Program-made: the position numbers and the translations under genes
Sequence record: OP617745.1
Length of the DNA: 64,000 nucleotides
Reading direction: 5' to 3' (one strand)
Notes under the pieces: model-generated
The model's database searches: none
What the model saw: the letters and a program-made list of their open reading frames with translations, nothing else
Told to the model about the DNA's origin: nothing
Shown: positions 1 to 64,000 of the stretch, one piece after another
How the letters are laid out: each line of letters begins with the position of its first letter
Numbering within the stretch: the stretch's first letter is position 1

Positions 1-218
1 GTTTTTGATTTAATTCTTTTATTTTTACCACGTTCAGGATGACCTTGTTTCATACTCAAAAATGAATTTGGCTTTATTAAAAATTCTCCATATTGTGGAT
101 CTATAATTATAATTTTAGTTCTATTATTAATATATACTGTTTTACTATAATCAAATTCCACATCTGTTCTTATTCTTTTTGCATCTATAATAAATTCTTC
201 TTGTGTTTTTCTACGCAT
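1..218 (-). CDS. N-terminal part of a repeat-containing (DUF723-like) putative homing endonuclease, truncated by the window edge
   Basis: Manual translation from ATG at 218: MRRKTQEEFIIDAKRIRTDVEFDYSKTVYINNRTKIIIIDPQYGEF...KQGHP, the same repeat as ORF 16860-17858; not in the ORF track. Confidence 0.7.
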   Translation of the reverse strand, partial: MRRKTQEEFIIDAKRIRTDVEFDYSKTVYINNRTKIIIIDPQYGEFLIKPNSFLSMKQGHPERGKNKRIKSK

Positions 219-273
219 TATTATAATCTCTTTGTCAATATATAAAAATATTTAGTTATGATGGTTTTTGTGC

Positions 274-302
274 TTGACAATTTTTTTTATATAAGTTATT
301 AT
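274..302 (+). promoter_or_regulatory. sigma70 promoter
   Basis: TTGACA-17nt-TATTAT upstream of the AAA+ ATPase. Confidence 0.75.
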
Positions 303-331
303 GTTGTTATTGAATGAAGAGGTGATTGAAA

Positions 332-1102
332 ATGCATCCACGCCTAGAAAAAGCACAACAAATTCAAAAAAACTTCGATTCCATGATGAGTGCTTTGGAA
401 TGTCTTCTTGATTATAAATCAACTATTAACTCTCTTATTATTTGTGGTAAGGGTGGTTGTGGTAAAACATACAATGTAGAAAAGCGTCTCAAAGAAGCTC
501 ATGACCGTGCTGAAATTAACTTCACTTCTATTAGTGGTAAAGTTAGTACTATGGGTTTGTATGAAACATTATATAAAACTCGTAATAGTACTGATGTATT
601 AGTACTTGATGATGTTGATGTATTCAATTCAGAAGCAAATTTTGATCTATTAAAAGCAATCCTTGATACTTCTGATGAACGTGTTGTATCATATGCTACA
701 ACAAATAAACATCTAAAAAATAATGGCATTCCAATGTCTTTTGACTATCGAGGTAAAGTCATATTCATCACAAATAAAGATTTGTCAAAAATGGCAAAAT
801 CTAATACAAAATTAGCACCACATGTTGATGCATTACTAACTCGTTCTATTTTTGTTGATCTTCAAATTTTTAGCAATGAAGAAGTTATGATTCATATTGA
901 GAATATTATGCTCAGTACTAATATTCTCAAAAATTATGGTATTAATCAAAGTGGTTCAACTCAAATTATGAATTGGATGTTGAAACATGAATCAAAATTA
1001 CGTTCTCCATCATTACGTATGCCAGTACTGATAGCATCATTGTATAATAAATTCCCATATGATTGGGAAGAACGATGTGAAAACTTATTCCTGGAGAAAT
1101 AA
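332..1102 (+). CDS. AAA+ family P-loop ATPase
   Basis: Walker A GKGGCGKT, Walker B VLVLDDVD, sensor-1-like GKVIFITN; SD GAGGTG favours ATG at 332. Confidence 0.85.
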   Translation: MHPRLEKAQQIQKNFDSMMSALECLLDYKSTINSLIICGKGGCGKTYNVEKRLKEAHDRAEINFTSISGKVSTMGLYETLYKTRNSTDVLVLDDVDVFNSEANFDLLKAILDTSDERVVSYATTNKHLKNNGIPMSFDYRGKVIFITNKDLSKMAKSNTKLAPHVDALLTRSIFVDLQIFSNEEVMIHIENIMLSTNILKNYGINQSGSTQIMNWMLKHESKLRSPSLRMPVLIASLYNKFPYDWEERCENLFLEK

Positions 1103-1416
1103 TGAAATACAAATGTACAGTGTATAAAGAAGGTATTGTATTCATAGAAGTCTATGTAGATGATGATATTTGGTTTGAAGTTGATGAATGTTTTGATACA
1201 AATGTATACGTATCAAAAAATGGATATATCTATGAATATAATTTAAATCACGATTTTGGTTCAATGCAAGATGATGAACTATTTCAAATGAGTACTGTAA
1301 TTTCTATTCCTTTTGATTTAAAAATCATTAGAGAAGCCCATAAACAATTCAGTACTATTATAAAAGAAAATTCATCATTATTGTATCATTATATATTAGT
1401 AACAGAGGACGAATAA
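1102..1416 (+). CDS. hypothetical protein, FQxS-motif family
   Basis: QDDELFQMSTV; coupled to the ATPase stop codon. Confidence 0.75.
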   Translation: MKYKCTVYKEGIVFIEVYVDDDIWFEVDECFDTNVYVSKNGYIYEYNLNHDFGSMQDDELFQMSTVISIPFDLKIIREAHKQFSTIIKENSSLLYHYILVTEDE

Positions 1417-1544
1417 TGAAACCAGAACAATGGATCATCGATGATATGCGTGCTATGCGTAAGATTGAAAATAAATCATACGAAGAACAAGCATACTTAG
1501 ATCTTCTTCAATGGTATGTTAAAGTAATCCAATCAAAGGAATAA
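1416..1544 (+). CDS. small hypothetical protein (42 aa)
   Basis: Manual ORF MKPEQWIIDD..., coupled to upstream stop, SD GAGGA. Confidence 0.55.
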   Translation: MKPEQWIIDDMRAMRKIENKSYEEQAYLDLLQWYVKVIQSKE

Positions 1545-1546
1545 TT

Positions 1547-1894
1547 ATGTTAGACTTTATGCTAAAAAGTGAACTATCTCATACTATTGGATATAGTATT
1601 GCAGTACTGATCGTATTCAGCTTTTTGTTTGAAAAAATCAATTGGCTATTCAAAACCAATATCTATAAAAAGTATTATAAAGTTAAAAGTTTTGACAGAC
1701 AAATCTTTTTGGGTATAATGTATACATTAACATTATACTGTAGTATATTCGAAGTTGGATTTGTACTGGCTGATTCACCATTAACATTATATCTTTCATT
1801 GTATACACTTTTTCTTATACCATTTTCTTTGTATATTTTTTGTACTAAAATGTTCAATAAAATTATTGAATTCCGAAATAAATTACCGGACTGA
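1547..1894 (+). CDS. small multi-TM membrane protein, paralog of 1910-2257
   Basis: About 3 hydrophobic segments; KINWLFKTNIYKKYY...NKLPD. Confidence 0.8.
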   Translation: MLDFMLKSELSHTIGYSIAVLIVFSFLFEKINWLFKTNIYKKYYKVKSFDRQIFLGIMYTLTLYCSIFEVGFVLADSPLTLYLSLYTLFLIPFSLYIFCTKMFNKIIEFRNKLPD

Positions 1895-1909
1895 TATGGA
1901 GTAATATAA

Positions 1910-2257
1910 ATGATTGAGTTTATATTCAAAAGTGATTTCGCATATAGTGTTGGGTATTGTATCTTTATTGCTATTATTTTTAATTACTTATTTGAGAAAA
2001 TTAATTATTTTTTTAAGACTAATATTCACAAAAAGTATTATACAAACAAGAGCAGTAAAAGAAAAAACATTGAATTCACTCTGTATATTAGTACTATATA
2101 TCTGGTAACAATTGAACTTCCTTCAGTACTAACTGATAAAAATGTAACAATGCTATTTTGTGTATATAGTGTAGTGATTATCTTCTTTTGGGTATATTAT
2201 ACAGTCAAAGCATTGAATCAAAAATTAACTGAATTCCATAATAAACTACCGGATTAA
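1910..2257 (+). CDS. small multi-TM membrane protein, paralog of 1547-1894
   Basis: KINYFFKTNIHKKYY...NKLPD. Confidence 0.8.
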   Translation: MIEFIFKSDFAYSVGYCIFIAIIFNYLFEKINYFFKTNIHKKYYTNKSSKRKNIEFTLYISTIYLVTIELPSVLTDKNVTMLFCVYSVVIIFFWVYYTVKALNQKLTEFHNKLPD

Positions 2258-2263
2258 TTAAAA

Positions 2264-2608
2264 ATGAATGAATTTCTACGAAGTGAACTATTGTGTTCAG
2301 TACTACAATGCTTTTTGTTGTTATTCATTGTGTACCATTTGTATATTTTAGTACTATGGTACTTTAAACGTAAATCGTATTTGACATTATGGAAAAACAA
2401 TAAGTTAGCAGTTCCATTTCTTACTACTACAACAATAGCTTATGCTCTTTCCGGGATTTTCCTGTTTCCGGTGGATGATCCTGTAATGCAAGAAAGTGGG
2501 ATAGCAATTGCTAATCTTATTAGATCATTGTTCATTAGTGCATGGTTTTTCTTTGTATTAATCAGGTACTTAGTGCGTTTACGTACTAAAATCGAAGGGG
2601 CATTCTAA
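2264..2608 (+). CDS. small multi-TM membrane protein
   Basis: Hydrophobic segments, tandem array. Confidence 0.75.
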   Translation: MNEFLRSELLCSVLQCFLLLFIVYHLYILVLWYFKRKSYLTLWKNNKLAVPFLTTTTIAYALSGIFLFPVDDPVMQESGIAIANLIRSLFISAWFFFVLIRYLVRLRTKIEGAF

Positions 2609-2609
2609 A

Positions 2610-2945
2610 ATGCTGGAGTACATTAATCTGTTTGATACATCATTTGTTATAGTTAGTACTTATTATATTTGTAGTACTATATTCTACTTTCTGATGTGGT
2701 TCTTTAAACGTAAACTGGATAACTTCATTAAGCAATATTCGTTACAACTGGCATTACAATTGTATTACTGGATTGGATTTGGTTTAATGTATTTGCATTA
2801 CTATTTTGTATTATATAATATCCGTGAAAATAATACATTTATGCTTTATATGCTACAAATTATCGGTACTACAATCTATGTAGGTTATCTAATGTCGATT
2901 GTACTGTCAAAATTAAGAAACAAAATCCCTGATATGAGGAATTAA
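2610..2945 (+). CDS. small multi-TM membrane protein
   Basis: Hydrophobic; C-terminal RNKIPD resembles the first two paralogs. Confidence 0.75.
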   Translation: MLEYINLFDTSFVIVSTYYICSTIFYFLMWFFKRKLDNFIKQYSLQLALQLYYWIGFGLMYLHYYFVLYNIRENNTFMLYMLQIIGTTIYVGYLMSIVLSKLRNKIPDMRN

Positions 2946-2948
2946 AAA

Positions 2949-3254
2949 ATGACATATATTTTTATTGCATTAGCAATGTATTACTGGATTTCGTGGACTG
3001 GATATCTCTTTGCATTAAAATCTTTTGATTATTTCAGTGCTTCCTGCAAAGAAAGTTGGGGATGGCATGTAATGGCAACTTCGTCAGTAACATACTGTGC
3101 TTATGAAAGCATCACTGATAAGACATTCAATGATATTGTATTGAGTACAGTACTGATGTATTTGTGGAGTTTTGCATTTATTGTTCATATTTCACCTTTA
3201 ATTAGAGATAAAATTGTAAAATTTCACAATAAACAAAAGGAAAAGCGTACATGA
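2949..3254 (+). CDS. small multi-TM membrane protein
   Basis: Hydrophobic; basic tail KFHNK. Confidence 0.75.
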   Translation: MTYIFIALAMYYWISWTGYLFALKSFDYFSASCKESWGWHVMATSSVTYCAYESITDKTFNDIVLSTVLMYLWSFAFIVHISPLIRDKIVKFHNKQKEKRT

Positions 3255-3604
3255 TCATTACATTAAATTTACTGACATTTTTTAGTGTATTAACGTGTTT
3301 AATCTTTATTGGAAAATTCTTTTGTGTTAAAATAGCAGAAAAGATTTATGATTCATGGGAAAACGAAATGTCTTTATGGGTTCCTATATTCTGGACTGTT
3401 AGTAATGTATTTTTAATTCCAGCCTGGATTGGTGCAACAAAGGAAATCTTCCCGCTTTTTTTATTCAGTGCAATGTTCAGTGCTGGTTTTTGTTTTATGT
3501 ATATGGCATTTGAATTGATTGTTGTACTAAATGCTGTATTAGTACCTGCATTAAAGAATGTGCATGTAAAAATTAAACTCAAGAAATCACAGGGCAAATT
3601 ATGA
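3251..3604 (+). CDS. small multi-TM membrane protein
   Basis: Hydrophobic, ATGA overlap. Confidence 0.75.
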   Translation: MIITLNLLTFFSVLTCLIFIGKFFCVKIAEKIYDSWENEMSLWVPIFWTVSNVFLIPAWIGATKEIFPLFLFSAMFSAGFCFMYMAFELIVVLNAVLVPALKNVHVKIKLKKSQGKL

Positions 3605-3990
3605 CTTACAGAGATTATTTTTGTATATTCGAAGTACTGGTTTTCACTTCAGGTAGTTTAGTATTGTTATTGCATTATTTTTGTGTTGAGCCTTTTTACA
3701 AATTATTAAAACCAAAAACCGAAATGGGTGTATTTTGTTTATTTCAGTTTTTGTATTACTATTTTCTGTCTATTCTTTCTGTTGTTGTAGAAGTAATTTT
3801 TGGAGGATTTGTTAATGCAGACAAAATGCCGTCATACGAGTTGTTTACAATCTTCAATGTAATTATGATTGCTTTAATTGTGTTCGTATCAATCCTTGCT
3901 GGAATTTACAAATTTTTTGTATTCCTTGGTAACAAACACAATGATATAGTACTAAAACGAAAAGGAACACTGACAGATGAACGTAATTGA
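3601..3990 (+). CDS. small multi-TM membrane protein
   Basis: Hydrophobic, ATGA overlap. Confidence 0.75.
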   Translation: MTYRDYFCIFEVLVFTSGSLVLLLHYFCVEPFYKLLKPKTEMGVFCLFQFLYYYFLSILSVVVEVIFGGFVNADKMPSYELFTIFNVIMIALIVFVSILAGIYKFFVFLGNKHNDIVLKRKGTLTDERN

Positions 3991-4330
3991 AATAATTGTA
4001 GTTGTGTACCACATTTTAGCAGTACTTCTTATTTTATCTGTTCTCGTGGATTATGCATTAGGATTTGATAAACTTAAATTTATCTATCAGTACTTTGATG
4101 ATAATTTCGACAGTGATAATCCAGTACACGTATTTCTTGGATTAGAATTTATGTGCTTAATTCTTGTACTGTTTATTCCCATTATCGGTACTGGAACATC
4201 TCTTTTCTTCATTACTGCAATTACATTATTGTACTTCGTAGTAATAGTTCTTATTTTAGTACTATATTCTGTTGCATATGGAATAGAAAAAATTAGAAAT
4301 AAACGCCTAACAAAAAAAAATAAAAAATAG
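3977..4330 (+). CDS. small multi-TM membrane protein
   Basis: Hydrophobic, basic C-terminal tail. Confidence 0.75.
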   Translation: MNVIEIIVVVYHILAVLLILSVLVDYALGFDKLKFIYQYFDDNFDSDNPVHVFLGLEFMCLILVLFIPIIGTGTSLFFITAITLLYFVVIVLILVLYSVAYGIEKIRNKRLTKKNKK

Positions 4331-4396
4331 TTCCTGAACTTGACAATGCGGGATTTTTTTATATATAATAACATAATAAAATAATAGAGGCACAAA

Positions 4397-4984
4397 ATGA
4401 AACGCATAACTCGCAGCAAAAATGTGATCAGGGATAGATTTCGCAAGGTAAACATTATTAAGTACAGTACTATTGCATTAGCATTAAGTACTACATTTGT
4501 ACTCACTGCATGTGATGAACCAACAAATGTAGACGTATACAAATCATTAGAACAATGCAAAACTTCTGGAAAAAATCCAGCACAATGCGAAGAAGATTAC
4601 AAAAATGCACTAAAGCAAAGTGTCAGTACTGCACCGCATTATAAATCACAAAGCGAATGCTACGCAGACTTTGATACAGTATGCCAGGAAGGTCATTACA
4701 GTACTGGTGGTATGTTCTTCTATCCTATGATGACAGGATTCCATAGTTCAGGACAAGGATATCATTCACAACCTTTATATAGTCATAAAGGTAATTACGT
4801 TGATGCTGGTGGAAATAATTACGGATCAACTTACAGTACCACTACTAACAGAACTGTACCAAGATCCGGTCTAACACAAAAAGCACCAACCAGTACTATA
4901 ACCAGAAGTGGATTTGGTAGTACTGTTTCAAGTCGTAGCTTTTCAAGTTCTCATAGTTCATCAAGCCATTCATTTGGTGGTTAA
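4397..4984 (+). CDS. ygiB: DUF1190/YgiB-like lipoprotein
   Basis: Lipobox LTAC; VYKSLEQC...QC...APHYKSQSECYADF...C...FYPMMTGF...SQPLY...TITRSGFG and Ser-rich tail, typical of DUF1190. Confidence 0.8.
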   Translation: MKRITRSKNVIRDRFRKVNIIKYSTIALALSTTFVLTACDEPTNVDVYKSLEQCKTSGKNPAQCEEDYKNALKQSVSTAPHYKSQSECYADFDTVCQEGHYSTGGMFFYPMMTGFHSSGQGYHSQPLYSHKGNYVDAGGNNYGSTYSTTTNRTVPRSGLTQKAPTSTITRSGFGSTVSSRSFSSSHSSSSHSFGG

Positions 4985-5001
4985 ACAATAAAGGAAAATA
5001 A

Positions 5002-5634
5002 ATGAAATATTCAAGCCTGAATCTTTATAATAATCCAGCAGTCGCTACTCATGCAATCACTGGTAGTATCAATGATTCTTCTTATAAAGAATTCCGTGAG
5101 TTCATCAAGGCAGTACTGGAAAATAATCAGAAAATCTCCGACGAAGAACGTATCCATAAAGAGAAAGAAGAATTCAATAAAATTCATAATCCAGAAGCTA
5201 AACCAGAATTCTTTAGCCCTAAAACTAAAGTACAACGTATTAATCTTATCGTAGATTCATATGGCGGTCAATGTTCTTCTATGACCAGTATTGTTGCACT
5301 AATGAATAGTTCTCCTATTCCTATTGATACATATTGCTTCGGTGCTGCCATGTCAGCAGGATTTATGATTTTTATTCATGGAAAAAATCGTTATGTAGGT
5401 AATGCAGCAGACCTTATGATGCATAGTTTAAGTACTGGTGTATATGATCACGCACCTGGTATTAAATCAAAAGCCGAACACCTGCTGAAAATTAATACAG
5501 TCTATCAACAAATGGTAGCAAATAAAACTGGTCTTACAATGGAATGGCTTAAAGAGCACGAAGAAAATGATATGCACTTCCTTGCAGATGATTGTATTGA
5601 ATACAAAATTGCAGATGCAATCATTGAGGAATAA
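5002..5634 (+). CDS. clpP: ClpP-like serine protease
   Basis: INLIVDSYGG, AAMSAG (catalytic Ser), LMMH (His), ENDMHFLADDCIEYKIADAI (Asp region). Confidence 0.85.
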   Translation: MKYSSLNLYNNPAVATHAITGSINDSSYKEFREFIKAVLENNQKISDEERIHKEKEEFNKIHNPEAKPEFFSPKTKVQRINLIVDSYGGQCSSMTSIVALMNSSPIPIDTYCFGAAMSAGFMIFIHGKNRYVGNAADLMMHSLSTGVYDHAPGIKSKAEHLLKINTVYQQMVANKTGLTMEWLKEHEENDMHFLADDCIEYKIADAIIEE

Positions 5635-5637
5635 TAT

Positions 5638-5838
5638 ATGACAATATTATTCAGTACCGAAGATCCATTTGGTAATAACAGTTCAGTACTTAAAAATCTT
5701 AATAACCATCTGAATAGAAAAACAAACGGATCATGGGGAAGTGATAAACATTCCCGTAAACTATTTCCACGTGGAAAAACTTATGACCGATTATTTGATA
5801 TTCACTTAGACACATATATGGAAAAAAACTTTATTTAA
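5638..5838 (+). CDS. hypothetical protein
   Basis: ORF track, operonic. Confidence 0.6.
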   Translation: MTILFSTEDPFGNNSSVLKNLNNHLNRKTNGSWGSDKHSRKLFPRGKTYDRLFDIHLDTYMEKNFI

Positions 5839-5841
5839 AAT

Positions 5842-5878
5842 AAAAGGGTTGACTTCGGTCAGCCTTTTTTGTTATTAT
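5842..5878 (+). terminator. intrinsic terminator with an embedded sigma70 promoter
   Basis: AAAAGGGTTGAC-TTCG-GTCAGCCTTTTTT; TTGACT in the stem, TATTAT downstream. Confidence 0.75.
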
Positions 5879-5908
5879 AACAGTACTATCTCAAAGAGGT
5901 AATTAATA

Positions 5909-6517
5909 ATGAAAAAAGTCAAAAAATTATACAAAGATTGGTACAACAAAATTAAACAACAACATTTAACAGAAAAACGCAACCCGCAATCTACTTATGT
6001 GTTTAGATGGACTTTCAAATCCTCTGATAGTATGAAAAAGATTAAACCGGGTGCTACATTTAAAATTGCTAAAGTACTAAAAATATTTCTCAGAGCTAAT
6101 AATATCCATCTCAATGAAGTAGGGTGGAATAATAGAGGGAAAATTACTTGTACTAATAAAATTAAATCAGCTACCTTTGATGTATATATTAAAGATATTC
6201 CGTGCTCAATTTTTGTATCCGAAAAAACAAAAGGAATTCTAATAATCATTGATTATCATAAACATAAAAAAATTTATACATTAGAAAAAAATCTCATTGC
6301 ATATAATTCATATTACGATATCTTTCTTCAGGGTCGTCAAATACTTGAAGAATTAAACATTGATTATAATAACTTAACAGAAGAAGAAATGTTTCAACTA
6401 AGTACTATATTCGATGTGTATTTCTATAAAACCGTCAAAAATATAGGAATAGAATTACACAATACCAAAAACCTAAACTGTAATAAACTCGTAGCAGTAC
6501 TAAACAAATACAAATAA
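5909..6517 (+). CDS. hypothetical protein, FQxS-motif family
   Basis: TEEEMFQLSTI; SD GAGGT. Confidence 0.8.
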   Translation: MKKVKKLYKDWYNKIKQQHLTEKRNPQSTYVFRWTFKSSDSMKKIKPGATFKIAKVLKIFLRANNIHLNEVGWNNRGKITCTNKIKSATFDVYIKDIPCSIFVSEKTKGILIIIDYHKHKKIYTLEKNLIAYNSYYDIFLQGRQILEELNIDYNNLTEEEMFQLSTIFDVYFYKTVKNIGIELHNTKNLNCNKLVAVLNKYK

Positions 6518-6522
6518 AACCA

Positions 6523-6861
6523 ATGAAGGATTTAAGTAAAATGATCATCCAAATCAATAGCTATAAAACAAAAGAAGAACTGACCACCCTTATTATTAAA
6601 GCTATTCAAAAAGGGGAAAGTTATATCAAAATTCCATTAGATAAAACAAACAATCGTAATATGGTTATTTCTCAAATTGATAAAGATTTTAATATCAATC
6701 TATGTTATATGGAAGAAACCAGTACTGATATCATTTACTCAGGTACTGAATCATTTAAACCATACCAAATCATTACAGCAGTGTATAATTGCGTCCAACG
6801 TTATTTCAGTACTGAACCAAATAAAACAATAAGAGAACAACAAAAAATATACAAGAAGTAG
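6523..6861 (+). CDS. hypothetical protein
   Basis: ORF track. Confidence 0.7.
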   Translation: MKDLSKMIIQINSYKTKEELTTLIIKAIQKGESYIKIPLDKTNNRNMVISQIDKDFNINLCYMEETSTDIIYSGTESFKPYQIITAVYNCVQRYFSTEPNKTIREQQKIYKK

Positions 6862-6890
6862 AAAAACATAGCAAAAACTTCCCCGGTGGT

Positions 6891-7085
6891 ATGACCGTCA
6901 AAGAATTAAAAGAATTAATTAAAGATTGGCCTGAAACCAATCAGTACGGAGAAGATACTTTAGTCTATATCAGTACTGAATCAGATACGGATTGTACTGT
7001 ACATTCTTCGTGGTGTTCATCAGTAAGAACTAATGATAATGGTACACTTGTGTATGACTTGACTCTTGATACAGAACAAAGATAA
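6891..7085 (+). CDS. hypothetical protein
   Basis: ORF track. Confidence 0.65.
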   Translation: MTVKELKELIKDWPETNQYGEDTLVYISTESDTDCTVHSSWCSSVRTNDNGTLVYDLTLDTEQR

Positions 7086-7087
7086 TT

Positions 7088-7135
7088 AAAAAGACTCCCC
7101 GTAAAACTCGATCAAACGGATTCTACGGGGAGTAT
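7088..7135. terminator. hairpin closing the left gene block (U-tract on the minus strand)
   Basis: ACTCCCCGTA...TACGGGGAGT stem preceded by AAAAG. Confidence 0.55.
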
Positions 7136-7240
7136 ACTATATTGGACGATATGGTCATTATAGTAGACAATTTAATGGATATAGGTGATTGTATGTGAGT
7201 AAGAATAGTATAGTACTAATAATAATGAGTAGGAATTGAT

Positions 7241-7300
7241 AAGAATGATTCAGTACTATTAAGAATGATTAAGTACTATTCAGTACTATTCAGTACTGAT
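7241..7300. repeat. tandem 10-bp-register repeat rich in AGTACT
   Basis: aagaatgatt cagtactatt aagaatgatt aagtactatt cagtactatt cagtactgat. Confidence 0.8.
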
Positions 7301-7579
7301 ATGCCACTAAGTCCGTTTATAAAGTCGCACCCAGTGGGCTACATTTGTAACTATTCAGTACTGAATAATTCAATGCATATATTATTTCAGTACTTAATCA
7401 TTAGCAAACTATTAATTTCAATATCTCCTTTAGATAATATTTCGTATCTTATATTAACAAAAATCTGAATAGCATGTCAAGAAAAATCTGGATTACCAAC
7501 GAGAAAAAATCTGGATTTTAAAAATTTTGAAATGTCGTTTATAGTTCAGGAAAAAAATGAAATTATAACAAGAAAATTG

Positions 7580-7608
7580 TTGACATGGATATGCTGCCAT
7601 TATATAAT
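7580..7608 (+). promoter_or_regulatory. consensus sigma70 promoter with no downstream ORF
   Basis: TTGACA-17nt-TATAAT. Confidence 0.8.
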
Positions 7609-7614
7609 GTAATC

Positions 7615-8080
7615 CTCAAGACGAGAGAATGTTCTCTCACAGAAAATGCGAAGAAGCCGAGTTTATCTGTCCCTGCGTGAGTGGGCTAACATTTGAATAG
7701 GACAATACGTAGATGAATGAAAAAGGTTTAAAGGGAAGTATTTGATTCCCTGTAGTATAGTTAATGAGTTAGTACTGATTTAGATGTAATCATTGAGTAG
7801 TACTACTGTCGCAAAGGGAAACCTTTGGCTTCCATGGGGAGTGATGACAGAAGGGCATTATCCTCCATATAGAGTTACTGCGAATAACTCCGTAAGTTGG
7901 GTTGTGGCAAACCTCCTAAAATAGTGAATCTACAGTACTACTGCTTGATGGATTTGTTACCCGTAGGTAGTACTGCTTTTAATTTAAAGAATACCCTCCG
8001 CCAAGAAAGGTGCATGTAACTTGAACATGTGAACTACGGGAACAGTACTGAATAATTCAGTACTGATTCCTCTCCAAATT
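7615..8080 (+). ncRNA. candidate large structured non-coding RNA
   Basis: Follows a perfect promoter; no ORF over about 25 aa seen; multiple hairpins; GC-richer than flanks. Confidence 0.4.
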
Positions 8081-8114
8081 TTGGATACAATAATGCTAGG
8101 CTTCAGTTAGTACT

Positions 8115-8232
8115 GAGTGAGAATGATAATGATTCTCATTTGAATTGGATGAGAACGATTCTCATTTACAGTTGCAAATGATAATAGATTGCATTTACGA
8201 ATGGTTCTCATTCGCAGATGATAATGATTCTT
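8115..8232. promoter_or_regulatory. array of about 5 Fur-box-like sites
   Basis: GAGAATGATAATGATTCTC at 8119-8137 (16/19 to GATAATGATAATCATTATC), TGAGAACGATTCTCA at 8150-8164, and further AATGATAAT units. Confidence 0.7.
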
Positions 8233-8376
8233 GAATTTTTTCCATTAGCTAGACTACCCCGTAGGATATATAATATCCTGGAGTATCTGCTTAATTTTTC
8301 AAAATCTGGATTAATAATATCAGTACTATCCAGGATATGCAATACCCAAAACAAAAATAAATTCTAAAAAAATCTA

Positions 8377-8405
8377 TTGACATAATATTCCAGTACTGTC
8401 ATAAT
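8377..8405 (+). promoter_or_regulatory. sigma70 promoter, left arm of a 33-bp inverted repeat
   Basis: TTGACA-17-CATAAT. Confidence 0.8.
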
Positions 8406-8411
8406 ATAAGC

Positions 8412-8459
8412 AAGTCAGAAAAATGACGTTTGCCCACAGGGTGCGGAGGAACATCTATT
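8412..8459 (+). ncRNA. two-hairpin RNA motif copy
   Basis: GTCA-GAAAAA-TGAC then GCCC-ACA-GGGT GCGGAGGAACATCTATT. Confidence 0.55.
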
Positions 8460-8463
8460 AAAT

Positions 8464-8482
8464 GAGAATGATAATCATTTAC
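8464..8482. promoter_or_regulatory. Fur box at the centre of the convergent cassette
   Basis: GAGAATGATAATCATTTAC, 16/19 to consensus. Confidence 0.7.
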
Positions 8483-8489
8483 AATATTG

Positions 8490-8533
8490 AATAGATTTCC
8501 GCACCCTGTGGGTTAAGGAATTTCGCTTCCATG
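8490..8533 (-). ncRNA. two-hairpin RNA motif copy
   Basis: Reverse complement: GGAA-GCGAAA-TTCC, ACCC-ACA-GGGT GCGGAAATCTATT. Confidence 0.55.
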
Positions 8534-8539
8534 TAAAAC

Positions 8540-8567
8540 ATTATACAGTACTGGAATATTATGTCAA
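8540..8567 (-). promoter_or_regulatory. sigma70 promoter, right arm of the inverted repeat
   Basis: Reverse complement TTGACA-16-TATAAT. Confidence 0.8.
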
Positions 8568-8632
8568 TAGATTTTTTATCTGAACAAATTATTTTTTTGT
8601 TATATAATTACATATAAAAAAGGATTAAATTT

Positions 8633-9160
8633 ATGGTATGGAAAACACTTAAAGAAAATGATTTATATGAAATAGATGAATATGGAAATATTAGAAATAA
8701 ATCAACTATGCTAATAAGGAAAACTTCATTAAATGAGAATGGATATAAACAAATTATATTATCGTACAAAGGGAAAATATCTACTTATAAAATACATAGA
8801 TTAGTAGCAAATAATTTCCTTGCTCCACCAACAAAAGAGCAATTAGAATGGGCTAAAACTACAAAATATAAAGTTGTTCAAGTAAATCATAAGGATGGAA
8901 ACAAATTAAACAATCATAAAGACAATTTAGAATGGAATACTAATAGTGAAAACATGATTCATTCTTTTAAAAATCTTAATAGATTTAGACCAGGAAAAGG
9001 AAGTTCAAATATTAATAGTAAGCTTACAAAAGAAAATGAAAAATTTATATTGACTAATTATAAAAAGCGTGATAAGAAATATGGATTAGAAGCATTGGCG
9101 AGACAATTTAATGTTAGTGCAACAACTATTGCAAGATGCATTAATAATAATAAAAAATAA
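8633..9160 (+). CDS. NUMOD4/HNH homing endonuclease
   Basis: WKTLKENDLYEIDEYGNIRN (NUMOD4); HRLVANNFL...VNHKDGNKLNNHKDNLEW (HNH). Confidence 0.9.
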   Translation: MVWKTLKENDLYEIDEYGNIRNKSTMLIRKTSLNENGYKQIILSYKGKISTYKIHRLVANNFLAPPTKEQLEWAKTTKYKVVQVNHKDGNKLNNHKDNLEWNTNSENMIHSFKNLNRFRPGKGSSNINSKLTKENEKFILTNYKKRDKKYGLEALARQFNVSATTIARCINNNKK

Positions 9161-9163
9161 TAT

Positions 9164-9192
9164 TTGACAAGATTATTCAGTACTGCTATTAT
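9164..9192 (+). promoter_or_regulatory. early sigma70 promoter, representative of more than 25 similar promoters in 9-27 kb
   Basis: TTGACA-agattattcAGTACTGc-TATTAT. Confidence 0.85.
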
Positions 9193-9213
9193 ATATTCAT
9201 ACCAAACAGCAAA

Positions 9214-9233
9214 GGGAATCAGTACTGATTCCC
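9214..9233. repeat. 20-bp palindrome GGGAATCAGTACTGATTCCC used as a leader hairpin (copies at 10124, 10539, 16649, 18974; variants at 9727, 14597, 20238)
   Basis: Direct sequence comparison; lies between promoter and AAGGAG SD in all copies except 9727. Confidence 0.9.
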
Positions 9234-9250
9234 TGTAAAGGAGAACTACC

Positions 9251-9421
9251 ATGAAATACGCATACTCTTATTTTATTGTAAACGGTGAACGTTTGACCAT
9301 CGGCCAGGCTGCTGTAAAACATGAAATCATTTGCGATGAGCTGGCGAAGATGCTACCAGGTGAAACGCAAGAGTTTTACAAAGGCTTTCAGAAAGTCACT
9401 GTAACACGCTGCGAAGATTGA
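9251..9421 (+). CDS. small early protein (56 aa)
   Basis: Manual ORF with its own promoter and AAGGAG SD. Confidence 0.75.
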   Translation: MKYAYSYFIVNGERLTIGQAAVKHEIICDELAKMLPGETQEFYKGFQKVTVTRCED

Positions 9422-9486
9422 TCCAGTACTGGGGCAGCAATGCCCCTTTAAACGTCCTGTAACGCATTGTAAGAGGTTTTTATAAT

Positions 9487-9714
9487 ATGGCTATAGAAGT
9501 TAACGCTGGGGATATAAAGGCGGCTGTACTGCGTACCCTGAAAGCATACGGCAGAAAGCTGAATGATCGCAACGTTCCCTATTATTTCCTTGCTGCTACT
9601 CATAAAATGGCAATCGCTGAGGCTCGCGGCTGGCTGAATGATCGCAGTACTGTAAAGAGTACCAGAACAAGAAACGCAATTGAGCGATGGATAAAAGAAT
9701 TAAATCATTTCTAA
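9487..9714 (+). CDS. hypothetical early protein
   Basis: ORF track. Confidence 0.75.
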   Translation: MAIEVNAGDIKAAVLRTLKAYGRKLNDRNVPYYFLAATHKMAIAEARGWLNDRSTVKSTRTRNAIERWIKELNHF

Positions 9715-9787
9715 TAGTTCAGTTAAGGGATTCAGTACTGATTCCCTGTTCAGTACTGAAATTATAAGGGGAGTTAATTAATTCCCC

Positions 9788-9802
9788 TTTACAAATCTTT
9801 AC
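9788..9802. promoter_or_regulatory. CpxR-like box (TTTAC-N5-TTTAC)
   Basis: Reverse complement GTAAAGATTTGTAAA, 10 nt upstream of the -35 at 9813. Confidence 0.55.
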
Positions 9803-9812
9803 AAAAGAATGG

Positions 9813-9895
9813 TTGACATAGTATTTCAGTACTGGTATTATGTATTCATAGACAGAACAAGTCTTTGACCCACCGGGTGCGGAGGAGTATCTATT
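9813..9895 (+). ncRNA. promoter plus two-hairpin RNA motif copy
   Basis: TTGACA-17-TATTAT; AGAC-AGAACAA-GTCT; ACCC-ACC-GGGT GCGGAGGAGTATCTATT. Confidence 0.55.
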
Positions 9896-9904
9896 AGATT
9901 GAAT

Positions 9905-9923
9905 GAGAATGATAATGATTCTC
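9905..9923. promoter_or_regulatory. Fur box
   Basis: GAGAATGATAATGATTCTC, identical to 8119-8137. Confidence 0.7.
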
Positions 9924-10161
9924 ATTTACTGTACTGAATATATTCCAGCACCCTTTTTGGGCTTTTCGATTTCTCTCTACTTGTTAATAAGTATACCATA
10001 ATCAGTACTGAATGCAATGCTCTTTACAAATCTTTACAAAAGAAAATAATTATAAAAAGTACTGAAAAAGTATTTGACGTAATAATGTAGTACTGGCATA
10101 ATACATCCATACCAAACAACAAAGGGAATCAGTACTGATTCCCTGTTAAGGAGTAACTAAA

Positions 10162-10449
10162 ATGTTTAATGCTAATGATCATATTGTTAAAGAGTTTTCT
10201 TTCAGTAAGCCGGTGCATTTAGAAAACGGTGAAACGCTGGACAATAAATTTTATGGTAGTATTATTAAGCGTTATACATCGCGTAGCAGTACTGGAATTT
10301 TGTGGGAAGTGAATAAACAGTACAATGGTAATTCGCTGGTTGTCAATGAGTGGGAAAGTTATGCAGTAGCTGAAATGGATTTTTCTAACTTCATTACTGA
10401 ATCTTTGAACGATGATATTTTTTACAAGTTCACAGCGGAAAGGGTTTAA
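10162..10449 (+). CDS. hypothetical early protein
   Basis: Own promoter, leader palindrome, SD. Confidence 0.8.
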   Translation: MFNANDHIVKEFSFSKPVHLENGETLDNKFYGSIIKRYTSRSSTGILWEVNKQYNGNSLVVNEWESYAVAEMDFSNFITESLNDDIFYKFTAERV

Positions 10450-10576
10450 AAAGTTTTAAAGAGTATTTGACAACATAAACCAGTACTGTATAATGTATTG
10501 CATAGGGCGGCACAAGTCGCCCACAACTAACCAGCAAAGGGAATCAGTACTGATTCCCTGTTAAGGAGTAATTACT

Positions 10577-11188
10577 ATGAATGTTATCGATACTATCTAT
10601 TCTAAATCTTTTGATGAATTGGATTCAGTACAGAAGAAAAAAGCAATTGATATTATGCGGGATCTGGAACGCCACGATTCAGATCCATTCTGGGCACAAT
10701 TAATTAATGAAGATAAACGCGAATTAATGAATAATGAATATGGTTTTACTGATACTGTAATTCATTATAGCGGCTTTTGCTCACAAGGTGACGGGGCGTC
10801 AATTAGTACTGAATCAATCGCCGCCGAGACGTTTTTACGCAAAATTAAAGCATGGTCGAAATTCCGTGTATTGCATAAACATTTCAATGATGGTACAATT
10901 ACATTAAAGATCGAACGCAACGATCATCGTTATTCTCATGAAAATACTGTTTCTGGTGTGGTGGATCTGGACTACGGCACTGAATTCACTGCTAAACAGG
11001 AAGAGAAAGCGGACGAACTGGAAACGCTTTTGACTGAAACTATCCGCGATCTTTCTCGCCAGCATTATCAGGTTCTGAGCGATGAAAACGATTATCAAAA
11101 TAGTGATGAAGCATTGATTGAATCGATTAATGCAAATGATTATAATTTCAAAGTTAATAGTACTGGCGACGTGTTAGGACTTGCATAA
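10577..11188 (+). CDS. conserved phage protein of unknown function (SGFxSQGDGA motif)
   Basis: HYSGFCSQGDGAS and C-terminal SDEALIESINANDYNF, recalled as a recurrent phage family. Confidence 0.75.
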   Translation: MNVIDTIYSKSFDELDSVQKKKAIDIMRDLERHDSDPFWAQLINEDKRELMNNEYGFTDTVIHYSGFCSQGDGASISTESIAAETFLRKIKAWSKFRVLHKHFNDGTITLKIERNDHRYSHENTVSGVVDLDYGTEFTAKQEEKADELETLLTETIRDLSRQHYQVLSDENDYQNSDEALIESINANDYNFKVNSTGDVLGLA

Positions 11189-11278
11189 TGACCAAATTAT
11201 ATATTCGTTTCTGTTTTGCCTGGTACTTGTATAATCTGCAAAATGGTTATACAGTGAAATAATGAACTGATATACTGT

Positions 11279-11373
11279 AAAACGTCCTGTAAACGATTAT
11301 GGGACGTTTTAAGGAATATTGGTACAATGGTTAGTACTGAATGATTTAAACGCCTTACAATCGCTTACAGGGG
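11279..11373. repeat. bipartite AAAACGTCCTGTAA... element (near-identical 40 nt at 19499; relatives at 9449, 13064, 14341, 15449, 23762, 27200)
   Basis: aaaacgtcctgtaa(a/t)cgattatgggacgttttaaggaata, 39/40 identical. Confidence 0.75.
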
Positions 11374-11382
11374 ATTATATCA

Positions 11383-11613
11383 ATGACTATTATCGCAAAA
11401 TCCAAAATCAACAATACTACAGTAAAACTTGTACAATTGAAAAACTGTTTTAAAGTTTCCTATTGTGGTTTTAAGCGTGAATTTAGTACTATCGAAAAGG
11501 CGGCAGAACATTACAGCAGTACTGTAAAATCTTTTGTTGATAATGATTCTCGTAACCTTGTTAGTGATTATAATCGTTTTAATTCAATTCAGGAACAATT
11601 AAAAGATCTGTAA
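11383..11613 (+). CDS. hypothetical early protein
   Basis: ORF track. Confidence 0.75.
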   Translation: MTIIAKSKINNTTVKLVQLKNCFKVSYCGFKREFSTIEKAAEHYSSTVKSFVDNDSRNLVSDYNRFNSIQEQLKDL

Positions 11614-11678
11614 AAAGTACTTGCTTTAATCTTTCAGTACTGTTATAATAACTACATCAACCACAAAGGAGTAACCAA

Positions 11679-11993
11679 ATGAGTACTAAAGAACTGAATG
11701 TAACTACCAACACTTATAAGACGTTAGGCGGTCGGTTGTTACGTGATTATTACGCGATTGAGATCGAAGAACGCGAATTACCCGAAGATAAACACTATTG
11801 GGAAAGTGGTGTGAGTCCTCTGTTACGGGTAACAACGTCAAAGCATGTTTTCTTTACTTCCCGCATTCATGTTAATAAGCGTGTTGAATTGACTTTCTCT
11901 TTCAGTGGTAGTTATAAAGATCATGAGATCTTGAATGATCGTATCGTTATTAATAAATTTATTCAAATGTATGGTGTAGATTCTTTCGCATAA
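11679..11993 (+). CDS. hypothetical early protein
   Basis: Own promoter, AAGGAG SD. Confidence 0.8.
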   Translation: MSTKELNVTTNTYKTLGGRLLRDYYAIEIEERELPEDKHYWESGVSPLLRVTTSKHVFFTSRIHVNKRVELTFSFSGSYKDHEILNDRIVINKFIQMYGVDSFA

Positions 11994-12056
11994 GTATTTG
12001 ACAATGCGATCCAGTACTGTATAATGTATTTCATCGAATAGATAGGAGTACTTACC

Positions 12057-12362
12057 ATGCTAACTTGGAATAAATCCAGTGTTTTAAAAGTGCAAAAAGT
12101 ACTGAATAATGATTATGGTGATATTTTAATCAGTACTGTAAACTTAACTGATACATTTATTAAAAATGTAAAAGCTGGGAATGATCTCCGGCAAGAATAT
12201 TTGAACGCAGTTCAAACTATTCTACATATTCCAGAACAATTGGTTTATTTTGTTCGTACTCTTTCACAATCAAAAATTATGATCCGTTTTAAAGAAGTAC
12301 CAGAATTCAGATCATTAGTTGCTTTTTATGAAATTTTGGTAAAACAAGCAAGATGTTTATAA
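12057..12362 (+). CDS. hypothetical early protein
   Basis: Own promoter, AGGAG SD. Confidence 0.8.
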   Translation: MLTWNKSSVLKVQKVLNNDYGDILISTVNLTDTFIKNVKAGNDLRQEYLNAVQTILHIPEQLVYFVRTLSQSKIMIRFKEVPEFRSLVAFYEILVKQARCL

Positions 12363-12451
12363 AAAGTATTTGACAATGCGATCCAGTACTGTATAATGTA
12401 TTACATCAAAGGGGATACATAGTGTATCCCTGATATAAAGGAGTAGCGACT

Positions 12452-12811
12452 ATGCGAGCTTTTAACGTTTATAAGAATGACAAGAAAATTGACGTTGTTT
12501 ATTATTCCGAAGTAATGACCGCGAAAGAAGTAACCGATTTACTGAATAGCCGTGGTGAATACAACGGTGAAGTAAAAGCATTTCGGTCATTGAATAGTGC
12601 GAATATTCGCACAGTACTGAAAAATGCTAAAACTGTTTTATTCAATGATGACGAATATTTTAATAAAGATGTTACGGGTATTAAAAACCTGGAAGATCTG
12701 AAAAGCCTTATTGGTATTAAAGGCAATGTTTATAAAGTTACTGAAGTCGGATCACGCCATGAATATAAATTAGCCAATAGTGATTATAAATTTTCAATCA
12801 TTGTAATGTAA
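12452..12811 (+). CDS. hypothetical early protein
   Basis: Own promoter, leader hairpin, SD. Confidence 0.8.
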   Translation: MRAFNVYKNDKKIDVVYYSEVMTAKEVTDLLNSRGEYNGEVKAFRSLNSANIRTVLKNAKTVLFNDDEYFNKDVTGIKNLEDLKSLIGIKGNVYKVTEVGSRHEYKLANSDYKFSIIVM

Positions 12812-12907
12812 TATGAAAGTTTATAGCGTCGATGCTTACGATATTCAGGGCGATCTTTCAGTACTGAAAAATATGTTGACATAGTTTTTTGTTACTGTAT
12901 AATAATT

Positions 12908-12932
12908 AGGGGATCAATCGATCCCCTTTTTT
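12908..12932 (+). terminator. intrinsic terminator directly after a promoter (12876-12903)
   Basis: AGGGGATC-AATC-GATCCCCT-TTTTT. Confidence 0.7.
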
Positions 12933-12951
12933 GTTTCAGTACTGAATTAAT

Positions 12952-13036
12952 AATAGATACACTACGGCACCCTATGGGTTAGTGCCTTGTGTCCGGCTTA
13001 TGTAGTTATTATGCCAGTACTGCGAACATAAGTCAA
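12952..13036 (-). ncRNA. promoter plus two-hairpin RNA motif copy
   Basis: Reverse complement TTGACT-17-CATAAT; GCC-GGACACAA-GGC; ACCC-ATA-GGGT GCCGTAGTGTATCTATT. Confidence 0.55.
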
Positions 13037-13046
13037 TAGATGATTT

Positions 13047-13061
13047 GTAAAGAAGTGTAAA
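13047..13061. promoter_or_regulatory. CpxR-like box
   Basis: GTAAA-GAAGT-GTAAA, 10 nt upstream of the minus-strand -35. Confidence 0.55.
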
Positions 13062-13494
13062 TGCACAGGAAGCGTTTTAAGGCGTTAATCTGTTGCTGGT
13101 GGCTGATAGTACAGAGAAGTGTTTTAGATTGATTGTAGGCTGTTGTAGGCGTTTATAGATAGTAAAGTACTGATAATGTTTAATGATCCAAGTATGTGCA
13201 AATTATTTTAATTTTTTTCGTATTGGGTATTGACGGATTATGTCAGTACTGGCATAATGTATCACATGAAGCGGCGAGATGGAAAGTCATCTCAGTAGCT
13301 GGCCAGTAAAGCATATGAAGTCCTGGTGTCGCCTCAAACGGTCTTAGGTATTAAATAGCACGTAACATCTAAACGTTGATGATACTGAAAACTAAAAAGA
13401 AAAAAGTAGTTGACAAGTACTAACGAGAATGAGATAATCTCACTCGTTGAAACAAACAAACAATCTTAATCAAAACTTAATGAGGATTTACAAA

Positions 13495-13995
13495 ATGGCT
13501 AAACTTAACTCTGTGATCGTTGCTCTGCTGGCTGGTGATTTCGCTGCTCTGAATACTTCTTTCGCGTCGGTATCGATGGAAGATATGAAAACTGTCCGCA
13601 ATAACTTTAACGACTTTTATTCCAAATTTAAAGCGGCAAATGAAGCGGCGGAAGCGGCTGCAAAAGAGCGTAAAGCACAGATCGAAACCGAAACTAAAGC
13701 CCTGGTAGATGCCCTGGTAACTGCTGGCCTGGATCTGGAAATGGCCGCCGAAGTCGCCAGCCAGAAAATGGCGGTGAAATATCCCGAGCTGGTCGCGAAG
13801 TCGGGAACTGGTAAAACCTGGTCGTTTGAAACGGTATTCGTTAACGTTGACGGTGAAAAACTGGAAATTGGCACCAAAGGCAACAAAGGCAGTATGAAAG
13901 CACTGGCTGCGGCACGCGAAGCAATTGCCGCCGGGCAGTACAAAGATCGTGCTGAATGGATCGCCGCTCACACCTGGACTGAAACCGAAGCGTAA
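13495..13995 (+). CDS. highly expressed early protein, tentatively H-NS-like
   Basis: SD GAGGA before ATG 13495; host-optimal codons; coiled coil then ALVDALVTAGLDLE, similar to the H-NS oligomerisation region. Confidence 0.5.
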   Translation: MAKLNSVIVALLAGDFAALNTSFASVSMEDMKTVRNNFNDFYSKFKAANEAAEAAAKERKAQIETETKALVDALVTAGLDLEMAAEVASQKMAVKYPELVAKSGTGKTWSFETVFVNVDGEKLEIGTKGNKGSMKALAAAREAIAAGQYKDRAEWIAAHTWTETEA

Positions 13996-14016
13996 TAATT
14001 CAGTACTGTAATAATT

Positions 14017-14044
14017 AGCCTCCTGTAATTAGGAGGCTTTTTAT
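14017..14044 (+). terminator. intrinsic terminator
   Basis: AGCCTCCT-GTAATT-AGGAGGCT-TTTT. Confidence 0.85.
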
Positions 14045-14135
14045 TTTGTTCAAAAAAATATTTTAATTTATTTTTTGAACGGACTTAAAAAATCGGATAT
14101 AATAATAAAGGGTGTTAATTACAGAGACCCCCATA

Positions 14136-14231
14136 GTGTTCGCTACGCTCACATAATGATCTTACTCGTTGCACTCGTAAGATCATTATCCAATCGGCCT
14201 TCGGCGATTTCTTTTTGATTTCCTACGGAAA
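14136..14231 (-). other. cluster of DNA hairpins with GNA triloops
   Basis: 13-bp stem ATAATGATCTTAC/GTAAGATCATTAT plus TTTCC-GTA-GGAAA and CC-GAA-GG on the minus strand. Confidence 0.6.
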
Positions 14232-14635
14232 CCAAACGAAACCACCAGCAAAGGCAGATCCCATTATTTGATTTAGTTAGTACTGCGATTAATTAGTAAT
14301 TCATTGCACTACATAGCAATCAATTCCTTTTGTAATAGCTCACAGGACGCAATAAGACGCGTTTAAATGACTTCCCTATGTAATGCCATTCCTTTTTAAT
14401 AAGTCCTCTTAAAACGCGTTACAGTGCGTTATACGGCGTTTAATAATACTCATCATTTCTTTTTCAAAAAGTACTTGCATTAATGATCCAGTACTGTAAT
14501 AATGTACTCACTGAAACGCAGTAAGTAAATGCAAATAAGTATTTGACAAAGTGTTGTAGTACTGGCATAATGAATACATCAAAACGAAATAGCAAAGGGA
14601 TTCAGTACTGAATCCCTGTTAAGGAGAAACACCAA

Positions 14636-15109
14636 ATGTTAAAACTTCATAAAGTACTGGATAACGCAGTTGTAACCGACTTTTTCCTGTCTCTTAACAA
14701 CGAACCGAAAACAGCGAAGGAAATTGTTTTGAGTGGTTACGTTGCCAGCAAGTCAGAGATCGCACATTTGGAAAGTGCTTTCAAGTGTGGGGATGTATTG
14801 TACAGAAAAATGCAAAATACCATTGAAGATTTGCAATATATCAATTTACGTGATATTGTAGACAACAAATTAGATATTTCGGAAGAAGCACGCGAAAACC
14901 TGGTAAGTAAATTATGTTACCGTTGCCGAACTGCAAAATGGAATCGCATTCGTAGTATTATTACTTACGATTTAAGTAATATCGATTCTAAATCAATTCT
15001 TGAACGTATGTTATTAAATTTACAAAGCAATGAATGGTTTTATACTGCTGCTCAATCTCATAGCGAAGAAATTGCATATATTCGTGATTATGTAATTTAC
15101 AGCAAGTAA
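14636..15109 (+). CDS. hypothetical early protein
   Basis: Own promoter, leader palindrome, SD. Confidence 0.8.
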   Translation: MLKLHKVLDNAVVTDFFLSLNNEPKTAKEIVLSGYVASKSEIAHLESAFKCGDVLYRKMQNTIEDLQYINLRDIVDNKLDISEEARENLVSKLCYRCRTAKWNRIRSIITYDLSNIDSKSILERMLLNLQSNEWFYTAAQSHSEEIAYIRDYVIYSK

Positions 15110-15182
15110 TTAATAATTGATTAGCCATCAATAAAGCTGGTGGCTAACAGAATATTAATAACCTGTTAGGAGAATAATCTAA

Positions 15183-15452
15183 ATGAAAGGTATTAGTACT
15201 ATAATTGATGCAAATACCCGCGTAGCTCGTTCAATGGTTGCTACGTCATTACGTGAATATACTGCAAGCGGGTATTTAGTATTCGCCGTAAATGGCAAAT
15301 TGCAAGAACGTAGAATAGCATTCAGTACTAAAGAAAATTGCCGTTATATTGTATTCAAGAAAGAAGCATACAAGATAGATTTACCAGCGAAACCGATCTC
15401 CGGTGGTTACAATGTTGAAAGTCTATATGAAAGGCCGCCATATACTGCATAG
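15183..15452 (+). CDS. hypothetical early protein
   Basis: SD AGGAG. Confidence 0.75.
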   Translation: MKGISTIIDANTRVARSMVATSLREYTASGYLVFAVNGKLQERRIAFSTKENCRYIVFKKEAYKIDLPAKPISGGYNVESLYERPPYTA

Positions 15453-15561
15453 AATCGATTTTGAGCGGCTTTAATGAAATATAGGGTATCAGTACTGATA
15501 CCCGTTTAAAACAGTGTAGAAAGGCGTATAACGCGTTATACGCCGTAAGGGAGTGGATTCT

Positions 15562-15732
15562 ATGAAGCGTGAACAAGCTTTATTGACGCCTGAAGAGGCA
15601 AGACGCTATGAAATGTTTTCAAACCAGGAAACGATCAAAGCGGCACAATATAATCCGGTTGCTTGTACAGTACAAAGAAAGAATTTTGTACTAAATGAAG
15701 TAGAAAGTATTATCAAATCAAATAAGGAGTAA
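15562..15732 (+). CDS. small early protein (56 aa)
   Basis: Manual ORF, SD GGGAG. Confidence 0.6.
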   Translation: MKREQALLTPEEARRYEMFSNQETIKAAQYNPVACTVQRKNFVLNEVESIIKSNKE

Positions 15733-15738
15733 AACGCT

Positions 15739-16011
15739 ATGCAAAATAACCGCCCAATGATCCGCAACATGCTTTTCGTATTCCAGAAAAAAGTTAATGT
15801 AACTTCGGTAAATGGTGAACGTAAATTAAATGCAGCATTCGCCAAATATACCCAAAGCAAAAACATCCATTACTTTTATCTTACTCTGAATGAGTTTAAT
15901 GATCTGGTAAAAGAAATGTTTGTCAGTACTGAAATTGTTGCACCTGTAAGCACTGATATCATTCTAAAAGAATGGGAAAGTTTTTACAAAAGTTCTGTTG
16001 TAATCGCTTGA
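15739..16011 (+). CDS. hypothetical early protein
   Basis: SD AAGGAG. Confidence 0.75.
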   Translation: MQNNRPMIRNMLFVFQKKVNVTSVNGERKLNAAFAKYTQSKNIHYFYLTLNEFNDLVKEMFVSTEIVAPVSTDIILKEWESFYKSSVVIA

Positions 16012-16091
16012 TAACATAATCCAGTACTGTATAATGTATTACATCAAAGGGAATGAATGATTCATTCCCGCATAACTAGGAGTAATTGACT

Positions 16092-16445
16092 ATGTTTGAT
16101 AAAGTTTTATTTTCTGATAACACCTCTGAAACCGAGATCCCGGAAGCGGTAAAAGCTTTTGCTCAATTAGTTGCCCAGCGTCAAACTGATAATTACGACG
16201 GGCCTTATTCTTTCCTTACTGAGATTAGTAAAGGAAAAAAGTTTATTAAACTTATTCGCCGCGAGAAGTGGAAAGATAACGGACAATTAACAGGCGGATC
16301 TGTATTTGCCTTTATTGATCCCGATGGTAACATTTACAAATCAGCGTCAGCTAAAGCACCAGCTAAAGGCATTCGCGGAAATGTTAACATCAATGGCGGC
16401 AATGATGCAATCAGACGTGATGGTTATATTCGTTACTTTCGTTAA
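16092..16445 (+). CDS. conserved phage protein of unknown function
   Basis: GKKFIKL...SVFAFIDPDGNIYKSASAKAPAKGIRGNV, recalled as a widespread phage family. Confidence 0.75.
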   Translation: MFDKVLFSDNTSETEIPEAVKAFAQLVAQRQTDNYDGPYSFLTEISKGKKFIKLIRREKWKDNGQLTGGSVFAFIDPDGNIYKSASAKAPAKGIRGNVNINGGNDAIRRDGYIRYFR

Positions 16446-16471
16446 TTGACAAATCTTTACAAATCCAGGGG

Positions 16472-16556
16472 TTGACTTCGGTCGCCCCTTTTGTTATTAT
16501 ATATTCATACCACAGAGCAAGTGGTTTAAGCCCACAGGGTGCCGAGATGTATCTAT
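16472..16556 (+). ncRNA. terminator-embedded promoter plus two-hairpin RNA motif copy
   Basis: TTGACT-17-TATTAT; ACCAC-AGAGCAA-GTGGT; GCCC-ACA-GGGT GCCGAGATGTATCTAT. Confidence 0.55.
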
Positions 16557-16687
16557 AATTTAATAATTTGAAGTACTGAAAAATAATTATAAAAGTAATT
16601 GCTTTGATTATCCAGTACTGCTATTATATATTCATACCTTAAAGCAAAGGGAATCAGTACTGATTCCCTGTATAGGAGATTATCCAA

Positions 16688-16888
16688 ATGATTAATGAAA
16701 ATACACAATTACAAAGCAAATTAAATATAAGTATCGGTAACGGGTTAGGCTCGCATAAATATGTGAAAGATCGCTCTTACACTTTACGTTTTCTTATTAA
16801 GTGTGGATTGACTAACCAACAAATATATAATTATTTCATAGTTAAAGGATTAACTAATAATGAAAGGAAAAAAATTAACGACAAGTGA
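16688..16888 (+). CDS. hypothetical early protein
   Basis: Own promoter, leader palindrome, SD. Confidence 0.65.
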   Translation: MINENTQLQSKLNISIGNGLGSHKYVKDRSYTLRFLIKCGLTNQQIYNYFIVKGLTNNERKKINDK

Positions 16889-17858
16889 ATTTATTAAACG
16901 TGCAATAGAAAAACATGGAAATTTATATGATTACCGTAATTGTAATTATATAAATGCAAAAACAAAAATATGTATTATACATCCCAAATATGGAGAACAT
17001 TGGCTATATCCGCATTGTCATTTAAAAGGGTCAGGGCATCCAATAGTAGGGCGTAAATCGTCAATTAAAAATCAATCATCAACAACTTCAGAGTTTATTA
17101 AAAAAGCCAATAAAATACATAATAATTTTTATGATTATAGTAAAACGGATTATATTAATTCTCACACAAAAGTTATTGTTATCGATCCTGTATATGGTGA
17201 ATATACTGTTTATCCTAATGATCATCTAAAATCATCTAACAAAGGAGGGCATCCACAAAGAGCAAAAGATAAAGCAATTAAACAACTATCTGCTAGAAAA
17301 ACTGATCAAGATGTTATTATAAAAAGATTTAAAGATGTCCACGGAAATTTATATGATTATTCAAAGGTTAATTATATAAATTATAGTACAAAAGTACTTA
17401 TTATTCATCCAATATATGGTGAACATTGGATAACTCCCATAAATCATATAAACAATAAACAAGGTCATCCACTAGCTAAAAATAAAAATAGAACAAGTTA
17501 TAATCCAAATAAACCTGGATATTTTTATATTAATGAAATAATATATAATAATAAAATTTATTATAAGTTTGGTATTACATCAAACTATAATGTAAGATTA
17601 AAAAGGCATCAATCTAAAAATAAATTATGTAGTACTGAAAAGTATAAATTATATTATTGTAATGATGGAATGTTTATTAAATGTATGGAATCGTATATTA
17701 AACAATATTCTAATATTAAAACAAAAGCATTGGATAAAGATATTTACAAAGAGGGATATACGGAAACTATTAATGAAAGTGAACTATTACGAATTATTTC
17801 TATCATAAATTCTTTTATAGATCTTCATTTGTGTGGTGTATATATAACAGAGATATAA
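16860..17858 (+). CDS. putative homing endonuclease: three DUF723-like repeats plus a GIY-YIG/T5orf172-like C-terminal domain
   Basis: 3x YDYSK..YIN..TK..I.HP.YGEH...HL...GHP; YFYINEI...YYKFGITSNYNVRLKRH; AT-richer than neighbours. Confidence 0.75.
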   Translation: MKGKKLTTSEFIKRAIEKHGNLYDYRNCNYINAKTKICIIHPKYGEHWLYPHCHLKGSGHPIVGRKSSIKNQSSTTSEFIKKANKIHNNFYDYSKTDYINSHTKVIVIDPVYGEYTVYPNDHLKSSNKGGHPQRAKDKAIKQLSARKTDQDVIIKRFKDVHGNLYDYSKVNYINYSTKVLIIHPIYGEHWITPINHINNKQGHPLAKNKNRTSYNPNKPGYFYINEIIYNNKIYYKFGITSNYNVRLKRHQSKNKLCSTEKYKLYYCNDGMFIKCMESYIKQYSNIKTKALDKDIYKEGYTETINESELLRIISIINSFIDLHLCGVYITEI

Positions 17859-17975
17859 AAAAATGATTAAAAAAGTATTGACTGCGATACTCAAGTACTG
17901 TATCATAACTGGTGTAGCGTTCGTGTTAGCAGTTGCTATAGTGTTTAGTACTGTAATTGTATTGGGGAACATATC

Positions 17976-18281
17976 ATGATTAAAAATATTGAATCATTTG
18001 ATAAAGCATATCTTTATACCAGTACCTTTCGGAATAGCGAAGGCGATCCGGTTGAATTTAAAAATGTAGTACTGATCCGACCTGGTTTTGATATTATTCA
18101 TATCTGTAATTCATGGAATCAGGCGGCGGGCAATCGCTATACTATTGATAAAGAAATTTCAATAGAAGAAGCGTTAAAACTTCCATCATTGCCGGATCGT
18201 TTATCCCTGGCTAGTCGTGTGGAACTGGTAGGCGATACAGCACAATATATTACACATGAGTATGAATTTAAGTACTTATAA
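17976..18281 (+). CDS. hypothetical early protein
   Basis: ORF track. Confidence 0.7.
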   Translation: MIKNIESFDKAYLYTSTFRNSEGDPVEFKNVVLIRPGFDIIHICNSWNQAAGNRYTIDKEISIEEALKLPSLPDRLSLASRVELVGDTAQYITHEYEFKYL

Positions 18282-18364
18282 GTGTTGACAACACGATTCA
18301 GTACTGTATAATGTTTATCAAAGGGGATACATAGTGTATCCCCAATTAACAGGAGTAATAACTA

Positions 18365-18595
18365 ATGACTACAATGTACTTAACCGAAGTAAAAACAGTC
18401 AAAGATACTACCACAAATAAAATTACTTATTTGCAGCGGATCTGCGGAGTATGGCAACGTATTAGTAAATCAAAATACTACAAATTAACATCATACGCCA
18501 ATCGGTCCGATTCTTTCAGTACTGTTACAAAAGGTAACAAAGTACATCAATTTGCAACATATTATTACTATAGCCTGGCATCTATTCCAGTATAA
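18365..18595 (+). CDS. hypothetical early protein
   Basis: Own promoter, leader hairpin, SD. Confidence 0.8.
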   Translation: MTTMYLTEVKTVKDTTTNKITYLQRICGVWQRISKSKYYKLTSYANRSDSFSTVTKGNKVHQFATYYYYSLASIPV

Positions 18596-18599
18596 TCCC

Positions 18600-18705
18600 T
18601 TTACAAATCTTTACAAAACCAGTACTTGATTTAATTATTGAGTACTGGTATTATATATTCATTGGCAGATAAGCCGTGACCCACAGGGTGCCGAGATGTA
18701 TCTAT
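18600..18705 (+). ncRNA. CpxR-like box plus promoter plus two-hairpin RNA motif copy
   Basis: TTTAC-N5-TTTAC at 18600-18614; TTGATT-17-TATTAT; GGC-AGATAA-GCC; ACCC-ACA-GGGT GCCGAGATGTATCTAT. Confidence 0.55.
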
Positions 18706-18799
18706 AGTTTATTGAATTGAAGTACAGAAAAATATTTCTTGTGTAATTCATTTCTTATGATATAATAGTAATCACATAAATTAATTGGAGTGAACAAAA

Positions 18800-18913
18800 A
18801 TGTTATTAGATTGGCTCAATACTTTATCCCCCGCTTCTGGCCGTCGCTGGGCTATCGGTTCGTCGGTTGCCATCGTTGTAGGCGTCATTGTACTTTTAGT
18901 GATGATTTTCTAA
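18800..18913 (+). CDS. small single-TM peptide (37 aa)
   Basis: Manual ORF, SD GGAG, hydrophobic C-terminus. Confidence 0.65.
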   Translation: MLLDWLNTLSPASGRRWAIGSSVAIVVGVIVLLVMIF

Positions 18914-19011
18914 AAAGTACTTGCTTTAATGATCCAGTACTGTATAATGTACTTATACCCAAATAACAGCAAAGGGAATCAGTACTGATTCCCTGTAAAG
19001 GAGTAAAACCA

Positions 19012-19329
19012 ATGAAAGATGTAACTTTACCAGTAGTTCAAACTAACTTTGAAAACCAATTCCTGGCCGAAGTGTTCAAGATTGATAACGGTGTTGTATC
19101 AATCAATTATGGTTTCAATAGCGGCGGTTATGAAAAATTCATTTATTTCGTTACTGCCGATGGTGGATGCCTGGCAATTGATACGGTACTGAATGAATTC
19201 AGTAAAGTAGATTTTAATGATGATAATGATCCTCAGTGGTATATTGTCGGCTATGACGTGAACTATGAAGATGAAGATCTTTATGATGATCATACTAATC
19301 AAAAAATTGAATCCGCTTATGGGGAATAA
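19012..19329 (+). CDS. conserved acidic phage protein of unknown function
   Basis: GGYEKFIYFVTADGGCL...QWYIVGYDVNYEDEDLYDDH...IESAY. Confidence 0.8.
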   Translation: MKDVTLPVVQTNFENQFLAEVFKIDNGVVSINYGFNSGGYEKFIYFVTADGGCLAIDTVLNEFSKVDFNDDNDPQWYIVGYDVNYEDEDLYDDHTNQKIESAYGE

Positions 19330-19639
19330 AAATGATCATCGTACTATCAGAGAAAGAAAAGAAATTAATTCTTTCAGTACTGAAAGAATATCCCAGAAAT
19401 ATGCGGGAGCCGTTTGAAACAAATGGTGAATTCGAAGAGCATTTAAACGATATCGATTTATTGATATCCAAGATTGAATCACAATAGTGATGTACTGTAA
19501 AACGTCCTGTAATCGATTATGGGACGTTTTAAGGAATAGCACTATGATTTATTCAGTACTGTGAAAAAACGCTTGTAAATTGATTCCAGTACTGTATAAT
19601 GTACTCATATCAAACAACGAACACTTTTAAGGAAATGCA

Positions 19640-19843
19640 ATGAAAACTTTCACTGTTATTATTCAAGATTGTTTAGATACTGTAGTTTACGATAATATCA
19701 TCGCAGATAGTCCGAAACGTGCTTTTGAAAAAGCATGTTTAGAATATGCTGGCTGCGGATCCGACGGCGAGCCGTGGAATGATTATGCTTGCGTAGCAGT
19801 GTTTGAAGGTAATCATTCTAATTTGTACCGCGACGCTATGTAA
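19640..19843 (+). CDS. hypothetical early protein
   Basis: Own promoter, SD. Confidence 0.75.
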   Translation: MKTFTVIIQDCLDTVVYDNIIADSPKRAFEKACLEYAGCGSDGEPWNDYACVAVFEGNHSNLYRDAM

Positions 19844-19948
19844 TTATTTCAAGTACTATCAATATGTTGTTGACTTATGTTGGTAGTACTTTATAATAAC
19901 TTATATAGCGAATGAAAATTATTCTCCCCATTATTAGGAGTAAAGAAT

Positions 19949-20176
19949 ATGTTTTATCTTGGAACTGTTAAAGAAAATTCGAATGTAATTGAAGCATCAT
20001 TGATTTGTACTAATAATGAAGTCGCTGGCTATGATTTTGCACAAGAGCGATTCATGAAACATTATACCGGTGATGATTCAGTGTCATTTGATTTTGAACG
20101 TATCGGTGATGGTGTTACAATTATGAAATTTGAAGATCTCCCTGAAATCGATTTTGATTTTGTCGTTACACTGTAA
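19949..20176 (+). CDS. hypothetical early protein
   Basis: Own promoter, SD. Confidence 0.75.
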   Translation: MFYLGTVKENSNVIEASLICTNNEVAGYDFAQERFMKHYTGDDSVSFDFERIGDGVTIMKFEDLPEIDFDFVVTL

Positions 20177-20275
20177 AAAAAGTACTTGCATAATTCTTTC
20201 AGTACTGTATACTGTACTTATACCAAACAAAAGCAAAGGGAATCAATACTGATTCCCTGTAAAGGAGATAGGCCA

Positions 20276-20527
20276 ATGTCAGATCGTATCACTCGCAAAA
20301 TGGTAGCAGATAAAGTTGCTGGGCTGAATCTTGCTATTGACCGTCGTGGATTGCCTGAAAAATATCAGGCAGTACTGGAAGATGGTAAATTCAATATTGA
20401 ATTACAGCCGTCTCATGTTTATACTAAACCAACGACAGTACAAGGGAATTTAAGTACACGTGAAGCATATCTTTACCTCAAAGGTATGTTTGAGATCCTT
20501 CTCAATAATGTACCATATAAAGATTAA
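20276..20527 (+). CDS. hypothetical early protein
   Basis: SD AAGGAG before ATG 20276. Confidence 0.75.
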   Translation: MSDRITRKMVADKVAGLNLAIDRRGLPEKYQAVLEDGKFNIELQPSHVYTKPTTVQGNLSTREAYLYLKGMFEILLNNVPYKD

Positions 20528-20529
20528 AG

Positions 20530-20560
20530 AAAAAGGGGAGACAATGAGTCTCCCTTTTTT
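20530..20560. terminator. bidirectional intrinsic terminator
   Basis: A-tract GGGAGAC-AATGA-GTCTCCC T-tract. Confidence 0.8.
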
Positions 20561-20581
20561 GTATTCAGTACTAATATATTT

Positions 20582-20663
20582 TAGATACAATTTGGCACCC
20601 TGTGGGTTAGTAGCTTGTTCTGCTTTATGTAGTAATTATATGATAAAGCTGGTGGCTTGTCAA
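20582..20663 (-). ncRNA. promoter plus two-hairpin RNA motif copy (discrete sRNA of about 100 nt)
   Basis: Reverse complement TTGACA-17-TATAAT; AGC-AGAACAA-GCT; ACCC-ACA-GGGT GCC; runs into the terminator at 20530-20560. Confidence 0.6.
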
Positions 20664-20755
20664 CACTTATTTTAAAATAAAAAAGTACTGAATAGTACTT
20701 GCAAAAAGTATTCAGTACTGTATAATGTTTATATTGAGATTAAGGAGTACTGACT

Positions 20756-21295
20756 ATGTTAATCAAAATGTATCACGGTTCTAATAATTTTGATCACCGC
20801 CAGGGATATCTTGGTGGAAAACCTGGCAATTTTCATATGGGTTTTGGACTATATCTAACTAACTCTTATCGCTGGGCTGATAATTATGGTCGGCGTCATT
20901 ATGAGTTAGATTTAGATTTAGATCCTGCCGGTGCTGCACATAATATATGGATTCCTACTAAACACTTTATGGAATTCATAAGAGTATATTGTACTAAAAA
21001 GTTTTATACAATGTGCTGTAAAGAATTTAAAGATCGTGAATCTTTGAATGTAGAACGTGTCGAATTGCTTATTATGAATATGGAAAGGCACGTTACGAAA
21101 ATCGCTAAACCATTTGCCGATTTTGTCGCCGCCTGGGGTTGTACACACAGTATAGAAATATCTGGTAATTATGGTGGCGTTTGTGTCCGGCTTTATGATT
21201 TCAGTACTATAAAGAATTGCATTGTAAGCAAGGAAACGCAAGATTTTTATTATCCAGATGAATTGACAAGATATCCTCAAAAAAACTTGTATTAA
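20756..21295 (+). CDS. ADP-ribosyltransferase-like protein
   Basis: MYHGS...GFGLYLTNSYRWADNYG, resembling the H-G-S / G-x-Y-x-T / A-x-x-Y core of PARP/ART folds. Confidence 0.6.
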   Translation: MLIKMYHGSNNFDHRQGYLGGKPGNFHMGFGLYLTNSYRWADNYGRRHYELDLDLDPAGAAHNIWIPTKHFMEFIRVYCTKKFYTMCCKEFKDRESLNVERVELLIMNMERHVTKIAKPFADFVAAWGCTHSIEISGNYGGVCVRLYDFSTIKNCIVSKETQDFYYPDELTRYPQKNLY

Positions 21296-21342
21296 TGATT
21301 CAGTACTGATATAATGAATTAAATTAACATGAGGAATCTTAA

Positions 21343-21471
21343 ATGAATAACCGTCAATTGATGATCGATGCATCTCGTTTCCGTTCAAAAGAAGAAAAGA
21401 AAAGTTGCATTAAATTGGTTTTGTCAACTTTAATTATTGGATTAGTAATTGTTGCTTTTGTTTATAGTTAG
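21343..21471 (+). CDS. small single-TM peptide (42 aa)
   Basis: Manual ORF, SD GAGGA. Confidence 0.65.
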   Translation: MNNRQLMIDASRFRSKEEKKSCIKLVLSTLIIGLVIVAFVYS

Positions 21472-21555
21472 TACTTGATAACGGATTTCAGTACTGTATA
21501 ATGTTTATCAAAGGGAATGAAATATTCATTCCCGATTAATCAAAGGAGTTTTGCC

Positions 21556-21780
21556 ATGATCTATATTATCAAAGTATCCCCGACTGTAGGCAAATCAGAA
21601 GTTGTAGCCGTTATCACTTCCCTGGAAGCGAAAAATCTTCATACCCCGTTTAATGTATGGGTGGAGGATAATTTCGGCCAATTCAGTACTGCTGAATATA
21701 TCGGACAATTCGCCGTCCCGGATACTGGTAAAATCAAAGTGGATCGTATCCTGGATTTTGATAACAGTAATTACTTTTAA
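21556..21780 (+). CDS. hypothetical early protein
   Basis: SD AAGGAG before ATG 21556. Confidence 0.75.
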   Translation: MIYIIKVSPTVGKSEVVAVITSLEAKNLHTPFNVWVEDNFGQFSTAEYIGQFAVPDTGKIKVDRILDFDNSNYF

Positions 21781-21867
21781 AAACGTTTGACAACTGATTT
21801 CAGTACTGTATAATGTTTATCAAAGGGAATGAATTATTCATTCCCGATTAATCAAAGGGGTTTTATC

Positions 21868-22014
21868 ATGAAAGAGTATATCTTTGAAGTAACTTTCACT
21901 TTTGGCCCGCACCAACTGATCCGGTCTTCTGGCTACAACCGCGAACAAGCATTCAGCAACCTTCGCCGTATGTATCCCAATGTCGTGACTTGGGTAAAGT
22001 GTGAAGAAGCATAA
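21868..22014 (+). CDS. small early protein
   Basis: Promoter and leader duplicated from about 21475-21555. Confidence 0.7.
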   Translation: MKEYIFEVTFTFGPHQLIRSSGYNREQAFSNLRRMYPNVVTWVKCEEA

Positions 22015-22079
22015 AATAATTAGTCAGTACTATTGACAACGGGTGATAGTACTGCTATAATTATTTTAACTTATACGGA

Positions 22080-22331
22080 ATGGAGTTAAAACAAATGTTC
22101 AGTGTCAGCAAACAAGGCGACAAATTTCTGGTTCAATACCATCATTTTGATCTGGTATACACTCAGCCAGATTGTGTATTCAGTACTCAGGAAGGTGCCG
22201 AAAAGCACAAAAAAGCCTTGATCGAAAATAGCAACAGTGGTACATTAGATTTCATCCAACAGTACTGGAATGAATCTAAGCTGGTGGACGGTTATTCCAA
22301 CACAGTTTATTATGTAGGTATCACTGATTAA
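22080..22331 (+). CDS. hypothetical early protein
   Basis: ORF track; own promoter. Confidence 0.7.
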   Translation: MELKQMFSVSKQGDKFLVQYHHFDLVYTQPDCVFSTQEGAEKHKKALIENSNSGTLDFIQQYWNESKLVDGYSNTVYYVGITD

Positions 22332-22617
22332 TCGGAAGTACTGTTAATGTATATGCCAATTATCATACCGTTAGCAGTACTGTTAATCGCCGCCGTTATC
22401 TGCGAACAATATCATTTGTTAGGAATGTAAACTATGATTCAATGTGAATTGTCAGTACTGATCACGCTGTTCTATATGTTAGGACAAAAGAAACAATATA
22501 TTTCTGGTGATAATGCATTATTGTATCAATCATTAGACCAATGGCAACGATCTGAATTAAGCAATGCATGGGCGAAAGGCTACAACGACAGTACTGCAAA
22601 ATAATTTAAAAAAGGGG

Positions 22618-22699
22618 TTGACTTATGTCAGCCCTTTTGTTATTATTAGTACATAGCAAGAACAATGCTCAAGCCCACAGGGTGCGGAGGTGTATCTAT
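22618..22699 (+). ncRNA. terminator-embedded promoter plus two-hairpin RNA motif copy
   Basis: TTGACT-17-TATTAT; AGCA-AGAACAA-TGCT; GCCC-ACA-GGGT GCGGAGGTGTATCTAT. Confidence 0.55.
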
Positions 22700-22821
22700 A
22701 GTTTATGTTGGTCTGAATCATTAATTTTTCTTGACAATTGGTTTAGTACTGGATATAATAGCCGCCATTGAATACAGAACGGGAAATTAGTACTAATTTC
22801 CCTTACAGGAGGATTTTAAAA

Positions 22822-23088
22822 ATGGCCTATCATACACCACATAGACACTTCATTGATAAACGCGGTATGGCTTTTAAAGCAATGAGTGACAATAGTAACA
22901 CACAAATGTACTTTAAAGATATGACGTTAGAAGAAGCAATTGAAGCCGTAAGGAATGATCGTAAGCTTTCCAAGAAAGTTGCATCAGTACTTAATGCTTT
23001 TTGGTTTGAACGTACTACCAACAAAGAATACAAAGAAAAGATGATTGCACTTGGTAAAGTAGTAAGAGAAGAAAAATTATATCTTTAA
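22822..23088 (+). CDS. hypothetical early protein
   Basis: SD AGGAGG before ATG 22822. Confidence 0.75.
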   Translation: MAYHTPHRHFIDKRGMAFKAMSDNSNTQMYFKDMTLEEAIEAVRNDRKLSKKVASVLNAFWFERTTNKEYKEKMIALGKVVREEKLYL

Positions 23089-23153
23089 GTACTAGACAAT
23101 GTGATTCAGTACTGCTATTATTATTACATACCAAACGAAAGGAGATTTACCAA

Positions 23154-23261
23154 ATGAAACAAGCTAAATTTAATTCAGAAATCAAAGCTGCAAAAGCACA
23201 TAAAGTACAGTTAGTAGTACTGGCTATTGTATCAATCTTTTTGCTGTGCAACATCGGCTAA
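23154..23261 (+). CDS. small single-TM peptide (35 aa)
   Basis: Manual ORF, own promoter, AAGGAG SD. Confidence 0.65.
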   Translation: MKQAKFNSEIKAAKAHKVQLVVLAIVSIFLLCNIG

Positions 23262-23359
23262 AATAATTACTCAGTACTATTGACAATATGTGATAGTACT
23301 GATATATTAATACGCATAGGGGCAAACAACTTGCCCCACTAAACAAAAGGAACTACCAA

Positions 23360-23716
23360 ATGATTACTAAATTCTATTCTTCCCGCGAAAAAGCTCGGAT
23401 CGTAGCACGTGAAGAAGGCGAAACCTTCAAAGATATGGGTAAAGATTCCCCTGCTGGTCGACGCTGGGCAGTACTGTTCCGCGAGGTCAAAGACCTGGTA
23501 GAAAACGCTAAAGCCGTTGAAATGAACGTTCCCACCAAAGAAGATAAAGATCTGACTGATGCCCTGGCCGCTGCCTTCGCCGCTATGGATAAAGCCGCAG
23601 CGGTAGTACTAAAAGTGCCGGAATTCGTAACCCGCAAAGTGCATTCAGTACTACAAAATAAATTCAACGGTAAACAGGTTCAGGTGTTTACTAAACGTAA
23701 AATTCCGGTCATGTAA
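23360..23716 (+). CDS. hypothetical early protein
   Basis: Own promoter; FYSSREKAR...KDMG...PAGRRWAV. Confidence 0.8.
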   Translation: MITKFYSSREKARIVAREEGETFKDMGKDSPAGRRWAVLFREVKDLVENAKAVEMNVPTKEDKDLTDALAAAFAAMDKAAAVVLKVPEFVTRKVHSVLQNKFNGKQVQVFTKRKIPVM

Positions 23717-23795
23717 GACCTGATTATTACAGTACTAACAAAGGGGCTTCAAAGCCCCTTTTAAACGTCCTGTAAGCCATTATAAGAGGTTTTGC

Positions 23796-24044
23796 ATGAA
23801 AAAGGTACAACTACACAAAGGAGTAATGAAAGTTCATTATAATGCCCCGCAACGCATTATAGATAGAGCCATTGAACTAGCCAATCAATATCTAGCTGGT
23901 GGATTAACTCCCAGGAAGTTAAGCAACGGGAAGTTATATGTAATCAACGTTGATACTAATAATCGTATAGTAATCAAAGGTGAAAGCATATCACTGTATG
24001 AACATCAGCAGTATAACAAGAAAGTAAAAAATATTAGTAGATAA
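23796..24044 (+). CDS. hypothetical early protein
   Basis: ORF track. Confidence 0.7.
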   Translation: MKKVQLHKGVMKVHYNAPQRIIDRAIELANQYLAGGLTPRKLSNGKLYVINVDTNNRIVIKGESISLYEHQQYNKKVKNISR

Positions 24045-24123
24045 GTGTTGACAACTCATTTCAGTACTGCCATAATGTATACATACAAGGCAATACCGCC
24101 TAATAACATAGGAGTAACTGAAA

Positions 24124-24546
24124 ATGAAAAAATCCACTAAAATTGTCTTAGGTGTATTTGTTGTTCCGACAGTCGCCTTTTTTACTTGTGCTATGATTTT
24201 TGGTGATGCTTCTCGGGTTGCCGCAAAAATCGAAAAAGAAAAACAAGTCCAAACACAAGTTAAGAAAGAAGAAAAGAAAAATTATAACACTGTATGGGAA
24301 GCAATTTGCCATACCAGTAATGGTAAAAGGATCTCAATCCTTACAGCGATGAATAATGGAAAATCAATCGTCGGAAACGAATATATGGAAGTTACTTCCA
24401 GTACTGGTAAAGAATTTGTAATGACGAACTACAATAACAATAACGTTGCAATTGTTACACAGGATTTTAAAGGTAATGCAGTACTTGAATATCATACGGA
24501 ATATGAAGTAATATTTGCAAAATGCACGTTTGAATGGGGTGCATAA
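24124..24546 (+). CDS. membrane-anchored/exported early protein
   Basis: N-terminal KK plus hydrophobic helix. Confidence 0.75.
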   Translation: MKKSTKIVLGVFVVPTVAFFTCAMIFGDASRVAAKIEKEKQVQTQVKKEEKKNYNTVWEAICHTSNGKRISILTAMNNGKSIVGNEYMEVTSSTGKEFVMTNYNNNNVAIVTQDFKGNAVLEYHTEYEVIFAKCTFEWGA

Positions 24547-24572
24547 AAATAAAAAAAAATCAAAAAGGGGGG

Positions 24573-24649
24573 TTGACACAGGTCAGCCCCTTTGCTATCA
24601 TTAATATCAAGAAAACAAGCTAACCCACAGGGTGCATAAATGTATCTAT
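24573..24649 (+). ncRNA. terminator-embedded promoter plus RNA motif copy (hairpin 1 weak)
   Basis: TTGACA-17-TATCAT; ACCC-ACA-GGGT GCATAAATGTATCTAT. Confidence 0.5.
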
Positions 24650-24727
24650 AGTTTATTAAAGAATTTTAGTACTTGACAACGTAGTACAGCAGTACTAAAA
24701 TATCTACATACAAAGGAGATTACCAAA

Positions 24728-25312
24728 ATGAACAAACATCTTAAAGTACTGAATAAATGTAAATCCAATACCGAAATGTTACTGTACTGTTACAAAAATT
24801 TAATTAAACTCGGTAAAGGTTCATCCAGAACAGTATTTTTGTTAACAAAAAACAAAGTACTGAAAGTTGCTCATAACCATATTGGCAACCAACAGAATAC
24901 GGCGGAAATCACCGCCTGGCTGTATGTTGATTATGATCGCTATTATAATAAACGCTTTTTCGCTAAAGTGTTCCCTGATATGTCACATTTTAAAGATGTA
25001 TACATAGTACAGGAGTACTGCGACAATATCAGTACTAAAGAAGCGAAGCCATACATTGAACATTACTTGACACCTCGCACTATTGAAAATGAGCGTGCTA
25101 AACGCTTCCACACGGCGTTAAGAGATGTAGACAATACCCTTAACTATAAAACGCTGGTGGACTTAAACAAGCGTAATATAGGCCGTTCTGTAAGGGGTGC
25201 AATAAAACTCCGTGATTATGGATTATCTGAACATATTGCTAAACAGTACCGAGAAGCCCGCTTCCAATACCAGAAGCTCAAAAGTATTAGTAAAATAAGT
25301 ATTGATTTATAA
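24728..25312 (+). CDS. minimal protein-kinase-like protein
   Basis: Gly loop LGKGSSRTVF, VLKV lysine, NTAE glutamate, YIVQEY hinge, DLNKRN catalytic loop, DYG. Confidence 0.7.
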   Translation: MNKHLKVLNKCKSNTEMLLYCYKNLIKLGKGSSRTVFLLTKNKVLKVAHNHIGNQQNTAEITAWLYVDYDRYYNKRFFAKVFPDMSHFKDVYIVQEYCDNISTKEAKPYIEHYLTPRTIENERAKRFHTALRDVDNTLNYKTLVDLNKRNIGRSVRGAIKLRDYGLSEHIAKQYREARFQYQKLKSISKISIDL

Positions 25313-25377
25313 TTTCAGTACTGGTATAGTACTTTCACAGGGGAGATAATCTCCCCAATCACAGAGGAGATTTTACC

Positions 25378-25740
25378 ATGAGTACTAAACCTTTTGTTAC
25401 TACCCGTTCTAATCTGACCGAAATCTATGTACACGGTGGATATGAGGAAACGTATGTCACTGGTATTATGGTAGAATTTCATCAGGGCTTCCGGTTCATG
25501 CTGGTGAATTCAGAGATCTATCACACACAGCAAGATAAACATGGTTATGTCAATAAGTACTCATCTGATGAAGTACTGAAACGACTGGATAACAAAATTA
25601 AACAAATTCAAAAACATCTTGACAACGGCGGAAAACTTAATCATTTACTTTGGGATAGTTTAGATCCCTGCTACGGTTCTGATGCATACGGCAAAAGCCG
25701 TGACACTGCAATGAAAGTACTTAAAGATTATTTCTTTTAA
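25378..25740 (+). CDS. hypothetical early protein
   Basis: Own promoter, GAGGAG SD. Confidence 0.8.
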   Translation: MSTKPFVTTRSNLTEIYVHGGYEETYVTGIMVEFHQGFRFMLVNSEIYHTQQDKHGYVNKYSSDEVLKRLDNKIKQIQKHLDNGGKLNHLLWDSLDPCYGSDAYGKSRDTAMKVLKDYFF

Positions 25741-25831
25741 GTATTGACATAGGTTATCAGTACTGTATAATGTTTTGCATACACAAGAGATTCCAGTACT
25801 GGAATCTCTAATATAAAGGAGAATACCGAAA

Positions 25832-26113
25832 ATGATTACTGGTCACATTACTAACTATGCAAAACGCCGCGATGTAGAAATAGAAGTACTGAAAGCAGGC
25901 GAAGTTGACGATGACGCTCAGGTATGGTTCTACACGGCAGACAATGACTGTGAACCAGTACTGATGTACCTGATTAATAATGATGGTTCTCTTACTTATC
26001 GTAGCAAACTGATGAAGTCCCTGGAAGATATGCCAGCACATATCAATAATAAAGAAGTACTGAAACGCGTAATCTGCTACATCTCAGACCAGCACAAAGC
26101 GGATATGATGTAA
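25832..26113 (+). CDS. hypothetical early protein
   Basis: Own promoter; 24-bp palindromic leader AGAGATTCCAGTACTGGAATCTCT at 25786-25809. Confidence 0.8.
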   Translation: MITGHITNYAKRRDVEIEVLKAGEVDDDAQVWFYTADNDCEPVLMYLINNDGSLTYRSKLMKSLEDMPAHINNKEVLKRVICYISDQHKADMM

Positions 26114-26131
26114 TCTTTACAAATATGGGGG

Positions 26132-26213
26132 TTGACTAATGTCAGCCCTTTTGGTATTATATATTCAATCCAGCGAAATGGTCTAACCCTCAAGGGTGCC
26201 GAGATGTATCTAT
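26132..26213 (+). ncRNA. terminator-embedded promoter plus two-hairpin RNA motif copy
   Basis: TTGACT-17-TATTAT; CCA-GCGAAA-TGG; ACCC-TCAA-GGGT GCCGAGATGTATCTAT. Confidence 0.55.
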
Positions 26214-26394
26214 AGTTTAATGATTTTAAGTACTCAAAAATAATTATAAAAAGTACTTGCTAGACGTGAATTCTTTTAAGAATTCACTTGTATTTGTGAT
26301 TCAGTACTGCCATAATATATCCAAACAAGGGAAACACGTTGTTTCCCGATAATCTACAGCAATAGTGCTGGTGGATGAACCAGGAGTAATAACC

Positions 26395-26691
26395 ATGCAA
26401 GACAAATCAATTCATGTTCAAGTAGTTTCAAGCCGTGGCTATGATGATGTAGTACTGGATATCATGGTTAAAGATCTGCGGGACTATGCAATCATTGCAC
26501 GTCATATCATGGTTAACTCCATTTGTATCAGTACTGGTGCAGACCTGGAAGCTAACCGCTTACATATAGAGGAACATCTATACAAAGCACGCATGAATGA
26601 TAGTAGTGTATTCATCATTGAAGGTGCTGAGGGTAAAGAGTATACCGTATACCTTCGCCAGCACCTGGAAGTAGAAAAAGAAGAAGATTAA
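26395..26691 (+). CDS. hypothetical early protein
   Basis: SD AGGAG before ATG 26395. Confidence 0.75.
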   Translation: MQDKSIHVQVVSSRGYDDVVLDIMVKDLRDYAIIARHIMVNSICISTGADLEANRLHIEEHLYKARMNDSSVFIIEGAEGKEYTVYLRQHLEVEKEED

Positions 26692-26782
26692 TTTATAAAA
26701 AGTACTTGCTTTAATAGTTCAGTACTGTATACTGTTTATCAAGGGGAAGCAATAGTGCCTCCCCACTCATAGGAGATACACC

Positions 26783-27181
26783 ATGTTTACTATCACTTCT
26801 CGCCAGGATGTTCTGTACGTTGCTAAAACTTTTGGTCTGGAAGCACTGGATCATATCATCCGCAACAGTACAATGAATGCTGATGCAAATCGGATTATCA
26901 TTGATACTCGGTCATGGGCCGCCAATGAAGTCATTGCCATTGAACATGTTAACGATGGTAACAATGTCTATGAAGTGGATGCATGTTTCAATGCTGTTAA
27001 TGTAGCAGGTATGTATATCACTGGTATTGATGATATCACTATCGTTCGATCTGGTATGGGTAACTTCTCCATGCCTTTACGTTCAGCAATGGAAAGAAAA
27101 GAGATCAGTACTGAACAATGTGCAAATTTAATCAATGAGATTACAGCACGTAATGAAGCGGCTGCTATCCTTTACCCGTAG
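26783..27181 (+). CDS. hypothetical early protein
   Basis: Own promoter, leader hairpin, SD. Confidence 0.8.
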   Translation: MFTITSRQDVLYVAKTFGLEALDHIIRNSTMNADANRIIIDTRSWAANEVIAIEHVNDGNNVYEVDACFNAVNVAGMYITGIDDITIVRSGMGNFSMPLRSAMERKEISTEQCANLINEITARNEAAAILYP

Positions 27182-27200
27182 TAGTTCAGTACAGTACTGT

Positions 27201-27235
27201 AAGCCCATAGGATAAACCCTGTGGGCTTTTTCTTT
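27201..27235 (+). terminator. intrinsic terminator ending the early region
   Basis: AGCCCATAGG...CCTGTGGGCT-TTTT. Confidence 0.75.
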
Positions 27236-27586
27236 ATGGGTAATATGATTGGGTAGGTTATGGTATAAGTACTGTCAGAATTGATTACAGGAGGATAACA
27301 GAAAAATTGATTAATTGATTTCAGTACTGAACTGTCATTGAGAAAAAATATTAGTCAAAAAATAATTGACTTAGTTTAAAAATTAGGTAGTCCCCTATGT
27401 GATCTATTTTATGCATGAACTGTGAATAATTATTCACTTGATTTAAGTGCCATTAGGCTTAGCGTCTTCGTATACTAACATATTAGTATTAAAAATGTAT
27501 AATATTAGGAAAGAAATATTTGAACAAATTTATTTTTAACGATATATTTGTATATAGAATAACTTTAAATGATCAAAGGATGGTAA

Positions 27587-28408
27587 ATGCAAACAATAGA
27601 AAGACATGGTAGAACATTTCATTATATGACATCTGATGAAATTGAATATATACCCAAGTCATCAAAAACTCGTTCTCCGCAAAGTTACATAGAACAAATT
27701 GAAGAGAAACATAAGAACATAAAAATACTTGGATATCGTATAACAGATTCATCAGAATTTCACGGTAATAGTACTGAAATACTTTATGAGTACAAGGGTA
27801 TACTTTTATCGTGTGAGACAAATCACTTACTTAAAGCTACTAAAATTGGTGGTGTAAGTTATAGAAAATGGGGTTTTGAATATGTAATAAAATGCGTATT
27901 AGATTATTACAACCCAAAGATAAAATTACTTTCATACAAAATTTCGGATGATGCATATCGTTATTCAAGTATATATGTTAAATGTGATGATTGTAATCGT
28001 GCATGGACTATATCACAAACATCACCACTTATACATAATGGAATAAAATGTAAATGTGAATGGAAAGAACGTTCTACTCGTGTTAATTTTGATGGTACTA
28101 ATAGTGCATATTTTTATGTACATAAATTCCAATACGGTACTGAAACAGTATATAAGTATGGTATAACTCATGATCCAGAAAAACGTTTTTATATGTTCGG
28201 TATCAATAATGATATTCATTTTGAAAACATCATATGTGTAAAGTTCGAAAATGAGTTATTGGCAGTTGAGCTTGAAACAACACTGAAAGGTATCAATTGC
28301 ATTAATCATATGAAACATATTGATATAAAAGATGGAAAACAAGAATTAACAGATGAAGACGGATTAAAGTTTATTATAGAAGAACTTACTTATATGGAGA
28401 AAATATAA
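27587..28408 (+). CDS. putative homing endonuclease (Zn-knuckle plus GIY-YIG/T5orf172-like domain)
   Basis: CDDC...CKC; YFYVHKFQ...VYKYGITHDPEKRF. Confidence 0.65.
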   Translation: MQTIERHGRTFHYMTSDEIEYIPKSSKTRSPQSYIEQIEEKHKNIKILGYRITDSSEFHGNSTEILYEYKGILLSCETNHLLKATKIGGVSYRKWGFEYVIKCVLDYYNPKIKLLSYKISDDAYRYSSIYVKCDDCNRAWTISQTSPLIHNGIKCKCEWKERSTRVNFDGTNSAYFYVHKFQYGTETVYKYGITHDPEKRFYMFGINNDIHFENIICVKFENELLAVELETTLKGINCINHMKHIDIKDGKQELTDEDGLKFIIEELTYMEKI

Positions 28409-28569
28409 ATTGTATATTACATTAAAAAAATAGTACTGAACTATCCATTACATCCCAATCTGAACTCTAACCCTCTACAATGGGGCTATTTTATGCCCCT
28501 CAAAAAAGTTTGACACACAATGAGATTTATTTTAAATTACATTCTAGACGCCCACGCTGGAACTTATAA

Positions 28570-28758
28570 ATGAAGATACTTACAGAAGATGAAAGAATTC
28601 TATTGGAAGCACTAATATATTCAACATTAAAGAAACAATATGTAGCCAAAGATTTGATGTTTATATTTTTGGGTACTAACTATCAGGAAATATATGTTTT
28701 GAATTATATAGATGCATTGAAAAGAAAGTTAAAAATACAAGCACTGAGTAACACATAG
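28570..28758 (+). CDS. small protein, LGTNxQ family
   Basis: FIFLGTNYQEIY. Confidence 0.75.
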   Translation: MKILTEDERILLEALIYSTLKKQYVAKDLMFIFLGTNYQEIYVLNYIDALKRKLKIQALSNT

Positions 28759-28900
28759 TACTGAACAATTTATACTATTCTGTACATCATTCTGTACTAC
28801 ACTAATTGAAATTCATGGATATAAAACCCTTGTCACCCCAATAAAACTGTGATATGATGCAATTAACATGTTTTTTTATAATTAAATCAGGGGACACAAA

Positions 28901-29101
28901 ATGAAAACCAGACCATATTATGATGAAATAGAAGAAGCTTTTTCTGATGGTAATACATTAAGAAGCATTGAATTATTTTTGCTTCGTAGTTTAGGTACAG
29001 CACTTCAAGAAGAGTATGTACAAGAATACATAAATCATTTGATAACTAAGTCAATACTAAGACATATTCAAAACAAAGAGATAGTGTTAGATGATATTTA
29101 A
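28901..29101 (+). CDS. small protein, LGTNxQ family
   Basis: LRSLGTALQEEY. Confidence 0.75.
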   Translation: MKTRPYYDEIEEAFSDGNTLRSIELFLLRSLGTALQEEYVQEYINHLITKSILRHIQNKEIVLDDI

Positions 29102-29133
29102 TGATGTAACCAATGTCTTGAACAGGAATAGTA

Positions 29134-29499
29134 ATGCAGCCTAAATTAATAAATTTTATAAAATTTGATTCAAGAGTTTTTAAATCATGTCAAGAGTATA
29201 CAAAAAGATATTCAATTCAACCTAATACTGTTAGGGTAAAAGAAATCTATCTACTTCATGCACTGGATACTAATGTACAATACGGGTACTCATTACAGTA
29301 CATTGATGCATTAATGCAAGAAATAAAAAGAAAGTGTATATGCGTGTACATTACTGGTATGAATTATGAGAAGTTCAGATTTGCAGTAAAAGACTGGAAC
29401 GATCCTGCTGTGGTACTGAAAGAATGTGAAACGATGAAAGAAGCCCTGGTGTTTATCAAGACCAACAATTATCTTTGTGTAGAAAATTTATCAATTTAA
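29134..29499 (+). CDS. LGTNxQ-family protein with C-terminal extension
   Basis: LHALDTNVQYGY; tail similar to 32814-33161. Confidence 0.75.
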   Translation: MQPKLINFIKFDSRVFKSCQEYTKRYSIQPNTVRVKEIYLLHALDTNVQYGYSLQYIDALMQEIKRKCICVYITGMNYEKFRFAVKDWNDPAVVLKECETMKEALVFIKTNNYLCVENLSI

Positions 29500-29596
29500 C
29501 TAACCTTTGTTTGCATTAAAAGTAGACAAAGGTTTTTCTTTTTGCTATGATATCAGTACTACATAATTGTATCAACTCATTGGTGAGGAATCAAAA

Positions 29597-30004
29597 ATGG
29601 CAAAGAAAAAGAAAAAGATTGACAGAACATTACGGCATCCTAAGTACAGAGTTCAATATCATGATAGTGAACAGATAGAAGTAGATTTGGGAGGTGGAAG
29701 TAGGTTAAAATATGCTAACAATGCATATGTGAATAATAAATTTGTATTAACATTGTATAAAAATTTCAAGTATCATTCAAGTAATGATCTTCTTGATTAT
29801 ACATTTATTAGTACTGAAGAAGAATTATTTCAGCATTCTTTGCTGTGTACTGTTGATATTGATTTTTCTGTACTGGTACAGTTACAGAAAGCTTTAAAGC
29901 ATCAAATGTATCAATATATTTTTCCAAATAAACTGGAAATGATTAACATGAAGAATAGATATGTTTTGGATATTACTGGTGCTGGGATTGAATTAGAAGA
30001 ATGA
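29597..30004 (+). CDS. hypothetical protein, FQxS-motif family
   Basis: TEEELFQHSLL. Confidence 0.8.
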   Translation: MAKKKKKIDRTLRHPKYRVQYHDSEQIEVDLGGGSRLKYANNAYVNNKFVLTLYKNFKYHSSNDLLDYTFISTEEELFQHSLLCTVDIDFSVLVQLQKALKHQMYQYIFPNKLEMINMKNRYVLDITGAGIELEE

Positions 30005-30189
30005 AAACAATATCGGAATCTGAGTACAATGAAATAGTTTCTGAATGTATTAGAAAACGCAATGGAAATTGTAATTTTGGTAATGTAAGAGGTAGAGAAA
30101 TTTTACTTATTGCATTTTTAGATACAAATTTACAAGAGAGCTATTATCAAGAATATATTAAACATTTAATTCATAGTTTACACAAATGA
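30001..30189 (+). CDS. small protein, LGTNxQ family
   Basis: IAFLDTNLQESY. Confidence 0.75.
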   Translation: MKTISESEYNEIVSECIRKRNGNCNFGNVRGREILLIAFLDTNLQESYYQEYIKHLIHSLHK

Positions 30190-30503
30190 AAATAAAAGAA
30201 CATAAAAAAGTACGTATAGAGAGAATGGGTAAATTATATACTTTTAATTACAATAATAATGTTATATTTTACAGTACTGTAATGAAACATTTCTATTCTA
30301 AGTACGGAGTAGTTCCTACATTTATAGATTTACCCAGTGATGAGTTATTCCAGCAATTATGTTCTTACGATGAATCAGAATTGGGATTATCTATATCTGA
30401 ATTTGAAGGATTACAGATATTGTTTAAATTCAATGAAATTCCTAATTTGTGTTATGTAAACATACAAGATGGATACAGTTATATCTATGAAGTTTTTAAC
30501 TGA
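30186..30503 (+). CDS. hypothetical protein, FQxS-motif family
   Basis: PSDELFQQLCS. Confidence 0.7.
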   Translation: MKIKEHKKVRIERMGKLYTFNYNNNVIFYSTVMKHFYSKYGVVPTFIDLPSDELFQQLCSYDESELGLSISEFEGLQILFKFNEIPNLCYVNIQDGYSYIYEVFN

Positions 30504-30694
30504 GGTCGCGTACAGCAATGAAAACTACTAAATTTGAATACAGAATTCAAGTATTTGATGAGGATATTTTGTGGTCTTACGAATATTATAAAAATGAGTA
30601 CAAGAGTGAAGCGATAGATAAGGTTCTGAGAAAAATGATACGATTAAAGTACTGAATAATCATCTAATATTAGAATTTTTTATAGAGAAGATAC

Positions 30695-30880
30695 ATGCAG
30701 GTTATTGTGTATTATACATCCTTGGAGATGACAGAGGAATATGTATTTCAATTAAGTACAGTACATGAATATTTTTCTGCTATTATAATGATTACAGAGT
30801 TAAAGAAAAGAATTAATCGCAAGATGCGTGTTCATGTACCTGATTTCAGTACTGAATTGATCAAGTACATTGAGATATAA
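30695..30880 (+). CDS. FQxS-motif family fragment
   Basis: TEEYVFQLSTV near the N-terminus; possibly truncated. Confidence 0.55.
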   Translation: MQVIVYYTSLEMTEEYVFQLSTVHEYFSAIIMITELKKRINRKMRVHVPDFSTELIKYIEI

Positions 30881-30953
30881 AATGTCTTGACATTGGCTTT
30901 TATTTTTGTTATTATAAACCATCATTATCATTTACAAAGAGTAAGAAAATAAA

Positions 30954-31598
30954 ATGACTACAAGTGAATTATCTGAACTGTTTGGAATTTTATCAGTACT
31001 GATGCCTAAGATTGAAAGTAATCCACATCATTTATTGAGTCCAAAAGCACAATCTATTTTCAGTATTGAAGAACTCGTGGATATGGAATATAATGTATAT
31101 CGTGCTTATTTCAAAGCTATTGAAAATGGTGAGATCATTCCAAAAGAATATCTTGTTAGTATTAATGAATTGAGTTCTTACACTCGTTGTGAAATCACTC
31201 GTCGTAAAAGTTATTATAATGCTACTTGTACTTGTGAGCGAGTATTAACAGTGAAAGAAAATTCACATGATTTTAATGTAATTAATCTTACTGATGATGG
31301 TAAAGTGAAAGAAGTTATGTATCATCCTACATCAGAAGAAATTATGATCAACAAAGGTGGTGTTTGGGGAAGTCGACATAAAATTAAAATTCCTAATTAC
31401 AAAGACTATGATGATGTTGATGCTTACATGTTTCAGTTAAGTACTGTAAAGAATATTAGTACTGAAGAAGAAAATATTATGAAGTTCTTTATGTTCTTAC
31501 AGAAGTTTAAAAGTTCACGAAAGCGTTTGCCTAAATTTAGTACAAACATTAAACTGATTTCATTATCTAAACTGCTGGAGTTGTATGACCAAAATTGA
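30954..31598 (+). CDS. hypothetical protein, FQxS-motif family
   Basis: DAYMFQLSTV. Confidence 0.8.
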   Translation: MTTSELSELFGILSVLMPKIESNPHHLLSPKAQSIFSIEELVDMEYNVYRAYFKAIENGEIIPKEYLVSINELSSYTRCEITRRKSYYNATCTCERVLTVKENSHDFNVINLTDDGKVKEVMYHPTSEEIMINKGGVWGSRHKIKIPNYKDYDDVDAYMFQLSTVKNISTEEENIMKFFMFLQKFKSSRKRLPKFSTNIKLISLSKLLELYDQN

Positions 31599-31863
31599 AT
31601 ACTATTCAGTACTGAATATTCAGGAAGTGTGTAATGAATTATACTTCACTCCTTATACAGAAGTATTGCGTTCTGTACTACAATCACTACAGAAGGAATT
31701 CAATGCAAAGTACAAAGGAACACCAGTACGAACAAAAAACAATGAATTTGTCTATGAGACTGTAATTGATTATTATATTATATCCTTCATTGATTGTGTG
31801 TTCAAAACTGATATTGGCTGTAACAGATATTTTGATGAAACCGTTATGATCATTGGGAAATAA
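31585..31863 (+). CDS. small protein, FNxKY family
   Basis: LQKEFNAKY; near-duplicate of 33880-34164. Confidence 0.8.
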   Translation: MTKIEYYSVLNIQEVCNELYFTPYTEVLRSVLQSLQKEFNAKYKGTPVRTKNNEFVYETVIDYYIISFIDCVFKTDIGCNRYFDETVMIIGK

Positions 31864-31866
31864 AAA

Positions 31867-32148
31867 ATGACTAAAGATGAATATAAATCTGTTTCTATTA
31901 TTAGAAAAATGTGTGATTCTTTTTACAGAAACACACAATACGGTACTGCTATGCGTTCAGTACTGAATACGTTATCAAAAGATTTTACTCATAAGTATCA
32001 TGGCCGAAAAATAAAAATTAATACTATTAATTCAGAATATTACACAAAAATTAAAAAATACAAGATTACATTAGGTGAATGTGATTTTCGTACTAACACC
32101 GGAATCAATGGTTCATTTTTTGGTGATTATGTGACGCTATGTGATTAA
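31867..32148 (+). CDS. small protein, FNxKY family
   Basis: LSKDFTHKY. Confidence 0.8.
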   Translation: MTKDEYKSVSIIRKMCDSFYRNTQYGTAMRSVLNTLSKDFTHKYHGRKIKINTINSEYYTKIKKYKITLGECDFRTNTGINGSFFGDYVTLCD

Positions 32149-32218
32149 AAATGTTTTTTTTACTTACCATGTTAGTACATAGAAAAACAACCATGATATT
32201 TAATATAAAGGAAAACGT

Positions 32219-32468
32219 TATGAAACAATTGTTTAAAACCATCTGGAATTCACTGTTTAGTAAAAATACCAGTACTGTTGATAGTACTGTTACTGTTACT
32301 ACAAATACACAAAGTACATACATTCCGGTATATAGCGATGAAAATCCATTCTATACAGAAGAAGAGAAGAAACAATGGATTGAGGATGAAGTACGTTTAC
32401 GTAAAGAAGAAGCAGAGCGTATGAAACTTGAAAAAAGTAATAAGAAATGCAACCAATGCAACAAATAA
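32219..32468 (+). CDS. hypothetical protein
   Basis: SD AAGGA before ATG 32219. Confidence 0.7.
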
Positions 32469-32638
32469 ATTCTGACTATTATTACAGTACTGTACAGTAC
32501 AATATGTATTTAAGTTCTTTTATGAATTTAAAAACGAGTTCAATAGACAAAATAAACAAAGACGTATATGAAAGTATATTGGGTTGTTTGAATCATAGTA
32601 TTCATACATTATATAAATTAAAAGGTACGTTGGGATGA
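32447..32638 (+). CDS. small hypothetical protein (LYxLxGxL tail)
   Basis: C-terminus shared with 32635 and 33576. Confidence 0.6.
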   Translation: MQPMQQINSDYYYSTVQYNMYLSSFMNLKTSSIDKINKDVYESILGCLNHSIHTLYKLKGTLG

Positions 32639-32817
32639 TTGATAATTACCAGCAAATAAAAATACTATCTGAGTATTATAAAATTGATACTAATTATATA
32701 GTACGGATGCCTGTGGAGTTGGATGAATCTTTACATAAGTGGAGATATTTTTCAGTACTACAGAATTTGAATTTTGTCATTAATAGTTTATATGAATTAC
32801 AAGGTAAATTACCATGA
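32635..32817 (+). CDS. small hypothetical protein (LYxLxGxL tail)
   Basis: NSLYELQGKLP. Confidence 0.65.
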   Translation: MIDNYQQIKILSEYYKIDTNYIVRMPVELDESLHKWRYFSVLQNLNFVINSLYELQGKLP

Positions 32818-33161
32818 AATATAAACGATGTGATGATGGATATCTGGCTGCCAGGTATTACAGTAAATTTGTATCTACAACTAATAAAGATGATCTGCTA
32901 TTACTTATGTTAGTAGGTACAATTAAACAAGAAATGGCGGCTGAAAGATATATCAACACGTTAATACATAAAATGGTACTTAAACACAGGCTGGTTAAAA
33001 TTAGAACTATTGGTGGTTATGAACCTTATAAGTTTGGTGTATTTTATCTTGACAATACCAATTTAGCTGCTTCTGATTCTATTATAATTTGTGAGTCCAT
33101 TGAAAAAGCGGTTCAGTACTGTAAAAATAATAATTATAAATTTATTGGTACAGAGGTATGA
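32814..33161 (+). CDS. LGTNxQ-family protein with C-terminal extension
   Basis: LMLVGTIKQEMA. Confidence 0.75.
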   Translation: MKYKRCDDGYLAARYYSKFVSTTNKDDLLLLMLVGTIKQEMAAERYINTLIHKMVLKHRLVKIRTIGGYEPYKFGVFYLDNTNLAASDSIIICESIEKAVQYCKNNNYKFIGTEV

Positions 33162-33164
33162 ATT

Positions 33165-33416
33165 ATGATGAGTTTAAAATTTTATGACCATTTACCGAAA
33201 AGTATAAAATTCAGTAATATACAATATTATACATTAGAAGATTGGGAAATGCATTATCGAAAGATACTCGGTTTTTCTTTGGGATTTGAAGAAACTGAGT
33301 ACCATGAAATATATTATAATTATTATATTGAAATATTAAAATGTATGATACATAAAGATTATGAAATTTTAATTTCCAGATATATAGTGCAGAGTAAAAA
33401 TGGATCAAGAAACTAA
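33165..33416 (+). CDS. hypothetical protein (degenerate LGTNxQ-like)
   Basis: ORF track. Confidence 0.65.
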   Translation: MMSLKFYDHLPKSIKFSNIQYYTLEDWEMHYRKILGFSLGFEETEYHEIYYNYYIEILKCMIHKDYEILISRYIVQSKNGSRN

Positions 33417-33567
33417 GAAGAAGTTAACAGAACTTATTGAAGCATCTATTAATGCTGAGGGTGCTTTCTTTGAGCACTACGATAAGTACGATAAAAAAGG
33501 ACGAGTATTGTGGGAGAAGCGTAATAGTACCAGGAAGGAGTTGGATGAATTTATTTCTAAATTGTGA
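33400..33567 (+). CDS. small hypothetical protein (55 aa)
   Basis: Manual ORF MDQETKKK... Confidence 0.6.
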   Translation: MDQETKKKLTELIEASINAEGAFFEHYDKYDKKGRVLWEKRNSTRKELDEFISKL

Positions 33568-33575
33568 GGAAATTA

Positions 33576-33767
33576 GTGAATAGTCCAAATGGTAGTGCAT
33601 CAAGAACCCAAGTGCATATGTTTTATATTAATTTATCTTATATTATCAAAGCAGGAAAAAACACTAAATTTAAATTGTACATAGATCTAAAGGAAAGGGA
33701 ATTAGATCAATTTAGCAAGTGTATTATAGAAATATACAAAATTCAAGGTAAGTTACCACCATTTTAA
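33576..33767 (+). CDS. small hypothetical protein
   Basis: GTG after SD GAGGA; EIYKIQGKLP tail. Confidence 0.6.
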   Translation: MNSPNGSASRTQVHMFYINLSYIIKAGKNTKFKLYIDLKERELDQFSKCIIEIYKIQGKLPPF

Positions 33768-33879
33768 TACATTCTGTGTACTTTTCACTTCAGACTCACC
33801 GTGTGTATTTTTAAACACTTGACATGTAGTAAGATCTGTGTTATTGTTATCATTGTAATAATAAAAATGGTACATTATA

Positions 33880-34164
33880 ATGACCAAAAGTGAATACTAT
33901 TCTGTACTGAATATTCAGGAAGTGTGTAAAGGTTTATACTTTACTCCTTATACTGAAGTTATGCGTTCTGTGTTACACTCATTACAGATGGAATTTAATG
34001 CAAAGTACAAAGGGACACCCATTTCCATAAAATGCTATAATGAAGATTTTGGTGTTTTAATTAATAGTTATAGTATAACATTTATTGTTTGTTATTTTGA
34101 AACATCGGGTTCTATGGCAGTGACAAGAAAATATTTTGATTCTGATACAAAGATTAGGAAATAA
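33880..34164 (+). CDS. small protein, FNxKY family
   Basis: LQMEFNAKY. Confidence 0.8.
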   Translation: MTKSEYYSVLNIQEVCKGLYFTPYTEVMRSVLHSLQMEFNAKYKGTPISIKCYNEDFGVLINSYSITFIVCYFETSGSMAVTRKYFDSDTKIRK

Positions 34165-34224
34165 AAATGGTGTAATCTTTTATACATCCAACAATCTTTA
34201 AAAATAACGGGTAATTACTGTATC

Positions 34225-34500
34225 ATGACTGAACAAGAATACAAATGCACAACGCATGTAATCGGAGTATTAGGTGATATTGAATCAAAGTATCGCAGTA
34301 CAATGCTTACTATCTTATCAATGCTACAAACTGATTTTAATAAAAAGTACGCACAAAGAAAAGTACAACTAACTGTAGGTTCAGGTGTTAAAACCAAAAC
34401 AATCAAAGGGTATTGTATTGGATTTAGATATGTGTATTTTACTATTACCAAAGGATATAAAAGAGATCATTTCAATGAATTCACTACTTTGTGTTCATAA
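34225..34500 (+). CDS. small protein, FNxKY family
   Basis: LQTDFNKKY. Confidence 0.8.
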   Translation: MTEQEYKCTTHVIGVLGDIESKYRSTMLTILSMLQTDFNKKYAQRKVQLTVGSGVKTKTIKGYCIGFRYVYFTITKGYKRDHFNEFTTLCS

Positions 34501-34509
34501 AGAGGGATT

Positions 34510-34776
34510 ATGAAAAGAGATAAACATTATAAACAAATTGAATTCATTTATAAACTCGCACGAAATAGTGATGCTTACACATATATTTCTTATGAATCAT
34601 ATCTCAAAGAAGTTGTTGTTTTGTATCTTAAAAAGTACAAATCAAAAAAGGTTGATTCTGGTACTTACATCATAGACGATATTAAATTTTTATACGGTGA
34701 ACTTCGTGTATACCAGAGAAGAGTAAGTGATGGTATGCTTTTGTGGGATTCTATCTGGAATACAAAAATAGATTAA
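34510..34776 (+). CDS. small protein, FNxKY-related
   Basis: LYLKKY. Confidence 0.7.
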   Translation: MKRDKHYKQIEFIYKLARNSDAYTYISYESYLKEVVVLYLKKYKSKKVDSGTYIIDDIKFLYGELRVYQRRVSDGMLLWDSIWNTKID

Positions 34777-34778
34777 TT

Positions 34779-35207
34779 ATGAAAACATTAGAAGAATTAA
34801 TTAGAATAAGTAAAAATATAATTTATATTAACAATATATTCAGTACTGGAAAAGGTCATCTTATTGTTGATGATGTTAGATACTTTTATTCCAACTCTAC
34901 TCATCCATGGTACAGTTCATTTTATGTTCGTGATTTTGAACCCGAGTGGGATTGTATTTCTTATTCGAGGGGTTTAAGTACAGTCACAACTATTTCTTCT
35001 ATGAAGGAACATACTCACACACTCGATTGTTCAGAATTTGATTTAAGTGAAGAGATGCTTTTTCAGTACAGTACAATGTATTCCAGTACCGAACTGGAAG
35101 CTATATTCGTTAAAGTGTACCTGGATAAATTCACTGATATAGATGAATTTTGTATAAATCTCTCACAATACCCTTCGTATTGCGAAAAACTTGGATTAAT
35201 ACCATGA
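34779..35207 (+). CDS. hypothetical protein, FQxS-motif family
   Basis: SEEMLFQYSTM. Confidence 0.8.
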   Translation: MKTLEELIRISKNIIYINNIFSTGKGHLIVDDVRYFYSNSTHPWYSSFYVRDFEPEWDCISYSRGLSTVTTISSMKEHTHTLDCSEFDLSEEMLFQYSTMYSSTELEAIFVKVYLDKFTDIDEFCINLSQYPSYCEKLGLIP

Positions 35208-35620
35208 GTTACAGGAGTTCATTATTTTTTGCACAAAAGGTATACTGTACCGTTCAGTGCTTTTATAATTCCGAATTTGATAATACCGTACTGAAAAAGA
35301 CAGGAAATGACAGTATATTTGAGTACTACGATTATCAGAATTTATTTTTTGATTACCCAGTCTTCAATACTACACAGATGGATTGTCATATTTCTCTGGA
35401 TTTTTCTTTTATGACATTCAATTCCTATAGTACAGGTTACATGTCACTTGATTCTGTTGTTAGATTAAATTCTAGTAAGATAGTACCAATTCATAGTAGT
35501 GAGGATTATGATTTCTTTAGTAATTATTATACTGAAAATGAATTGTTTGTTTGTACTGTATTTTCGTACCTAATTCTTAACAAATGTAAACCATTCTATC
35601 TGGATTTGCGTATAATTTAA
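35204..35620 (+). CDS. hypothetical protein, degenerate FQxS family
   Basis: C-terminal FSYL..KC.PFY.DLRII shared with 35691. Confidence 0.75.
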   Translation: MSYRSSLFFAQKVYCTVQCFYNSEFDNTVLKKTGNDSIFEYYDYQNLFFDYPVFNTTQMDCHISLDFSFMTFNSYSTGYMSLDSVVRLNSSKIVPIHSSEDYDFFSNYYTENELFVCTVFSYLILNKCKPFYLDLRII

Positions 35621-35690
35621 AGATAAGGATTTTAATATCATGTTAGGAATTTTCCCACTACAATTACAATGAAATATGGAATAAAGTATA

Positions 35691-36086
35691 ATGAAAAATA
35701 AAGAGTCCCTTTTTCTTGCTAAAAAGATATACAACACAGCACAACTTTTTTATAATTCAAGTTTCAACTGTACTGGATTTAAGAGAAGTTTTGTGGGGCT
35801 GGATTATGAATACAAATTTTCTAATTTAATTGTTTTCAGTACTGAAAATACTTACGGCTCTTTCTTTTCTTTTCAAAAAAATATTATACTTTTTGATAAT
35901 GAATTTACTGGTATAATTGAATGTGAATACAAAGATGGAACACGTAATTATCTTTCTGAAACATTGTCTTTACGTCAACAGTACCAGACTGCATATACAA
36001 AGGATAATATGTCAGTACTGACAATTTTTTCGTACTTAGTACAGATGAAGTGTCAACCATTCTATATGGATTTACGTATAATTTAG
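35691..36086 (+). CDS. hypothetical protein, degenerate FQxS family
   Basis: C-terminus shared with 35204. Confidence 0.75.
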   Translation: MKNKESLFLAKKIYNTAQLFYNSSFNCTGFKRSFVGLDYEYKFSNLIVFSTENTYGSFFSFQKNIILFDNEFTGIIECEYKDGTRNYLSETLSLRQQYQTAYTKDNMSVLTIFSYLVQMKCQPFYMDLRII

Positions 36087-36394
36087 GAGATATTCTTTTG
36101 CTAAAAATTCATTGTCATAACGGTCTTCTGTTTTGCAGTACTACAATACATAACGGAAGGTTGATTTACAACAAAAAAGACGATTCCTTTTTTTGTATCC
36201 ATAAGAATTCTGAAAAACCACACAAAATTATTGATTATTCTGCATTACAAGAGGATGAGCTTTTCCAGATGCATTTAGTATATGATAAAGTACTGAATTT
36301 GGATTTTCACACTTTAGTATATATTCAGAACAAAATGCGAGAATTATCAAAAATTTATACTGCTGATTTTAAGATTATAACACCTGAAATATAA
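36050..36394 (+). CDS. hypothetical protein, FQxS-motif family
   Basis: QEDELFQMHLV; start uncertain. Confidence 0.7.
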   Translation: MSTILYGFTYNLGDILLLKIHCHNGLLFCSTTIHNGRLIYNKKDDSFFCIHKNSEKPHKIIDYSALQEDELFQMHLVYDKVLNLDFHTLVYIQNKMRELSKIYTADFKIITPEI

Positions 36395-36395
36395 G

Positions 36396-36728
36396 ATGAA
36401 TAAAAATATTAGAACCAATCGTAATATGTGGTGCACTGTATATAAACTGATTTATTCTACTTTTACCCTTATACGATTAGTTAACAAAAATAATATAAAA
36501 ATTGATGTTTATTTCCATAACAACGGTAATAAAGAGTATTACTTAACAGAGGGTAACATATATGAAATTAATGATTTATCCTCTTTGAGTACTGAAGAAT
36601 ATTTTCAATTACTTACTGTATGGGACTATAAAACTGATATTGATTTTGTTATTTCTGCACATAAACGCATAGAGGAACTTAAAAAGGATGAGTTTTTCAA
36701 TCGTGTCGATACAGTGATTGAATATTAA
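36396..36728 (+). CDS. hypothetical protein, FQxS-motif family
   Basis: STEEYFQLLTV. Confidence 0.75.
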   Translation: MNKNIRTNRNMWCTVYKLIYSTFTLIRLVNKNNIKIDVYFHNNGNKEYYLTEGNIYEINDLSSLSTEEYFQLLTVWDYKTDIDFVISAHKRIEELKKDEFFNRVDTVIEY

Positions 36729-36894
36729 AAGAGTGTACTAAAAAATGATTTATGATGAAAATGTTAAGTATATAACACAATTCATAGTACTATCATACAC
36801 CAGATATGGCAGTTCTGGTTCCAGGTATATTGATAGTATACTTAAACAACATATTGAGTTTAATGTTATCGATAACAAGAAAGGTTAATTAGAA

Positions 36895-37359
36895 ATGGTT
36901 TTTGATACAAGAGAAGGTGCACTCTTTTATGCAAATCAAATATGTAATTTAGTTTTGTATTACAAAAGTAATGAAAATTTATTAGATGAATATAAATGTT
37001 TGTATTCTAAAGTCGATGATGTATTAAGAATTTCTTTAGAAATAGAACATAAAAACCCATTCCCTGAATCAATTATTGATTTTCAAGAAAAATATATTAA
37101 TTATATTCCAGGTAAAGAATGTGAATTAATTCTTTCCGATGTATTTGGTCATAGTAACAAAATCGATCCCAGTGTTCTAAATGAAGAATTGAATACCAGT
37201 ACAGAAGAAGGTTATTTCCAGAAGAGTACTATATACAATTCTGATGAATTGTTCTGTATTATTCTTTTTGAAAATATAGTGCGTAAAATTCCATTTCAAT
37301 TCTATATTGATTTAGAAATAATTAATGACATAATAAAAGAGAAAAATTGTGCGATATAA
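36895..37359 (+). CDS. hypothetical protein, FQxS-motif family
   Basis: TEEGYFQKSTI. Confidence 0.8.
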   Translation: MVFDTREGALFYANQICNLVLYYKSNENLLDEYKCLYSKVDDVLRISLEIEHKNPFPESIIDFQEKYINYIPGKECELILSDVFGHSNKIDPSVLNEELNTSTEEGYFQKSTIYNSDELFCIILFENIVRKIPFQFYIDLEIINDIIKEKNCAI

Positions 37360-37684
37360 AATATATAAAACCAACCACCTGGTTGTAGCTGAGTACCTTT
37401 GTGATAATATGTTAGATATGTTCGAAAATGAACATGATTTTGTTTTAAATTTAAGTACTAAAAAATTTAAGTTGAACTATTATGGTTCATATGCATTATC
37501 TGAACAATATTCAGTTGATTTAAATGATTGTACACAGATGCAGGATGATGAATTGTTTCAGTACTCTTTGGTTTTTGATTTTAATTTATTAAGTTTAAAG
37601 AATATTGTATTACTTCAGAAAGAAATGCTTGCAGTACAAGATGATGCAGATGGTAACATAGAAATTAATTTTCTTGACTTTTGA
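37349..37684 (+). CDS. hypothetical protein, FQxS-motif family
   Basis: QDDELFQYSLV. Confidence 0.8.
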   Translation: MRYKIYKTNHLVVAEYLCDNMLDMFENEHDFVLNLSTKKFKLNYYGSYALSEQYSVDLNDCTQMQDDELFQYSLVFDFNLLSLKNIVLLQKEMLAVQDDADGNIEINFLDF

Positions 37685-37744
37685 ATGTATACGTGATAAT
37701 ATATGTTGTATGGGTGATACAAAACCATAAAAGGGGAATATATA

Positions 37745-38119
37745 ATGCAGACAAATCAAGAAATACAAATAAAATTAAAAATTAATAATTATTTTAATAA
37801 AGTTGTTAGTGCTTCGTACAATGAAGAAGTTTTGTACGAAATAAATTATTCCATGAATTATTCATCCTTTTCATTTCGTGAGTATAATGGTATAACTTTA
37901 ATTAGATCTTATGTAATTCCAGTGATTGATTATACTGAAATGCAAGATGATGAATTGTTTCAGTACTCTTTAATATACGATCTGGAACATGTTATCCCCT
38001 TTGACTCTATGGTTGAATTACAGGGTATTATGAAATCATGTACACAATTAGACCAATTGCAGGGTGGTATTGAATACACATTTAGTACAATGAATAAGAA
38101 GAATTATTATGTACAATGA
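37745..38119 (+). CDS. hypothetical protein, FQxS-motif family
   Basis: QDDELFQYSLI. Confidence 0.8.
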   Translation: MQTNQEIQIKLKINNYFNKVVSASYNEEVLYEINYSMNYSSFSFREYNGITLIRSYVIPVIDYTEMQDDELFQYSLIYDLEHVIPFDSMVELQGIMKSCTQLDQLQGGIEYTFSTMNKKNYYVQ

Positions 38120-38348
38120 ATGTATTAAATCTCACATAGAAAAAATAACTCTAATGTCTCCTGAGTATTTTACTTTACGAAATGCAAAAATTTATCGTAA
38201 AATACAAAAAGATGTTGTGAATTATTATCTTTCATTGTACTGCAATGGAACCAAATCGAATTATATGATAATAGATATAAGGTCGATAATTGATGGTACA
38301 TTTAGTATTCAGTATAGGGTGTACCAAAGGAGTTACAATCATGACTAG
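38109..38348 (+). CDS. hypothetical protein
   Basis: ORF track. Confidence 0.65.
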   Translation: MYNECIKSHIEKITLMSPEYFTLRNAKIYRKIQKDVVNYYLSLYCNGTKSNYMIIDIRSIIDGTFSIQYRVYQRSYNHD

Positions 38349-38622
38349 AGATGAATATTTTGTATTGCAATGCATCAATTCATTTTACTACGATATTACG
38401 ATTAATTACAAATACAGGGAAGTATTATTCGAGTATATTTGTGAAGCACAGGAGTACTACAGCAAAAAAATAAAAGGTACACCATGCACAATAAAAAACA
38501 TAAATGAAGATGCTATACTGGAGAATATACACTGTATTGGATTTAAACATATATTATTCACTGTATATATGTTTAATCTAAAGAATTCGACAATAACAAG
38601 ATATGAGAATATTGAATTTTGA
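38341..38622 (+). CDS. small protein, FNxKY family
   Basis: MTRDEY...QEYYSKK. Confidence 0.75.
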   Translation: MTRDEYFVLQCINSFYYDITINYKYREVLFEYICEAQEYYSKKIKGTPCTIKNINEDAILENIHCIGFKHILFTVYMFNLKNSTITRYENIEF

Positions 38623-38840
38623 AAACAACAAAAAATATATCAAAGCAACAAAGTACTGATCTCATGTTTAAAGCTTATTTACAAGTGGAATTGGAAAGTA
38701 GTACTTCTCCAGAGTGGTCGAGTTATCGTTTATCTGAATTGTTCATGTTGTATCATTTGGGTACTACGAGTCAGAATGAAATGTCGGAGTTCTACATTTA
38801 TGCACTTATTCATAAAATGAATTATACCACAGGTAAGTAA
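38619..38840 (+). CDS. small protein, LGTNxQ family
   Basis: LYHLGTTSQNEM. Confidence 0.75.
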   Translation: MKTTKNISKQQSTDLMFKAYLQVELESSTSPEWSSYRLSELFMLYHLGTTSQNEMSEFYIYALIHKMNYTTGK

Positions 38841-39044
38841 ATGAAAACATTAACAATTCCTAAGTGGTCTAAATTATATGATTATTATCATGAAAAATAC
38901 AAAACCAATTGCAAATCCAGTAAAGACTTGATAAGATGTATTGAAGTGACATTGATTGCTTCACTTGGTACAGATAAACAAACATATTGTGTAGAGCAAT
39001 ATGTTGCAATTCTAATTGATTACACAAAGGAGTTTCAACATTAG
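38841..39044 (+). CDS. small protein, LGTNxQ family
   Basis: IASLGTDKQTYC. Confidence 0.75.
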   Translation: MKTLTIPKWSKLYDYYHEKYKTNCKSSKDLIRCIEVTLIASLGTDKQTYCVEQYVAILIDYTKEFQH

Positions 39045-39474
39045 TACAAATTTATCAAGTGCAGAATTAGATTTTTTGGTACGTAAATGTGATCCTTATG
39101 TACAAAAATTACTAAAGAAATGTAAAACATATTCATACACAAATATTAAATTACAGTTCGAATTTACTACAATAAAAATTTATTCCTCTGTGTTAATTGA
39201 TTCTGATATTATACCAAAAAGAAGTTCATGTGAAATTCCTTTGGAAATCTTTTATAAGAAACATTATAAATTATTAAAAAAGTTGAATTATATTCAGTAC
39301 TACAGTAATGCACATTTATATACTGAATTGCAATGTATGTATAATCAGTTCCTTGAAAGCATGGGGGTATCTATTGGCGATTTTGATGGATATACTTTAA
39401 GTACTGAGCAGATTAATTTATACAAATTTGTTTGCAATTTTAATTGTTCATTTTTAAGGAATGATTTGATATGA
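39016..39474 (+). CDS. hypothetical protein
   Basis: ORF track. Confidence 0.65.
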   Translation: MITQRSFNISTNLSSAELDFLVRKCDPYVQKLLKKCKTYSYTNIKLQFEFTTIKIYSSVLIDSDIIPKRSSCEIPLEIFYKKHYKLLKKLNYIQYYSNAHLYTELQCMYNQFLESMGVSIGDFDGYTLSTEQINLYKFVCNFNCSFLRNDLI

Positions 39475-39806
39475 AAAACGATTTACGTGATTTATTGAGT
39501 ACTCAACTGCTTCTTAGACAAATATCCACAGAAGAAAAAGATTTTATCAGGAAAGAATTACTAAACCAATTATTTGATGGTGCTATTAAAAATTTTGCAA
39601 ATGATTTTACTGTAATCCATAAAGATAAAACCGTATCAATTAAAATTTTGGCATGTAATACAAATACAAACACATTTGAGTACATAAAATCCGATTTTGT
39701 CATAAATGAATTCAGTTGTTCTTTATTCAATTCTACATGTTTTGTTGATAGCATGGACGGTTATAAAATAACACGAGTACACTGTAGATTAATAGTGGGT
39801 GAGTAA
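39471..39806 (+). CDS. hypothetical protein
   Basis: ORF track. Confidence 0.7.
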   Translation: MKNDLRDLLSTQLLLRQISTEEKDFIRKELLNQLFDGAIKNFANDFTVIHKDKTVSIKILACNTNTNTFEYIKSDFVINEFSCSLFNSTCFVDSMDGYKITRVHCRLIVGE

Positions 39807-40078
39807 TGCAAAAATATGAATTTGACTCAGTACATATCATCATAAGTACTTTGTGGGATATGGATCCTTCTTATACAACAGTGTATTATAAAATATTCTC
39901 TTCAATACAAGATGATTTTAATAAAAAATACGCACAAAAAGAAGTACTTATAGAATCGAATAATAAAGTAATAAAAGAAAAAATATCGTACTACATTATT
40001 TCCTTTGGTGTATTAAAATTTATTTGTACCAATACATTTAGTAGACAATACTTCAGTGACAGGTGTCAATTATTATGA
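39806..40078 (+). CDS. small protein, FNxKY family
   Basis: IQDDFNKKY. Confidence 0.8.
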   Translation: MQKYEFDSVHIIISTLWDMDPSYTTVYYKIFSSIQDDFNKKYAQKEVLIESNNKVIKEKISYYIISFGVLKFICTNTFSRQYFSDRCQLL

Positions 40079-40374
40079 CTAAAGAAGAATATATGAAAGT
40101 TTTGTACATTAAAGAAATTTTTGTCCAAATGGTATTGGGTACTGATTATTTGTACAAAAATGCATTCATTAACATTCTTGAAGTACTACAAGATGATTTT
40201 GATTCAAAGTATAATGGAATGAAAATAAATTACAAAACATATAATCAGGATTATATTAAAATTATCAAAAAATATACAATTAATTTAAGTTCTGTAAATT
40301 TTGAAACTGCACTTGGAATGAGGTTTAAACATTTTGATTATTATTTGATTCCCATTGGATTTAAAGATGAATAA
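40075..40374 (+). CDS. small protein, FNxKY family
   Basis: MTKEEY...LQDDFDSKY. Confidence 0.8.
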   Translation: MTKEEYMKVLYIKEIFVQMVLGTDYLYKNAFINILEVLQDDFDSKYNGMKINYKTYNQDYIKIIKKYTINLSSVNFETALGMRFKHFDYYLIPIGFKDE

Positions 40375-40672
40375 ATTCGAATACCAATCAATACAATTAA
40401 TTAAAGAGTATTCAAATTCTTTAAATAGTTCTTTAATTTTTAAAAATAATAATTATTTTTCTAAAATTTGTGATATAATTAATAATTATTTTAAATGTAT
40501 ATCTAAAGAATTTTCTCTAAAATATAAGAATAAAAACATAAAAACTGATGCAGATGTTTTTGTAATAGTGGGTTTCATTATACAACAAGATTTATGTGTT
40601 GTAAAATCGCTGGCGAATAGTACTAATTATTTCTTTAATTGTAAATCCCTTATAGAAGGCGAACTTTTGTGA
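40367..40672 (+). CDS. small protein, FNxKY family
   Basis: ISKEFSLKY. Confidence 0.75.
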   Translation: MNKFEYQSIQLIKEYSNSLNSSLIFKNNNYFSKICDIINNYFKCISKEFSLKYKNKNIKTDADVFVIVGFIIQQDLCVVKSLANSTNYFFNCKSLIEGELL

Positions 40673-41028
40673 ATAAACCAAACATTTATCTGGAATTTAA
40701 TAACAACATAAAGCAAGTTAATATGTTGAGATCAATTTTAAGAGATTGTTATATAGAAGCATATTACTACAAGAACTGGAATACTAAAATATATTCTAAT
40801 ACATTATATTACTCATTCAATGAATATTTAGATTACATTTCCGAAGAATTCAATGAAAAATATAATTCAATTGTACTTACCTATAATTCAAAAGAACATG
40901 TACTGAATAATATAGAAATGAGTTTGAAATATATAGAAATGAGTTTGAAATTTATCTCATTACATATGTCCAGTTCTGAATTAGCAACAACAATTATTAT
41001 TCATCCTTCATATCTGGATAAAATATAA
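40669..41028 (+). CDS. small protein, FNxKY family
   Basis: ISEEFNEKY. Confidence 0.75.
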   Translation: MNKPNIYLEFNNNIKQVNMLRSILRDCYIEAYYYKNWNTKIYSNTLYYSFNEYLDYISEEFNEKYNSIVLTYNSKEHVLNNIEMSLKYIEMSLKFISLHMSSSELATTIIIHPSYLDKI

Positions 41029-41237
41029 TGAATGATTTAGATTCCTTGTTGTGGTATACTTTATCTATTCTTTCATTTGAACGTGATAAACACAAAGTAC
41101 AAGCTTCTAAAAATCCAGACATGTTGCAGAAAAAGAAAGAATACGCATTAGTGTATTCTTTGGAAAAATCATTTATTTCTATGCATCTTGAATACAGAGA
41201 ATACAGAACATCAAATGGTATTAAAAATGAAATATAA
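41028..41237 (+). CDS. hypothetical protein
   Basis: ORF track. Confidence 0.6.
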   Translation: MNDLDSLLWYTLSILSFERDKHKVQASKNPDMLQKKKEYALVYSLEKSFISMHLEYREYRTSNGIKNEI

Positions 41238-41562
41238 ATCCATGGTACACAAAAGATTCAAGTCAATATATTATACGGAAATTTATGTTCATAAAAAAGT
41301 AAAGGGTATTGATTTTTATGTTGATAAAGTATATCTGGATTATGATGCAGATACTAATACATTCAATTGTACAGATCTATTCGATTCAATACCAGTACCT
41401 AACTTGGCTGAATTAAGTGAAGAAGAAGAATTTCAGTACTCATTAGTATATGAAGATATATGGGGATTTAAATGGGATTATTATCGAATGGTGTCTTATC
41501 AAAAAGCACTAATATCCTCTATAAAAAAACAAAATTACTTATTAATTAACCTGGAATATTAA
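41227..41562 (+). CDS. hypothetical protein, FQxS-motif family
   Basis: SEEEEFQYSLV. Confidence 0.8.
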   Translation: MKYKSMVHKRFKSIYYTEIYVHKKVKGIDFYVDKVYLDYDADTNTFNCTDLFDSIPVPNLAELSEEEEFQYSLVYEDIWGFKWDYYRMVSYQKALISSIKKQNYLLINLEY

Positions 41563-41563
41563 T

Positions 41564-42097
41564 ATGCAAAACAAGTACAACTATAATGACCCAGAATTTG
41601 CTACACTCGCATATGATATAGCAAAAATGGTAAAAGACTTAAAGGAATGTGCTATTGGTACTAAGGATATCAGTACTGTAATGAATACCGATGTGAATTT
41701 TAAGAAAGAATTACAGGTAACTGATTCGACAAACCCTTTGGCTGCATTCAAGAATTGTGTGGTAAATTTCTATGGTGTAGTACAATGTAACATCGGATAT
41801 AAATCCCACGAATGTAATATAGTAACTTTTGATGCATATGGAAATCTCCATGAAATTGATATTTGTAAGGGTCAAAAATTAATCATTAAATTTATGGATA
41901 GATATCAATGTAGCATATCATATCATTTCGAATTACCAAAAATTGATGGTGCATTCATTGATAATTATGATGCTTATATTTTTCAGTTAAGCACTACAAA
42001 TGAATATTACAGTATCATTGATTTTGTACTTAGAATGAAAATGAAATTCCAGAGTAATTTGTACTTAAAAGGAAGTATCCTTGATCTGGTGTTATAA
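41564..42097 (+). CDS. hypothetical protein, FQxS-motif family
   Basis: DAYIFQLSTT. Confidence 0.8.
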   Translation: MQNKYNYNDPEFATLAYDIAKMVKDLKECAIGTKDISTVMNTDVNFKKELQVTDSTNPLAAFKNCVVNFYGVVQCNIGYKSHECNIVTFDAYGNLHEIDICKGQKLIIKFMDRYQCSISYHFELPKIDGAFIDNYDAYIFQLSTTNEYYSIIDFVLRMKMKFQSNLYLKGSILDLVL

Positions 42098-42102
42098 AAT
42101 AT

Positions 42103-42282
42103 ATGAAAATTTTAACAAAAGAAGAAGTACAAAAACGATTAATTGTACAACAAGATTATACAACAATGCATAGATTTCTTGAGCTTCGTTTATTGAATTT
42201 TATTGGTACTAATTACCAGAAGAGTTGTGTAAATTTTTATATCAAAATGCTTCGATCTGAAATTAAACTAAAATTAAAATGA
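42103..42282 (+). CDS. small protein, LGTNxQ family (59 aa)
   Basis: Manual ORF MKILTKEE...LNFIGTNYQKS. Confidence 0.7.
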   Translation: MKILTKEEVQKRLIVQQDYTTMHRFLELRLLNFIGTNYQKSCVNFYIKMLRSEIKLKLK

Positions 42283-42464
42283 AACACATTAATAGTATTC
42301 AGTACCTTAAATTGTACAAAAAAGCACTTGATAATTCCAGTACAATGTTGGAGTTTAATGAAAACTTTTTCATATACGTATTGGGTACTAATTATCAGGA
42401 AAGGGAAATGCATCTATATTTTACGGCTCTATGTTCTTCAGTAAAGAAAAAGAAGAAAAAATGA
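42279..42464 (+). CDS. small protein, LGTNxQ family
   Basis: IYVLGTNYQERE. Confidence 0.75.
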   Translation: MKHINSIQYLKLYKKALDNSSTMLEFNENFFIYVLGTNYQEREMHLYFTALCSSVKKKKKK

Positions 42465-42652
42465 AAATGTTAACTCCAACCGAATATGACGATATAATAA
42501 GTTTAGTATATGTTTCTTTACCACGAAAATGTAGTTCTATTAGAAAATTTGAATTGTATTTAAAAGCGGTTCTTGGCACCAATTACCAGTTACAAATTAC
42601 AAATATATACATTTCCAGACTTATTCTACATATGCAAGGAAAAATTATATAA
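42461..42652 (+). CDS. small protein, LGTNxQ family
   Basis: KAVLGTNYQLQI. Confidence 0.75.
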   Translation: MKMLTPTEYDDIISLVYVSLPRKCSSIRKFELYLKAVLGTNYQLQITNIYISRLILHMQGKII

Positions 42653-42756
42653 TTCATTTGAATCAAAACCCCCCTTAATTGGGGTTTTTGTAATTGACTT
42701 TCTATATAATTTAATGTACAATAACAATAAATGTTAATAGCAAGAGGTATTATGTT

Positions 42757-43080
42757 TTGAAAATCACACTAGGCGAAGATAAGTATATCAAATTTTTAAT
42801 CAATTTATATCAATCATTTAATTCAATGCCAGAAGATACTGAATATGATAGGAATATGAAATTGATTTCTATAATTATGTCAGATACCATATGTGAACCA
42901 CACATTGAGTATTTGAACAAAAAATACAAAAACAAAAGAGTAACAGACCGACTTAATCATCCATATTATATTAGATATTTTAAAAGTACCCCACTGGCCC
43001 TCTTTGCTTATACATTTACTGTTAATTTTCATATGTTCAGTTTTAAAGATTTATATTTAACCGAGGAGTATTTCGTGTGA
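42757..43080 (+). CDS. small protein, FNxKY family (EYLxxKY variant)
   Basis: HIEYLNKKY. Confidence 0.75.
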   Translation: MKITLGEDKYIKFLINLYQSFNSMPEDTEYDRNMKLISIIMSDTICEPHIEYLNKKYKNKRVTDRLNHPYYIRYFKSTPLALFAYTFTVNFHMFSFKDLYLTEEYFV

Positions 43081-43385
43081 GTACGTATGAACGAATAGAT
43101 AAAACAGTACTAAAAACTTTACAAATGATTTATCGATTGACTAATTCAAGACACAAATACACTGAAATATTCACTTATACATTTATTGAGTATCTTAATT
43201 CCAGATACGAATATTGCACTATAAATGATGATACATTCAGGGTGGTGGAATTTAAGATTGGGTTATTTGGTATTTTGTGTGTGATTAATTGTGAAAGAAC
43301 CTGTAGAAATGAATATATTTATACCCATGATTTAGGTGATGTAGATTTTGTTGTACAAAAAAACACCATAGAGATATCACAATGA
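43077..43385 (+). CDS. small protein, FNxKY family (EYLxxKY variant)
   Basis: FIEYLNSRY. Confidence 0.75.
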   Translation: MSTYERIDKTVLKTLQMIYRLTNSRHKYTEIFTYTFIEYLNSRYEYCTINDDTFRVVEFKIGLFGILCVINCERTCRNEYIYTHDLGDVDFVVQKNTIEISQ

Positions 43386-43699
43386 AACTATCAGAAGACA
43401 AATATTATAGTACTTTAGATTTAATTTCTGAATTATTTCATGATTATAAAATAAGAAAAACATATGCTTCTTATACATTGAGTAAATTGCTAGGTATTCA
43501 TTATGAAGAATATATTCAGTACTTATCTATAAAATATAAAAATGCATTATGTGATACTACTTCTCACGGAGAAGGTGTTATTATTGAATTTTCATATGAT
43601 AAATTTGGTATTTTAATTTATTGTACCAACAATTCATATGGTTTTTGTACAAGACTGGAGTTTGTGGAAATAATTACTGATGAAAAAACTGAAAAATAG
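43382..43699 (+). CDS. small protein, FNxKY family (EYLxxKY variant)
   Basis: YIQYLSIKY. Confidence 0.75.
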   Translation: MKLSEDKYYSTLDLISELFHDYKIRKTYASYTLSKLLGIHYEEYIQYLSIKYKNALCDTTSHGEGVIIEFSYDKFGILIYCTNNSYGFCTRLEFVEIITDEKTEK

Positions 43700-44006
43700 T
43701 ATAGTACACAAAACAATAAAAATGATTAATACTTCTATCATTTATACAGATTTTGTATATTGCTCACAAACATATAAAAATTTATTTGATTTACTAATGG
43801 AACCATATATTGAATATTTGAGAGAAAAATATATCAACAAACAAGGTTCAAGTGCGTATGGTGTTTCTGTGAATCATTTTATAAACATAGTTGAAATTAA
43901 TTCAGATCACGACTGGTTAGTTATTATTAAAGGACAATCCAGTACTTCATATTCACAAACTTATGTATATTTCTCAATTGATGATTTTATTATAAAAGAT
44001 GAATAA
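43680..44006 (+). CDS. small protein, FNxKY family (EYLxxKY variant)
   Basis: YIEYLREKY. Confidence 0.75.
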   Translation: MKKLKNSIVHKTIKMINTSIIYTDFVYCSQTYKNLFDLLMEPYIEYLREKYINKQGSSAYGVSVNHFINIVEINSDHDWLVIIKGQSSTSYSQTYVYFSIDDFIIKDE

Positions 44007-44295
44007 AGAAAAAACACAAAGAACGATAGATTACATAGAAGAATTACTTTTTGATGATTTGTATATGGGTAATATTATTCCACACAATGGTTCATTTTTA
44101 CATGATATAACATATGAAATATTAAAACCATTTATGGATTATCTTTATGTAAAATATACAGGAAAATTATGTTTAATTAATTCTCTTAATACCTGTTCTT
44201 ATATTACTTCAGTTGAAATAAGAGTTGTTGTTGGTATTGTATTCCTCACCAATTCAGAAAATAGTTACAAAATGAAGGATATAACAATAATATGA
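43999..44295 (+). CDS. small protein, FNxKY family (EYLxxKY variant)
   Basis: FMDYLYVKY. Confidence 0.75.
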   Translation: MNKEKTQRTIDYIEELLFDDLYMGNIIPHNGSFLHDITYEILKPFMDYLYVKYTGKLCLINSLNTCSYITSVEIRVVVGIVFLTNSENSYKMKDITII

Positions 44296-44501
44296 AAAAG
44301 ATATCAGATTTGGTATATTATGAAATTTTTTATAAGTACTTTGACCGATTTACTAATACTATTCTGGATAAACCGTACAGAAAATATGAAATTGAATTAT
44401 TGGCGTTTATTGGAACAGATCAACAACAACAATGCCAAGATGATTATATACTATCATTGATTCGATACATGAGATTTTACCAAAATGATGAAGAATATTA
44501 A
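44292..44501 (+). CDS. small protein, LGTNxQ family
   Basis: LAFIGTDQQQQC. Confidence 0.75.
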   Translation: MKKISDLVYYEIFYKYFDRFTNTILDKPYRKYEIELLAFIGTDQQQQCQDDYILSLIRYMRFYQNDEEY

Positions 44502-44679
44502 TATATTCGAAGCAGAAAAACTTCTAAACAAATATGAAAATGAATACAAATACAACCAATGTGATAAATTAAGAAAATCCGAAATTCATTTTTTTGCGTT
44601 ACTTGGTACTAATTTTCAGGATAACGTTTATCATTTTTATTTCGGTAATTTACTTAACAAAGCGAGAAATATAAATTAA
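44485..44679 (+). CDS. small protein, LGTNxQ family
   Basis: FALLGTNFQDNV. Confidence 0.75.
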   Translation: MMKNINIFEAEKLLNKYENEYKYNQCDKLRKSEIHFFALLGTNFQDNVYHFYFGNLLNKARNIN

Positions 44680-44680
44680 T

Positions 44681-44863
44681 ATGAAACAGATTACTTTAAT
44701 GGATTTATCTACCAGAAGAATAGTTGCAAGAAGATCAATGACCGAATATAATGAAATTAGATATCATGAATTAAATTTGTTTGCATCACTTGGTACTAAT
44801 TTTCAGGAAAATCACAATCAGATTTATATTACTGCTTTAAAAGATTCATTAAAGGTAAAATAA
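44681..44863 (+). CDS. small protein, LGTNxQ family
   Basis: FASLGTNFQENH. Confidence 0.75.
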   Translation: MKQITLMDLSTRRIVARRSMTEYNEIRYHELNLFASLGTNFQENHNQIYITALKDSLKVK

Positions 44864-44991
44864 AAATAATTTTTAATTTAAACTTGACATTTGTTAATTT
44901 TGTGATATAGTATTAAAATGAAATTCAAGTACTGGTTTTCGTACTGAAAAATATTTTGTGAAATTAAATCAATACATTGGGGATTAACAAA

Positions 44992-45201
44992 ATGAAATAC
45001 ACCGTTATTGGTATTTTGGGTTCAGATATTTGTAGTACTAACACCTCACTGGAAGCAGTACAAGTTGTATTGAAACAGATTCCTTTGAGTGAAAAAAATG
45101 CGAAAAAGTTTGAAAATCGATTACAAAATGCAAAAGAAGGCTCCACGATTTATATTGAATATGGTGGAGCTTCATGTGCTGTTAAAGTTCACAAGAATTA
45201 A
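44992..45201 (+). CDS. hypothetical protein
   Basis: SD GGGGA before ATG 44992. Confidence 0.7.
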   Translation: MKYTVIGILGSDICSTNTSLEAVQVVLKQIPLSEKNAKKFENRLQNAKEGSTIYIEYGGASCAVKVHKN

Positions 45202-45209
45202 GGGTTACT

Positions 45210-45482
45210 ATGAAATTAATTAAAAATATTTTATTCTTTTTTATTTTTAGTATATGTATTACAAATAATGTATATGCCATACAAATGAATTGTGTCAATG
45301 TACAGGACAATAAATTTTGCACAAGTACAGATGAAAATGGTAATACAGTACGTACCAACATTTATCGTTTTGGCAATATTGAAACCATCGAATCATCCGG
45401 TACTGATTCTAATGGTAATACTTTTATCAACAAGTGTACTGTAATTAAAATGGATAATTATAGTACTATTAACTGCAATTAG
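45210..45482 (+). CDS. small secreted 4-Cys protein
   Basis: Sec signal ending VYA; four Cys in a Thr/Asn/Gly-rich mature part. Confidence 0.7.
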   Translation: MKLIKNILFFFIFSICITNNVYAIQMNCVNVQDNKFCTSTDENGNTVRTNIYRFGNIETIESSGTDSNGNTFINKCTVIKMDNYSTINCN

Positions 45483-45490
45483 GGTGATAT

Positions 45491-45865
45491 ATGTCATTTA
45501 AAAGAGATAAAGAATATATCGACACAATAATTAAAATTATAAAACAATTAAAAAGTCAAAATTCTGATCTAGGAACTTCAATATACAATGAATATTGCTC
45601 TTTTGGTTATTTGTGTTATAATTGCAATGAACCAACATTGACTTATTTTTATGATAAAAAAGACAAAGATTTCGAAAAGTTTTCTACTACACTTGAAGTA
45701 CCTTCATATGATATCAGTACTGAAGAAGGTTATTTCCAGGCGTCGTTGATTTATCCAGATTCACAAATGAGAGTAATGTTTTTATTTACAGAATTGAAAA
45801 AGAATTTCAAAAATGATTCATTTGTTATTCCCATGGAGTTACTAAATGATAATTTAATATATTAA
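45491..45865 (+). CDS. hypothetical protein, FQxS-motif family
   Basis: TEEGYFQASLI. Confidence 0.8.
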   Translation: MSFKRDKEYIDTIIKIIKQLKSQNSDLGTSIYNEYCSFGYLCYNCNEPTLTYFYDKKDKDFEKFSTTLEVPSYDISTEEGYFQASLIYPDSQMRVMFLFTELKKNFKNDSFVIPMELLNDNLIY

Positions 45866-45879
45866 AGGTTATAACTGTT

Positions 45880-46269
45880 ATGTCTGAATTTGAAAAAATT
45901 ATTAAACGTTGTGAAATGTATTTTTCTTTTATTACCAAAAATATAGAAAAAACAGAAAGAGAATATGTTTTAAAATGCGAATACAAAGATAATGGATTTA
46001 TCTGTTATACACCAGAAAATAATGAATACTATTTTTATTTCCCAGATCCAGAATTTGGTTCTTCTGGTATAAAAACAGAAATACCAGATGATGTTCTAAC
46101 CGAAGAAGGATATTTTCAGTACTCAACTATTTTTGATAATGAAAAATTATTCAGTATGGTTTTAATGAAATATTTTAAAGATAATTGTGATTTTAGATTT
46201 TCTGTAGAGGCTACTGATTGTCTTTTTGACTTCCTACAACGAACAGTATACAATGAAAATACTAACTGA
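45880..46269 (+). CDS. hypothetical protein, FQxS-motif family
   Basis: TEEGYFQYSTI. Confidence 0.8.
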   Translation: MSEFEKIIKRCEMYFSFITKNIEKTEREYVLKCEYKDNGFICYTPENNEYYFYFPDPEFGSSGIKTEIPDDVLTEEGYFQYSTIFDNEKLFSMVLMKYFKDNCDFRFSVEATDCLFDFLQRTVYNENTN

Positions 46270-46447
46270 GAGTGATTGCTACAGAATATGTTCTGAAGTA
46301 TCATTAAAATCGATTAATAAAAATAAAGCACAACGTGCAGAACTTATATTATTAAGATTTATGGGTACAAACTTTGAAGGAATTGCTTTGTATAATTATA
46401 TGAATTGTTTAACGGAATATTGTAATGAGTTACATAACAGAAAGTAG
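46253..46447 (+). CDS. small protein, LGTNxQ family
   Basis: MKILTE...LRFMGTNFEGI. Confidence 0.75.
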   Translation: MKILTESDCYRICSEVSLKSINKNKAQRAELILLRFMGTNFEGIALYNYMNCLTEYCNELHNRK

Positions 46448-46847
46448 TTACGAAAGAGATATTTTTATGTGTTCAGAAATAATGAGAATTCATGAACGAT
46501 TTATTGGTCTTGATTCTTCTGCGTGGAGTTTCAGGGAGGATGCATATTTAATTTTCAGCCCAGGAACCAAAAATCAAATACAGTACCATCTTTCATCACA
46601 AGAACGAAAAGAGTTATTTTTTAATGGTTCTGCTTTTCTGAGTTCAATTGATTTGGATTATCCACTCAAAGAAGACCTTGATTTGTGTACAGAAGAAGGT
46701 TATTTTCAGGGTTCATTAATTCTTGACAAAAAATATTTAACAGTATATACTATTTTTCAGTTCCTTGATAAAAATTGCAATTCTGCGTTCTCTATTGATA
46801 TGGTACCTTTTTTGAAGGGGTTTAGACGAAAATATGAAAATAGTTGA
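46425..46847 (+). CDS. hypothetical protein, FQxS-motif family
   Basis: TEEGYFQGSLI. Confidence 0.8.
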   Translation: MSYITESSYERDIFMCSEIMRIHERFIGLDSSAWSFREDAYLIFSPGTKNQIQYHLSSQERKELFFNGSAFLSSIDLDYPLKEDLDLCTEEGYFQGSLILDKKYLTVYTIFQFLDKNCNSAFSIDMVPFLKGFRRKYENS

Positions 46848-47241
46848 TTATGATTACCAAAGGGATCTAGCTATATCTAATATCATTTTGGAACTCTGTG
46901 AAGATGATCCTTATTATACTGTAGTTCGAGGGTATAGTAATAATGAATACAAAAGTGATGGATATTTGGTTTATTCGAACGGATCACCCGTAAATCAAAT
47001 TCTTGTTTTTCCAAGGTTTGACGTAATACTACAAAAGAACATGGTACCAAATAAACTTGTTAAATTAGTTCAAACCGATTTGTTGTCTGAGGAATCATAT
47101 TTTCAACACAGTACTTTATATGATGCATTTGAATTACATGTTATGTTTATTTTTCAGTACTTAATGAAATATAGTACACATTCAGTATCAATGCCAATGA
47201 AATCAATCTGGGATGAATATGAAAAATCGTTACATCTATGA
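46834..47241 (+). CDS. hypothetical protein, FQxS-motif family
   Basis: SEESYFQHSTL. Confidence 0.8.
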   Translation: MKIVDYDYQRDLAISNIILELCEDDPYYTVVRGYSNNEYKSDGYLVYSNGSPVNQILVFPRFDVILQKNMVPNKLVKLVQTDLLSEESYFQHSTLYDAFELHVMFIFQYLMKYSTHSVSMPMKSIWDEYEKSLHL

Positions 47242-47749
47242 TGAAAAAGAAAATAAAGGTGAATTAATTCGACACATGACTATACAAGAATGTTTTGAAT
47301 ACGCTGATAAAGTAATTTATTTATATAATATCTTACATAATAAACCAAAAATCAAAATACTTAATTTAGCTGAACTATCGACGGATAATAAATCTTTTGA
47401 ATACACAAGTAATGATGATTTAAATGATTTAGTTTATTCAGAAGATAATCATTATTTTATAGGTACTTCATTTATTGAGATTTATTCAGGAATACGATAT
47501 ATTCCAGAGAGTGTTCATAAAATATTAGGTATAACATCAGGTGGTGGAACATCCAACCTCATTGATATCGGTGATGTTATCATTGAAAACACGGAAGAGG
47601 ATATCTTTCAGTACAGCACAGTTTATAGTGAACACGAATTAAAGCATTTGATTATTTTAAGTGCAATTAAAAAGAATAATTGTAGAGAGTTCTTTATGGA
47701 TTTAAATTATTTGGAATTTTTATTAGATTATCAATATAACTTAAATTAA
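47213..47749 (+). CDS. hypothetical protein, FQxS-motif family
   Basis: TEEDIFQYSTV. Confidence 0.8.
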   Translation: MNMKNRYIYDEKENKGELIRHMTIQECFEYADKVIYLYNILHNKPKIKILNLAELSTDNKSFEYTSNDDLNDLVYSEDNHYFIGTSFIEIYSGIRYIPESVHKILGITSGGGTSNLIDIGDVIIENTEEDIFQYSTVYSEHELKHLIILSAIKKNNCREFFMDLNYLEFLLDYQYNLN

Positions 47750-47757
47750 AAAACACT

Positions 47758-48279
47758 ATGAAATCAATTTATACTGAAAGTATTAAAATCATTAATGACA
47801 TTGATGATTTCTTTAAATTTGTAAATTCAAATTCTTATTATGCACTTCATAATTTGAATATACTAATTTTTGATCATCCAGGTTCGGTTATTTCTGCATT
47901 TGAACCAAAAAATTTTTATCAAATCTGTTTAATTAGAGATAATGTACAGGAATCAATTTTTAAGGTATCATTGAATACAAGATATGAATACTGGAATGAA
48001 TCAAGAATGTTTTATTTCGACGCGAGCAGAAATGATTTTTCTATATGTGAAAAAACAAAAATCCAAAATACTGTTGATATTTTGGAATATGATAACAATA
48101 TAGAAGAGTTAGCATTCCAGTACAGTACTGAAGTACAACTGGAATTTGTTCCTGTTTGTGTATTGGCTTCGTACTTAAAGAAGAATCACGACCCGAAATA
48201 TCCATTATTTAAATTGATACTCAATGATGTTGATTTTTTATTAAAACGATTCAAGGAAATAGAAGATTATGATTGGTAA
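47758..48279 (+). CDS. hypothetical protein, FQxS-motif family
   Basis: IEELAFQYSTE. Confidence 0.8.
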   Translation: MKSIYTESIKIINDIDDFFKFVNSNSYYALHNLNILIFDHPGSVISAFEPKNFYQICLIRDNVQESIFKVSLNTRYEYWNESRMFYFDASRNDFSICEKTKIQNTVDILEYDNNIEELAFQYSTEVQLEFVPVCVLASYLKKNHDPKYPLFKLILNDVDFLLKRFKEIEDYDW

Positions 48280-48760
48280 TTTAATTGATTTTAATTCGGT
48301 ATTAAAATTCTCAGAGAATTTAATTAAAATTCACAAAGCATTTACTGATGGTTTCTTTTTGAAAGTACCGAACTTTTGTACTAAACTGGAAGAAGTACAA
48401 GGTGAGTATGAATATTCGGTTAATCAACCAATAAAATGTTCACAAATGTATACCAGTTTAACTGAAGAATATATTATTGATATTAATGATATATATTTTA
48501 TATCTTTTAATCCTTATTCAGTACTTGAGATATACATCAATGCCGTTAGATCAAAAGTACTTAGTACAAAAGATGTAAATTCATTTGATATATCAGAAGA
48601 GGGTTACTTCCAGGGAAGCACGATTTATGAACCAGCAATGTTAAATTCTATTTTCATTGCATCTGTTCTAAACCGAAGTGATTGTGGTAAATTTTATTTT
48701 GATTTAGATTATTACGATCTTTGTGTTGAGTATATGGAAAAATATAATTATGTTCAATGA
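48269..48760 (+). CDS. hypothetical protein, FQxS-motif family
   Basis: SEEGYFQGSTI. Confidence 0.8.
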   Translation: MIGNLIDFNSVLKFSENLIKIHKAFTDGFFLKVPNFCTKLEEVQGEYEYSVNQPIKCSQMYTSLTEEYIIDINDIYFISFNPYSVLEIYINAVRSKVLSTKDVNSFDISEEGYFQGSTIYEPAMLNSIFIASVLNRSDCGKFYFDLDYYDLCVEYMEKYNYVQ

Positions 48761-49241
48761 ACGTATCAGAACTGCACAAGAAATTATTCAAATTATAGTA
48801 GCAATAGAATCTACTGATAAAAAGTATGATGATTTCAAAAGTAATTTTACAGAAAAATATGTTCAGGACTCGGATTTTATTCAGTACTATATTAAAGGTG
48901 AAGAAAATGTATTCTATGCAAATGAAACATATATTTGTGATTATGACAATTCTTCTAGATTTAATTACATATGTTTTATTCCAAAATCAAATATTATAGT
49001 ATTTCGCCTTTGTGATGAATTCGAAACAATATATGAATATGAACTGTTTAAAGATTTTTCAGAAGAACTTGCATTTCAGTACAGTACATTGTACAATTAT
49101 GATATAATTGAAATGATGATTATGTTCTGGTATTTTAACCAGATCTACAATGGCTCTTTTTATATTAATATGAATTTATTTGAAAAAGCCAAAAAAATAT
49201 ATGAGAGATATCATGACTTCGAATACAAATCCATTAACTGA
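48750..49241 (+). CDS. hypothetical protein, FQxS-motif family
   Basis: SEELAFQYSTL. Confidence 0.8.
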   Translation: MFNERIRTAQEIIQIIVAIESTDKKYDDFKSNFTEKYVQDSDFIQYYIKGEENVFYANETYICDYDNSSRFNYICFIPKSNIIVFRLCDEFETIYEYELFKDFSEELAFQYSTLYNYDIIEMMIMFWYFNQIYNGSFYINMNLFEKAKKIYERYHDFEYKSIN

Positions 49242-49803
49242 GCACGATTGTCAATTTTTTTACGAAAAAATAACTAATAGTATAGAATTATTAAAAAATA
49301 TAGTCACTTATTTAAATCAAAATGATATGGAATATGTTGCTCATAAAACTGGTGATTTGTATTTTTATATTACAAATGAAAACCCTCGTATTATGTCATT
49401 CCATACTGGTGAATATTCTTTTATGGATTTTTATACTAGTACAGAAAAGAAAGATGGTAGAAATTCAGTAGACATATTCAATAATGAAAAGAAAACATGT
49501 ATAGATTTTAATATACTACAAAATACTGATTCTTTTTTTCTATCAGATTCCAGAAATGGTTCAGCGAATGTAATTGATGAGTCAAAAATAATCGAATTGC
49601 CTATAATTAAAGTTCAAACAGAAGAAGAAAGATTTCAGTACAGTACTGTGTATAATGATATTGAATTGCGTAGTATTGAATTGTATTATAAATTTATGAA
49701 AGAACAATTGTATTTTTACGTTACATTAGATTGTGTTGAAGAAATTCAAACTGTACTTCAAACAATACATAATGATTTACCAAAATATATAAGGAAAAAA
49801 TAA
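49213..49803 (+). CDS. hypothetical protein, FQxS-motif family
   Basis: TEEERFQYSTV. Confidence 0.8.
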   Translation: MTSNTNPLTEHDCQFFYEKITNSIELLKNIVTYLNQNDMEYVAHKTGDLYFYITNENPRIMSFHTGEYSFMDFYTSTEKKDGRNSVDIFNNEKKTCIDFNILQNTDSFFLSDSRNGSANVIDESKIIELPIIKVQTEEERFQYSTVYNDIELRSIELYYKFMKEQLYFYVTLDCVEEIQTVLQTIHNDLPKYIRKK

Positions 49804-50300
49804 TGAATAGTGAATATAAAAAATCTAAACACATCACGGATTCGTTGGTAAAATTAATCAAATCAATACTGAATGGTGCAATCGATGGACGACTAATCTA
49901 TGATGACAGTGATGACATTATTAATGTTACATTAAAATCCAACAAAAAAAGTTATAGAAATCTATTTACTACTGGGTGGTATTATAGTGAGTACTTACTT
50001 GAAGACAACTCTTCATTGGGATATTCAGAAACTCATTATTTTGCTTTTGACCCAAATGATAGTTCTCTTGTTGTGACTATTCGACAATGTAATGGTAAAA
50101 GAACAAGAGAGAAACTTAGTACAACTGGACTTAATATAGATACAGAAGAAGAGTGGTTCCAGTACAGTACTTTATATAATGATACTGAACTATTTTCTAT
50201 TATGTTATGGTGTGCATTTAAGAAAGAAAACTTCCCATCATGTTTAGTGGAATTTTCAGAATTTTTCAAATATTTGGAAGAAACAAATGATATTATCTGA
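49803..50300 (+). CDS. hypothetical protein, FQxS-motif family
   Basis: TEEEWFQYSTL. Confidence 0.8.
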   Translation: MNSEYKKSKHITDSLVKLIKSILNGAIDGRLIYDDSDDIINVTLKSNKKSYRNLFTTGWYYSEYLLEDNSSLGYSETHYFAFDPNDSSLVVTIRQCNGKRTREKLSTTGLNIDTEEEWFQYSTLYNDTELFSIMLWCAFKKENFPSCLVEFSEFFKYLEETNDII

Positions 50301-50868
50301 TATCAAATCTTTTAGTACTGAACTGGATGTAATTAAAAACATCATCATTAAGATGATTGAAATTCACAGAACCAAAAGACGATCTACGTCTTTTAGCGAA
50401 GACGGTTTTGAACTTGAGCGTGGTTTGTTTCATATTGATTTGATGATTAGTGATTATGAATGTATTTTTAGTTTGAGAAATGATTCATCTCAAATGAAAA
50501 ATACTGGGATTGATTTATCCATTATTCCACATCATCAAATTATACTTGGTGGTTCTGGAAACGTATACATTTCACCATTCGAATCTGGATTTAGTAGAAG
50601 TATAGCTTTACCAAAAAATGAAGGTAGTGAACCTTACATTTTAATTAACGATGATGCACTTGATGAATGGAAATTCCAGTTAAGTACATTATATGATCCA
50701 ATAATCGTTGATATAATCAACCTAGAAGAAGAACTAAGAGAGCACTTAGCCTCTTTGGAGCACAACAATAATGTATATGCACCTTTGTTATTGGTTGTTG
50801 ATTTAAAATGTTTAGAAAAGAAAAAACACGATTTGAATTCTATGCTAGAATTTTTAGAGAACATATAA
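50287..50868 (+). CDS. hypothetical protein, FQxS-motif family
   Basis: LDEWKFQLSTL. Confidence 0.8.
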   Translation: MILSDIKSFSTELDVIKNIIIKMIEIHRTKRRSTSFSEDGFELERGLFHIDLMISDYECIFSLRNDSSQMKNTGIDLSIIPHHQIILGGSGNVYISPFESGFSRSIALPKNEGSEPYILINDDALDEWKFQLSTLYDPIIVDIINLEEELREHLASLEHNNNVYAPLLLVVDLKCLEKKKHDLNSMLEFLENI

Positions 50869-50871
50869 AAC

Positions 50872-51480
50872 ATGAAATTAGAATATTTCCCAAATTTAGA
50901 ATACAAACATTGTATTGCTTATTCAATGTTTGTGGAAGATTTAATTAACGCATTACATGATCCAGAAATACGAAGAGAATGTAAAATTATAAGAATAGAA
51001 AATGATAGATTTTATATCAACACTGGAATTAGAAAAATAGATCTGGATATATTAAGTGTAGATACAACCTCTACACCAACCTTGATTTCTTCCAGAGTTG
51101 GTAATTTCGAATTTTACTGGACTCACTGTTATGAATTCAATAAAGATTCTAAACATGATTTTATGATAGATGGTGATTTGTGCGAAAAAATTAAGTACAG
51201 TTATGACTATACAGAAGAAATGTTCTTTCAAAACAGCTTATTATACAAAAACTGTGATTTGTTTTATATTATATTATTCAATTATTTAAAATGTAATTTA
51301 AATCATTCATTCTGTATGGCATCTGCACCCATCCCTGAAGATTTTTTTAAATTAATTCCAAATTTACTTTACATTGCTACCGAAAAGGGGTATTATGGTG
51401 ATCTGTTAGAGTTGATGAAAAATATTCATCCAAATAACAACGATAAAAGTTCATATCTATCAGGATTTAGCAATCTATGA
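50872..51480 (+). CDS. hypothetical protein, FQxS-motif family
   Basis: TEEMFFQNSLL. Confidence 0.8.
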   Translation: MKLEYFPNLEYKHCIAYSMFVEDLINALHDPEIRRECKIIRIENDRFYINTGIRKIDLDILSVDTTSTPTLISSRVGNFEFYWTHCYEFNKDSKHDFMIDGDLCEKIKYSYDYTEEMFFQNSLLYKNCDLFYIILFNYLKCNLNHSFCMASAPIPEDFFKLIPNLLYIATEKGYYGDLLELMKNIHPNNNDKSSYLSGFSNL

Positions 51481-52040
51481 CATACGAAGAATACAAAAAG
51501 ACAATACCAGTACTCGCTGAAATTGTTTCATTACTAAAAAATCATCTAAGTAAAAGAACCATATACAACGATAGATTCTTCACCTTACCCAAATCCAATT
51601 TTTATATAAAACAAATCAATGATGCTGATGTTGACATTAGAATTTCAAAAAATAGTGATTCTATTATTCGCGTTGCAAAAGAATCACAGAGTTTTGATGG
51701 CGACATTCCATTGTTACTTCGTCAGTTCGGGGATGTATATTGTTCGTCCAGAAAACACCCAGGGTACATTAAAATATATTCAAGTGAAAGTGACATAGAT
51801 TTACTGGATGTTGACTGCCCAGAAGAGCAATTATTTCAATACAGTACAATTCTTTCTAATATAGATCTTATCGTACTTGAACTTGAGTTAGAACTTCAAA
51901 AAGTACTTGACGAAAATGTTTACTGTGTAATTACATTATTCTATGATAATGATTACTATAGTGAATGTGCTTCATACAATGATTATGTAAATCTACGAGA
52001 TGATTTAAAAGATGAAAAAAGAACATGGGAACATTATTAA
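51477..52040 (+). CDS. hypothetical protein, FQxS-motif family
   Basis: PEEQLFQYSTI. Confidence 0.8.
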   Translation: MTYEEYKKTIPVLAEIVSLLKNHLSKRTIYNDRFFTLPKSNFYIKQINDADVDIRISKNSDSIIRVAKESQSFDGDIPLLLRQFGDVYCSSRKHPGYIKIYSSESDIDLLDVDCPEEQLFQYSTILSNIDLIVLELELELQKVLDENVYCVITLFYDNDYYSECASYNDYVNLRDDLKDEKRTWEHY

Positions 52041-52596
52041 TAACTTAAAAGTTATTAAAGAATTAAGCACTGCTATGATTTTGTTGTACAAAAATACAGA
52101 CAAAATTAATGCTGATAATTATATTCTAAGTACAACTAGATTAAATCCATATGAAAATGGGTCAATGTACTTGAGAACAAAAGCATCTCAAAATATCATT
52201 GGAATTTTAAATGAATCTGTTTGCTTAGATGCATATGCAAACAAAGATGAAGAGGTACCCGGTAATTACAGGGTTATTATACGAGATTCGGCATTCTTCT
52301 TATGTAGTCCGATGAATCCATTTTTCAATAAAATATATGCTGATTTTAATTATACAAACGGTGTTGAAACTTTTCCTATTCCCAGTGAAGATACATGGGA
52401 AGAAGAGATGTTTCAACTATCATTAGTAGTACCGAATATGGTATGTACTGAAGTACTTGAATTATACAAAGAAATATACAATAATATTGAAAGGGATTTT
52501 TATATTTCATATGAATATGAAAATTATGATACCACATTATTAAAAGATGCATTAAATGACGTTAACAAATTTATCAAGCACTACATCAACAAATGA
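52012..52596 (+). CDS. hypothetical protein, FQxS-motif family
   Basis: WEEEMFQLSLV. Confidence 0.8.
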   Translation: MKKEHGNIINNLKVIKELSTAMILLYKNTDKINADNYILSTTRLNPYENGSMYLRTKASQNIIGILNESVCLDAYANKDEEVPGNYRVIIRDSAFFLCSPMNPFFNKIYADFNYTNGVETFPIPSEDTWEEEMFQLSLVVPNMVCTEVLELYKEIYNNIERDFYISYEYENYDTTLLKDALNDVNKFIKHYINK

Positions 52597-53134
52597 TACT
52601 GAAATGTACTTATTGTACAAAAATATTTTACTTGAATTAAAAAGATTGTTGCATACCGATAATGTACGCGATAATTATCTACATCAAGATATAAATGGTG
52701 AAATTTATTGTATAATTTCTGATGATAAAATCGCATTATATGCTAATTCCGAAAATATAGCATTCACTTATGTTTTATTTGCTTATTCGTTTAATTCACC
52801 AAATTACGTATCAGAAAAATATAGAGTAGAATATGATTCATATGTATACTTTGATCGTGCTAATTCAACTAATGAATATATGATTAATCACGAAACAAAT
52901 AATATCATCCAATTGATTAAAGAAAATGAGTTGAGTTCAGATGAATTAGAAAGTTTATTATTCCAACACAATACATTGTATTCAGATGAAGATAAATTTT
53001 GTATTTGGATGGATTATTATATCAGAGATTACATTGAAGATAAACATTATTTCTGTGTAAACTACAACAGACTAAATGAATTCAGTACTGACATATATGA
53101 AAATATTCTATTGGAATTAAAGAAATATGATTGA
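52556..53134 (+). CDS. hypothetical protein, FQxS-motif family
   Basis: LESLLFQHNTL; start uncertain. Confidence 0.75.
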   Translation: MTLTNLSSTTSTNDTEMYLLYKNILLELKRLLHTDNVRDNYLHQDINGEIYCIISDDKIALYANSENIAFTYVLFAYSFNSPNYVSEKYRVEYDSYVYFDRANSTNEYMINHETNNIIQLIKENELSSDELESLLFQHNTLYSDEDKFCIWMDYYIRDYIEDKHYFCVNYNRLNEFSTDIYENILLELKKYD

Positions 53135-53738
53135 ATTAAAATTTAAAATACAAGAACTAAAAGAACTGGTAATTCACTTAAAGAATGTAAATGATAAATT
53201 CCATCTCTCAGAAAATTTCATGATTTATATTCCAGGTACCGAATCAACACTCATTCACGAAATGTCAACAAAAGGGATATATTCCAATATTACATTGAAA
53301 TCAAGAGATTACAAAACTAATATCTATTGCAACACCATCTCTTTAATCAGGAGTTCAGATCCCTCTGAAGAACGTATCAGGAAATCTAAAACAGTAGGTT
53401 CAATTTATAGTAGTTCATGTAATATATATTCTTTATCCGATAATACCAAAATGCAGATTGGTATATATGAAAACTATCATAGAAAGTGTGATACCAGTGA
53501 AAATGGAACTATTGAATTGCCTGATTATGTAAAAGATTCTGATGAATTTGAAGCATTATTATTTCAATACAGTACAGAGAGTGATATTAAGTACAATAGA
53601 TTATTAAAAATGCGTATCATAAAAGAAATATATGATGTACTTCAATATGAAGAAATATCAATAGATGATACATTATTTGATTTGGATTCAAATGATTTAA
53701 AAACAATTATACAGGAATTGAAATTAAAATTATGCTAA
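53127..53738 (+). CDS. hypothetical protein, FQxS-motif family
   Basis: FEALLFQYSTE. Confidence 0.8.
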   Translation: MIELKFKIQELKELVIHLKNVNDKFHLSENFMIYIPGTESTLIHEMSTKGIYSNITLKSRDYKTNIYCNTISLIRSSDPSEERIRKSKTVGSIYSSSCNIYSLSDNTKMQIGIYENYHRKCDTSENGTIELPDYVKDSDEFEALLFQYSTESDIKYNRLLKMRIIKEIYDVLQYEEISIDDTLFDLDSNDLKTIIQELKLKLC

Positions 53739-54295
53739 CATTGTCCGAAATTCTGGAATACGATAATAAAATTATCAATCTCTTGGGTGATATATACTTT
53801 GAATTCAACAAAAAAGAAGATAAAAACAACAATAAAGACACTATACTGAAAGTAAATGATAGTGAATTAGTTGTATTAGAAAATAATCTTCATTTTTATT
53901 CTGTTGTACTTAAAGTGTATAATGGTATGTCAGAAACTCCGTGGTATATGGTGAAAAACACAGATGATTATGATACATTTCGTGGTATTAAACCATTCAT
54001 CAACGAGTATGGTATTTTTTGTACTGCAAATGATTACGATGTATTATATGATGAATACGATCAATTCGGTACTGTTCATAACGTATTCACAGAAGAACAA
54101 TATTCCTGTATAGAAAGTACTGCTTTTCAGTTAAGTACAGAGTTTGATTTACAAGTAGTAAGAGCATTAGCAATGCAAACCAATTTGTATTACAACAAAA
54201 GACACTATCAAATACTGTGTAATACAAAAATTCAGGATCATTTATATAATCCAAAATTAATTTTAAATCTAGAAAAATATCTGGAAACACTATGA
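53732..54295 (+). CDS. hypothetical protein, FQxS-motif family
   Basis: IESTAFQLSTE. Confidence 0.8.
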   Translation: MLTLSEILEYDNKIINLLGDIYFEFNKKEDKNNNKDTILKVNDSELVVLENNLHFYSVVLKVYNGMSETPWYMVKNTDDYDTFRGIKPFINEYGIFCTANDYDVLYDEYDQFGTVHNVFTEEQYSCIESTAFQLSTEFDLQVVRALAMQTNLYYNKRHYQILCNTKIQDHLYNPKLILNLEKYLETL

Positions 54296-54783
54296 AAGAA
54301 ATTATTGAATTAATAGAACTGATGCAGTCAAGTATAAGTTCATGTAAACTTGCAACCGGTGAACACAATTTGAATGCGGATTTTGATTTAGTAGTCAATA
54401 ATCAAAAGAAATGTATTCACTTGATTAAAAAATCCAGTACTAAAGCAATCAAACATACAGCACTCATGATAGCTTCTTCACATCCTGCTAAAAAATATAA
54501 TTCAAATATTGCTAATATAAGTTCACTGTACAAACCAGAAAGTATATCTTCATATATCAGTTCAATTAAAAGTGAATTAGATTTTCATAAATGCACTTTG
54601 GATTCTTATGAAGAATTAGAATTTCAGTACAGTACAGTAATTACACGAAGTGATATTTTTATAATTCAATGCTTGTTATATTCAATTGATTTTAAAGATA
54701 TTGTGTACATGACAAATGATTTTATGAAATATAATTATATTGAAATACTCAGATCATTAAAGGACAAATTATGCCAAAATTAG
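54292..54783 (+). CDS. hypothetical protein, FQxS-motif family
   Basis: YEELEFQYSTV. Confidence 0.8.
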   Translation: MKEIIELIELMQSSISSCKLATGEHNLNADFDLVVNNQKKCIHLIKKSSTKAIKHTALMIASSHPAKKYNSNIANISSLYKPESISSYISSIKSELDFHKCTLDSYEELEFQYSTVITRSDIFIIQCLLYSIDFKDIVYMTNDFMKYNYIEILRSLKDKLCQN

Positions 54784-55364
54784 ATGCACAGTACTGTGAT
54801 AAATTACTGAATGCATTGATTACTATACAAAAGAATATAAAAAAAGAAAAGAGTATTCAAATTTACTATAATGATAGTTATATTATTGTACAATGTAATC
54901 CAGATGGTAATTACGTAGAGTTCAGTTTTAAGAAAGAAGATGTTCATGATTGCATTAGTATTGATTTACATGAAGCAACACCACATCAAAGTTTAAAAAA
55001 TATTATTAAAGCATATAAAAGAACTACTTATGCATTTGACACTTTAGTTCACAGATATAAAACATTTTATTGTATGTTCGATACAGACGAATATGATTTC
55101 AATTTAGTAGGATTTGATGAAAATAACATCATTAACATTCCTTATGATTTTGATGATGAATTATATTTTCAGTACAGTACTTTATATAGTTTACCACCAC
55201 AGAGTGATCTTGAGCTTCACAAAAGTATTCATAAAAAATGCAAAAATGAACTACCAAATAAAAGTGTAGTTAGAATTTCATATCTATCCATCGAATTAGA
55301 TCAACAAGAAATGGATGAAATTCTGGAATCTTTGTATTCATTGGTTCCTGTGTTTAAGCATTAA
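54771..55364 (+). CDS. hypothetical protein, FQxS-motif family
   Basis: DDELYFQYSTL. Confidence 0.8.
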   Translation: MPKLDAQYCDKLLNALITIQKNIKKEKSIQIYYNDSYIIVQCNPDGNYVEFSFKKEDVHDCISIDLHEATPHQSLKNIIKAYKRTTYAFDTLVHRYKTFYCMFDTDEYDFNLVGFDENNIINIPYDFDDELYFQYSTLYSLPPQSDLELHKSIHKKCKNELPNKSVVRISYLSIELDQQEMDEILESLYSLVPVFKH

Positions 55365-55420
55365 AATCCCCCTTGACTGGGGTTTTTTTATTTGTTATAA
55401 TAAAAAATAGAGAATATAAA

Positions 55421-56047
55421 ATGAAAAAAGAATCATATAACATACTTCGTGTATGTGAAAATTTAATATTGCTGTTACTGGCTTATAAGAAAAATATAAA
55501 TTTAAGCAAGAAAATTCTTGATTATCATATTAATATTAATATTACTTGTAGTAATCATATTTCAATATATTTAAATATTAGTAATTTTGGTTCTATTACA
55601 ACAACATCATCCAACATAATTTCATTTAATGCTGATAATATTCAACCAGTTGAATTAAATTTACCAATTGAAGATATTAAAGGTGAAATGATTTATTTTG
55701 ATGACCGATATTGTGAATATGATGTTAATAGTCCAAATTTAGTAGGAGCGTATTTAAAAAAATATGATCCTGATATTGATGGATACAATGAAACAAACTG
55801 CCATGAAGTAATGGAAAAGACGTATGATGAATGGGCTTTTCAGTACAGTACATTATACGACTTTGTTCCAGATAAAGAAGATTATTTTTACTTGAAAAAT
55901 TTCATGCATAAATTGGGTAACGAATTCGATTATACATATTCAAACATTTTATTCGAATCAAAAGTGGATATTGTGAATCTAAAATCCGCAATTGATATAT
56001 GTACTGAAACTGTTAAAAGGAAGATTGATGAAAACTCCGATATTTGA
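55421..56047 (+). CDS. hypothetical protein, FQxS-motif family
   Basis: YDEWAFQYSTL; ATG 55421 after a terminator/promoter. Confidence 0.8.
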   Translation: MKKESYNILRVCENLILLLLAYKKNINLSKKILDYHININITCSNHISIYLNISNFGSITTTSSNIISFNADNIQPVELNLPIEDIKGEMIYFDDRYCEYDVNSPNLVGAYLKKYDPDIDGYNETNCHEVMEKTYDEWAFQYSTLYDFVPDKEDYFYLKNFMHKLGNEFDYTYSNILFESKVDIVNLKSAIDICTETVKRKIDENSDI

Positions 56048-56543
56048 AAAATCAAAGAAATATGCACAACGTATATCCGATTGCATTGAACTAATACAAT
56101 CAATGAGAAAAACTTTTTACATAAATCACAAAGGTTCTTTTCGATATCAACACGAAAGTAACGGAATTATTACCATGAGCAGAGGTAAATCACCTTTTGG
56201 TGAGGTTGTATTAATATATGTACCAGATAATATTCATGTTACGTTCATTGATAATTATCTAATAGAAATATCAAATTATATTCCAGTACAAGATTATACA
56301 GAAGAAACTGAATTTCAATATAGCACTTTGTATAATAATGAAGAATTATTAATGCATTATATATATTCCATTCTATGGAATTTGGACATTAAAGGTAAAA
56401 TTCATATAAACCCAAAAATAAATTTAAGAACATATACAATGGCATTGAAAAATATCAATAATTATTTTGAGATTACAAATTATAATTTATATAAAGAATT
56501 GTGTAATAAAAAATTCAAATCAATGGAAATAAACCACTTATGA
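56028..56543 (+). CDS. hypothetical protein, FQxS-motif family
   Basis: TEETEFQYSTL. Confidence 0.8.
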   Translation: MKTPIFEKSKKYAQRISDCIELIQSMRKTFYINHKGSFRYQHESNGIITMSRGKSPFGEVVLIYVPDNIHVTFIDNYLIEISNYIPVQDYTEETEFQYSTLYNNEELLMHYIYSILWNLDIKGKIHINPKINLRTYTMALKNINNYFEITNYNLYKELCNKKFKSMEINHL

Positions 56544-57124
56544 TTGAAAGATATGAGTTTAGTACAAGAATATTAAATGAAGCACTCAAAAAAGTGCCAT
56601 CAATTGTGGAAAAACATAGTAAATTATATTCTAAGTACAATAATAATAGTACATTCAATGTTGGTATTAAAAATCAGAATTATGAAACTAACATTGATGA
56701 TAGTTCCATTGAATATGGTTCAGCAAATGGTTCTTCATGGACAATTGAATTTGACAATTCACTCCATGATTATTATAACTGGACACCAGAATATAATGAA
56801 TTTAGCTTTAATACATCATCTGTTGCTTTTTTGGTTAGTAGTGAACATATGTTGTACGCTCTTTATGATTTTAATACTGAAATTTTTATAATTGAAGATA
56901 CCGATTTAACTTTTGAAGTAAATTGTATAGATTCTCTACGTGAAATGATTTTTACATTACAACTGGAGTACTCAGATATCATTGAGACTGAATTACTATG
57001 GAGTATGCTATCACCAATGATTGAGTTTAAAAAGTTGTTGACACCTGACAAAGATGTTGCTATTATATTTGAACCATATAGACAAGAGTTTTTAGAATTA
57101 AACCCAGAGATACCAAACACATGA
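56540..57124 (+). CDS. hypothetical protein, degenerate FQxS family
   Basis: LREMIFTLQLEYS at the equivalent position. Confidence 0.75.
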   Translation: MIERYEFSTRILNEALKKVPSIVEKHSKLYSKYNNNSTFNVGIKNQNYETNIDDSSIEYGSANGSSWTIEFDNSLHDYYNWTPEYNEFSFNTSSVAFLVSSEHMLYALYDFNTEIFIIEDTDLTFEVNCIDSLREMIFTLQLEYSDIIETELLWSMLSPMIEFKKLLTPDKDVAIIFEPYRQEFLELNPEIPNT

Positions 57125-57531
57125 TTCTATATCACTGTAGTACTGTAAAAATTGACAGCTTTTATATCCCCTTTGGTGGCTTACATTTTGGTGGTATTAA
57201 TAGTGCTTTAGAAGCTGCGTTACGTAAGCTGAGAAGCCCCAGAAACACCTTGGATCACAAGGAGATATATATCCATAAATGTTTTGTGGAACTCGGTAAA
57301 ATGCAACAAAGTGAGGATTTGGGTGGTGAGGATTCGTGGAGAGTGGTTATCGAAGAATGCTCACGATTAGGATTTAATTCAGTACAATACAAGAATGTAT
57401 ACGAACCTGATTCAGTTCCTAGTTATATGATTTTGGATTCCAGTAGAGTAAAAATCATAGAAGTGGATTGTATTCATATGGATGATGCCGAACTAATACT
57501 GGAAGAATTTTATGATTCATATAGTACTTAG
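57121..57531 (+). CDS. ADP-ribosyltransferase-like (ART-PolyVal-like) protein
   Basis: LYHCS...GLHFG...A...GFNSVQYKNVYEP...SYMILDSSRVK. Confidence 0.55.
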   Translation: MILYHCSTVKIDSFYIPFGGLHFGGINSALEAALRKLRSPRNTLDHKEIYIHKCFVELGKMQQSEDLGGEDSWRVVIEECSRLGFNSVQYKNVYEPDSVPSYMILDSSRVKIIEVDCIHMDDAELILEEFYDSYST

Positions 57532-57551
57532 ACTAATACGGGTAATAATTC

Positions 57552-58103
57552 ATGTCAGAACCAATAGAATATTTTAAAGCATGTTCTCGTTTAGTTAATT
57601 CAATATCAAAGGACTTTTTATCAAGAAAACCAAAAGAATATATTGATAACGTACTTGGATATAATTTTATATTATATTGTGGTTTTAGTTCATTGAGAAT
57701 TTCAGTTGATGATGAAAACGAAACACCAGTACTTACAATTTTTAATGTTGATTACATCACATGCAACCCAGAAGTATTTCATGAACCACGTTGGTGTCTA
57801 ACTAATATAGTTAACAGTGGTATTCAATGTGGTTTGGTGAAAAAAATTACCCACCGTTTTGATTCAGACAATGAACTCATAGTTCATGAGAATGATTTTA
57901 GTTCTAAGTTATTCTCTAATACTTTAACTGAAGAAGAATTTTTCCAGTACAGTACAGTACTTAAATTAAACACATTGGAATATTATCTGGAATGGAATAA
58001 AACTATAATGCAAGACAATACAAATGAAAAAGTTGTTTGGCATTGGTATTATGGTGATTTCATTTCAAAAGAAGCTATTGATGAATTATCAAAAAGAATA
58101 TAA
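57552..58103 (+). CDS. hypothetical protein, FQxS-motif family
   Basis: TEEEFFQYSTV. Confidence 0.8.
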   Translation: MSEPIEYFKACSRLVNSISKDFLSRKPKEYIDNVLGYNFILYCGFSSLRISVDDENETPVLTIFNVDYITCNPEVFHEPRWCLTNIVNSGIQCGLVKKITHRFDSDNELIVHENDFSSKLFSNTLTEEEFFQYSTVLKLNTLEYYLEWNKTIMQDNTNEKVVWHWYYGDFISKEAIDELSKRI

Positions 58104-58115
58104 TAAGGATTAAAA

Positions 58116-58595
58116 ATGATGCTTGACATTATCGGAAATTTAGATATAGTTAATCAAATCATTCAATCAGCAATTGATGATATTAAGAAGAAGGAGATTG
58201 AAGTACGATGGAATTTCTTATCGTCTGATATTGGATACCTTGTTGATATTAGTGAACCAACAAAGAAACAAATGGTTGTACAAATCAATGCACTAAGTAA
58301 CAGGCAATCTCTCTGTAAATTTTATATTACAAAGAATGGGATAATTCTCAGATATAATAATAAATTGTTGTTTGAATACAAAAACAGTACTAAAACATTC
58401 ATTACAAATTTATTTGATAAACCATTTTATATTGATGATTTAGAAAGTACTTTCTTTACTCAAAGATGTTTAAGTTCATTAGATAATATAGTATTTGATT
58501 ATGATATCATGACTGAAACATTAAAGAAAACACAGGATTTATATTATGCCTACTTGGTGTTTACCAAAAAACGAGAAAATGCTAACACAGCCTGA
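58116..58595 (+). CDS. hypothetical protein, degenerate FQxS family
   Basis: LESTFFTQRCL. Confidence 0.75.
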   Translation: MMLDIIGNLDIVNQIIQSAIDDIKKKEIEVRWNFLSSDIGYLVDISEPTKKQMVVQINALSNRQSLCKFYITKNGIILRYNNKLLFEYKNSTKTFITNLFDKPFYIDDLESTFFTQRCLSSLDNIVFDYDIMTETLKKTQDLYYAYLVFTKKRENANTA

Positions 58596-59025
58596 CGATA
58601 GCGTATATAAGTGTATTGAGCATTTCGATTATTTTATTAATTCAAACAAAGAATTTATTGTGGTCGATTGTATACCATTGTATTTCATTAAATCCGATTC
58701 AAATACAATCAAAGAATTTAATATGTACTATGGTAGTGAATTTATATCAATTAAATTAATCAATAAATATTTGAAAAATTCTTATTCAATTGAAAGTTAT
58801 TACAATGGAATATTTTTGCTCGGTATTAGTAATGAGTACATAAATTCAGTACTATTAAAATCAAACACAAATGAACCAGTTTATGCTGATCGAGAAGCAT
58901 TCAATGAAATCGATTTCTTCCAGTATACATGTGGTGATGCTTATATACCATTACACACCAATACGATGTGTTTAGTTAAAGATAAATTGTTGGAGATTGA
59001 AAATGATTTCAAAAAATACTATTAA
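58579..59025 (+). CDS. hypothetical protein, FQxS-motif family
   Basis: NEIDFFQYTCG. Confidence 0.75.
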   Translation: MLTQPDDSVYKCIEHFDYFINSNKEFIVVDCIPLYFIKSDSNTIKEFNMYYGSEFISIKLINKYLKNSYSIESYYNGIFLLGISNEYINSVLLKSNTNEPVYADREAFNEIDFFQYTCGDAYIPLHTNTMCLVKDKLLEIENDFKKYY

Positions 59026-59494
59026 AACTGGAATGCAATGTTTGATTGATTATTTTGAAAATCCAAAACCATACACTGAGGTACTGAAAGGTGATCACAC
59101 ATTTCATTACTACGGTGATTATATTCAGATTATAGTTGGATTTCATACATTAAAACTTTGTATTATTGATAATAAAAATTCAAATTGTTTTATTTTCTCT
59201 CCAGTAAAAATGCGAGAAGATGATATTTGCACCGAATTCGGTACTATTGTTGCTGTAATTGATGATGATGGTAGAAAAACACATGTATACGATACACTAT
59301 TCATTGAAAGTTCTACTTTGTTTCAATTGAGTTTAATTCACGATATTAATATTGATGGATTGGATATATTGATGTATAAGTATAGTGAATTACTTGAATT
59401 ACTAGGGAAATCTAAAATTAATCACAATACTAAATACATTAAAGAAGCATGTGATAATTTATCAAAAGCTCACGTGCAATACTCTAACGAATAA
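59003..59494 (+). CDS. hypothetical protein, FQxS-motif family
   Basis: ESSTLFQLSLI. Confidence 0.75.
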   Translation: MISKNTIKTGMQCLIDYFENPKPYTEVLKGDHTFHYYGDYIQIIVGFHTLKLCIIDNKNSNCFIFSPVKMREDDICTEFGTIVAVIDDDGRKTHVYDTLFIESSTLFQLSLIHDINIDGLDILMYKYSELLELLGKSKINHNTKYIKEACDNLSKAHVQYSNE

Positions 59495-59535
59495 GACACT
59501 TCAGGAAGAAGTGCATTTTTTGGAAAGGATGCCCC

Positions 59536-60012
59536 ATGGAAAAGACCAGCATCATCGAAAATGGTGATATTAACGATATTTTATCTTTGAATGGATTTAA
59601 AATTCATGATATAATGTTTTCAGTGAGAGACATAATTCAGTGCTTATTTTTATGTAGTAAAACAATGTACAATTATTATCATAGTGATTTATGCAATATG
59701 TTTGTCATTACTATCAGTACTGAAAACTCTTTTGTATTATCTTTTCCAATGAATACCAATGAAGAATTCATTCAAGCAGTACTAAGAAATGATAATGTAA
59801 CTAATGCACAAACTGAAGTTCATAGAAAGAAGAATACTTATACAATTAAAGATGATAAAATCATTATGTTTGTTAGTAAAGGTTTTATCATGGATAACTT
59901 CATTGTTAAAGAATCTTATCATGATTTTAAAATTGAACCTGATAGTTCTAAAGTTATGATTTATGCTAGTGATATTGAATCAATTACAGTATCTGATCCT
60001 GAACTGGAGTAA
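59536..60012 (+). CDS. hypothetical protein
   Basis: SD AAGGA. Confidence 0.75.
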   Translation: MEKTSIIENGDINDILSLNGFKIHDIMFSVRDIIQCLFLCSKTMYNYYHSDLCNMFVITISTENSFVLSFPMNTNEEFIQAVLRNDNVTNAQTEVHRKKNTYTIKDDKIIMFVSKGFIMDNFIVKESYHDFKIEPDSSKVMIYASDIESITVSDPELE

Positions 60013-60016
60013 TATT

Positions 60017-60157
60017 ATGTCAAAGAAAAATAAAATAAACAACTACGTTGCAAAGTACTGTAATGAGTTCAATAAAGCTCAAACTCACGTAGATCGTAAA
60101 AAAGAATTCAAAAAGGGTAAAATCAAACACAAAGGCGGGAGTGAATACTTCCGCTAA
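60017..60157 (+). CDS. small basic conserved phage protein
   Basis: NYVAKYCNEFNKAQTHVDRKKEFKKGKIKHK; SD GGAG. Confidence 0.7.
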   Translation: MSKKNKINNYVAKYCNEFNKAQTHVDRKKEFKKGKIKHKGGSEYFR

Positions 60158-60191
60158 TTTTTCGCCTAAATTTCGAGAAGAATAAAATAAT

Positions 60192-61085
60192 ATGAAAGAC
60201 TTTTTAAATTTCTCTGTACTATCAGTAAAAGAGCATTTTGATATAATTAAAGGAAGCTCTTTAAGTAATCCACCATTTAATTCAATTCATAAAAAAACTT
60301 ATAGAAATGTAACAATTTATGAACTAATGGACTATGATATTTGTTTTTATAAACACGACGACAATAGTACTGAATTTAGTATTCAGGATCATTCATTTAA
60401 TCTACCGTGTTATTCATTAGTTGAATCAAGAAATTATAGTTCTTATTGTTCACATGATTATTCGTACAGAAAAGATTTATACACAAATGAATTGTCTTAC
60501 AAACAATTCACATTAAATGGTATTGATTATGCAAAAAACACATTTAATGCAAGTGTAAGATATCACAGTATTTCTGATAAAATCAAATACAACCGAATTC
60601 TTACTGACTATAATTACTGCATTCGTTCATTATATAGTGATATCAATAATATAAGTGCAACTGCAATTGAATCAGAATTCTTCAACAGAAATTTTCAAAT
60701 TTTAGAAAAATCTAAAATTAGTACTGGATTTGTATTCGAATCTAATTTTGATATTAGTATACCAAAAGAAAATAATAATAAATTATTAACAAGTGTTCAC
60801 GTTAATCTAAAGAAAGAAACAAAAGATAGTAACACATTATTTGAAATGAAATGGAATTATGATGATAGATTGGTATTTGAATTAGATACACCAGATGCAA
60901 GTATTATGCATTTATATAATACACTATACACATTTCAATCTGAATTGTTGTTTGGTAAAACCGATTATTATCATTTCAAAAATTCATTAATTTATCTGGA
61001 AAAAATATTAGAGTATTATAAATCAGAATTACCTATCATCAGTATTGTGTTAGAAAATATAAAGAGGAACAAAGATGGAAACTAA
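60192..61085 (+). CDS. hypothetical protein
   Basis: ORF track, 297 aa. Confidence 0.8.
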   Translation: MKDFLNFSVLSVKEHFDIIKGSSLSNPPFNSIHKKTYRNVTIYELMDYDICFYKHDDNSTEFSIQDHSFNLPCYSLVESRNYSSYCSHDYSYRKDLYTNELSYKQFTLNGIDYAKNTFNASVRYHSISDKIKYNRILTDYNYCIRSLYSDINNISATAIESEFFNRNFQILEKSKISTGFVFESNFDISIPKENNNKLLTSVHVNLKKETKDSNTLFEMKWNYDDRLVFELDTPDASIMHLYNTLYTFQSELLFGKTDYYHFKNSLIYLEKILEYYKSELPIISIVLENIKRNKDGN

Positions 61086-61383
61086 TTTTAAAATTGTATT
61101 CAAGGAATTTTTAATTCCATACCTTGGAAAGAGATTCATTCCTTATAATGCAAAGAAAGTACAGCATCCAGATGGTACTGAACTGTATTTGGTTGAAAGC
61201 ACAGAACAAGATGCACTTGATTTATTCCTAATGCATATCAAGAATGCTAATTCAGACGTTTATAACAAATATTTTGAGTACTTGTATAATGAATATATTC
61301 TTGAATTCCAGGATGAAAATATGTTCAGATTAGCAATGAGTGATTATTCTGAATGGTCAAATATCGTAATTGGGACAAACTAA
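61075..61383 (+). CDS. hypothetical protein
   Basis: ORF track. Confidence 0.75.
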   Translation: METNFKIVFKEFLIPYLGKRFIPYNAKKVQHPDGTELYLVESTEQDALDLFLMHIKNANSDVYNKYFEYLYNEYILEFQDENMFRLAMSDYSEWSNIVIGTN

Positions 61384-61406
61384 ACTAAACAAAGAAGGAT
61401 TAAAAT

Positions 61407-61793
61407 ATGCGTGATGAAAAGACAAGTAAAATTCTAAAAGCAATCGGTGGTGTTCTTATTATTGATGTAAAAGGAGAACCAAAACTTTGTGCTATGGAAG
61501 ATCTAAAAAAATCAAAATTCTTTGATATTGGTTCACTCTTCAATGCTATCCGAGTACTTAATGATAAAGAAGTTGAAGATTATGGTCTTAAATGGCCCAC
61601 TTACCGTGATGCTTCAGGTGAAATCAGCAATTCATGGAAAACAATTCAGGAAGTGCACAGTCGTTCCGATAATGATTGGGACTTTATCGTTGCTATCTGT
61701 GAACAACTAAATGAAGAAGTACCTGAAGTACTGGAAAAACATATTGTATTACAAAATCTGGATAGTTTTCGTAATGGAACTTTGCAGTACTAA
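61407..61793 (+). CDS. hypothetical protein
   Basis: ORF track. Confidence 0.8.
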   Translation: MRDEKTSKILKAIGGVLIIDVKGEPKLCAMEDLKKSKFFDIGSLFNAIRVLNDKEVEDYGLKWPTYRDASGEISNSWKTIQEVHSRSDNDWDFIVAICEQLNEEVPEVLEKHIVLQNLDSFRNGTLQY

Positions 61794-61822
61794 TTAACAA
61801 AAAAACATAAAGGAATATAATA

Positions 61823-62110
61823 ATGAAAGAACAAGATATGGATATGGAATACGATTTTATTAAAATTGAAGAAGGTGAAGAAAGTGAACAAGTAAGTACA
61901 CAACTTGTTGCTAATACAAAACGCTCAATGATTGCTCGTAAACCAACTAGGTCACAAGAGGAATATGAATCGTTCATTGAATCAAAATACACAGAAGTGC
62001 ATTATATGTCAGATGGTACACCATATGACGTTACTGTTACAGTACTGAAACCTGAAGTTAATGATCTTGAAGGTTTAAAACAGTGCTACGCATACCAAAC
62101 ACGTAGTTAA
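61823..62110 (+). CDS. hypothetical protein
   Basis: ORF track. Confidence 0.75.
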   Translation: MKEQDMDMEYDFIKIEEGEESEQVSTQLVANTKRSMIARKPTRSQEEYESFIESKYTEVHYMSDGTPYDVTVTVLKPEVNDLEGLKQCYAYQTRS

Positions 62111-62179
62111 TATATTAAAGGCAGAGATGTACTTCTCTGCCAATTTTTAATTCAAAACAAAATAAGGTTTAGTAGATAT

Positions 62180-63040
62180 ATGAAATTATATTTTTTATTT
62201 TCTTTTGCTGAAGATATGTATGGATTTGCAGAAGTTGCAGAAAGTGATGGAATCTCATCACATACCAGGCATCAAAAACACCCACATGAGTTTTATAATA
62301 ATTTATTCATGTTTATGCAATATAAAATTTTCTCATCTGAATTTGATAATTTAGATCACCCATGGGAATTACCTTTAATTGATATTCCAGACGAATACGT
62401 ATTTCAGTTCATGTTAATGGGTCTGGAAGACTATGACTTAGTTGTTTATAACTACAGAACTAAACGCATTATGCTTGGAACTCACGATAGTTCCATTGTA
62501 TATGTTTCAAGTACCAATGATGAGTTAGCGTCTGATGAAGGTAATTATAGAAAATCTTATGGTTATATAGAAAATGATAATGATTTTATTTTAGATTTTC
62601 GTGTATCAGAAGAAGAAAGAAGAAAAAGAGAAACTTATCAAGTGGAGTTAAAACCAGATAATGGTTATAATGAAATTTTGGAAGTACTTAAACCATACTA
62701 CCTTGATATTGTTTATAAGAAATATAAACGCCTGCTAAATCATCTTAGCGAAAAAGAACCAATTGGTTTTGAAACCAATTCATTACGTAATAGCATCATA
62801 TTTCCACCTAGAGTAATGAAATATGGTGAAGTTTCTAAACACAAGATGAAACTATATCCCGATGATATTGAAGTTCTATATCATTCGTGGTTGAATAATG
62901 ATGAACTATATGTAGAAAATAAAAAGTTAATGCGTATAAGTAATAATGATGATAGATTGCTACAAGCGTGGTATAATGATTCATATTCTGCATTTACTGA
63001 CAGTAATTCTGAGTATTGGAAGAACACAGGACAAAAATAA
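62180..63040 (+). CDS. hypothetical protein
   Basis: ORF track, 286 aa. Confidence 0.8.
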   Translation: MKLYFLFSFAEDMYGFAEVAESDGISSHTRHQKHPHEFYNNLFMFMQYKIFSSEFDNLDHPWELPLIDIPDEYVFQFMLMGLEDYDLVVYNYRTKRIMLGTHDSSIVYVSSTNDELASDEGNYRKSYGYIENDNDFILDFRVSEEERRKRETYQVELKPDNGYNEILEVLKPYYLDIVYKKYKRLLNHLSEKEPIGFETNSLRNSIIFPPRVMKYGEVSKHKMKLYPDDIEVLYHSWLNNDELYVENKKLMRISNNDDRLLQAWYNDSYSAFTDSNSEYWKNTGQK

Positions 63041-63043
63041 ACC

Positions 63044-63072
63044 AAGGACGGCGTAAAAACCGTCCTTTTTTA
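63044..63072 (+). terminator. intrinsic terminator
   Basis: AAGGACGG-loop-CCGTCCTT-TTTT. Confidence 0.8.
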
Positions 63073-63119
63073 ATACATAAATATCTGAACGAAAAATAGA
63101 TTTAAGATATAATGTTTAT

Positions 63120-63560
63120 AATTACAAGGATGTTGGATGCACAGGATGTGCATACACTAAAAACCTGATCCACTCGAAACAAGTAGAGGGCAGATGAGTA
63201 TACCAACAATACGCCGTGTAGAGGATACCCGTTTAGGCGAGTCGACACGTTAAAGGGCAAAGGTAGCACGATTGCCCCAATCTCTCAGGAGATTGATAGG
63301 ACGCGAATCCAGTTAAGTCTGGACATTAAGTGTAAAAGGGAGATTATTTTCTTTTAGATATTTTGGAAATAATCACAGTATTGAATTGCTTGAATAGTTC
63401 GGTACTGAAGTGCAAGTATGTTTAAACTTGTGACCGTTGCATGTGACTGCGATAAGGGGAAACCGGGCAACCCGCCTCTGCCTAAATAAATTGAATTTAT
63501 TAGAATTCGCAATTCAAGGAATTTCGACAGCTACGAGCTTCAAGGCTTAGCTTTTTTATT
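63120..63560 (+). ncRNA. candidate structured ncRNA with 5' CsrA-consensus sites
   Basis: TATAAT at 63108; TTACAAGGATGT, TGGATG, GCACAGGATGTGC; several hairpins; no long ORF. Confidence 0.4.
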
Positions 63561-63619
63561 TCTCTTCCCCTCCCTGTGGGGGGATGAAAATATCTCGTGC
63601 AAACGCCTTCAAGTATTGA

Positions 63620-63727
63620 AATTCACGAAGTGAATTGAAATTACTTGTTCTGTAGTCGAACGACAGTGAGACGTGAGAACAAGTAATTTCTGCATGTATC
63701 AACGAAGTGCAAACGGAGTTGATACAT
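63620..63727 (+). other. cluster of DNA hairpins with GNA triloops
   Basis: AATTCAC-GAA-GTGAATT; 15-bp stem 63637-63651/63676-63690; ATGTATCAAC...GTTGATACAT. Confidence 0.6.
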
Positions 63728-63782
63728 AGCACTTTAAAACATTATTGAATTCAATAATTAATATTATTATGGTTTTAAAGAA

Positions 63783-64000
63783 ATGAATTTAGAAGAACAG
63801 AAGAAAATCGCTTCAAGAAAACAAAAGAAAGGGATTGATATTAAGTACTACAATACTGATTTTGATTTAGTACTAAATCCAGATACCACATTTAGTGGAT
63901 ATGTAGTAAGAACAGAAAAAAATACATTGTCAAATATTAAAGAATATGAAAATGGAAAAGAGATTGGAATCATTTCATTTAGACCTACACAAACCCCCAC
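63783..64000 (+). CDS. hypothetical protein, truncated by the window edge
   Basis: Open frame from ATG 63783 to the end: MNLEEQKKIASRKQKKG... Confidence 0.65.
   Translation, partial: MNLEEQKKIASRKQKKGIDIKYYNTDFDLVLNPDTTFSGYVVRTEKNTLSNIKEYENGKEIGIISFRPTQTP

Follow-up and report, generated by a model that had tools for sequence, protein, structure and literature searches.

Several described systems resemble, in one part or another, the element characterised here. The putL and putR sites of phage HK022 are promoter-proximal, protein-free-looking nascent RNAs of two hairpins, located in phage early units and containing no ORF, and our element is like them in all these respects. In the lambdoid nut/N system, nut (boxA + boxB) occurs once per early transcription unit and, again as in our element, a small hairpin with a conserved purine-rich loop and a free stem adjoins a conserved linear segment. 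The PeSLs of T4-like phages, likewise located in plastic early regions, are repeated cassettes of a stem-loop and a near-consensus sigma-70 early promoter (PMC2839356, PMC4122927). A precedent for non-coding RNAs in a terminal repeat comes from PA5oct, a distantly related Pseudomonas jumbo phage, whose direct terminal repeat holds highly transcribed non-coding RNAs of 236-451 nt, reported without known promoters (PMC7318152). Bacterial small RNAs (Hfq-type sRNAs, CsrB, 6S) share with our element an own promoter, a conserved unpaired segment and a high dosage.

In the Klebsiella phage KP13-7, a RaK2-like jumbo phage, we identified a family of short elements that is linked to transcription, constrained at the RNA level, phage-specific and confined to the terminal-repeat early region. 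The window analysed was a 64-kb stretch of this phage. A covariance model built from ten seeds, two from the window and eight from relatives, was run on the whole 64 kb with filters off and returned exactly ten full matches (E <= 4.5e-5), seven on the plus and three on the minus strand, the very set proposed in the initial annotation (Table 1). They all fall within 8408-26215, inside the stretch matching the 20-kb direct terminal repeat of phage Muenster. Besides these, the model recovered one decayed copy and no other match with E < 0.4 in the window. A simple pattern of the 3′ half gave 9 matches in the window versus 0.18 expected. Two degenerate copies had also been listed, and the one at 9962 corresponds to the decayed copy. 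The other, at 7340, was rejected as a member, as it shares only the CCC-N3-GGG hairpin and has no promoter; comparison with Muenster places this site 20-30 nt from the left end of the genome. The module is about 52 nt long and non-coding, and no consistent ORF was found to overlap the copies, as already stated in the annotation.

Table 1. Element copies and associated features in the KP13-7 window. The Fur box used for comparison is that printed in PMC3145626.
Feature	Position	Strand	Remarks
Promoter of copy 1, sigma-70	8377..8405	+	11/12 match, TG extension; forms a perfect 33-nt inverted repeat with the copy 2 promoter
Copy 1, sense	8408..8460	+	32.3 bits, E 4.5e-5; hairpin 1 GTCA/TGAC; converges with copy 2
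Fur-box-like palindrome, between convergent copies 1 and 2	8464..8482		16/19 match to Fur box
Copy 2, antisense, short-tail variant	8485..8536	-	50.1 bits; hairpin 1 GGAA/TTCC
Promoter of copy 2, sigma-70	8540..8567	-	12/12 match
Promoter of copy 3, sigma-70	9813..9841	+	TCTTTACAAA repeats just upstream, 9786-9805
Copy 3, sense	9844..9896	+	48.7 bits
Fur-box-like palindrome, between copy 3 and decayed partner	9905..9923		16/19 match
Decayed convergent partner of copy 3	9938..9979	-	17.3 bits, E 0.18, model positions 7-46
Bidirectional terminator hairpin, ends antisense copy 4 RNA	12908..12927		Predicted
Copy 4, antisense	12951..13005	-	38.1 bits; terminator 52 nt after CCC
Promoter of copy 4, sigma-70	13008..13036	-	10/12 match with TG; TCTTTACAAA nearby, 13044-13053, minus strand
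Promoter of copy 5	16472..16500	+	-35 inside flanking G+C-rich inverted repeat, by eye
Copy 5, sense	16503..16558	+	44.2 bits
Promoter of copy 6	18626..18654	+	TTGATT, 17 nt, TATTAT, with TG, read from sequence; TCTTTACAAA repeats nearby, 18598-18617
Copy 6, sense	18657..18707	+	66.9 bits, top score in window
Bidirectional terminator hairpin, ends antisense copy 7 RNA	20536..20554		Predicted
Copy 7, antisense	20579..20632	-	36 bits
Promoter of copy 7, sigma-70	20635..20663	-	12/12 match
Terminator hairpin fused to copy 8 promoter	22611..22646	+	Terminator scan
Copy 8, sense	22649..22701	+	48.8 bits
Second promoter after copy 8	22731-22759		12/12 match
Promoter of copy 9	24573..24601	+	-35 inside flanking G+C-rich inverted repeat, by eye
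Copy 9, sense, variant without hairpin 1	24605..24651	+	46.3 bits; no hairpin 1 letters aligned
Second promoter after copy 9	24673-24701		
Terminator hairpin fused to copy 10 promoter	26127..26160	+	Terminator scan
Copy 10, sense	26163..26215	+	63.8 bits

The claimed linkage to promoters was borne out across the family, as a sigma-70 promoter (at least 10/12 match) was found in 90% of 90 copies versus 4% of control positions. The distance from the end of the -10 box to CCC is 20-30 nt, mostly 26-28, and the module begins 0-3 nt after the predicted transcription start. Judging from their sequences, the promoters are near-consensus and of the host sigma-70 type. In copies 8 and 10 the preceding terminator is fused to the promoter and its hairpin contains the -35 box according to the terminator scan. 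The same inverted repeat is visible by eye at copies 5 and 9 (16466-16500 and 24565-24601) and was not called by the scan; the remaining six copies have plain promoters with no fused terminator.

The predicted RNA consists of hairpin 1, a short linker, a CCC/GGG mini-hairpin (hairpin 2) and a conserved tail. The stem of hairpin 1 has 3-5 base pairs whose sequence is free to vary, and its loop comes from few A-rich types; 27 stem types occur across the family with only a handful of loops, and about 90% of copies have A at the final two positions of the loop. Each of the four pairs of the stem shows 3-5 pair types, with 93.5% pairing. The covariation score of 0.44 compares with 0.146 in shuffled data (0/500) and at most 0.07 with the partners slid, and the top four column pairs by mutual information over the whole alignment are the four pairs of hairpin 1. 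This hairpin is missing in 17/90 family members, and the copy at 24605 (copy 9), where it had been described as weak (at 24610), is also without it.

Regarding hairpin 2, no covariation was detected. Its CCC/GGG is invariant, the loop measures 3-4 nt and the outer pair is A-U in 46 and G-U in 38 copies; the pairing of this invariant sequence is putative. The earlier claim of covarying stems thus stands, strongly, for hairpin 1 and falls for hairpin 2. The G strand of hairpin 2 is predicted to pair alternatively with the conserved tail at about equal energy. CCC and GGGT are conserved at 100% in all paralogues. GGGT is followed by G (0.98) and C (0.95) and then by five variable positions, often not G-rich, so only the first two letters of the proposed GC(C/G)GAG block were retained. 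In the tail, T (0.92) and G (0.71) are found nine and ten positions past the invariant GG, and this TG is absent from about a fifth of copies. For very A+T-rich DNA, the conserved segment has a relatively high G content. As G-U pairs occur in both hairpins, the pairing is specific to the sense strand. The folding stability of the whole 52-nt module is not above that of shuffled sequence (z 0.2 to -1.3). The compensatory changes in hairpin 1, the sense-strand-specific G-U pairing and the position of the copies at transcription starts argue that the element works as RNA, as originally proposed.

Antisense and sense copies differ in what follows them. A terminator follows 10/16 antisense copies and a converging partner 4/16 (together 14/16), whereas the corresponding counts for the sense copies are 5/49 and 9/49 (Fisher p 6e-5, which overstates the evidence since the copies are not phylogenetically independent). 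In three phages (KP13-7, Munch, CBB), four copies have a terminator that begins 51-52 nt past CCC, and copy 4 is predicted to give a stand-alone RNA about 100 nt long. For the four predicted antisense RNAs of 102-123 nt, folding gave z -1.8 to -3.5, to which the terminator hairpin contributes much; the 102-nt RNA predicted for copy 7 has a z of -2.8. Counterparts of the KP13-7 antisense copies in Munch, ph0011, RaK2 and CBB also have a promoter and an intrinsic terminator. An own promoter and intrinsic terminator defining a short transcript are therefore typical of antisense copies and not of most sense copies. The latter head each early gene block directly after the preceding terminator and are followed by a second, separate gene promoter; as most of them lack a terminator, their RNA would enter the downstream gene unless processed. 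The genes between which the copies lie are small and of unknown function, and this early region is plastic. The convergent pair at 8367-8577 has identical promoter arms (33/33) and an identical core (15/15) but different versions of hairpin 1. KP13-7, CBB and Munch each have convergent promoters, paired on either side of a palindrome, at about 1 kb from the left end of the genome.

The module has about 90 occurrences in the early regions of related phages of Escherichia, Klebsiella, Salmonella, Cronobacter, Pectobacterium and Erwinia, and sequence searches found none outside the early regions of KP13-7-related jumbo phages. In pattern scans of whole genomes, the matches were confined to about 20 kb of RaK2 and about 15 kb of 121Q, and in CBB they lay inside its two terminal-repeat copies. 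Only promoter-plus-element islands align between phage genera. Copy 4 is almost identical in Erwinia and Escherichia phages, and hairpin 1 of copy 2 is also present in CBB. A search of the entire window against Rfam 15 gave 0 matches at the gathering score. At E <= 5 the region 7000-27500 gave 13 weak matches, none on an element as such; those near 20480-20675 hit the terminator beside copy 7 or the opposite strand of copy 7. The initial annotation did not recognise the family, and indeed it is previously undescribed, being outside Rfam, nowhere annotated as RNA in sequence records and absent from the literature that we searched. Bacterial genomes contained nothing resembling the element in a search whose sensitivity is limited for matches this short.

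The explanation that we tentatively prefer is a high-dosage immediate-early RNA bound by one conserved protein partner. The elements would be genes, or 5′ modules, for an immediate-early non-coding RNA family, which host sigma-70 RNA polymerase would transcribe from the terminal-repeat region of RaK2-like jumbo phages. The RNA itself would be the product, and copies followed by a terminator would yield an autonomous small RNA about 100 nt long. About 10 genes per repeat and near-consensus promoters would give it a high dosage, at which it may act in trans and serve one conserved protein of the host or phage as ligand, decoy or scaffold; this protein would read the loop of hairpin 1 plus the invariant 3′ domain. 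Such an RNA would be present ahead of any phage protein. A single shared partner is suggested by the 3′ domain, identical in all paralogues, and by the pair at 8367-8577, which differs only at hairpin 1. Moreover, the bounded antisense copies, together with sense copies followed by a second promoter, fit autonomous small RNAs better than processive antiterminators. The antisense copies, with their predicted intrinsic terminator and U tail, resemble bacterial small RNAs; however, the element has no sequence relation to those in Rfam and, unlike bacterial decoy RNAs, draws its dosage from about ten separate genes and not from repeated sites in one RNA. PA5oct ncRNA001 gave no match to the covariance model. 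The decoy or mimic role suggested in the initial annotation agrees with dosage and architecture, but a sequence mimic is disfavoured because the search of bacterial genomes returned no host sequence resembling the element.

Some observations point away from this explanation, namely the 17/90 members without hairpin 1, the unremarkable stability of the 52-nt module (z 0.2 to -1.3), the lack of an enriched antisense complement of the conserved unpaired segment in the 64-kb window, and the many sense copies without a terminator. The gene-block-head position of sense copies and their fixed distance from the start site would fit a role in cis equally well.

Such cis action on RNA polymerase appears possible but unlikely. 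The nascent RNA would alter elongation of its own polymerase, either by antitermination or anti-pausing, as in HK022 put and lambda nut, or by a programmed promoter-proximal pause for factor loading. Like put, the copies begin at predicted transcription starts just downstream of an early promoter (90% of 90 copies), and sense copies head early gene blocks after a terminator (fused in copies 8 and 10). The two hairpins are small, and hairpin 1, with a purine-rich loop and free stem (27 stem types, few loops), is like the protein-bound antiterminator hairpins. The bacterial consensus pause, as cited in PMC6336406, has G residues at the upstream junction and a pyrimidine/G at the pause site. In the element, these places would be taken by the invariant GG and, 9-10 positions on, by T (0.92) and G (0.71), and the mini-hairpin would sit just behind the hybrid; however, about a fifth of copies lack this TG. 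Bounding of 14/16 antisense copies would be pointless or harmful if the polymerase ignored terminators, and read-through is not needed for expression because every block has own promoters, the second lying downstream of the element. Compared with put, from which the element is set apart by description, the hairpins are much smaller and each repeat contains about ten copies; a third of these are antisense and terminator-bounded, which argues against terminator read-through. Compared with nut, the hairpin precedes the linear part and a separate gene promoter follows the element. Among 39 ORFs searched against Pfam we found no antiterminator or RNA-binding family, and no N-like arginine-rich motif was seen (at most 4 Arg per 18-residue window, a weak test given that N proteins are poorly conserved). 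The antiterminator reading of the initial annotation is thus disfavoured by the bounded antisense copies, the separate gene promoters and the failure to detect an N- or Q-like protein.

We regard as rather improbable a mobile regulatory cassette of the PeSL type (terminator, promoter and leader) that shuffles and insulates early ORFan genes and whose transcribed part merely stabilises or bounds the transcript. The -35 box inside a terminator hairpin, called by the scan in copies 8 and 10 and seen by eye in 5 and 9, recalls PeSLs (cf. PMC4122927), the early region is plastic and its small ORFs of unknown function are separated by the copies, and the promoter-plus-element islands are the sole stretches aligning between phage genera. 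However, PeSLs are defined by a stem-loop upstream of the promoter and, as described, have no conserved transcribed module (PMC4122927), whereas here a 52-nt conserved and covarying module follows the promoter. Selection on the RNA itself is indicated by the 27 stem types with their compensating changes and by a 3′ domain that does not vary among phages of six host genera, and the different hairpin 1 between otherwise identical arms at 8367-8577 is unexpected from simple recombinational homogenisation. A transcription-primed DNA function, with an R-loop priming or activating replication (T4 oriF/oriG, ColE1) or convergent pairs marking an origin or end-protection site, is very improbable. The convergent pairs around a palindrome near the left end and the relatively G-rich conserved segment would suit it, but ten copies dispersed over 18 kb would be a large number for origins, the five positions after GGGTGC are variable and often not G-rich, and it predicts neither the covariation of hairpin 1 nor the terminators behind antisense copies. 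The R-loop primers listed in the initial annotation thus gained no support, although they stay conceivable.

Returning to the immediate-early RNA bound by a protein partner, its boldest form, which we consider conceivable although unlikely, is an RNA-first takeover of the host. About ten near-consensus promoters (twenty per packaged genome) would flood the cell with small RNA in the first minute. Even before the first phage protein appears, this RNA, through a two-state domain, would capture a conserved host factor (RNA polymerase or an RNA-binding protein) or re-programme it. If this is true, the invariant domain would toggle between two hairpins of equal energy, and a subset of the elements would be paired convergently on both sides of a host Fur-type operator, about 1 kb from the end by which the DNA enters. 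This arrangement would tie the output of the elements to the iron status of the cell.

The ~52-nt element, consisting of hairpin 1, a linker, the CCC/GGG mini-hairpin 2 and a tail, is a structured RNA family not described before. Using a regular-expression scan followed by R1, a covariance model built from 10 seed copies (two from the window, eight from relatives) with the two hairpins given as structure, we recovered exactly 10 full copies and one decayed copy in the window, and no further R1 matches below an E-value of 0.4 on both strands of the 64 kb. A plain pattern for the 3′ half gave 9 matches where 0.18 are expected. The initial annotation had correctly listed seven plus-strand and three minus-strand copies, as R1 recovers the same ten. 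It had also named two degenerate copies. The one at 9962 is related, being a decayed copy that converges on copy 9844 and not a full one, while the one at 7340 had to be removed from the family, as it consists of a promoterless CCC-N3-GGG hairpin located 20-30 nt from the inferred genome end. To judge from their sequences, this hairpin and a related stretch near 7672, located behind a 12/12 promoter, are a separate small motif family. Several 10-bp TATTCAGTAC-type repeats lie immediately left of the inferred end.

All copies are confined to 8408-26215, within the stretch equivalent to the terminal repeat. The window comes from Klebsiella phage KP13-7 (OP617745.1, 357.7 kb; record position = 124000 + window position), to which a 12-kb piece is 100 % identical. 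The phage belongs to the genus Alcyoneusvirus, with RaK2, K64-1 and Muenster as close relatives. The Muenster record begins at the physical left end and has an annotated terminal repeat of 20,030 bp (PhageTerm prediction). By homology, Muenster position 1 falls at window position 7310 and the alignment to its right repeat boundary extends to about 27374, which together place the KP13-7 repeat-equivalent stretch at about 7310-27460. For CBB, a terminal repeat of 22.5 kb was derived from doubled read depth, and PFGE agrees with the genome size (PMC5259590).

Coordinates of the element copies and of neighbouring features (window positions unless another phage is named)
Feature	Position	Strand	Remark
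Copy 1	8408-8460	+	first convergent pair (8367-8577)
Copy 2	8485-8536	-	first convergent pair (8367-8577)
Copy 3	9844-9896	+	
Copy 4	12951-13005	-	
Copy 5	16503-16558	+	inverted repeat 16466-16500
Copy 6	18657-18707	+	alignment reference
Copy 7	20579-20632	-	
Copy 8	22649-22701	+	terminator hairpin 22611-22646
Copy 9	24605-24651	+	inverted repeat 24565-24601
Copy 10	26163-26215	+	terminator hairpin 26127-26160
TATTCAGTAC-type repeats	region 7240-7345		
CCC-N3-GGG hairpin	near 7340		21-31 nt inside inferred left end
Related sequence	7672-7696		promoter 7580-7608
TCTTTACAAA repeats	9786-9805, 10021-10040, 16454-16463, 18598-18617, 26114-26123		often tandem
TCTTTACAAA repeat	13044-13053	-	
Fur-box-like palindromes	8119-8137, 8464-8482, 9905-9929		
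Fur-box-like palindromes, Munch	about 1035-1060, 7430-7450		
AGTACT sites (examples)	8392-8397, 9221-9226, 16656-16661		
AGTACT hairpins (examples)	9213-9234, 10123-10144, 16648-16669, 18973-18994		20-bp palindromes
HNH/NUMOD4 ORF	8633-9160		adjoins first convergent pair
ORFs with H-NS-like match and with ParE-like domain	13495-13995 and 23796-24044		
Small genes over copies, CBB	3793-3966		hypothetical protein
Small genes over copies, Hallingskeid	10068-10229; gene under 5101-5140		hypothetical protein

Outside the window, R1 gave 90 matches (84 distinct) at E ≤ 0.01 in 18 sources, namely the window itself, the early regions of Muenster, RaK2, 121Q, ph0011, GAP32, CBB, Munch and Hallingskeid, and several IMG/VR jumbo-phage contigs. 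BLAST with one 61-nt copy matched 54 of 50,697 phage records, with Escherichia (31), Klebsiella (10), Salmonella (8), Pectobacterium (2), Cronobacter (2) and Erwinia (1) as hosts. Among the matches listed, all came from phages of 310-384 kb except for one 52-kb partial record, and they fall inside the terminal repeat wherever a repeat is annotated. Whole-genome pattern scans placed the matches within some 20 kb in RaK2, some 15 kb in 121Q and, in CBB, both copies of the terminal repeat. Between genera, megablast of a 12-kb query aligned only promoter-plus-element islands of 40-120 nt; within the genus, promoter and element are 97 % identical compared to 85-92 % for the flanks. No similar sequence to a 64-nt copy from an E. 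coli phage was found in 5,426 E. coli genomes, and a 17-base pattern, run against 185,579 species genomes, gave 0 matches in Enterobacterales and 29 scattered single matches, judged to be about chance level by a rough estimate. The family is real and statistically solid, occurs in multiple copies, is specific to RaK2-like jumbo phages and is limited to their terminal-repeat early region.

The initial annotation did not recognise the family, and neither did Rfam, which returned no match on the elements at the gathering score or at E ≤ 5; no tRNA or tmRNA genes were found. Our literature search recovered no published description of the element and no transcriptomes of RaK2-like phages. In the CBB genome paper promoters and terminators were predicted, the element was not (PMC5259590). 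Among the matches listed, no RNA is annotated over the element, the records having nothing, a 'hypothetical protein' or a terminal-repeat feature in its place. Such small genes placed over copies in CBB, Hallingskeid, WPEC3, JP4 and in four SD-series phages of Salmonella are probably false gene predictions in non-coding DNA. No ORF overlaps the copies in a consistent way, in line with the earlier claim that no ORF is encoded, and a mini-ORF in the tail was rejected as its start and stop are not conserved.

Regarding the anatomy of the element, column shares were taken from the alignment with a real copy as the reference. The end of a sigma-70 -10 lies 20-30 nt (mode 26-28) ahead of CCC in 90 % of copies but in only 4 % of control sites, which bears out the promoter linkage proposed earlier, and from this fixed distance the RNA is predicted to start 0-3 nt before hairpin 1. 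The four pairs of hairpin 1 are each formed by 3-5 standard pair types, with 93.5 % of cells paired. Their covariation is 0.44, compared to 0.146 in shuffles (0/500 reach it) and at most 0.07 with slid partners, and in an all-against-all scan they are the top four column pairs by mutual information, with no others standing out. We counted 27 distinct stem types and few loop types, identical loops being found on unrelated stems, and A occupies the final two loop positions in about 90 % of copies. The stem is missing from 17 of the 90 copies, including 24605, which retain the A-rich stretch. In hairpin 2, CCC and GGG are invariant and the loop measures 3-4 nt; 46 rows have A-U as the closing pair and 38 have G-U. 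As this invariance makes covariation uninformative, the claim of covarying stems holds for hairpin 1 and not for hairpin 2. The G-U alternation in hairpin 2 and the G-U pairs in hairpin 1 show pairing on the sense strand only, be it RNA or a displaced DNA strand. The 52-nt module does not exceed shuffled sequence in stability (z 0.2 to -1.3), so the signal is evolutionary and not thermodynamic.

The tail reads GGGT (100 %), G (0.98), C (0.95), five variable positions, T (0.92), G (0.71) and an ATCTA-type block (0.81-0.89). GGGTGC can pair with this block in place of CCC. The alternative helix is 93.7 % paired, nearly all its variation preserves pairing (G-U to G-C, U-A to U-G), and 7 cells are unpaired when the often-broken closing pair is left out. 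Energies of the two mutually exclusive hairpins are similar (-3.9 ± 0.6 vs -3.1 ± 2.8 kcal/mol), lying within 1.5 kcal/mol of each other in 46/84 sequences. The alignment scan found no covariation of hairpin 1 with the tail or the variable block, and no antisense target for the tail was found in the window. A closing helix of the 5′ end with the tail and a loop-tail pseudoknot were dropped, as by eye each was present in a subset of copies only.

The copies recur in three layouts: sense copies, transcribed with the neighbouring genes, antisense copies, transcribed against them, and convergent pairs. Sense copies are placed after a block of early genes; 45-90 nt beyond each of them comes a second promoter, and then a 5′ leader and the next gene. 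The terminator hairpins that the scan called at copies 8 and 10 contain the -35 of the element promoter; like inverted repeats were seen by eye at copies 5 and 9. In these composite terminator-promoters the stem or loop carries the -35 of the next promoter and the T-run is the spacer. Antisense copies face the end of a gene block and lead into the bidirectional terminator located there. In four copies, spread over three phages (KP13-7, Munch and CBB), the terminator hairpin starts 51-52 nt after CCC. Folding of the four predicted antisense RNAs (102-123 nt) gave z -1.8 to -3.5, owed for the most part to the terminator hairpin. Convergent pairs are found in KP13-7, CBB and Munch at a distance of about 1 kb from the left genome end, and recur further in. 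In the first pair of the window the promoter arms (33/33) and core (15/15) are identical and hairpin 1 is entirely different. R1 found no ortholog of this pair in Muenster, and a homing-endonuclease ORF adjoins it; judging from this arrangement, a mobile insertion is a possibility. In sources with known gene direction, 14/16 antisense copies are bounded by a terminator or partner compared to 14/49 sense copies (Fisher p 6e-5, the copies not being independent). All three strong minus-strand promoters of the window's repeat region drive the element and no gene.

Several other motifs accompany the copies. Of the seven exact matches to the 10-bp TCTTTACAAA repeat, five precede the -35 of an element promoter by 8-18 bp; E. 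coli phages have the motif ahead of their element promoters too, a placement that suggests a special promoter subclass. Palindromes matching the E. coli Fur box (PMC3145626) at 16/19 positions number 4 against 0.21 expected. Two of the Fur-box-like palindromes lie exactly between convergent element pairs, and a similar one is present in 3/5 pairs of relatives; these could be sites for host Fur or for a phage protein. AGTACT, also a palindrome, was counted 276 times in the 64 kb where 14 would be expected (about 20-fold). It is present in promoter spacers immediately ahead of the -10, after about 70 % of elements and within coding DNA, as well as in palindromic hairpins between transcription start and ribosome-binding site.

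The constraint at the RNA level and the obligate linkage to a start site make it very likely that the element is a functional RNA. Since antisense copies are bounded and genes have their own promoters, the short RNA itself would be the product, and terminators would not be ignored by the polymerase. Our preferred, still tentative, reading is that of a high-dosage RNA that serves one partner protein as ligand. The ten genes, with promoters close to consensus, in terminal-repeat-matching DNA would supply RNAs sharing the invariant 3′ domain and differing in hairpin 1, and the partner would read the hairpin 1 loop together with the invariant domain. The nearest functional precedents are the highly transcribed terminal-repeat ncRNAs of PA5oct, which are unrelated to the element in sequence; ncRNA001 was rejected as a family member for showing no relation to R1.

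It is less probable that the element acts in cis on the transcribing polymerase. Sense copies do stand at the head of each gene block, and the hairpin-plus-linear layout resembles phage antiterminator sites, the likeness to put and nut being one of architecture. The invariant GG and the T-G 9 and 10 positions later would also correspond to the key bases of the bacterial consensus pause, a consensus cited in PMC6336406. However, terminator read-through does not agree with bounded antisense copies and genes that keep their own promoter. Likeness to RfaH ops, IHF and CsrA sites and to a sigma-dependent pause was considered too, and none of these appears to fit the invariant positions. We consider it unlikely that the copies are simply cassettes of fused terminator-promoters like the PeSLs of T4-like phages, as this leaves the covarying transcribed module unexplained. 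An R-loop or origin role has no specific support and appears very improbable.

The repeat-equivalent stretch is filled with small ORFs, all annotated as hypothetical in KP13-7. Pfam recognises 6 of the 39 ORFs of the region, four above the curated cut-off (HNH/NUMOD4 endonuclease, DUF7300, DUF7717 and a ParE-like toxin domain) and two weakly below it (H-NS N-terminal-like and protein kinase). From its weak match, the H-NS-like ORF could be a candidate H-NS antagonist. Neither Pfam nor an arginine-rich scan found an antiterminator or RNA-binding protein among the 39 ORFs.

RaK2-like phages, which rank with the largest phages known from Enterobacterales, are under study as therapeutic agents against Klebsiella and E. 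coli. Hypothetical proteins make up nearly the whole annotation of their 20-kb terminal repeats; our results add a well-supported structured RNA family there, no other non-coding feature of the region being as well conserved across six or more host genera, and correct the small 'hypothetical protein' ORFs placed over elements in several records. If the RNA binds a host factor, host takeover in these phages would begin with RNA and not with protein; if the element works in cis on the polymerase, it would represent an elongation signal of a new class.

Follow-up and report, generated by a model that had tools for sequence, protein, structure and literature searches.

The 64,000-nt stretch of DNA analysed here (the window) belongs to the Klebsiella jumbo phage KP13-7 (OP617745, 357.7 kb; Alcyoneusvirus), with 100% identity, and the Alcyoneusvirus jumbo phages RaK2, K64-1, Muenster, RCIP0023 and OU509535 are 92-97% identical to it over the window. 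Between 8.3 and 26.3 kb the DNA is densely packed with small plus-strand genes, each with a sigma-70-type promoter carrying the palindrome CAGTACTG in its spacer. The element that concerns us, a cassette at 9813-10017, has its Muenster homologue at 2297-2566, inside a terminal repeat of 20,030 bp predicted by PhageTerm. Transferred to KP13-7, the predicted genome end falls at about position 7452 of the window, which would place the cassette about 2.4-2.6 kb inside a terminal repeat of about 20 kb. The features of the locus are collected in Table 1.

Table 1. Features in and around the cassette at 9813-10017 of the KP13-7 window; R1 is the covariance model described in the text.
Feature	Position	Strand	Details
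Terminator of upstream gene (ORF 9487-9714)	9768-9787	+	GC-stem hairpin then T-run, read from sequence
Left copy of 23-nt direct repeat	9787-9809	+	TTTAC-N5-TTTAC at 9788-9802, 10 nt upstream of the P+ -35
Sigma-70-type early promoter P+	9813-9841	+	TTGACA 9813-9818, 17 nt, TATTAT 9836-9841
Intact RNA motif copy	9839-9900	+	R1 51.7 bits, E 2e-11
Two overlapping Fur-type boxes	9905-9929		9905-9923 and 9911-9929, each 16/19 of the Fur consensus
Degraded RNA motif copy	9928-9990	-	R1 26.0 bits, E 5e-4
Putative promoter P-	9990-10017	-	TTGCAT 10017-10012, 16 nt, TATACT 9995-9990
Right copy of 23-nt direct repeat	10022-10044	+	TTTAC-N5-TTTAC at 10023-10037
Promoter of downstream gene (ORF 10162-10449)	10074-10102	+	Followed by family 5'UTR hairpin 10123-10144

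On the upstream side, the T-run of the terminator overlaps the left TTTAC box, and this terminator is unchanged in five genomes. On the downstream side, P+ and the promoter of the following gene form a tandem-promoter layout, and beyond them, at 10577-11188, lies a conserved early gene belonging to phrog_5162. RefSeq has ORFs annotated over the cassette region. Searches for tRNA genes found none. A coding reading of the cassette was rejected because its frames are broken by 1-, 11- and 31-nt indels among the relatives, which disrupt both a 32-codon plus-strand ORF starting at 9902 and a 68-codon minus-strand ORF at 9719-9925.

A previous inspection of the letters of this DNA, to which we refer as the sequence-only reading, had described a plus-strand promoter at 9813 followed by a motif, and we found both in place. 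P+ matches the consensus at 11 of 12 positions, has an extended -10 TG and carries CAGTACTG in its spacer at 9827-9834, as do the members of a family of about 30 promoters; its hexamers show no change across six genomes. Transcription from P+ would start near 9848. The motif that follows consists of a first hairpin (hairpin 1, AGAC/GTCT), a core hairpin of the form RCCC-loop-GGGT, and then GC and a conserved tail. Its core, CCCACNGGGTGCGGAGG, has seven matches at three or fewer mismatches in the window, compared with 0.00 expected (none in shuffled sequences).

To describe the motif we used a covariance model, R1, made from 13 copies taken from KP13-7, fENko-Kae01 and vB_Ec-M-J, with both arms of the 9813-10017 cassette left out. 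Searched against the window with all filters off, R1 returned ten intact copies at 40.7-60.3 bits, the plus arm of the cassette among them, and nothing else above 15.1 bits beyond these ten and the minus-strand copy at 9928-9990; for the family as a whole, intact copies lie above about 37 bits. The family has an invariant core, RCCC-(3-4 nt)-GGGTGC, preceded by a hairpin 1 of 3-5 bp with a purine-rich loop. Directly upstream stands a near-consensus sigma-70 promoter whose start falls 2-10 nt before hairpin 1, a layout to which the plus arm conforms. About ten copies occur per terminal repeat, and the family extends across RaK2-like phages of Klebsiella, Escherichia, Salmonella, Cronobacter and Erwinia/Pectobacterium. 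With its near-consensus sigma-70 promoter and intact motif, the plus arm is a full member of this family.

Hairpin 1 covaries over 31 aligned copies, with 40 double-change cells compared with 15.7 +/- 3.1 in shuffled alignments and none of 500 shuffles as high, in an alignment that was fitted to the model and is consequently biased towards the structure. The pairing collapses once the partner is shifted by one column. For the core stem, one compensatory change was seen, CCT/AGG, at a CBB-type locus. Rfam 15 gave no family at its gathering threshold anywhere in the 64 kb, and between 9700 and 10150 the noise reached 11-19 bits against cut-offs of 37-180; RyhB was likewise not matched by the motif RNA in the Rfam search. 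This covarying RNA motif is previously undescribed. The stems of hairpin 1 showed no G-U bias, with one G-U pair only, and the folding energies of sense and antisense strands did not differ (p 0.55); it is the fixed orientation behind promoters that points to the strand on which the motif may act. On the cassette's plus strand, a scan for consensus intrinsic terminators called none. A long hairpin (-37.8 kcal/mol, z -4.25) is a possible fold of the full plus RNA. Long-range pairing between the arms was considered as a selected structure and rejected, since across genera hairpin 1, loop and tail differ between the two arms of a cassette, which argues that they evolve as separate local hairpins.

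Between the arms, the Fur box proposed at 9905-9923 was confirmed, and it overlaps a second box of equal score at an offset of 6 nt, within a 9-bp inverted repeat. Matches of 16/19 number four in the 64 kb, with 0.21 expected, and all of them lie between 8.1 and 9.93 kb. As an independent check, the 40-nt cassette centre was searched against all complete E. coli genomes, where its best chromosomal matches are intergenic. The cassette box is identical at 19 of 19 nt to the E. coli gpmA Fur site, located 26-44 nt upstream of gpmA, and the centre shares 26 of 30 nt with the region just upstream of E. coli mntH. In an information-theory study, the gpmA site scored 27.4 bits, was confirmed by gel shift and ties for strongest in the genome, and overlapping sites spaced by 6 nt are typical of Fur clusters (PMC2189734). 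Judged by its letters, the cassette centre is a top-class Fur-type site.

The placement of the box follows the arms. Over four genomes, Fur-type boxes of at least 14/19 were found after 10 of 12 convergent arms and after 1 of 29 solitary copies (Fisher p 6e-7, in a count that includes both arms of a cassette, which are not independent of each other). The lone solitary copy with a Fur box is the minus arm of unit B, described below, which is actually convergent, its partner falling under the score threshold. In the usual mode of Fur repression, the box covers the promoter. No promoter was predicted over 9905-9929, and the box overlaps neither a -35 nor a -10; counted from the plus start its centre is at about +66, and counted from the putative minus start at about +69, compared with +61 and +60 in a second cassette of KP13-7 at 8367-8577 (cassette 1). 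No Fur-family protein is encoded in Muenster, fENko-Kae01 or vB_Ec-M-J, the control genomes being positive in the same search, and therefore any binder would be the Fur of the host. The literature searched contained no previous description of Fur boxes in a jumbo phage.

The cassette is bracketed by the two copies of a 23-nt direct repeat, each with the box TTTAC-N5-TTTAC. This box is the reverse complement of the CpxR consensus GTAAA-N5-GTAAA, which is therefore perfect on the minus strand at both sites, so that the CpxR-like boxes claimed outside both ends are indeed present; however, they are direct repeats and not mirrored, except in phiKp_21, which alone has an inverted box, in the correct orientation for the minus promoter and 11 nt upstream of its -35. 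The window contains four such boxes, with 0.66 expected, and three of the four stand 10-12 nt upstream of the -35 of a motif promoter, the fourth being the right-hand box of the cassette. The other boxes near motif promoters are at 13047-13061 (minus strand) and 18600-18614, and the association was also seen in Asteriusvirus. The right repeat copy is separated by 5 nt from the minus -35, outside which it lies, and by 36 nt from the next plus promoter downstream; its box has the wrong orientation for P-, and unit B of the relatives shares this layout of a box beside the minus promoter. Variable columns number 1 of 24 in the left box and 0 of 24 in the right one. These boxes may be CpxR sites or A/T-rich UP-like elements, the latter having been proposed for RaK2-like promoters (PMC5259590).

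The minus arm had been described as a degenerate motif behind a plausible promoter, and this description was borne out. The score of the minus copy falls between the noise and the ten intact copies, which argues for true homology and for true degradation. The letters of the core hairpin are retained, with the loop enlarged to AAAAA (5 nt). No stem was predicted for hairpin 1 in this arm, and hairpin 1 is absent in about a quarter of the strong copies too. On its 3' flank, the motif has changed in KP13-7 from GGGTGCGG to GGGTGCTGG. The relatives have GGGTGCGG with a 4-nt loop, and KP13-7 is alone among the aligned genomes in having GGGTGCTGG and an extra T; neither the five aligned relatives nor the contigs of three of four sewage runs have this T, which is at 9954. 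The relic scores 33.7 bits in Muenster, RaK2, RCIP0023 and OU509535, 32.9 in K64-1 and 26.9 in phiKp_21, and thus lies at 26-34 bits in all seven Alcyoneusvirus genomes including KP13-7. Since degradation of the minus arm is common to all the phage genomes examined, the decay must be old, and KP13-7 is the furthest gone.

The putative promoter P- has TGG before its -10 (a TGn extended -10) and CAGTACTG at 10003-10010. Its -10 matches at five of six positions; its -35 matches at just three of six, and P- fails a simple consensus scan. Nevertheless, its hexamers align one for one with those of the intact minus promoters of cassette 1 and of Muenster unit B, and they are invariant in six genomes, both substitutions lying in the spacer. 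P- thus appears weakened, not destroyed, and would be a weak but plausible promoter, with a start near 9983. Over about 100 nt, including positions outside the motif, the relic arm is 70-78% identical to the other arms (z 9-12). It is a paralogue in which hairpin 1 and part of the core have been lost and just a weakened promoter is left. Variable columns number 9 of 91 in the relic and 6 of 85 in the plus arm, with about 5% in the flanking genes, a divergence too low to show selection on the relic.

Conservation in relatives had been proposed as a check on the cassette, and all six other Alcyoneusvirus genomes examined contain it: Muenster, RaK2, K64-1, RCIP0023 and OU509535 in full and phiKp_21 in part. 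Contigs from four sewage-metagenome studies also cover it; these runs ('RNA-Seq' libraries and unlabelled ones) were used as contigs, probably of DNA, and read for presence and variants. Variable columns amount to 5-10% in all parts of the cassette except the centre, where the variation is mostly an 11-nt deletion in K64-1. With their substitutions, K64-1 (16/19) and RCIP0023 (17/19) keep the Fur box, and OU509535 falls under 15/19.

The first 2.6 kb of an Alcyoneusvirus genome usually contains four Fur-related elements: a Fur-box array and units A, B and C. The array is without genes. Unit A has a box, a Fur box and a minus arm only, the plus arm being missing; unit B has a plus arm, a Fur box, a minus arm and a box; and unit C, two to three genes after unit B, is the cassette at 9813-10017. 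In KP13-7, the place of units A and B is taken by cassette 1, which is perfectly symmetric with 33-nt perfect arms. Beside it, ORF 8633-9160 encodes an HNH homing endonuclease (Pfam NUMOD4 and HNH_3; phrog_59 at 9e-35), a gene with no match in Muenster or phiKp_21 and wholly or mostly uncovered by the contigs of three of four sewage runs. PhiKp_21 is a recombinant in which the unit B plus arm is fused to the unit C centre, with the genes between them deleted, and the K64-1 cassette centre is that of KP13-7 cassette 1 across the plus-motif tail and the Fur box. The repeated promoter/hairpin modules are found at the borders of indels between close relatives, as in the phiKp_21 deletion and the KP13-7 HNH insertion. 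The phiKp_21 fusion and the KP13-7 replacement indicate that the cassettes are substrates for recombination.

These comparisons change how the two cassettes of KP13-7 should be read. That the one at 9813-10017 has the same build as the one at 8367-8577, with one arm worn, was correctly seen. The sequence-only reading took the cassette at 8.4 kb as the reference layout; the roles are in fact reversed, the 8.4-kb cassette being KP13-7-specific and beside an inserted HNH gene, and the one at 9813-10017 being the universal one at a conserved position. Nor is the second cassette an independent recurrence, given the paralogy of the arms and the cassette-1 type centre of K64-1. Because the arms are paralogous, a second copy in one genome alone does not show that the layout is selected.

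Gene order gives better evidence for the layout than a second copy in the genome. Orthologues of ORF 10577-11188 with 58.6% and 41.9% identity occur in fENko-Kae01 and in the Asteriusvirus vB_Ec-M-J, respectively, and a convergent cassette lies upstream of each. In fENko-Kae01, the cassette at the equivalent position has both arms intact (57 and 55 bits) and a 14/19 Fur-like centre, and a further convergent cassette at 7.25-7.39 kb has a 16/19 Fur box. The vB_Ec-M-J cassette has arms of 46.3 and 29.7 bits, two perfect promoters and a TTTAC-N5-TTTAC box upstream; no Fur-type box was found in this cassette (best 9/19), nor any of at least 15/19 anywhere in the Asteriusvirus terminal repeat, which suggests that the convergent layout works without Fur. 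The same convergent layout was seen at loci of RaK2, a 359.8-kb relative and 121Q. In IMG/VR, a scan with the downstream gene as a single protein gave RaK2 only, and an alignment-based scan found more loci. The claim that the architecture is selected is better supported by the same gene-order position in three genera than by the paralogous copy within one genome.

It does not follow that both arms are needed. In GAP32-/CBB-type phages, the plus arm occurs alone; it stands 110-180 nt ahead of the gene, whose own promoter follows it immediately, in the order P1, motif, P2, gene. It is thus the plus arm that is deeply conserved. An arm that faces it is characteristic of the phage lineages of Klebsiella, Escherichia and Salmonella, and this facing arm is dispensable, being degraded in the cassette at 9813-10017 and absent from the GAP32/CBB loci, while unit A does without its plus arm.

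We tentatively favour the interpretation, to which we give somewhat less than an even chance, that the locus is a non-coding regulatory cassette in which early-promoter/short structured RNA units face each other across an operator for host Fur, one of the arms being a relic. Host RNA polymerase would start at P+ near 9848 and produce a two-hairpin RNA of about 50-55 nt. Loaded with iron and bound at 60-70 nt beyond each start, host Fur might then act as a roadblock or insulator, stopping transcription beyond the motif and preventing polymerase collision or antisense RNA. At low iron, with Fur off the DNA, plus transcription would continue towards the promoter at 10074 and the downstream early genes. 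The cassette would be essentially one-way, with the relic arm providing no more than a weak start of antisense transcription; read on the plus strand, the relic is a GC stem followed by T-runs and may help to end the plus RNA. In E. coli, Fur clusters placed between promoter and gene cause little repression (PMC2189734), and consequently the roadblock role may be weak. That in giant enterobacterial phages a host Fur roadblock between facing early promoters, on the genome end that enters first, serves as an iron-sensing switch is in our judgement doubtful. On this reading, iron status would set both the length and the amount of a family of short phage RNAs as well as the read-through into early take-over genes, the present cassette being a conserved, half-retired member. 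Transcript mapping for Alcyoneusvirus or Asteriusvirus was not found in the literature searched.

Perhaps both arms are active, as a convergent pair whose transcripts overlap by about 135 nt and form a Fur-gated interference or antisense switch, the decay having just retuned one arm. We regard this as rather unlikely, though a number of observations speak for it. P- retains a TTG, the TGn extended -10 and TATACT, in hexamers that have not changed; -35 variants such as TTGCAA and TTGCTT occur in working-looking promoters of the region; the phiKp_21 box is correctly oriented at 11 nt from the -35; about a quarter of the strong copies of the motif also lack hairpin 1; the Asteriusvirus minus arm reaches just 29.7 bits and yet has a perfect promoter; and the Fur box is symmetrically placed. 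However, the 3/6 match of the P- -35 fails the consensus scan, the minus motif is 15-34 bits under the intact copies in every genome, KP13-7 has additional damage in the most conserved core, and the more distant genera have the plus arm alone.

A role at the level of the DNA, in which the Fur boxes, the array at 8115-8232 and the other cassettes recruit or soak up host Fur at the first-entering end while promoters and RNAs are incidental, seems to us improbable. Variants of this idea include a decoy that derepresses iron uptake by the host, or a nucleoprotein structure. It would account for the concentration of Fur-type sites in the first 2.6 kb of the repeat, where all four 16/19 matches of the 64 kb are found, and for the gene-free array that adjoins them; it also agrees with the match of the sites to the strongest E. 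coli class, with the phage having no Fur of its own, and with the fact that substitutions in the relatives exchange one Fur-compatible hexamer for another. A pure decoy nevertheless leaves unexplained why single boxes stand exactly midway between facing arms, and only there, and why the box of unit A lies at the usual distance from the surviving arm. Moreover, Asteriusvirus has the cassette but no box of at least 15/19 in its terminal repeat. Equally little credence is due to the suggestion that the facing pairs are functionless by-products of recombination, made by inverted insertions of mobile promoter/RNA modules and then decaying, which draws on the clean phiKp_21 recombinant, the replacement of units A and B in KP13-7 by a symmetric cassette and an HNH gene, the apparent conversion of the K64-1 centre, the loss of arms from unit A and from the present cassette and the 23-nt direct repeat that brackets it, but which does not lead one to expect that three genera would share a convergent layout at one and the same place with respect to the phrog_5162 gene, or that scars would be tightly and symmetrically associated with Fur boxes.

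The favoured reading, a Fur-centred non-coding cassette with one relic arm, can be compared with several known systems. In coliphage 186 (pR/pL), P2 (Pe/Pc) and pCF10 (prgQ/prgX), two convergent promoters are separated by 60-230 bp, and an operator lies within their overlap or close to it. In these face-to-face switches, transcriptional interference and antisense RNA set the outcome; they govern protein-coding operons for lysis/lysogeny or conjugation, with a repressor encoded by the element itself. The KP13-7 cassette differs from them in that its products are short non-coding RNAs, its operator is a putative one for host Fur and one of its arms is degraded.

Lambda nut boxB and HK022 put are antitermination elements of leader RNAs that contain short hairpins. 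The KP13-7 motif resembles them in its short hairpins with purine-rich loops, which directly follow early promoters and are present several times in a genome, and the GAP32-/CBB-type unit is likewise placed just upstream of the gene's own promoter. In contrast to nut and put, it is without a boxA-like sequence, and no N-like gene was identified. Several copies stand directly before a terminator or face another copy, and for this reason antitermination does not fit.

The PeSL (promoter-early stem-loop) cassettes of T4-type phages are mobile promoter/stem-loop modules (PMC2839356, PMC4122927). As with PeSL, we found many near-identical early-promoter/hairpin modules among the small early genes of a large lytic myovirus, with insertions, deletions and replacements between close relatives ending in the repeats. 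The KP13-7 units differ in that the promoter is followed by a two-hairpin motif of about 55 nt with an invariant core, which is not a terminator, in place of a promoter-overlapping terminator stem-loop, and in that some of them are arranged face to face on either side of a site for a host repressor. Their location is a long terminal repeat. In the Pseudomonas jumbo phage PA5oct, a distant relative in the RaK2 group, ncRNA001 and ncRNA002 come from ORF-free stretches of the terminal repeat and make up 1-5% of phage reads (PMC7318152). KP13-7 similarly has ORF-free stretches in its long terminal repeat. As homologues of the motif, the PA5oct RNAs were rejected, R1 giving no match in the 40-kb PA5oct repeat (best 14.2 bits). 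As to the Fur box itself, a top-scoring site beside a short non-coding RNA gene recalls ryhB, gpmA and mntH (PMC2189734). It is unlike ryhB, gpmA and most Fur targets, where the box overlaps the promoter, in that it lies 60-70 nt past the start or starts.

The beginning of the terminal repeat in jumbo phages is usually taken as filler made of hypothetical genes. Our comparison suggests that it is instead a conserved non-coding control region of three parts, namely a covarying RNA motif, host Fur sites of the strongest class and facing promoters. The repeated cassettes explain gene gain and loss from strain to strain and flag ORFs that are mis-annotated. If Fur does bind, we would have a clear example of a virulent phage whose early programme is wired to the iron status of its host, and one of relevance to Klebsiella phage therapy in iron-limited host tissue.

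The conserved gene at 10577-11188, downstream of the cassette at 9813-10017 (a plus promoter and RNA motif, Fur boxes and a relic minus arm; unit C), was used as the cassette's gene-order anchor. This early gene has 305 confirmed relatives in IMG/VR, many of them from far smaller phage contigs.

The presence of the HNH endonuclease gene in KP13-7 coincides with the symmetric cassette at 8367-8577 standing in place of units A and B, the further Fur-box cassettes of most other Alcyoneusvirus genomes. No match to the HNH gene was found in Muenster or phiKp_21, and it was wholly or mostly uncovered by contigs in three of the four sewage runs. In Muenster, unit A carries a single arm, the minus one, whose core is a variant, together with a box and a Fur box; unit B has both arms. 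A rearrangement is seen in phiKp_21, where the genes between the fused unit B and unit C parts are deleted. There the relic -35 is preceded, at a distance of 11 nt, by an inverted TTTAC-N5-TTTAC box. The second cassette of fENko-Kae01, a phage of another genus, sits 7.3 kb inside the terminal repeat.

Features in KP13-7 (window coordinates) and in related phages
Feature	Genome	Position	Strand	Details
HNH homing endonuclease, 175 aa	KP13-7	8633-9160	+	Pfam NUMOD4 and HNH_3; phrog_59 at 9e-35
Conserved early gene, phrog_5162	KP13-7	10577-11188	+	Annotated YeeU-like antitoxin in relatives
Divergent motif-like copy	KP13-7	7307-7367	-	Core GCCCACTGGGTGC; promoter at 7407-7379
Recombinant cassette	phiKp_21	1437-1670		Unit B plus promoter and motif joined to 9813-10017-type Fur centre and relic arm
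Two more Fur-box cassettes (units A, B)	Muenster	1037-1424		Absent from KP13-7
gp413, gp414, 'hypothetical proteins'	K64-1	2666-3007	-	RefSeq; span counterpart of 9813-10017 cassette
Second convergent cassette	fENko-Kae01	7249-7386		Fully intact; 16/19 Fur box

Coding sequences have been annotated over several of these cassettes. For gp413 and gp414 of K64-1, the occurrence of 1-, 11- and 31-nt indels among close relatives argues that they are not genes. CPT_Muenster_001 (1304-1456), annotated across Muenster unit B, is probably not a true gene either, and the fENko-Kae01 cassette is spanned by the annotations ENKO_016 and ENKO_017.

The divergent motif-like copy lies just beyond the predicted start of the terminal repeat and is kept in all relatives. 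It was missed by R1, the covariance model of the phage RNA motif built without either arm of the 9813-10017 cassette.

The 64-kb window contains 96 copies of the palindromic octamer CAGTACTG, against 0.41 expected, and they are densest at 7.3-27.3 kb. Almost all early promoters have the octamer in their spacer, and there it provides the TG of an extended -10. It is also found adjoining Fur boxes and in the loop of a recurrent 5'UTR hairpin (for example, 10123-10144). The octamer looks like an operator for some phage or host regulator.

Follow-up and report, generated by a model that had tools for sequence, protein, structure and literature searches.

A multigene family of small proteins forms an array beside the terminal repeat in RaK2-like jumbo phages

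The Klebsiella jumbo phage KP13-7 (Alcyoneusvirus, RaK2-like; OP617745.1) carries an array of small paralogous genes that we call family A. It has 35 firm and 2 probable members in the window, the 64,000-nucleotide stretch analyzed here (identical to record positions 124001-188000; coordinates below are those of the window). Related giant phages carry it too, making it a clade-wide multigene family. It is previously undescribed: no match was found in Pfam, NCBIfam or PDB sequences, and the PHROGs groups hit by window members (phrog_12674, phrog_9317, phrog_22855, phrog_13866, phrog_35972 and phrog_18780) are all of "unknown function", in agreement with the initial annotation of this DNA. As to function, we infer, with a probability of about 45%, that these proteins are not part of the virion and act early in host takeover or counter-defence, all on a single scaffold.

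The paralogue expansion reported in the initial annotation from a shared motif is real. Of the 162 non-nested plus-strand open reading frames of the window, 29 contain the pattern [ED][ED]xx[FYW]QxS, and no minus-strand frame does; 1000 residue shuffles gave 0.08 on average and never more than 2. A first profile HMM, seeded with 28 sequences and iterated, converged at 31 ORFs, and a deeper profile (104 sequences) recovered 36, one of them doubtful (15739). In two further ORFs, at 53127 and 53732, the motif falls in register, and both align weakly to the family with hhalign. The same tool detected no kinship for ORFs 56540, 57121, 58116, 58546 and 59536, which lie inside the span. The large family claimed earlier thus stands, with its count lowered from 38 members plus about 5 degenerate ones. 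Family A occupies 27.3% of the window, the quarter that had been estimated, and 53% of the 28.5-59.5 kb interval; GC content in the region is very low (25-29%). The proteins are about 100-225 aa long and mostly acidic, with basic exceptions at 5909 and 56028. Among 1.84e9 representative proteins, family A formed 101 clusters only, every one of 68-215 aa, and therefore shows no domain fusions.

All members lie on the plus strand, in tightly overlapping, operon-like blocks. Two outliers already proposed as members were borne out: 1102-1416 (104 aa, at the right end of the unique genome; A2 HMM E 7e-5, with motif) and 5909-6517 (202 aa, pI 9.7; A2 HMM E 5e-8). Ahead of the first array block, a terminator-like hairpin is followed by a sigma-70-like promoter with a TG extended -10 (29502-29551, promoter at 29523; a consensus match only). 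Then come 29597-30004 (E 2e-10) and a short 61-aa member at 30695-30880 (E 8e-10), which has the motif and C-terminal helices only, matches HMM positions 79-130 and is 98% identical to its counterpart in phage Muenster. A near-consensus intergenic promoter match (30887-30915; 11/12, TG) precedes a 214-aa member with a degenerate acidic pair (30954-31598; E 2e-5). Another (33819-33847; 10/12, TG) lies upstream of 34779-35207 (E 3e-25), 35204-35620 (no canonical motif; E 1.5e-3, hhalign P 9e-6, 33% identity with 35691), 35691-36086 (degenerate motif; E 6e-7), the short forms 36098-36394 (E 3e-13) and 36396-36728 (E 6e-8), 36895-37359 (E 1e-24; phrog_9317 E 1e-38), the short forms 37349-37684 (E 4e-8) and 37745-38119 (E 4e-10), and 41215-41562 (E 3e-10). 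Two further paralogue families are interleaved with family A in the array.

A near-consensus intergenic sigma-70-like promoter match at 44884-44911 (11/12, TG) stands before a block of overlapping genes at 45.0-55.4 kb. Its members are 45491-45865 (E 2e-25), 45880-46269 (E 3e-23), 46425-46847 (E 2e-22), 46834-47241, 47219-47749 (E 8e-25), 47758-48279 (E 1e-17), 48269-48760 (E 3e-23), 48750-49241 (E 2e-25), 49213-49803 (E 1e-17), 49803-50300, 50287-50868 (E 6e-12), 50872-51480 (E 4e-22; phrog_22855 E 7e-96), 51477-52040 (E 2e-13), 52012-52596 (E 9e-14), 52556-53134 (N replacing S; E 3e-12), the probable divergent members 53127-53738 (hhalign P 0.026, 117 columns) and 53732-54295 (P 0.0085, 124 columns), 54292-54783 (E 7e-11) and 54771-55364 (E 9e-12). 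At the boundary with the next block, a terminator-like hairpin overlaps a sigma-70-like promoter match (55363-55401, promoter at 55373; 11/12, TG), followed by 55421-56047 (E 2e-6) and 56028-56543 (pI 9.0; E 2e-19). The nearly unbroken run of more than 20 genes claimed for 45.5-57.1 kb holds as a run, of 19 firm and 2 probable members at 45.5-56.5 kb with one small ORF of another family intervening. Further on lie 57552-58103 (E 4e-9) and the last array member, 59003-59494 (degenerate acidic pair; E 4e-4, hhalign over 133 columns). The array blocks thus each appear to be headed by a predicted near-consensus sigma-70-type promoter, though promoter-like sites in the array are not enriched over shuffles of this AT-rich DNA.

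In 187 members drawn from four lineages, which share about 15-20% identity overall, the F and Q of the motif are 99% invariant and the S 91%. The distance from the motif to the C-terminus is 41-84 aa (earlier estimate: mostly 30-70 aa), and the motif is followed, as had been noticed, by a helix and an F-x-[ILV]-D-L strand. Its codons vary synonymously (F: TTT 22, TTC 9; Q: CAA 10, CAG 21; S: AGT 16, AGC 4, TCN 8), in line with the selection at the protein level that had been suggested. The motif is incomplete in several well-supported members, which have no acidic pair or no S, and several members show Q followed by S or G.

The initial annotation had pictured a hypervariable, unalignable recognition domain joined to a constant docking motif, and the predicted structures depart from this architecture. 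The sole confident model, that of 46834 (AlphaFold pLDDT 87.7, pTM 0.83), is a single compact alpha/beta domain in which the N-terminal helix and beta-sheet are modeled together with the motif helices. The motif forms a helix-turn-helix corner, the best-predicted part (pLDDT above 90), rather than a linear tail. The member modeled first, 49803, has broadly the same order of elements (pLDDT 67), and RaK2 paralogues, compared by their predicted structures, superpose with TM scores of 0.57-0.77, so that full-length structures look uniform. The family profile likewise aligns most members over their full length, with N-terminal parts that are more divergent yet related: an HMM restricted to the N-terminal part picked up 17 of the 52 fragments tested from members in two other genera, and none of the 87 from non-members. 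A Foldseek search of the PDB gave no structural relative of family A, a miss that does not prove a new fold.

On these models, we read the conserved motif mainly as fold-defining. Its acidic start is what a common capping box would show: [ST]-E-E plus an aromatic residue looks like a helix N-capping box. The F is predicted to pack in the core, and the Q and S would fix a tight turn into the next helix, which itself starts with a D/S/N cap. Such a role would explain how the motif survives at 15-20% identity, although a polar residue such as Q is rarely so close to invariant when its role is only structural.

Within the genus, the array is stable. The KP13-7 and Muenster arrays are collinear and 96% identical. 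Their overall dN/dS is 0.21; taken separately, the N-terminal part gives 0.25 and the motif with the C-terminal part 0.125. The N-terminal part is thus the more variable one, as proposed, with purifying selection in both. Judged by substitution rates, every copy is under purifying selection, and the array resembles neither an arms race in progress nor a fast-turnover arsenal. The copies are also, by their divergence, old: the best within-genome pairs are about 26-36% identical, short local matches aside. For 37% of members the nearest paralogue is no more than two ranks away (null expectation 11%), a signature of tandem duplication. A metagenomic contig (L006) carries one-to-one collinear orthologues of array members at 34-58% identity. 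Across genera, best matches fall to 17-43 bits and are mostly partial, beyond BLAST recognition, whereas neighbor genes embedded in the array keep 50-62% identity. Between genera, then, sequence divergence indicates that family A evolves much faster than the genes among its members.

Position is shared as well. The PhageTerm-defined genome end of Muenster maps to window position 7310 and the end of its direct terminal repeat (DTR) to about 27460, placing the array start about 1 kb downstream of the left 20-kb DTR of RaK2-like jumbo phages. E. coli phage fEgEco12, whose DTR was established by restriction digests (PMC13070987), has 41 copies directly after it, and in K. aerogenes phage fENko-Kae01 at least 18 copies occupy the corresponding position. 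The expansion is thus shared by relatives, kept at 18-41 copies in three genera. None of ENKO_051-074 was flagged among the 220 proteins of the fENko-Kae01 particle and large-complex proteome (PMC11218385). Short ORFs beside the terminal repeat of phage CBB are suspected early host-takeover genes (PMC5259590), and DTR genes of PA5oct are transcribed early (PMC7318152). From position, promoter look-alikes and these relatives, we infer that the array is probably expressed early. The conserved promoter module of the DTR itself is almost absent from the array, which could therefore be middle rather than immediate-early.

Among the embedded neighbors, the conserved 136-aa gene at 57121-57531 (plus strand) is not a member. 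Its Muenster counterpart is annotated as a putative ADP-ribosyltransferase (depositors' HHpred note), an assignment not reproduced by HMMER-level profile searches of Pfam, NCBIfam and PDB. H, Y and E residues are invariant among 17 aligned homologues, and orthologues at 50-60% identity lie inside the arrays of the three other lineages examined. The Muenster depositors' notes on neighboring genes name a kinase and antitoxin-like, toxin-like and ADP-ribosyltransferase-like proteins; the antitoxin-like and toxin-like proteins are encoded in the adjacent terminal repeat. Some 26 kb downstream there is a ClpP gene.

Location just past the terminal repeat together with takeover-type neighbors makes an early host-interaction role plausible. 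In our tentative reading, a single stable scaffold would present diversified surfaces, namely the N-terminal helix and the beta-sheet with variable insertions, and each paralogue would engage a different host or defence target. The interpretation in the initial annotation, which is partly supported overall, would instead dock all paralogues through the invariant corner on one hub, with the variable N-terminal part picking different substrates; candidate hubs in our analysis are the 136-aa ADP-ribosyltransferase-like product, the phage ClpP and the host RNA polymerase. We consider this unlikely. Motif invariance amid drifting sequence, the higher dN/dS and one-third fragment recovery of the N-terminal part, the ADP-ribosyltransferase-like gene within the array in 4/4 lineages and the ClpP gene downstream would all suit it, but the motif is a well-packed corner rather than a flexible or linear segment, its acidic start resembles a capping box, the N-terminal part is homologous among members rather than swapped in, and the ADP-ribosyltransferase assignment itself was not reproduced.

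A special case of the host-takeover or counter-defence reading, in which each paralogue neutralizes a different toxic effector of the host (toxin-antitoxin or abortive-infection toxins), would resemble bacterial orphan immunity gene arrays. Small, acidic, single-domain proteins in many divergent tandem copies, next to a repeat encoding antitoxin-like and toxin-like proteins, fit it. It is less probable still, as family A resembles no immunity or antitoxin family (the sole such Pfam match, Imm25 at E 0.08, is noise and concerns one probable member) and no cognate toxin is known. That the Q, the S and the acidic pair form an active site seems improbable: a few near-invariant polar residues amid freely drifting sequence would fit an enzyme, but at least 35 paralogues of one enzyme per genome would be odd, well-supported members lack the acidic pair or S, and neither a nucleotide- or metal-binding signature nor a fold relative was found. 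Paralogous head-internal proteins do occur in jumbo phages, the motif, an aromatic-Q followed by a small residue, may be a look-alike of a plant-virus protease recognition site, and several members have the Q-then-S/G pattern. Still, it is very improbable that the family is packaged in the virion or injected, or that the motif is a protease cleavage site, given that the model shows the motif as helical and tightly packed and that no member was flagged among the proteins of the fENko-Kae01 preparation. Functionless duplicated filler that merely persists is already disfavoured and just as improbable; it would match the low GC and the lack of an assigned function, but not a dN/dS of 0.21, collinear one-to-one orthologues kept at 34-58% identity or 18-41 copies kept in three genera.

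The matching PHROGs groups (for instance at E 7e-96 and 1e-38) are the same proteins from RaK2-like phages, split into many small groups whose entries give neither motif nor fold, and neither copy number nor position. In the RaK2 and CBB papers the authors counted BLAST-level paralogues, about 10% of proteins in RaK2 (PMC3622015), and did not define family A. Bacillus phage G carries a zinc-ribbon family in about 35 copies (PMC7824862). Like that expansion, family A comprises dozens of copies of one small domain of unknown function in one giant phage genome, but its domain is different and has no detectable relative; unlike other jumbo-phage expansions, it recurs in at least three genera, at a fixed place in the genome. 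The SPO1 host-takeover module, the T5 pre-early genes and the Kayvirus terminal-repeat genes are host-takeover sets at genome ends. The array resembles these and the PA5oct set (PMC7318152) in its many small genome-end genes of unknown function, probably transcribed by the host RNA polymerase. Those sets consist mostly of unrelated small genes, whereas the KP13-7 array is one family in about 40 copies and, unlike terminal-repeat gene sets, lies just outside the repeat and without its promoter module. Gene 57121 recalls the T4 Alt/ModA/ModB-type ADP-ribosyltransferases as a small early-region gene annotated as ADP-ribosyltransferase-like in Muenster, but differs in that the profile searches did not reproduce its assignment. 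Poxviruses and asfarviruses carry multigene families for host range and immune evasion near their genome ends. By analogy only, given the different host domain and no homology to family A, these too are tandem paralogue arrays near termini, with one scaffold and diversified surfaces.

The window matches record positions 124001-188000 of the Klebsiella jumbo phage KP13-7 (OP617745.1, Alcyoneusvirus, 357.7 kb) with 100% identity, and every deposited CDS of this region is labeled "hypothetical protein." Nearly all of its ORFs lie on the + strand, and tRNA and Rfam scans of the whole window returned no matches. In the window, 29 + strand ORFs and no minus-strand ORF contain the pattern [ED][ED]xx[FYW]QxS, while residue shuffles of the same ORFs gave a mean of 0.08 pattern-bearing ORFs (maximum 2 in 1000). 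An HMM seeded with the 28 strict-motif ORFs and iterated to convergence settled on 31 window ORFs. A deeper profile, built from these 31 members and 73 database representatives, matches 36 window ORFs, of which one (15739; ORFs are named by their start coordinate) is a partial and doubtful hit. Two additional ORFs, 53127 and 53732, have the motif in register and can be aligned along their length, though only weakly, and we consider them probable members. We thus count 35 firm and two probable members of what we call family A, close to the 38 ORFs of the initial annotation. Five ORFs in the same span (56540, 57121, 58116, 58546, and 59536) show no detectable relation to the family and were rejected. 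On profile statistics, these are many homologous copies of one gene, as in a tandem lineage-specific multigene family.

Family A occupies 27.3% of the window, in line with the earlier estimate of about a quarter, and 53% of the interval 28.5-59.5 kb. The nearest paralogue of a member lies within two ranks in 37% of cases, compared with 11% under the null, so that the genes show both clustering and a signature of duplication. Members are 61-224 aa long and mostly acidic (pI 4.3-5.2), with the motif located 41-84 residues from the C-terminus. The motif is encoded by a mix of synonymous codons that includes both serine codon families, as had been noticed from the sequence. HMM scanning of a KP13-7 locus outside the window (L003) revealed three extra members 17-36 kb upstream of the window, at 4353-4769, 5442-5831, and 22879-23409 of the locus (record 88353-88769, 89442-89831, and 106879-107409). 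The shortest member, of 61 aa (30695-30880), comprises only the motif and the C-terminal helices and is 98% identical in the related Klebsiella phage Muenster; the gene is therefore a functional mini-form or was truncated recently.

We then placed the array relative to the genome ends, using the PhageTerm-defined end of Muenster. Position 1 of Muenster aligns with window position 7310 and the end of its repeat with about 27460, and the array therefore begins about 1 kb past the left repeat. By homology, 7310 corresponds to the left physical genome end and about 27460 to where the 20-kb direct terminal repeat (DTR) ends, KP13-7 having been deposited as a circular sequence with the repeat collapsed. 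The right end of the unique sequence holds the outlier members 1102 and 5909. Comparison with Muenster shows a mosaic repeat region and, at 30725-58950, a single uninterrupted block of 28.3 kb with 96.2% identity. GC content drops from 33-37% in the repeat region before the array to 25-29% across it.

Array genes overlap or abut and leave few intergenic gaps. The gaps at 29523, 30887, 33819, 44884, and 55373 contain sigma-70-type promoters that are close to consensus and have a TG extended -10, two of them preceded by terminator-like hairpins; because promoter-like matches are not enriched over shuffles of this AT-rich DNA, we treat them as leads only. The DTR homologue carries a conserved promoter module in about 17-25 copies (8377-26321), in which the -35 TTGACA is separated from an extended -10, TATAAT, by a spacer with the palindrome CAGTACTG at its end. 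Downstream of the module there is often a conserved hairpin in the 5'-UTR, placed immediately ahead of the ribosome-binding site and carrying this palindrome in the loop. On its + strand, the window has 155 occurrences of the heptamer AGTACTG, most of them at 4-28 kb. The module could be an operator for a regulator. The array almost entirely lacks it, which counts against assigning the array to an immediate-early class.

The repeat region has other features of its own. A GC-rich element, with the core CCCACAGGGTGC followed by GTATCTATAG and with reverse-complement partners nearby, recurs at 8420-8515, 9856-9962, 16518-16567, 18679-18716, 22661-22710, 24623-24660, and 26187-26224. These elements have no Rfam match and may serve as terminators or as structured RNA between early genes. 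In Muenster and in the K. aerogenes phage fENko-Kae01, the 194-aa ORF at 24728-25312 is labeled a putative protein kinase; its match to Pfam Pkinase is weak and below the cut-off (E 1.6e-4).

Two sister families accompany family A. Family B comprises helical proteins of about 60-120 aa with the conserved core L-G-T-N-x-Q ... Y-I, is interleaved with family A, and takes up 10% of the bases in 28.5-59.5 kb. Its 14 ORFs span 28570-46447 (28570, 28901, 29134, 30001, 32814, 38619, 38841, 42103, 42279, 42431, 44292, 44485, 44681, and 46226). We found 31 copies in the E. coli phage fEgEco12, 12 in Muenster, and 11 in the metagenomic contig L006, with none detected in fENko-Kae01 and no Pfam match. 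Family C, of about 90-110 aa, has eight ORFs in 31585-40672 (31585, 31867, 33880, 34225, 38290, 39806, 40063, and 40355) and perhaps a further one at 40669. It has nine copies in Muenster and three in L006, none detected in fEgEco12 or fENko-Kae01, and no Pfam match.

We further investigated the distribution of family A. A homologue search with the family alignment recovered only six proteins, and a profile search of 1.84 billion representatives yielded only 101 clusters, all of 68-215 aa and none with a fusion to another domain. In a tblastn search of 50,697 phage records, distant representatives matched Alcyoneusvirus only, or nothing; the genus-restricted distribution that this suggested was overturned by HMM scans of loci from other lineages. 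Copy number, which the initial annotation had proposed to compare across relatives, is 41 in fEgEco12 (Asteriusvirus), where the genes directly follow a terminal repeat confirmed by restriction digests (PMC13070987). It is 18-21 in fENko-Kae01, in the same position after the repeat, 32 in the first 50 kb of Muenster, and nine in the metagenomic contig L008. Foldseek hints at weaker relatives in phages 121Q and SP27 and in the Yersinia phages fHe-Yen9-03 and fHe-Yen9-04.

The paralogues are old, the best pairs within KP13-7 being 26-36% identical over any substantial length. Nearly every member in the covered region has a one-to-one orthologue in Muenster, with a pooled dN/dS of 0.21, and contig L006 (17.5 kb, GC 25%) carries positional one-to-one orthologues of the window genes from 41188 to 53127, in the same order and at 34-58% identity. 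Both the low dN/dS and these collinear orthologues show that the copies are kept by selection. Across genera, the best family A matches score 17-43 bits and are mostly partial, so that one-to-one orthology of members could not be established at this distance. In contrast, the non-family genes 57121, 59536, and 61407, located in or just past the array, retain 50-62% cross-genus identity. The content of family A is thus stable, but its sequences evolve much faster than the genes around them.

The initial annotation had proposed that each protein combines a hypervariable N-terminal recognition domain with a constant docking motif for a shared hub. The N-terminal half is indeed the more variable part: it holds nearly all of the length variation, and its dN/dS against Muenster is 0.25, compared with 0.125 for the motif and C-terminal part. 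However, the deeper profile aligns most members starting at their first residues, and an HMM restricted to the columns that precede the motif picks up 12 of 36 fEgEco12 member fragments and five of 16 from fENko-Kae01, compared with none of 87 non-member fragments. Sequence comparison thus supports greater variability and speaks against a separate hypervariable module.

The predicted structure points in the same direction. From 31 sequences, a first AlphaFold model, of member 49803, was of mediocre quality (pLDDT 67), and a Foldseek search with it was not informative. An input of 104 sequences gave a model of member 46834 (135 aa) at pLDDT 87.7 and pTM 0.83. In this model, an N-terminal helix and four strands come first, then a short helix bearing the acidic pair and F-Q and a five-residue turn containing S-[TL]. 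A long helix follows, then a single strand, which is the F-x-[ILV]-D-L strand of the initial annotation, and a closing helix. The 49803 model, of lower confidence, has broadly the same order of elements, and predicted structures of paralogues from phage RaK2 in BFVD superpose on the 46834 model with TM scores of 0.57-0.77. A Foldseek search of the PDB with the 46834 model gave no match (best E 2.3), a profile search of PDB sequences gave none at E up to 10, no Pfam family was matched by more than one of the 104 members, a search of NCBIfam was empty, and PHROGs spreads the proteins across many "unknown function" groups. We therefore provisionally regard the model as having no known fold, as Foldseek can miss small folds.

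In both models, confidence is highest in the motif region, which in 46834 forms a helix-turn-helix corner (pLDDT above 90) within one compact domain. Across 187 members from four lineages, F and Q are each present in 99%, S in 91%, and the two acidic positions are E in 80% and 78%; T or L follows the serine in 97%, and V, L, or I comes next in 89%. A serine or threonine precedes the acidic pair in 66% of members, and the fourth position after this serine or threonine is aromatic or aliphatic, an arrangement that corresponds to a standard capping box plus hydrophobic staple. The helix after the turn likewise opens with a D/S/N cap, and acidic residues come next. From these capping signals on both helices, most of the motif can be explained in the model as residues that define the corner, which would be the last feature to vanish as family A sequences drift to about 15-20% identity. 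The near-absolute glutamine is not fully accounted for by this reading. The motif also resembles the site cut by the protease of tobacco etch virus, a plant virus, and a role as a processing site is a reading of low probability.

A linear docking motif on a family of adaptors is difficult to reconcile with a corner predicted at pLDDT above 90 inside a single compact domain that the profile covers at full length, and the modeled structure weakens the hub idea accordingly. The corner could act as a docking surface for one shared enzyme, with the 35-41 paralogues as interchangeable targeting subunits, a scenario that we regard as unlikely. Its most pointed candidate hub is 57121 (57121-57531), a 136-aa non-family gene within the array that Muenster's depositors noted, by HHpred, as a putative ADP-ribosyltransferase. 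Orthologues with 50-60% identity lie inside the arrays of fEgEco12, fENko-Kae01, and contig L008, and in all four lineages examined the gene has been kept within the array. In an alignment of 17 homologues, H5, Y90, and E95 are invariant. Pfam, NCBIfam, and PDB profile searches gave no support for the assignment, which stays putative on the depositors' note, and matches of 57121 to RecA were repeat artefacts. Were the scenario true, one activity would be directed to many host proteins, making a combinatorial host-modification system on a fold without known relative.

As for the role of family A itself, we infer non-virion proteins acting in early host takeover or counter-defense. The array adjoins the repeat, and its neighbors are noted in Muenster as kinase, antitoxin-like, toxin-like, and ADP-ribosyltransferase-like. 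Data from relatives point to early expression on the repeat side: in phage CBB, the genes beside the repeat are suspected to be early (PMC5259590), and in PA5oct the repeat genes are transcribed early (PMC7318152). The fast divergence of the family relative to its conserved neighbors argues for the same role. A non-virion nature is indirectly suggested by the fENko-Kae01 proteome, a crude preparation, in which none of the array proteins ENKO_051-074 carries an LC-MS/MS flag.

Paralogy in these phages has been noted before: about 10% of RaK2 proteins are paralogues (PMC3622015), 22 paralogous ORFs were counted in CBB (PMC5259590), and a jumbo-phage survey covers other expansions without family A (PMC7824862). 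Our literature search found no description of the family, its motif, or its fold, and together with the empty Pfam, NCBIfam, and PDB searches and the "unknown function" PHROGs labels this bears out the initial view that it was undescribed.

RaK2-like jumbo phages are under development against Klebsiella and E. coli, although no function has been assigned to about 80% of their genes. Here, about 37 "hypothetical proteins" in each genome become members of defined families, as do about 22 others in the two sister families. For the main family, there is now a profile, together with a structural model of good confidence, a constant position in the genome, and a distribution across the clade. Through family A, roughly 30 kb beside the terminal repeat gain a concrete, testable identity. 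If its members turn out to be ordinary, a large portion of viral dark matter will at least have a name; if they are host-takeover or counter-defense factors, they would rank among the largest repertoires known in a phage on a single scaffold.
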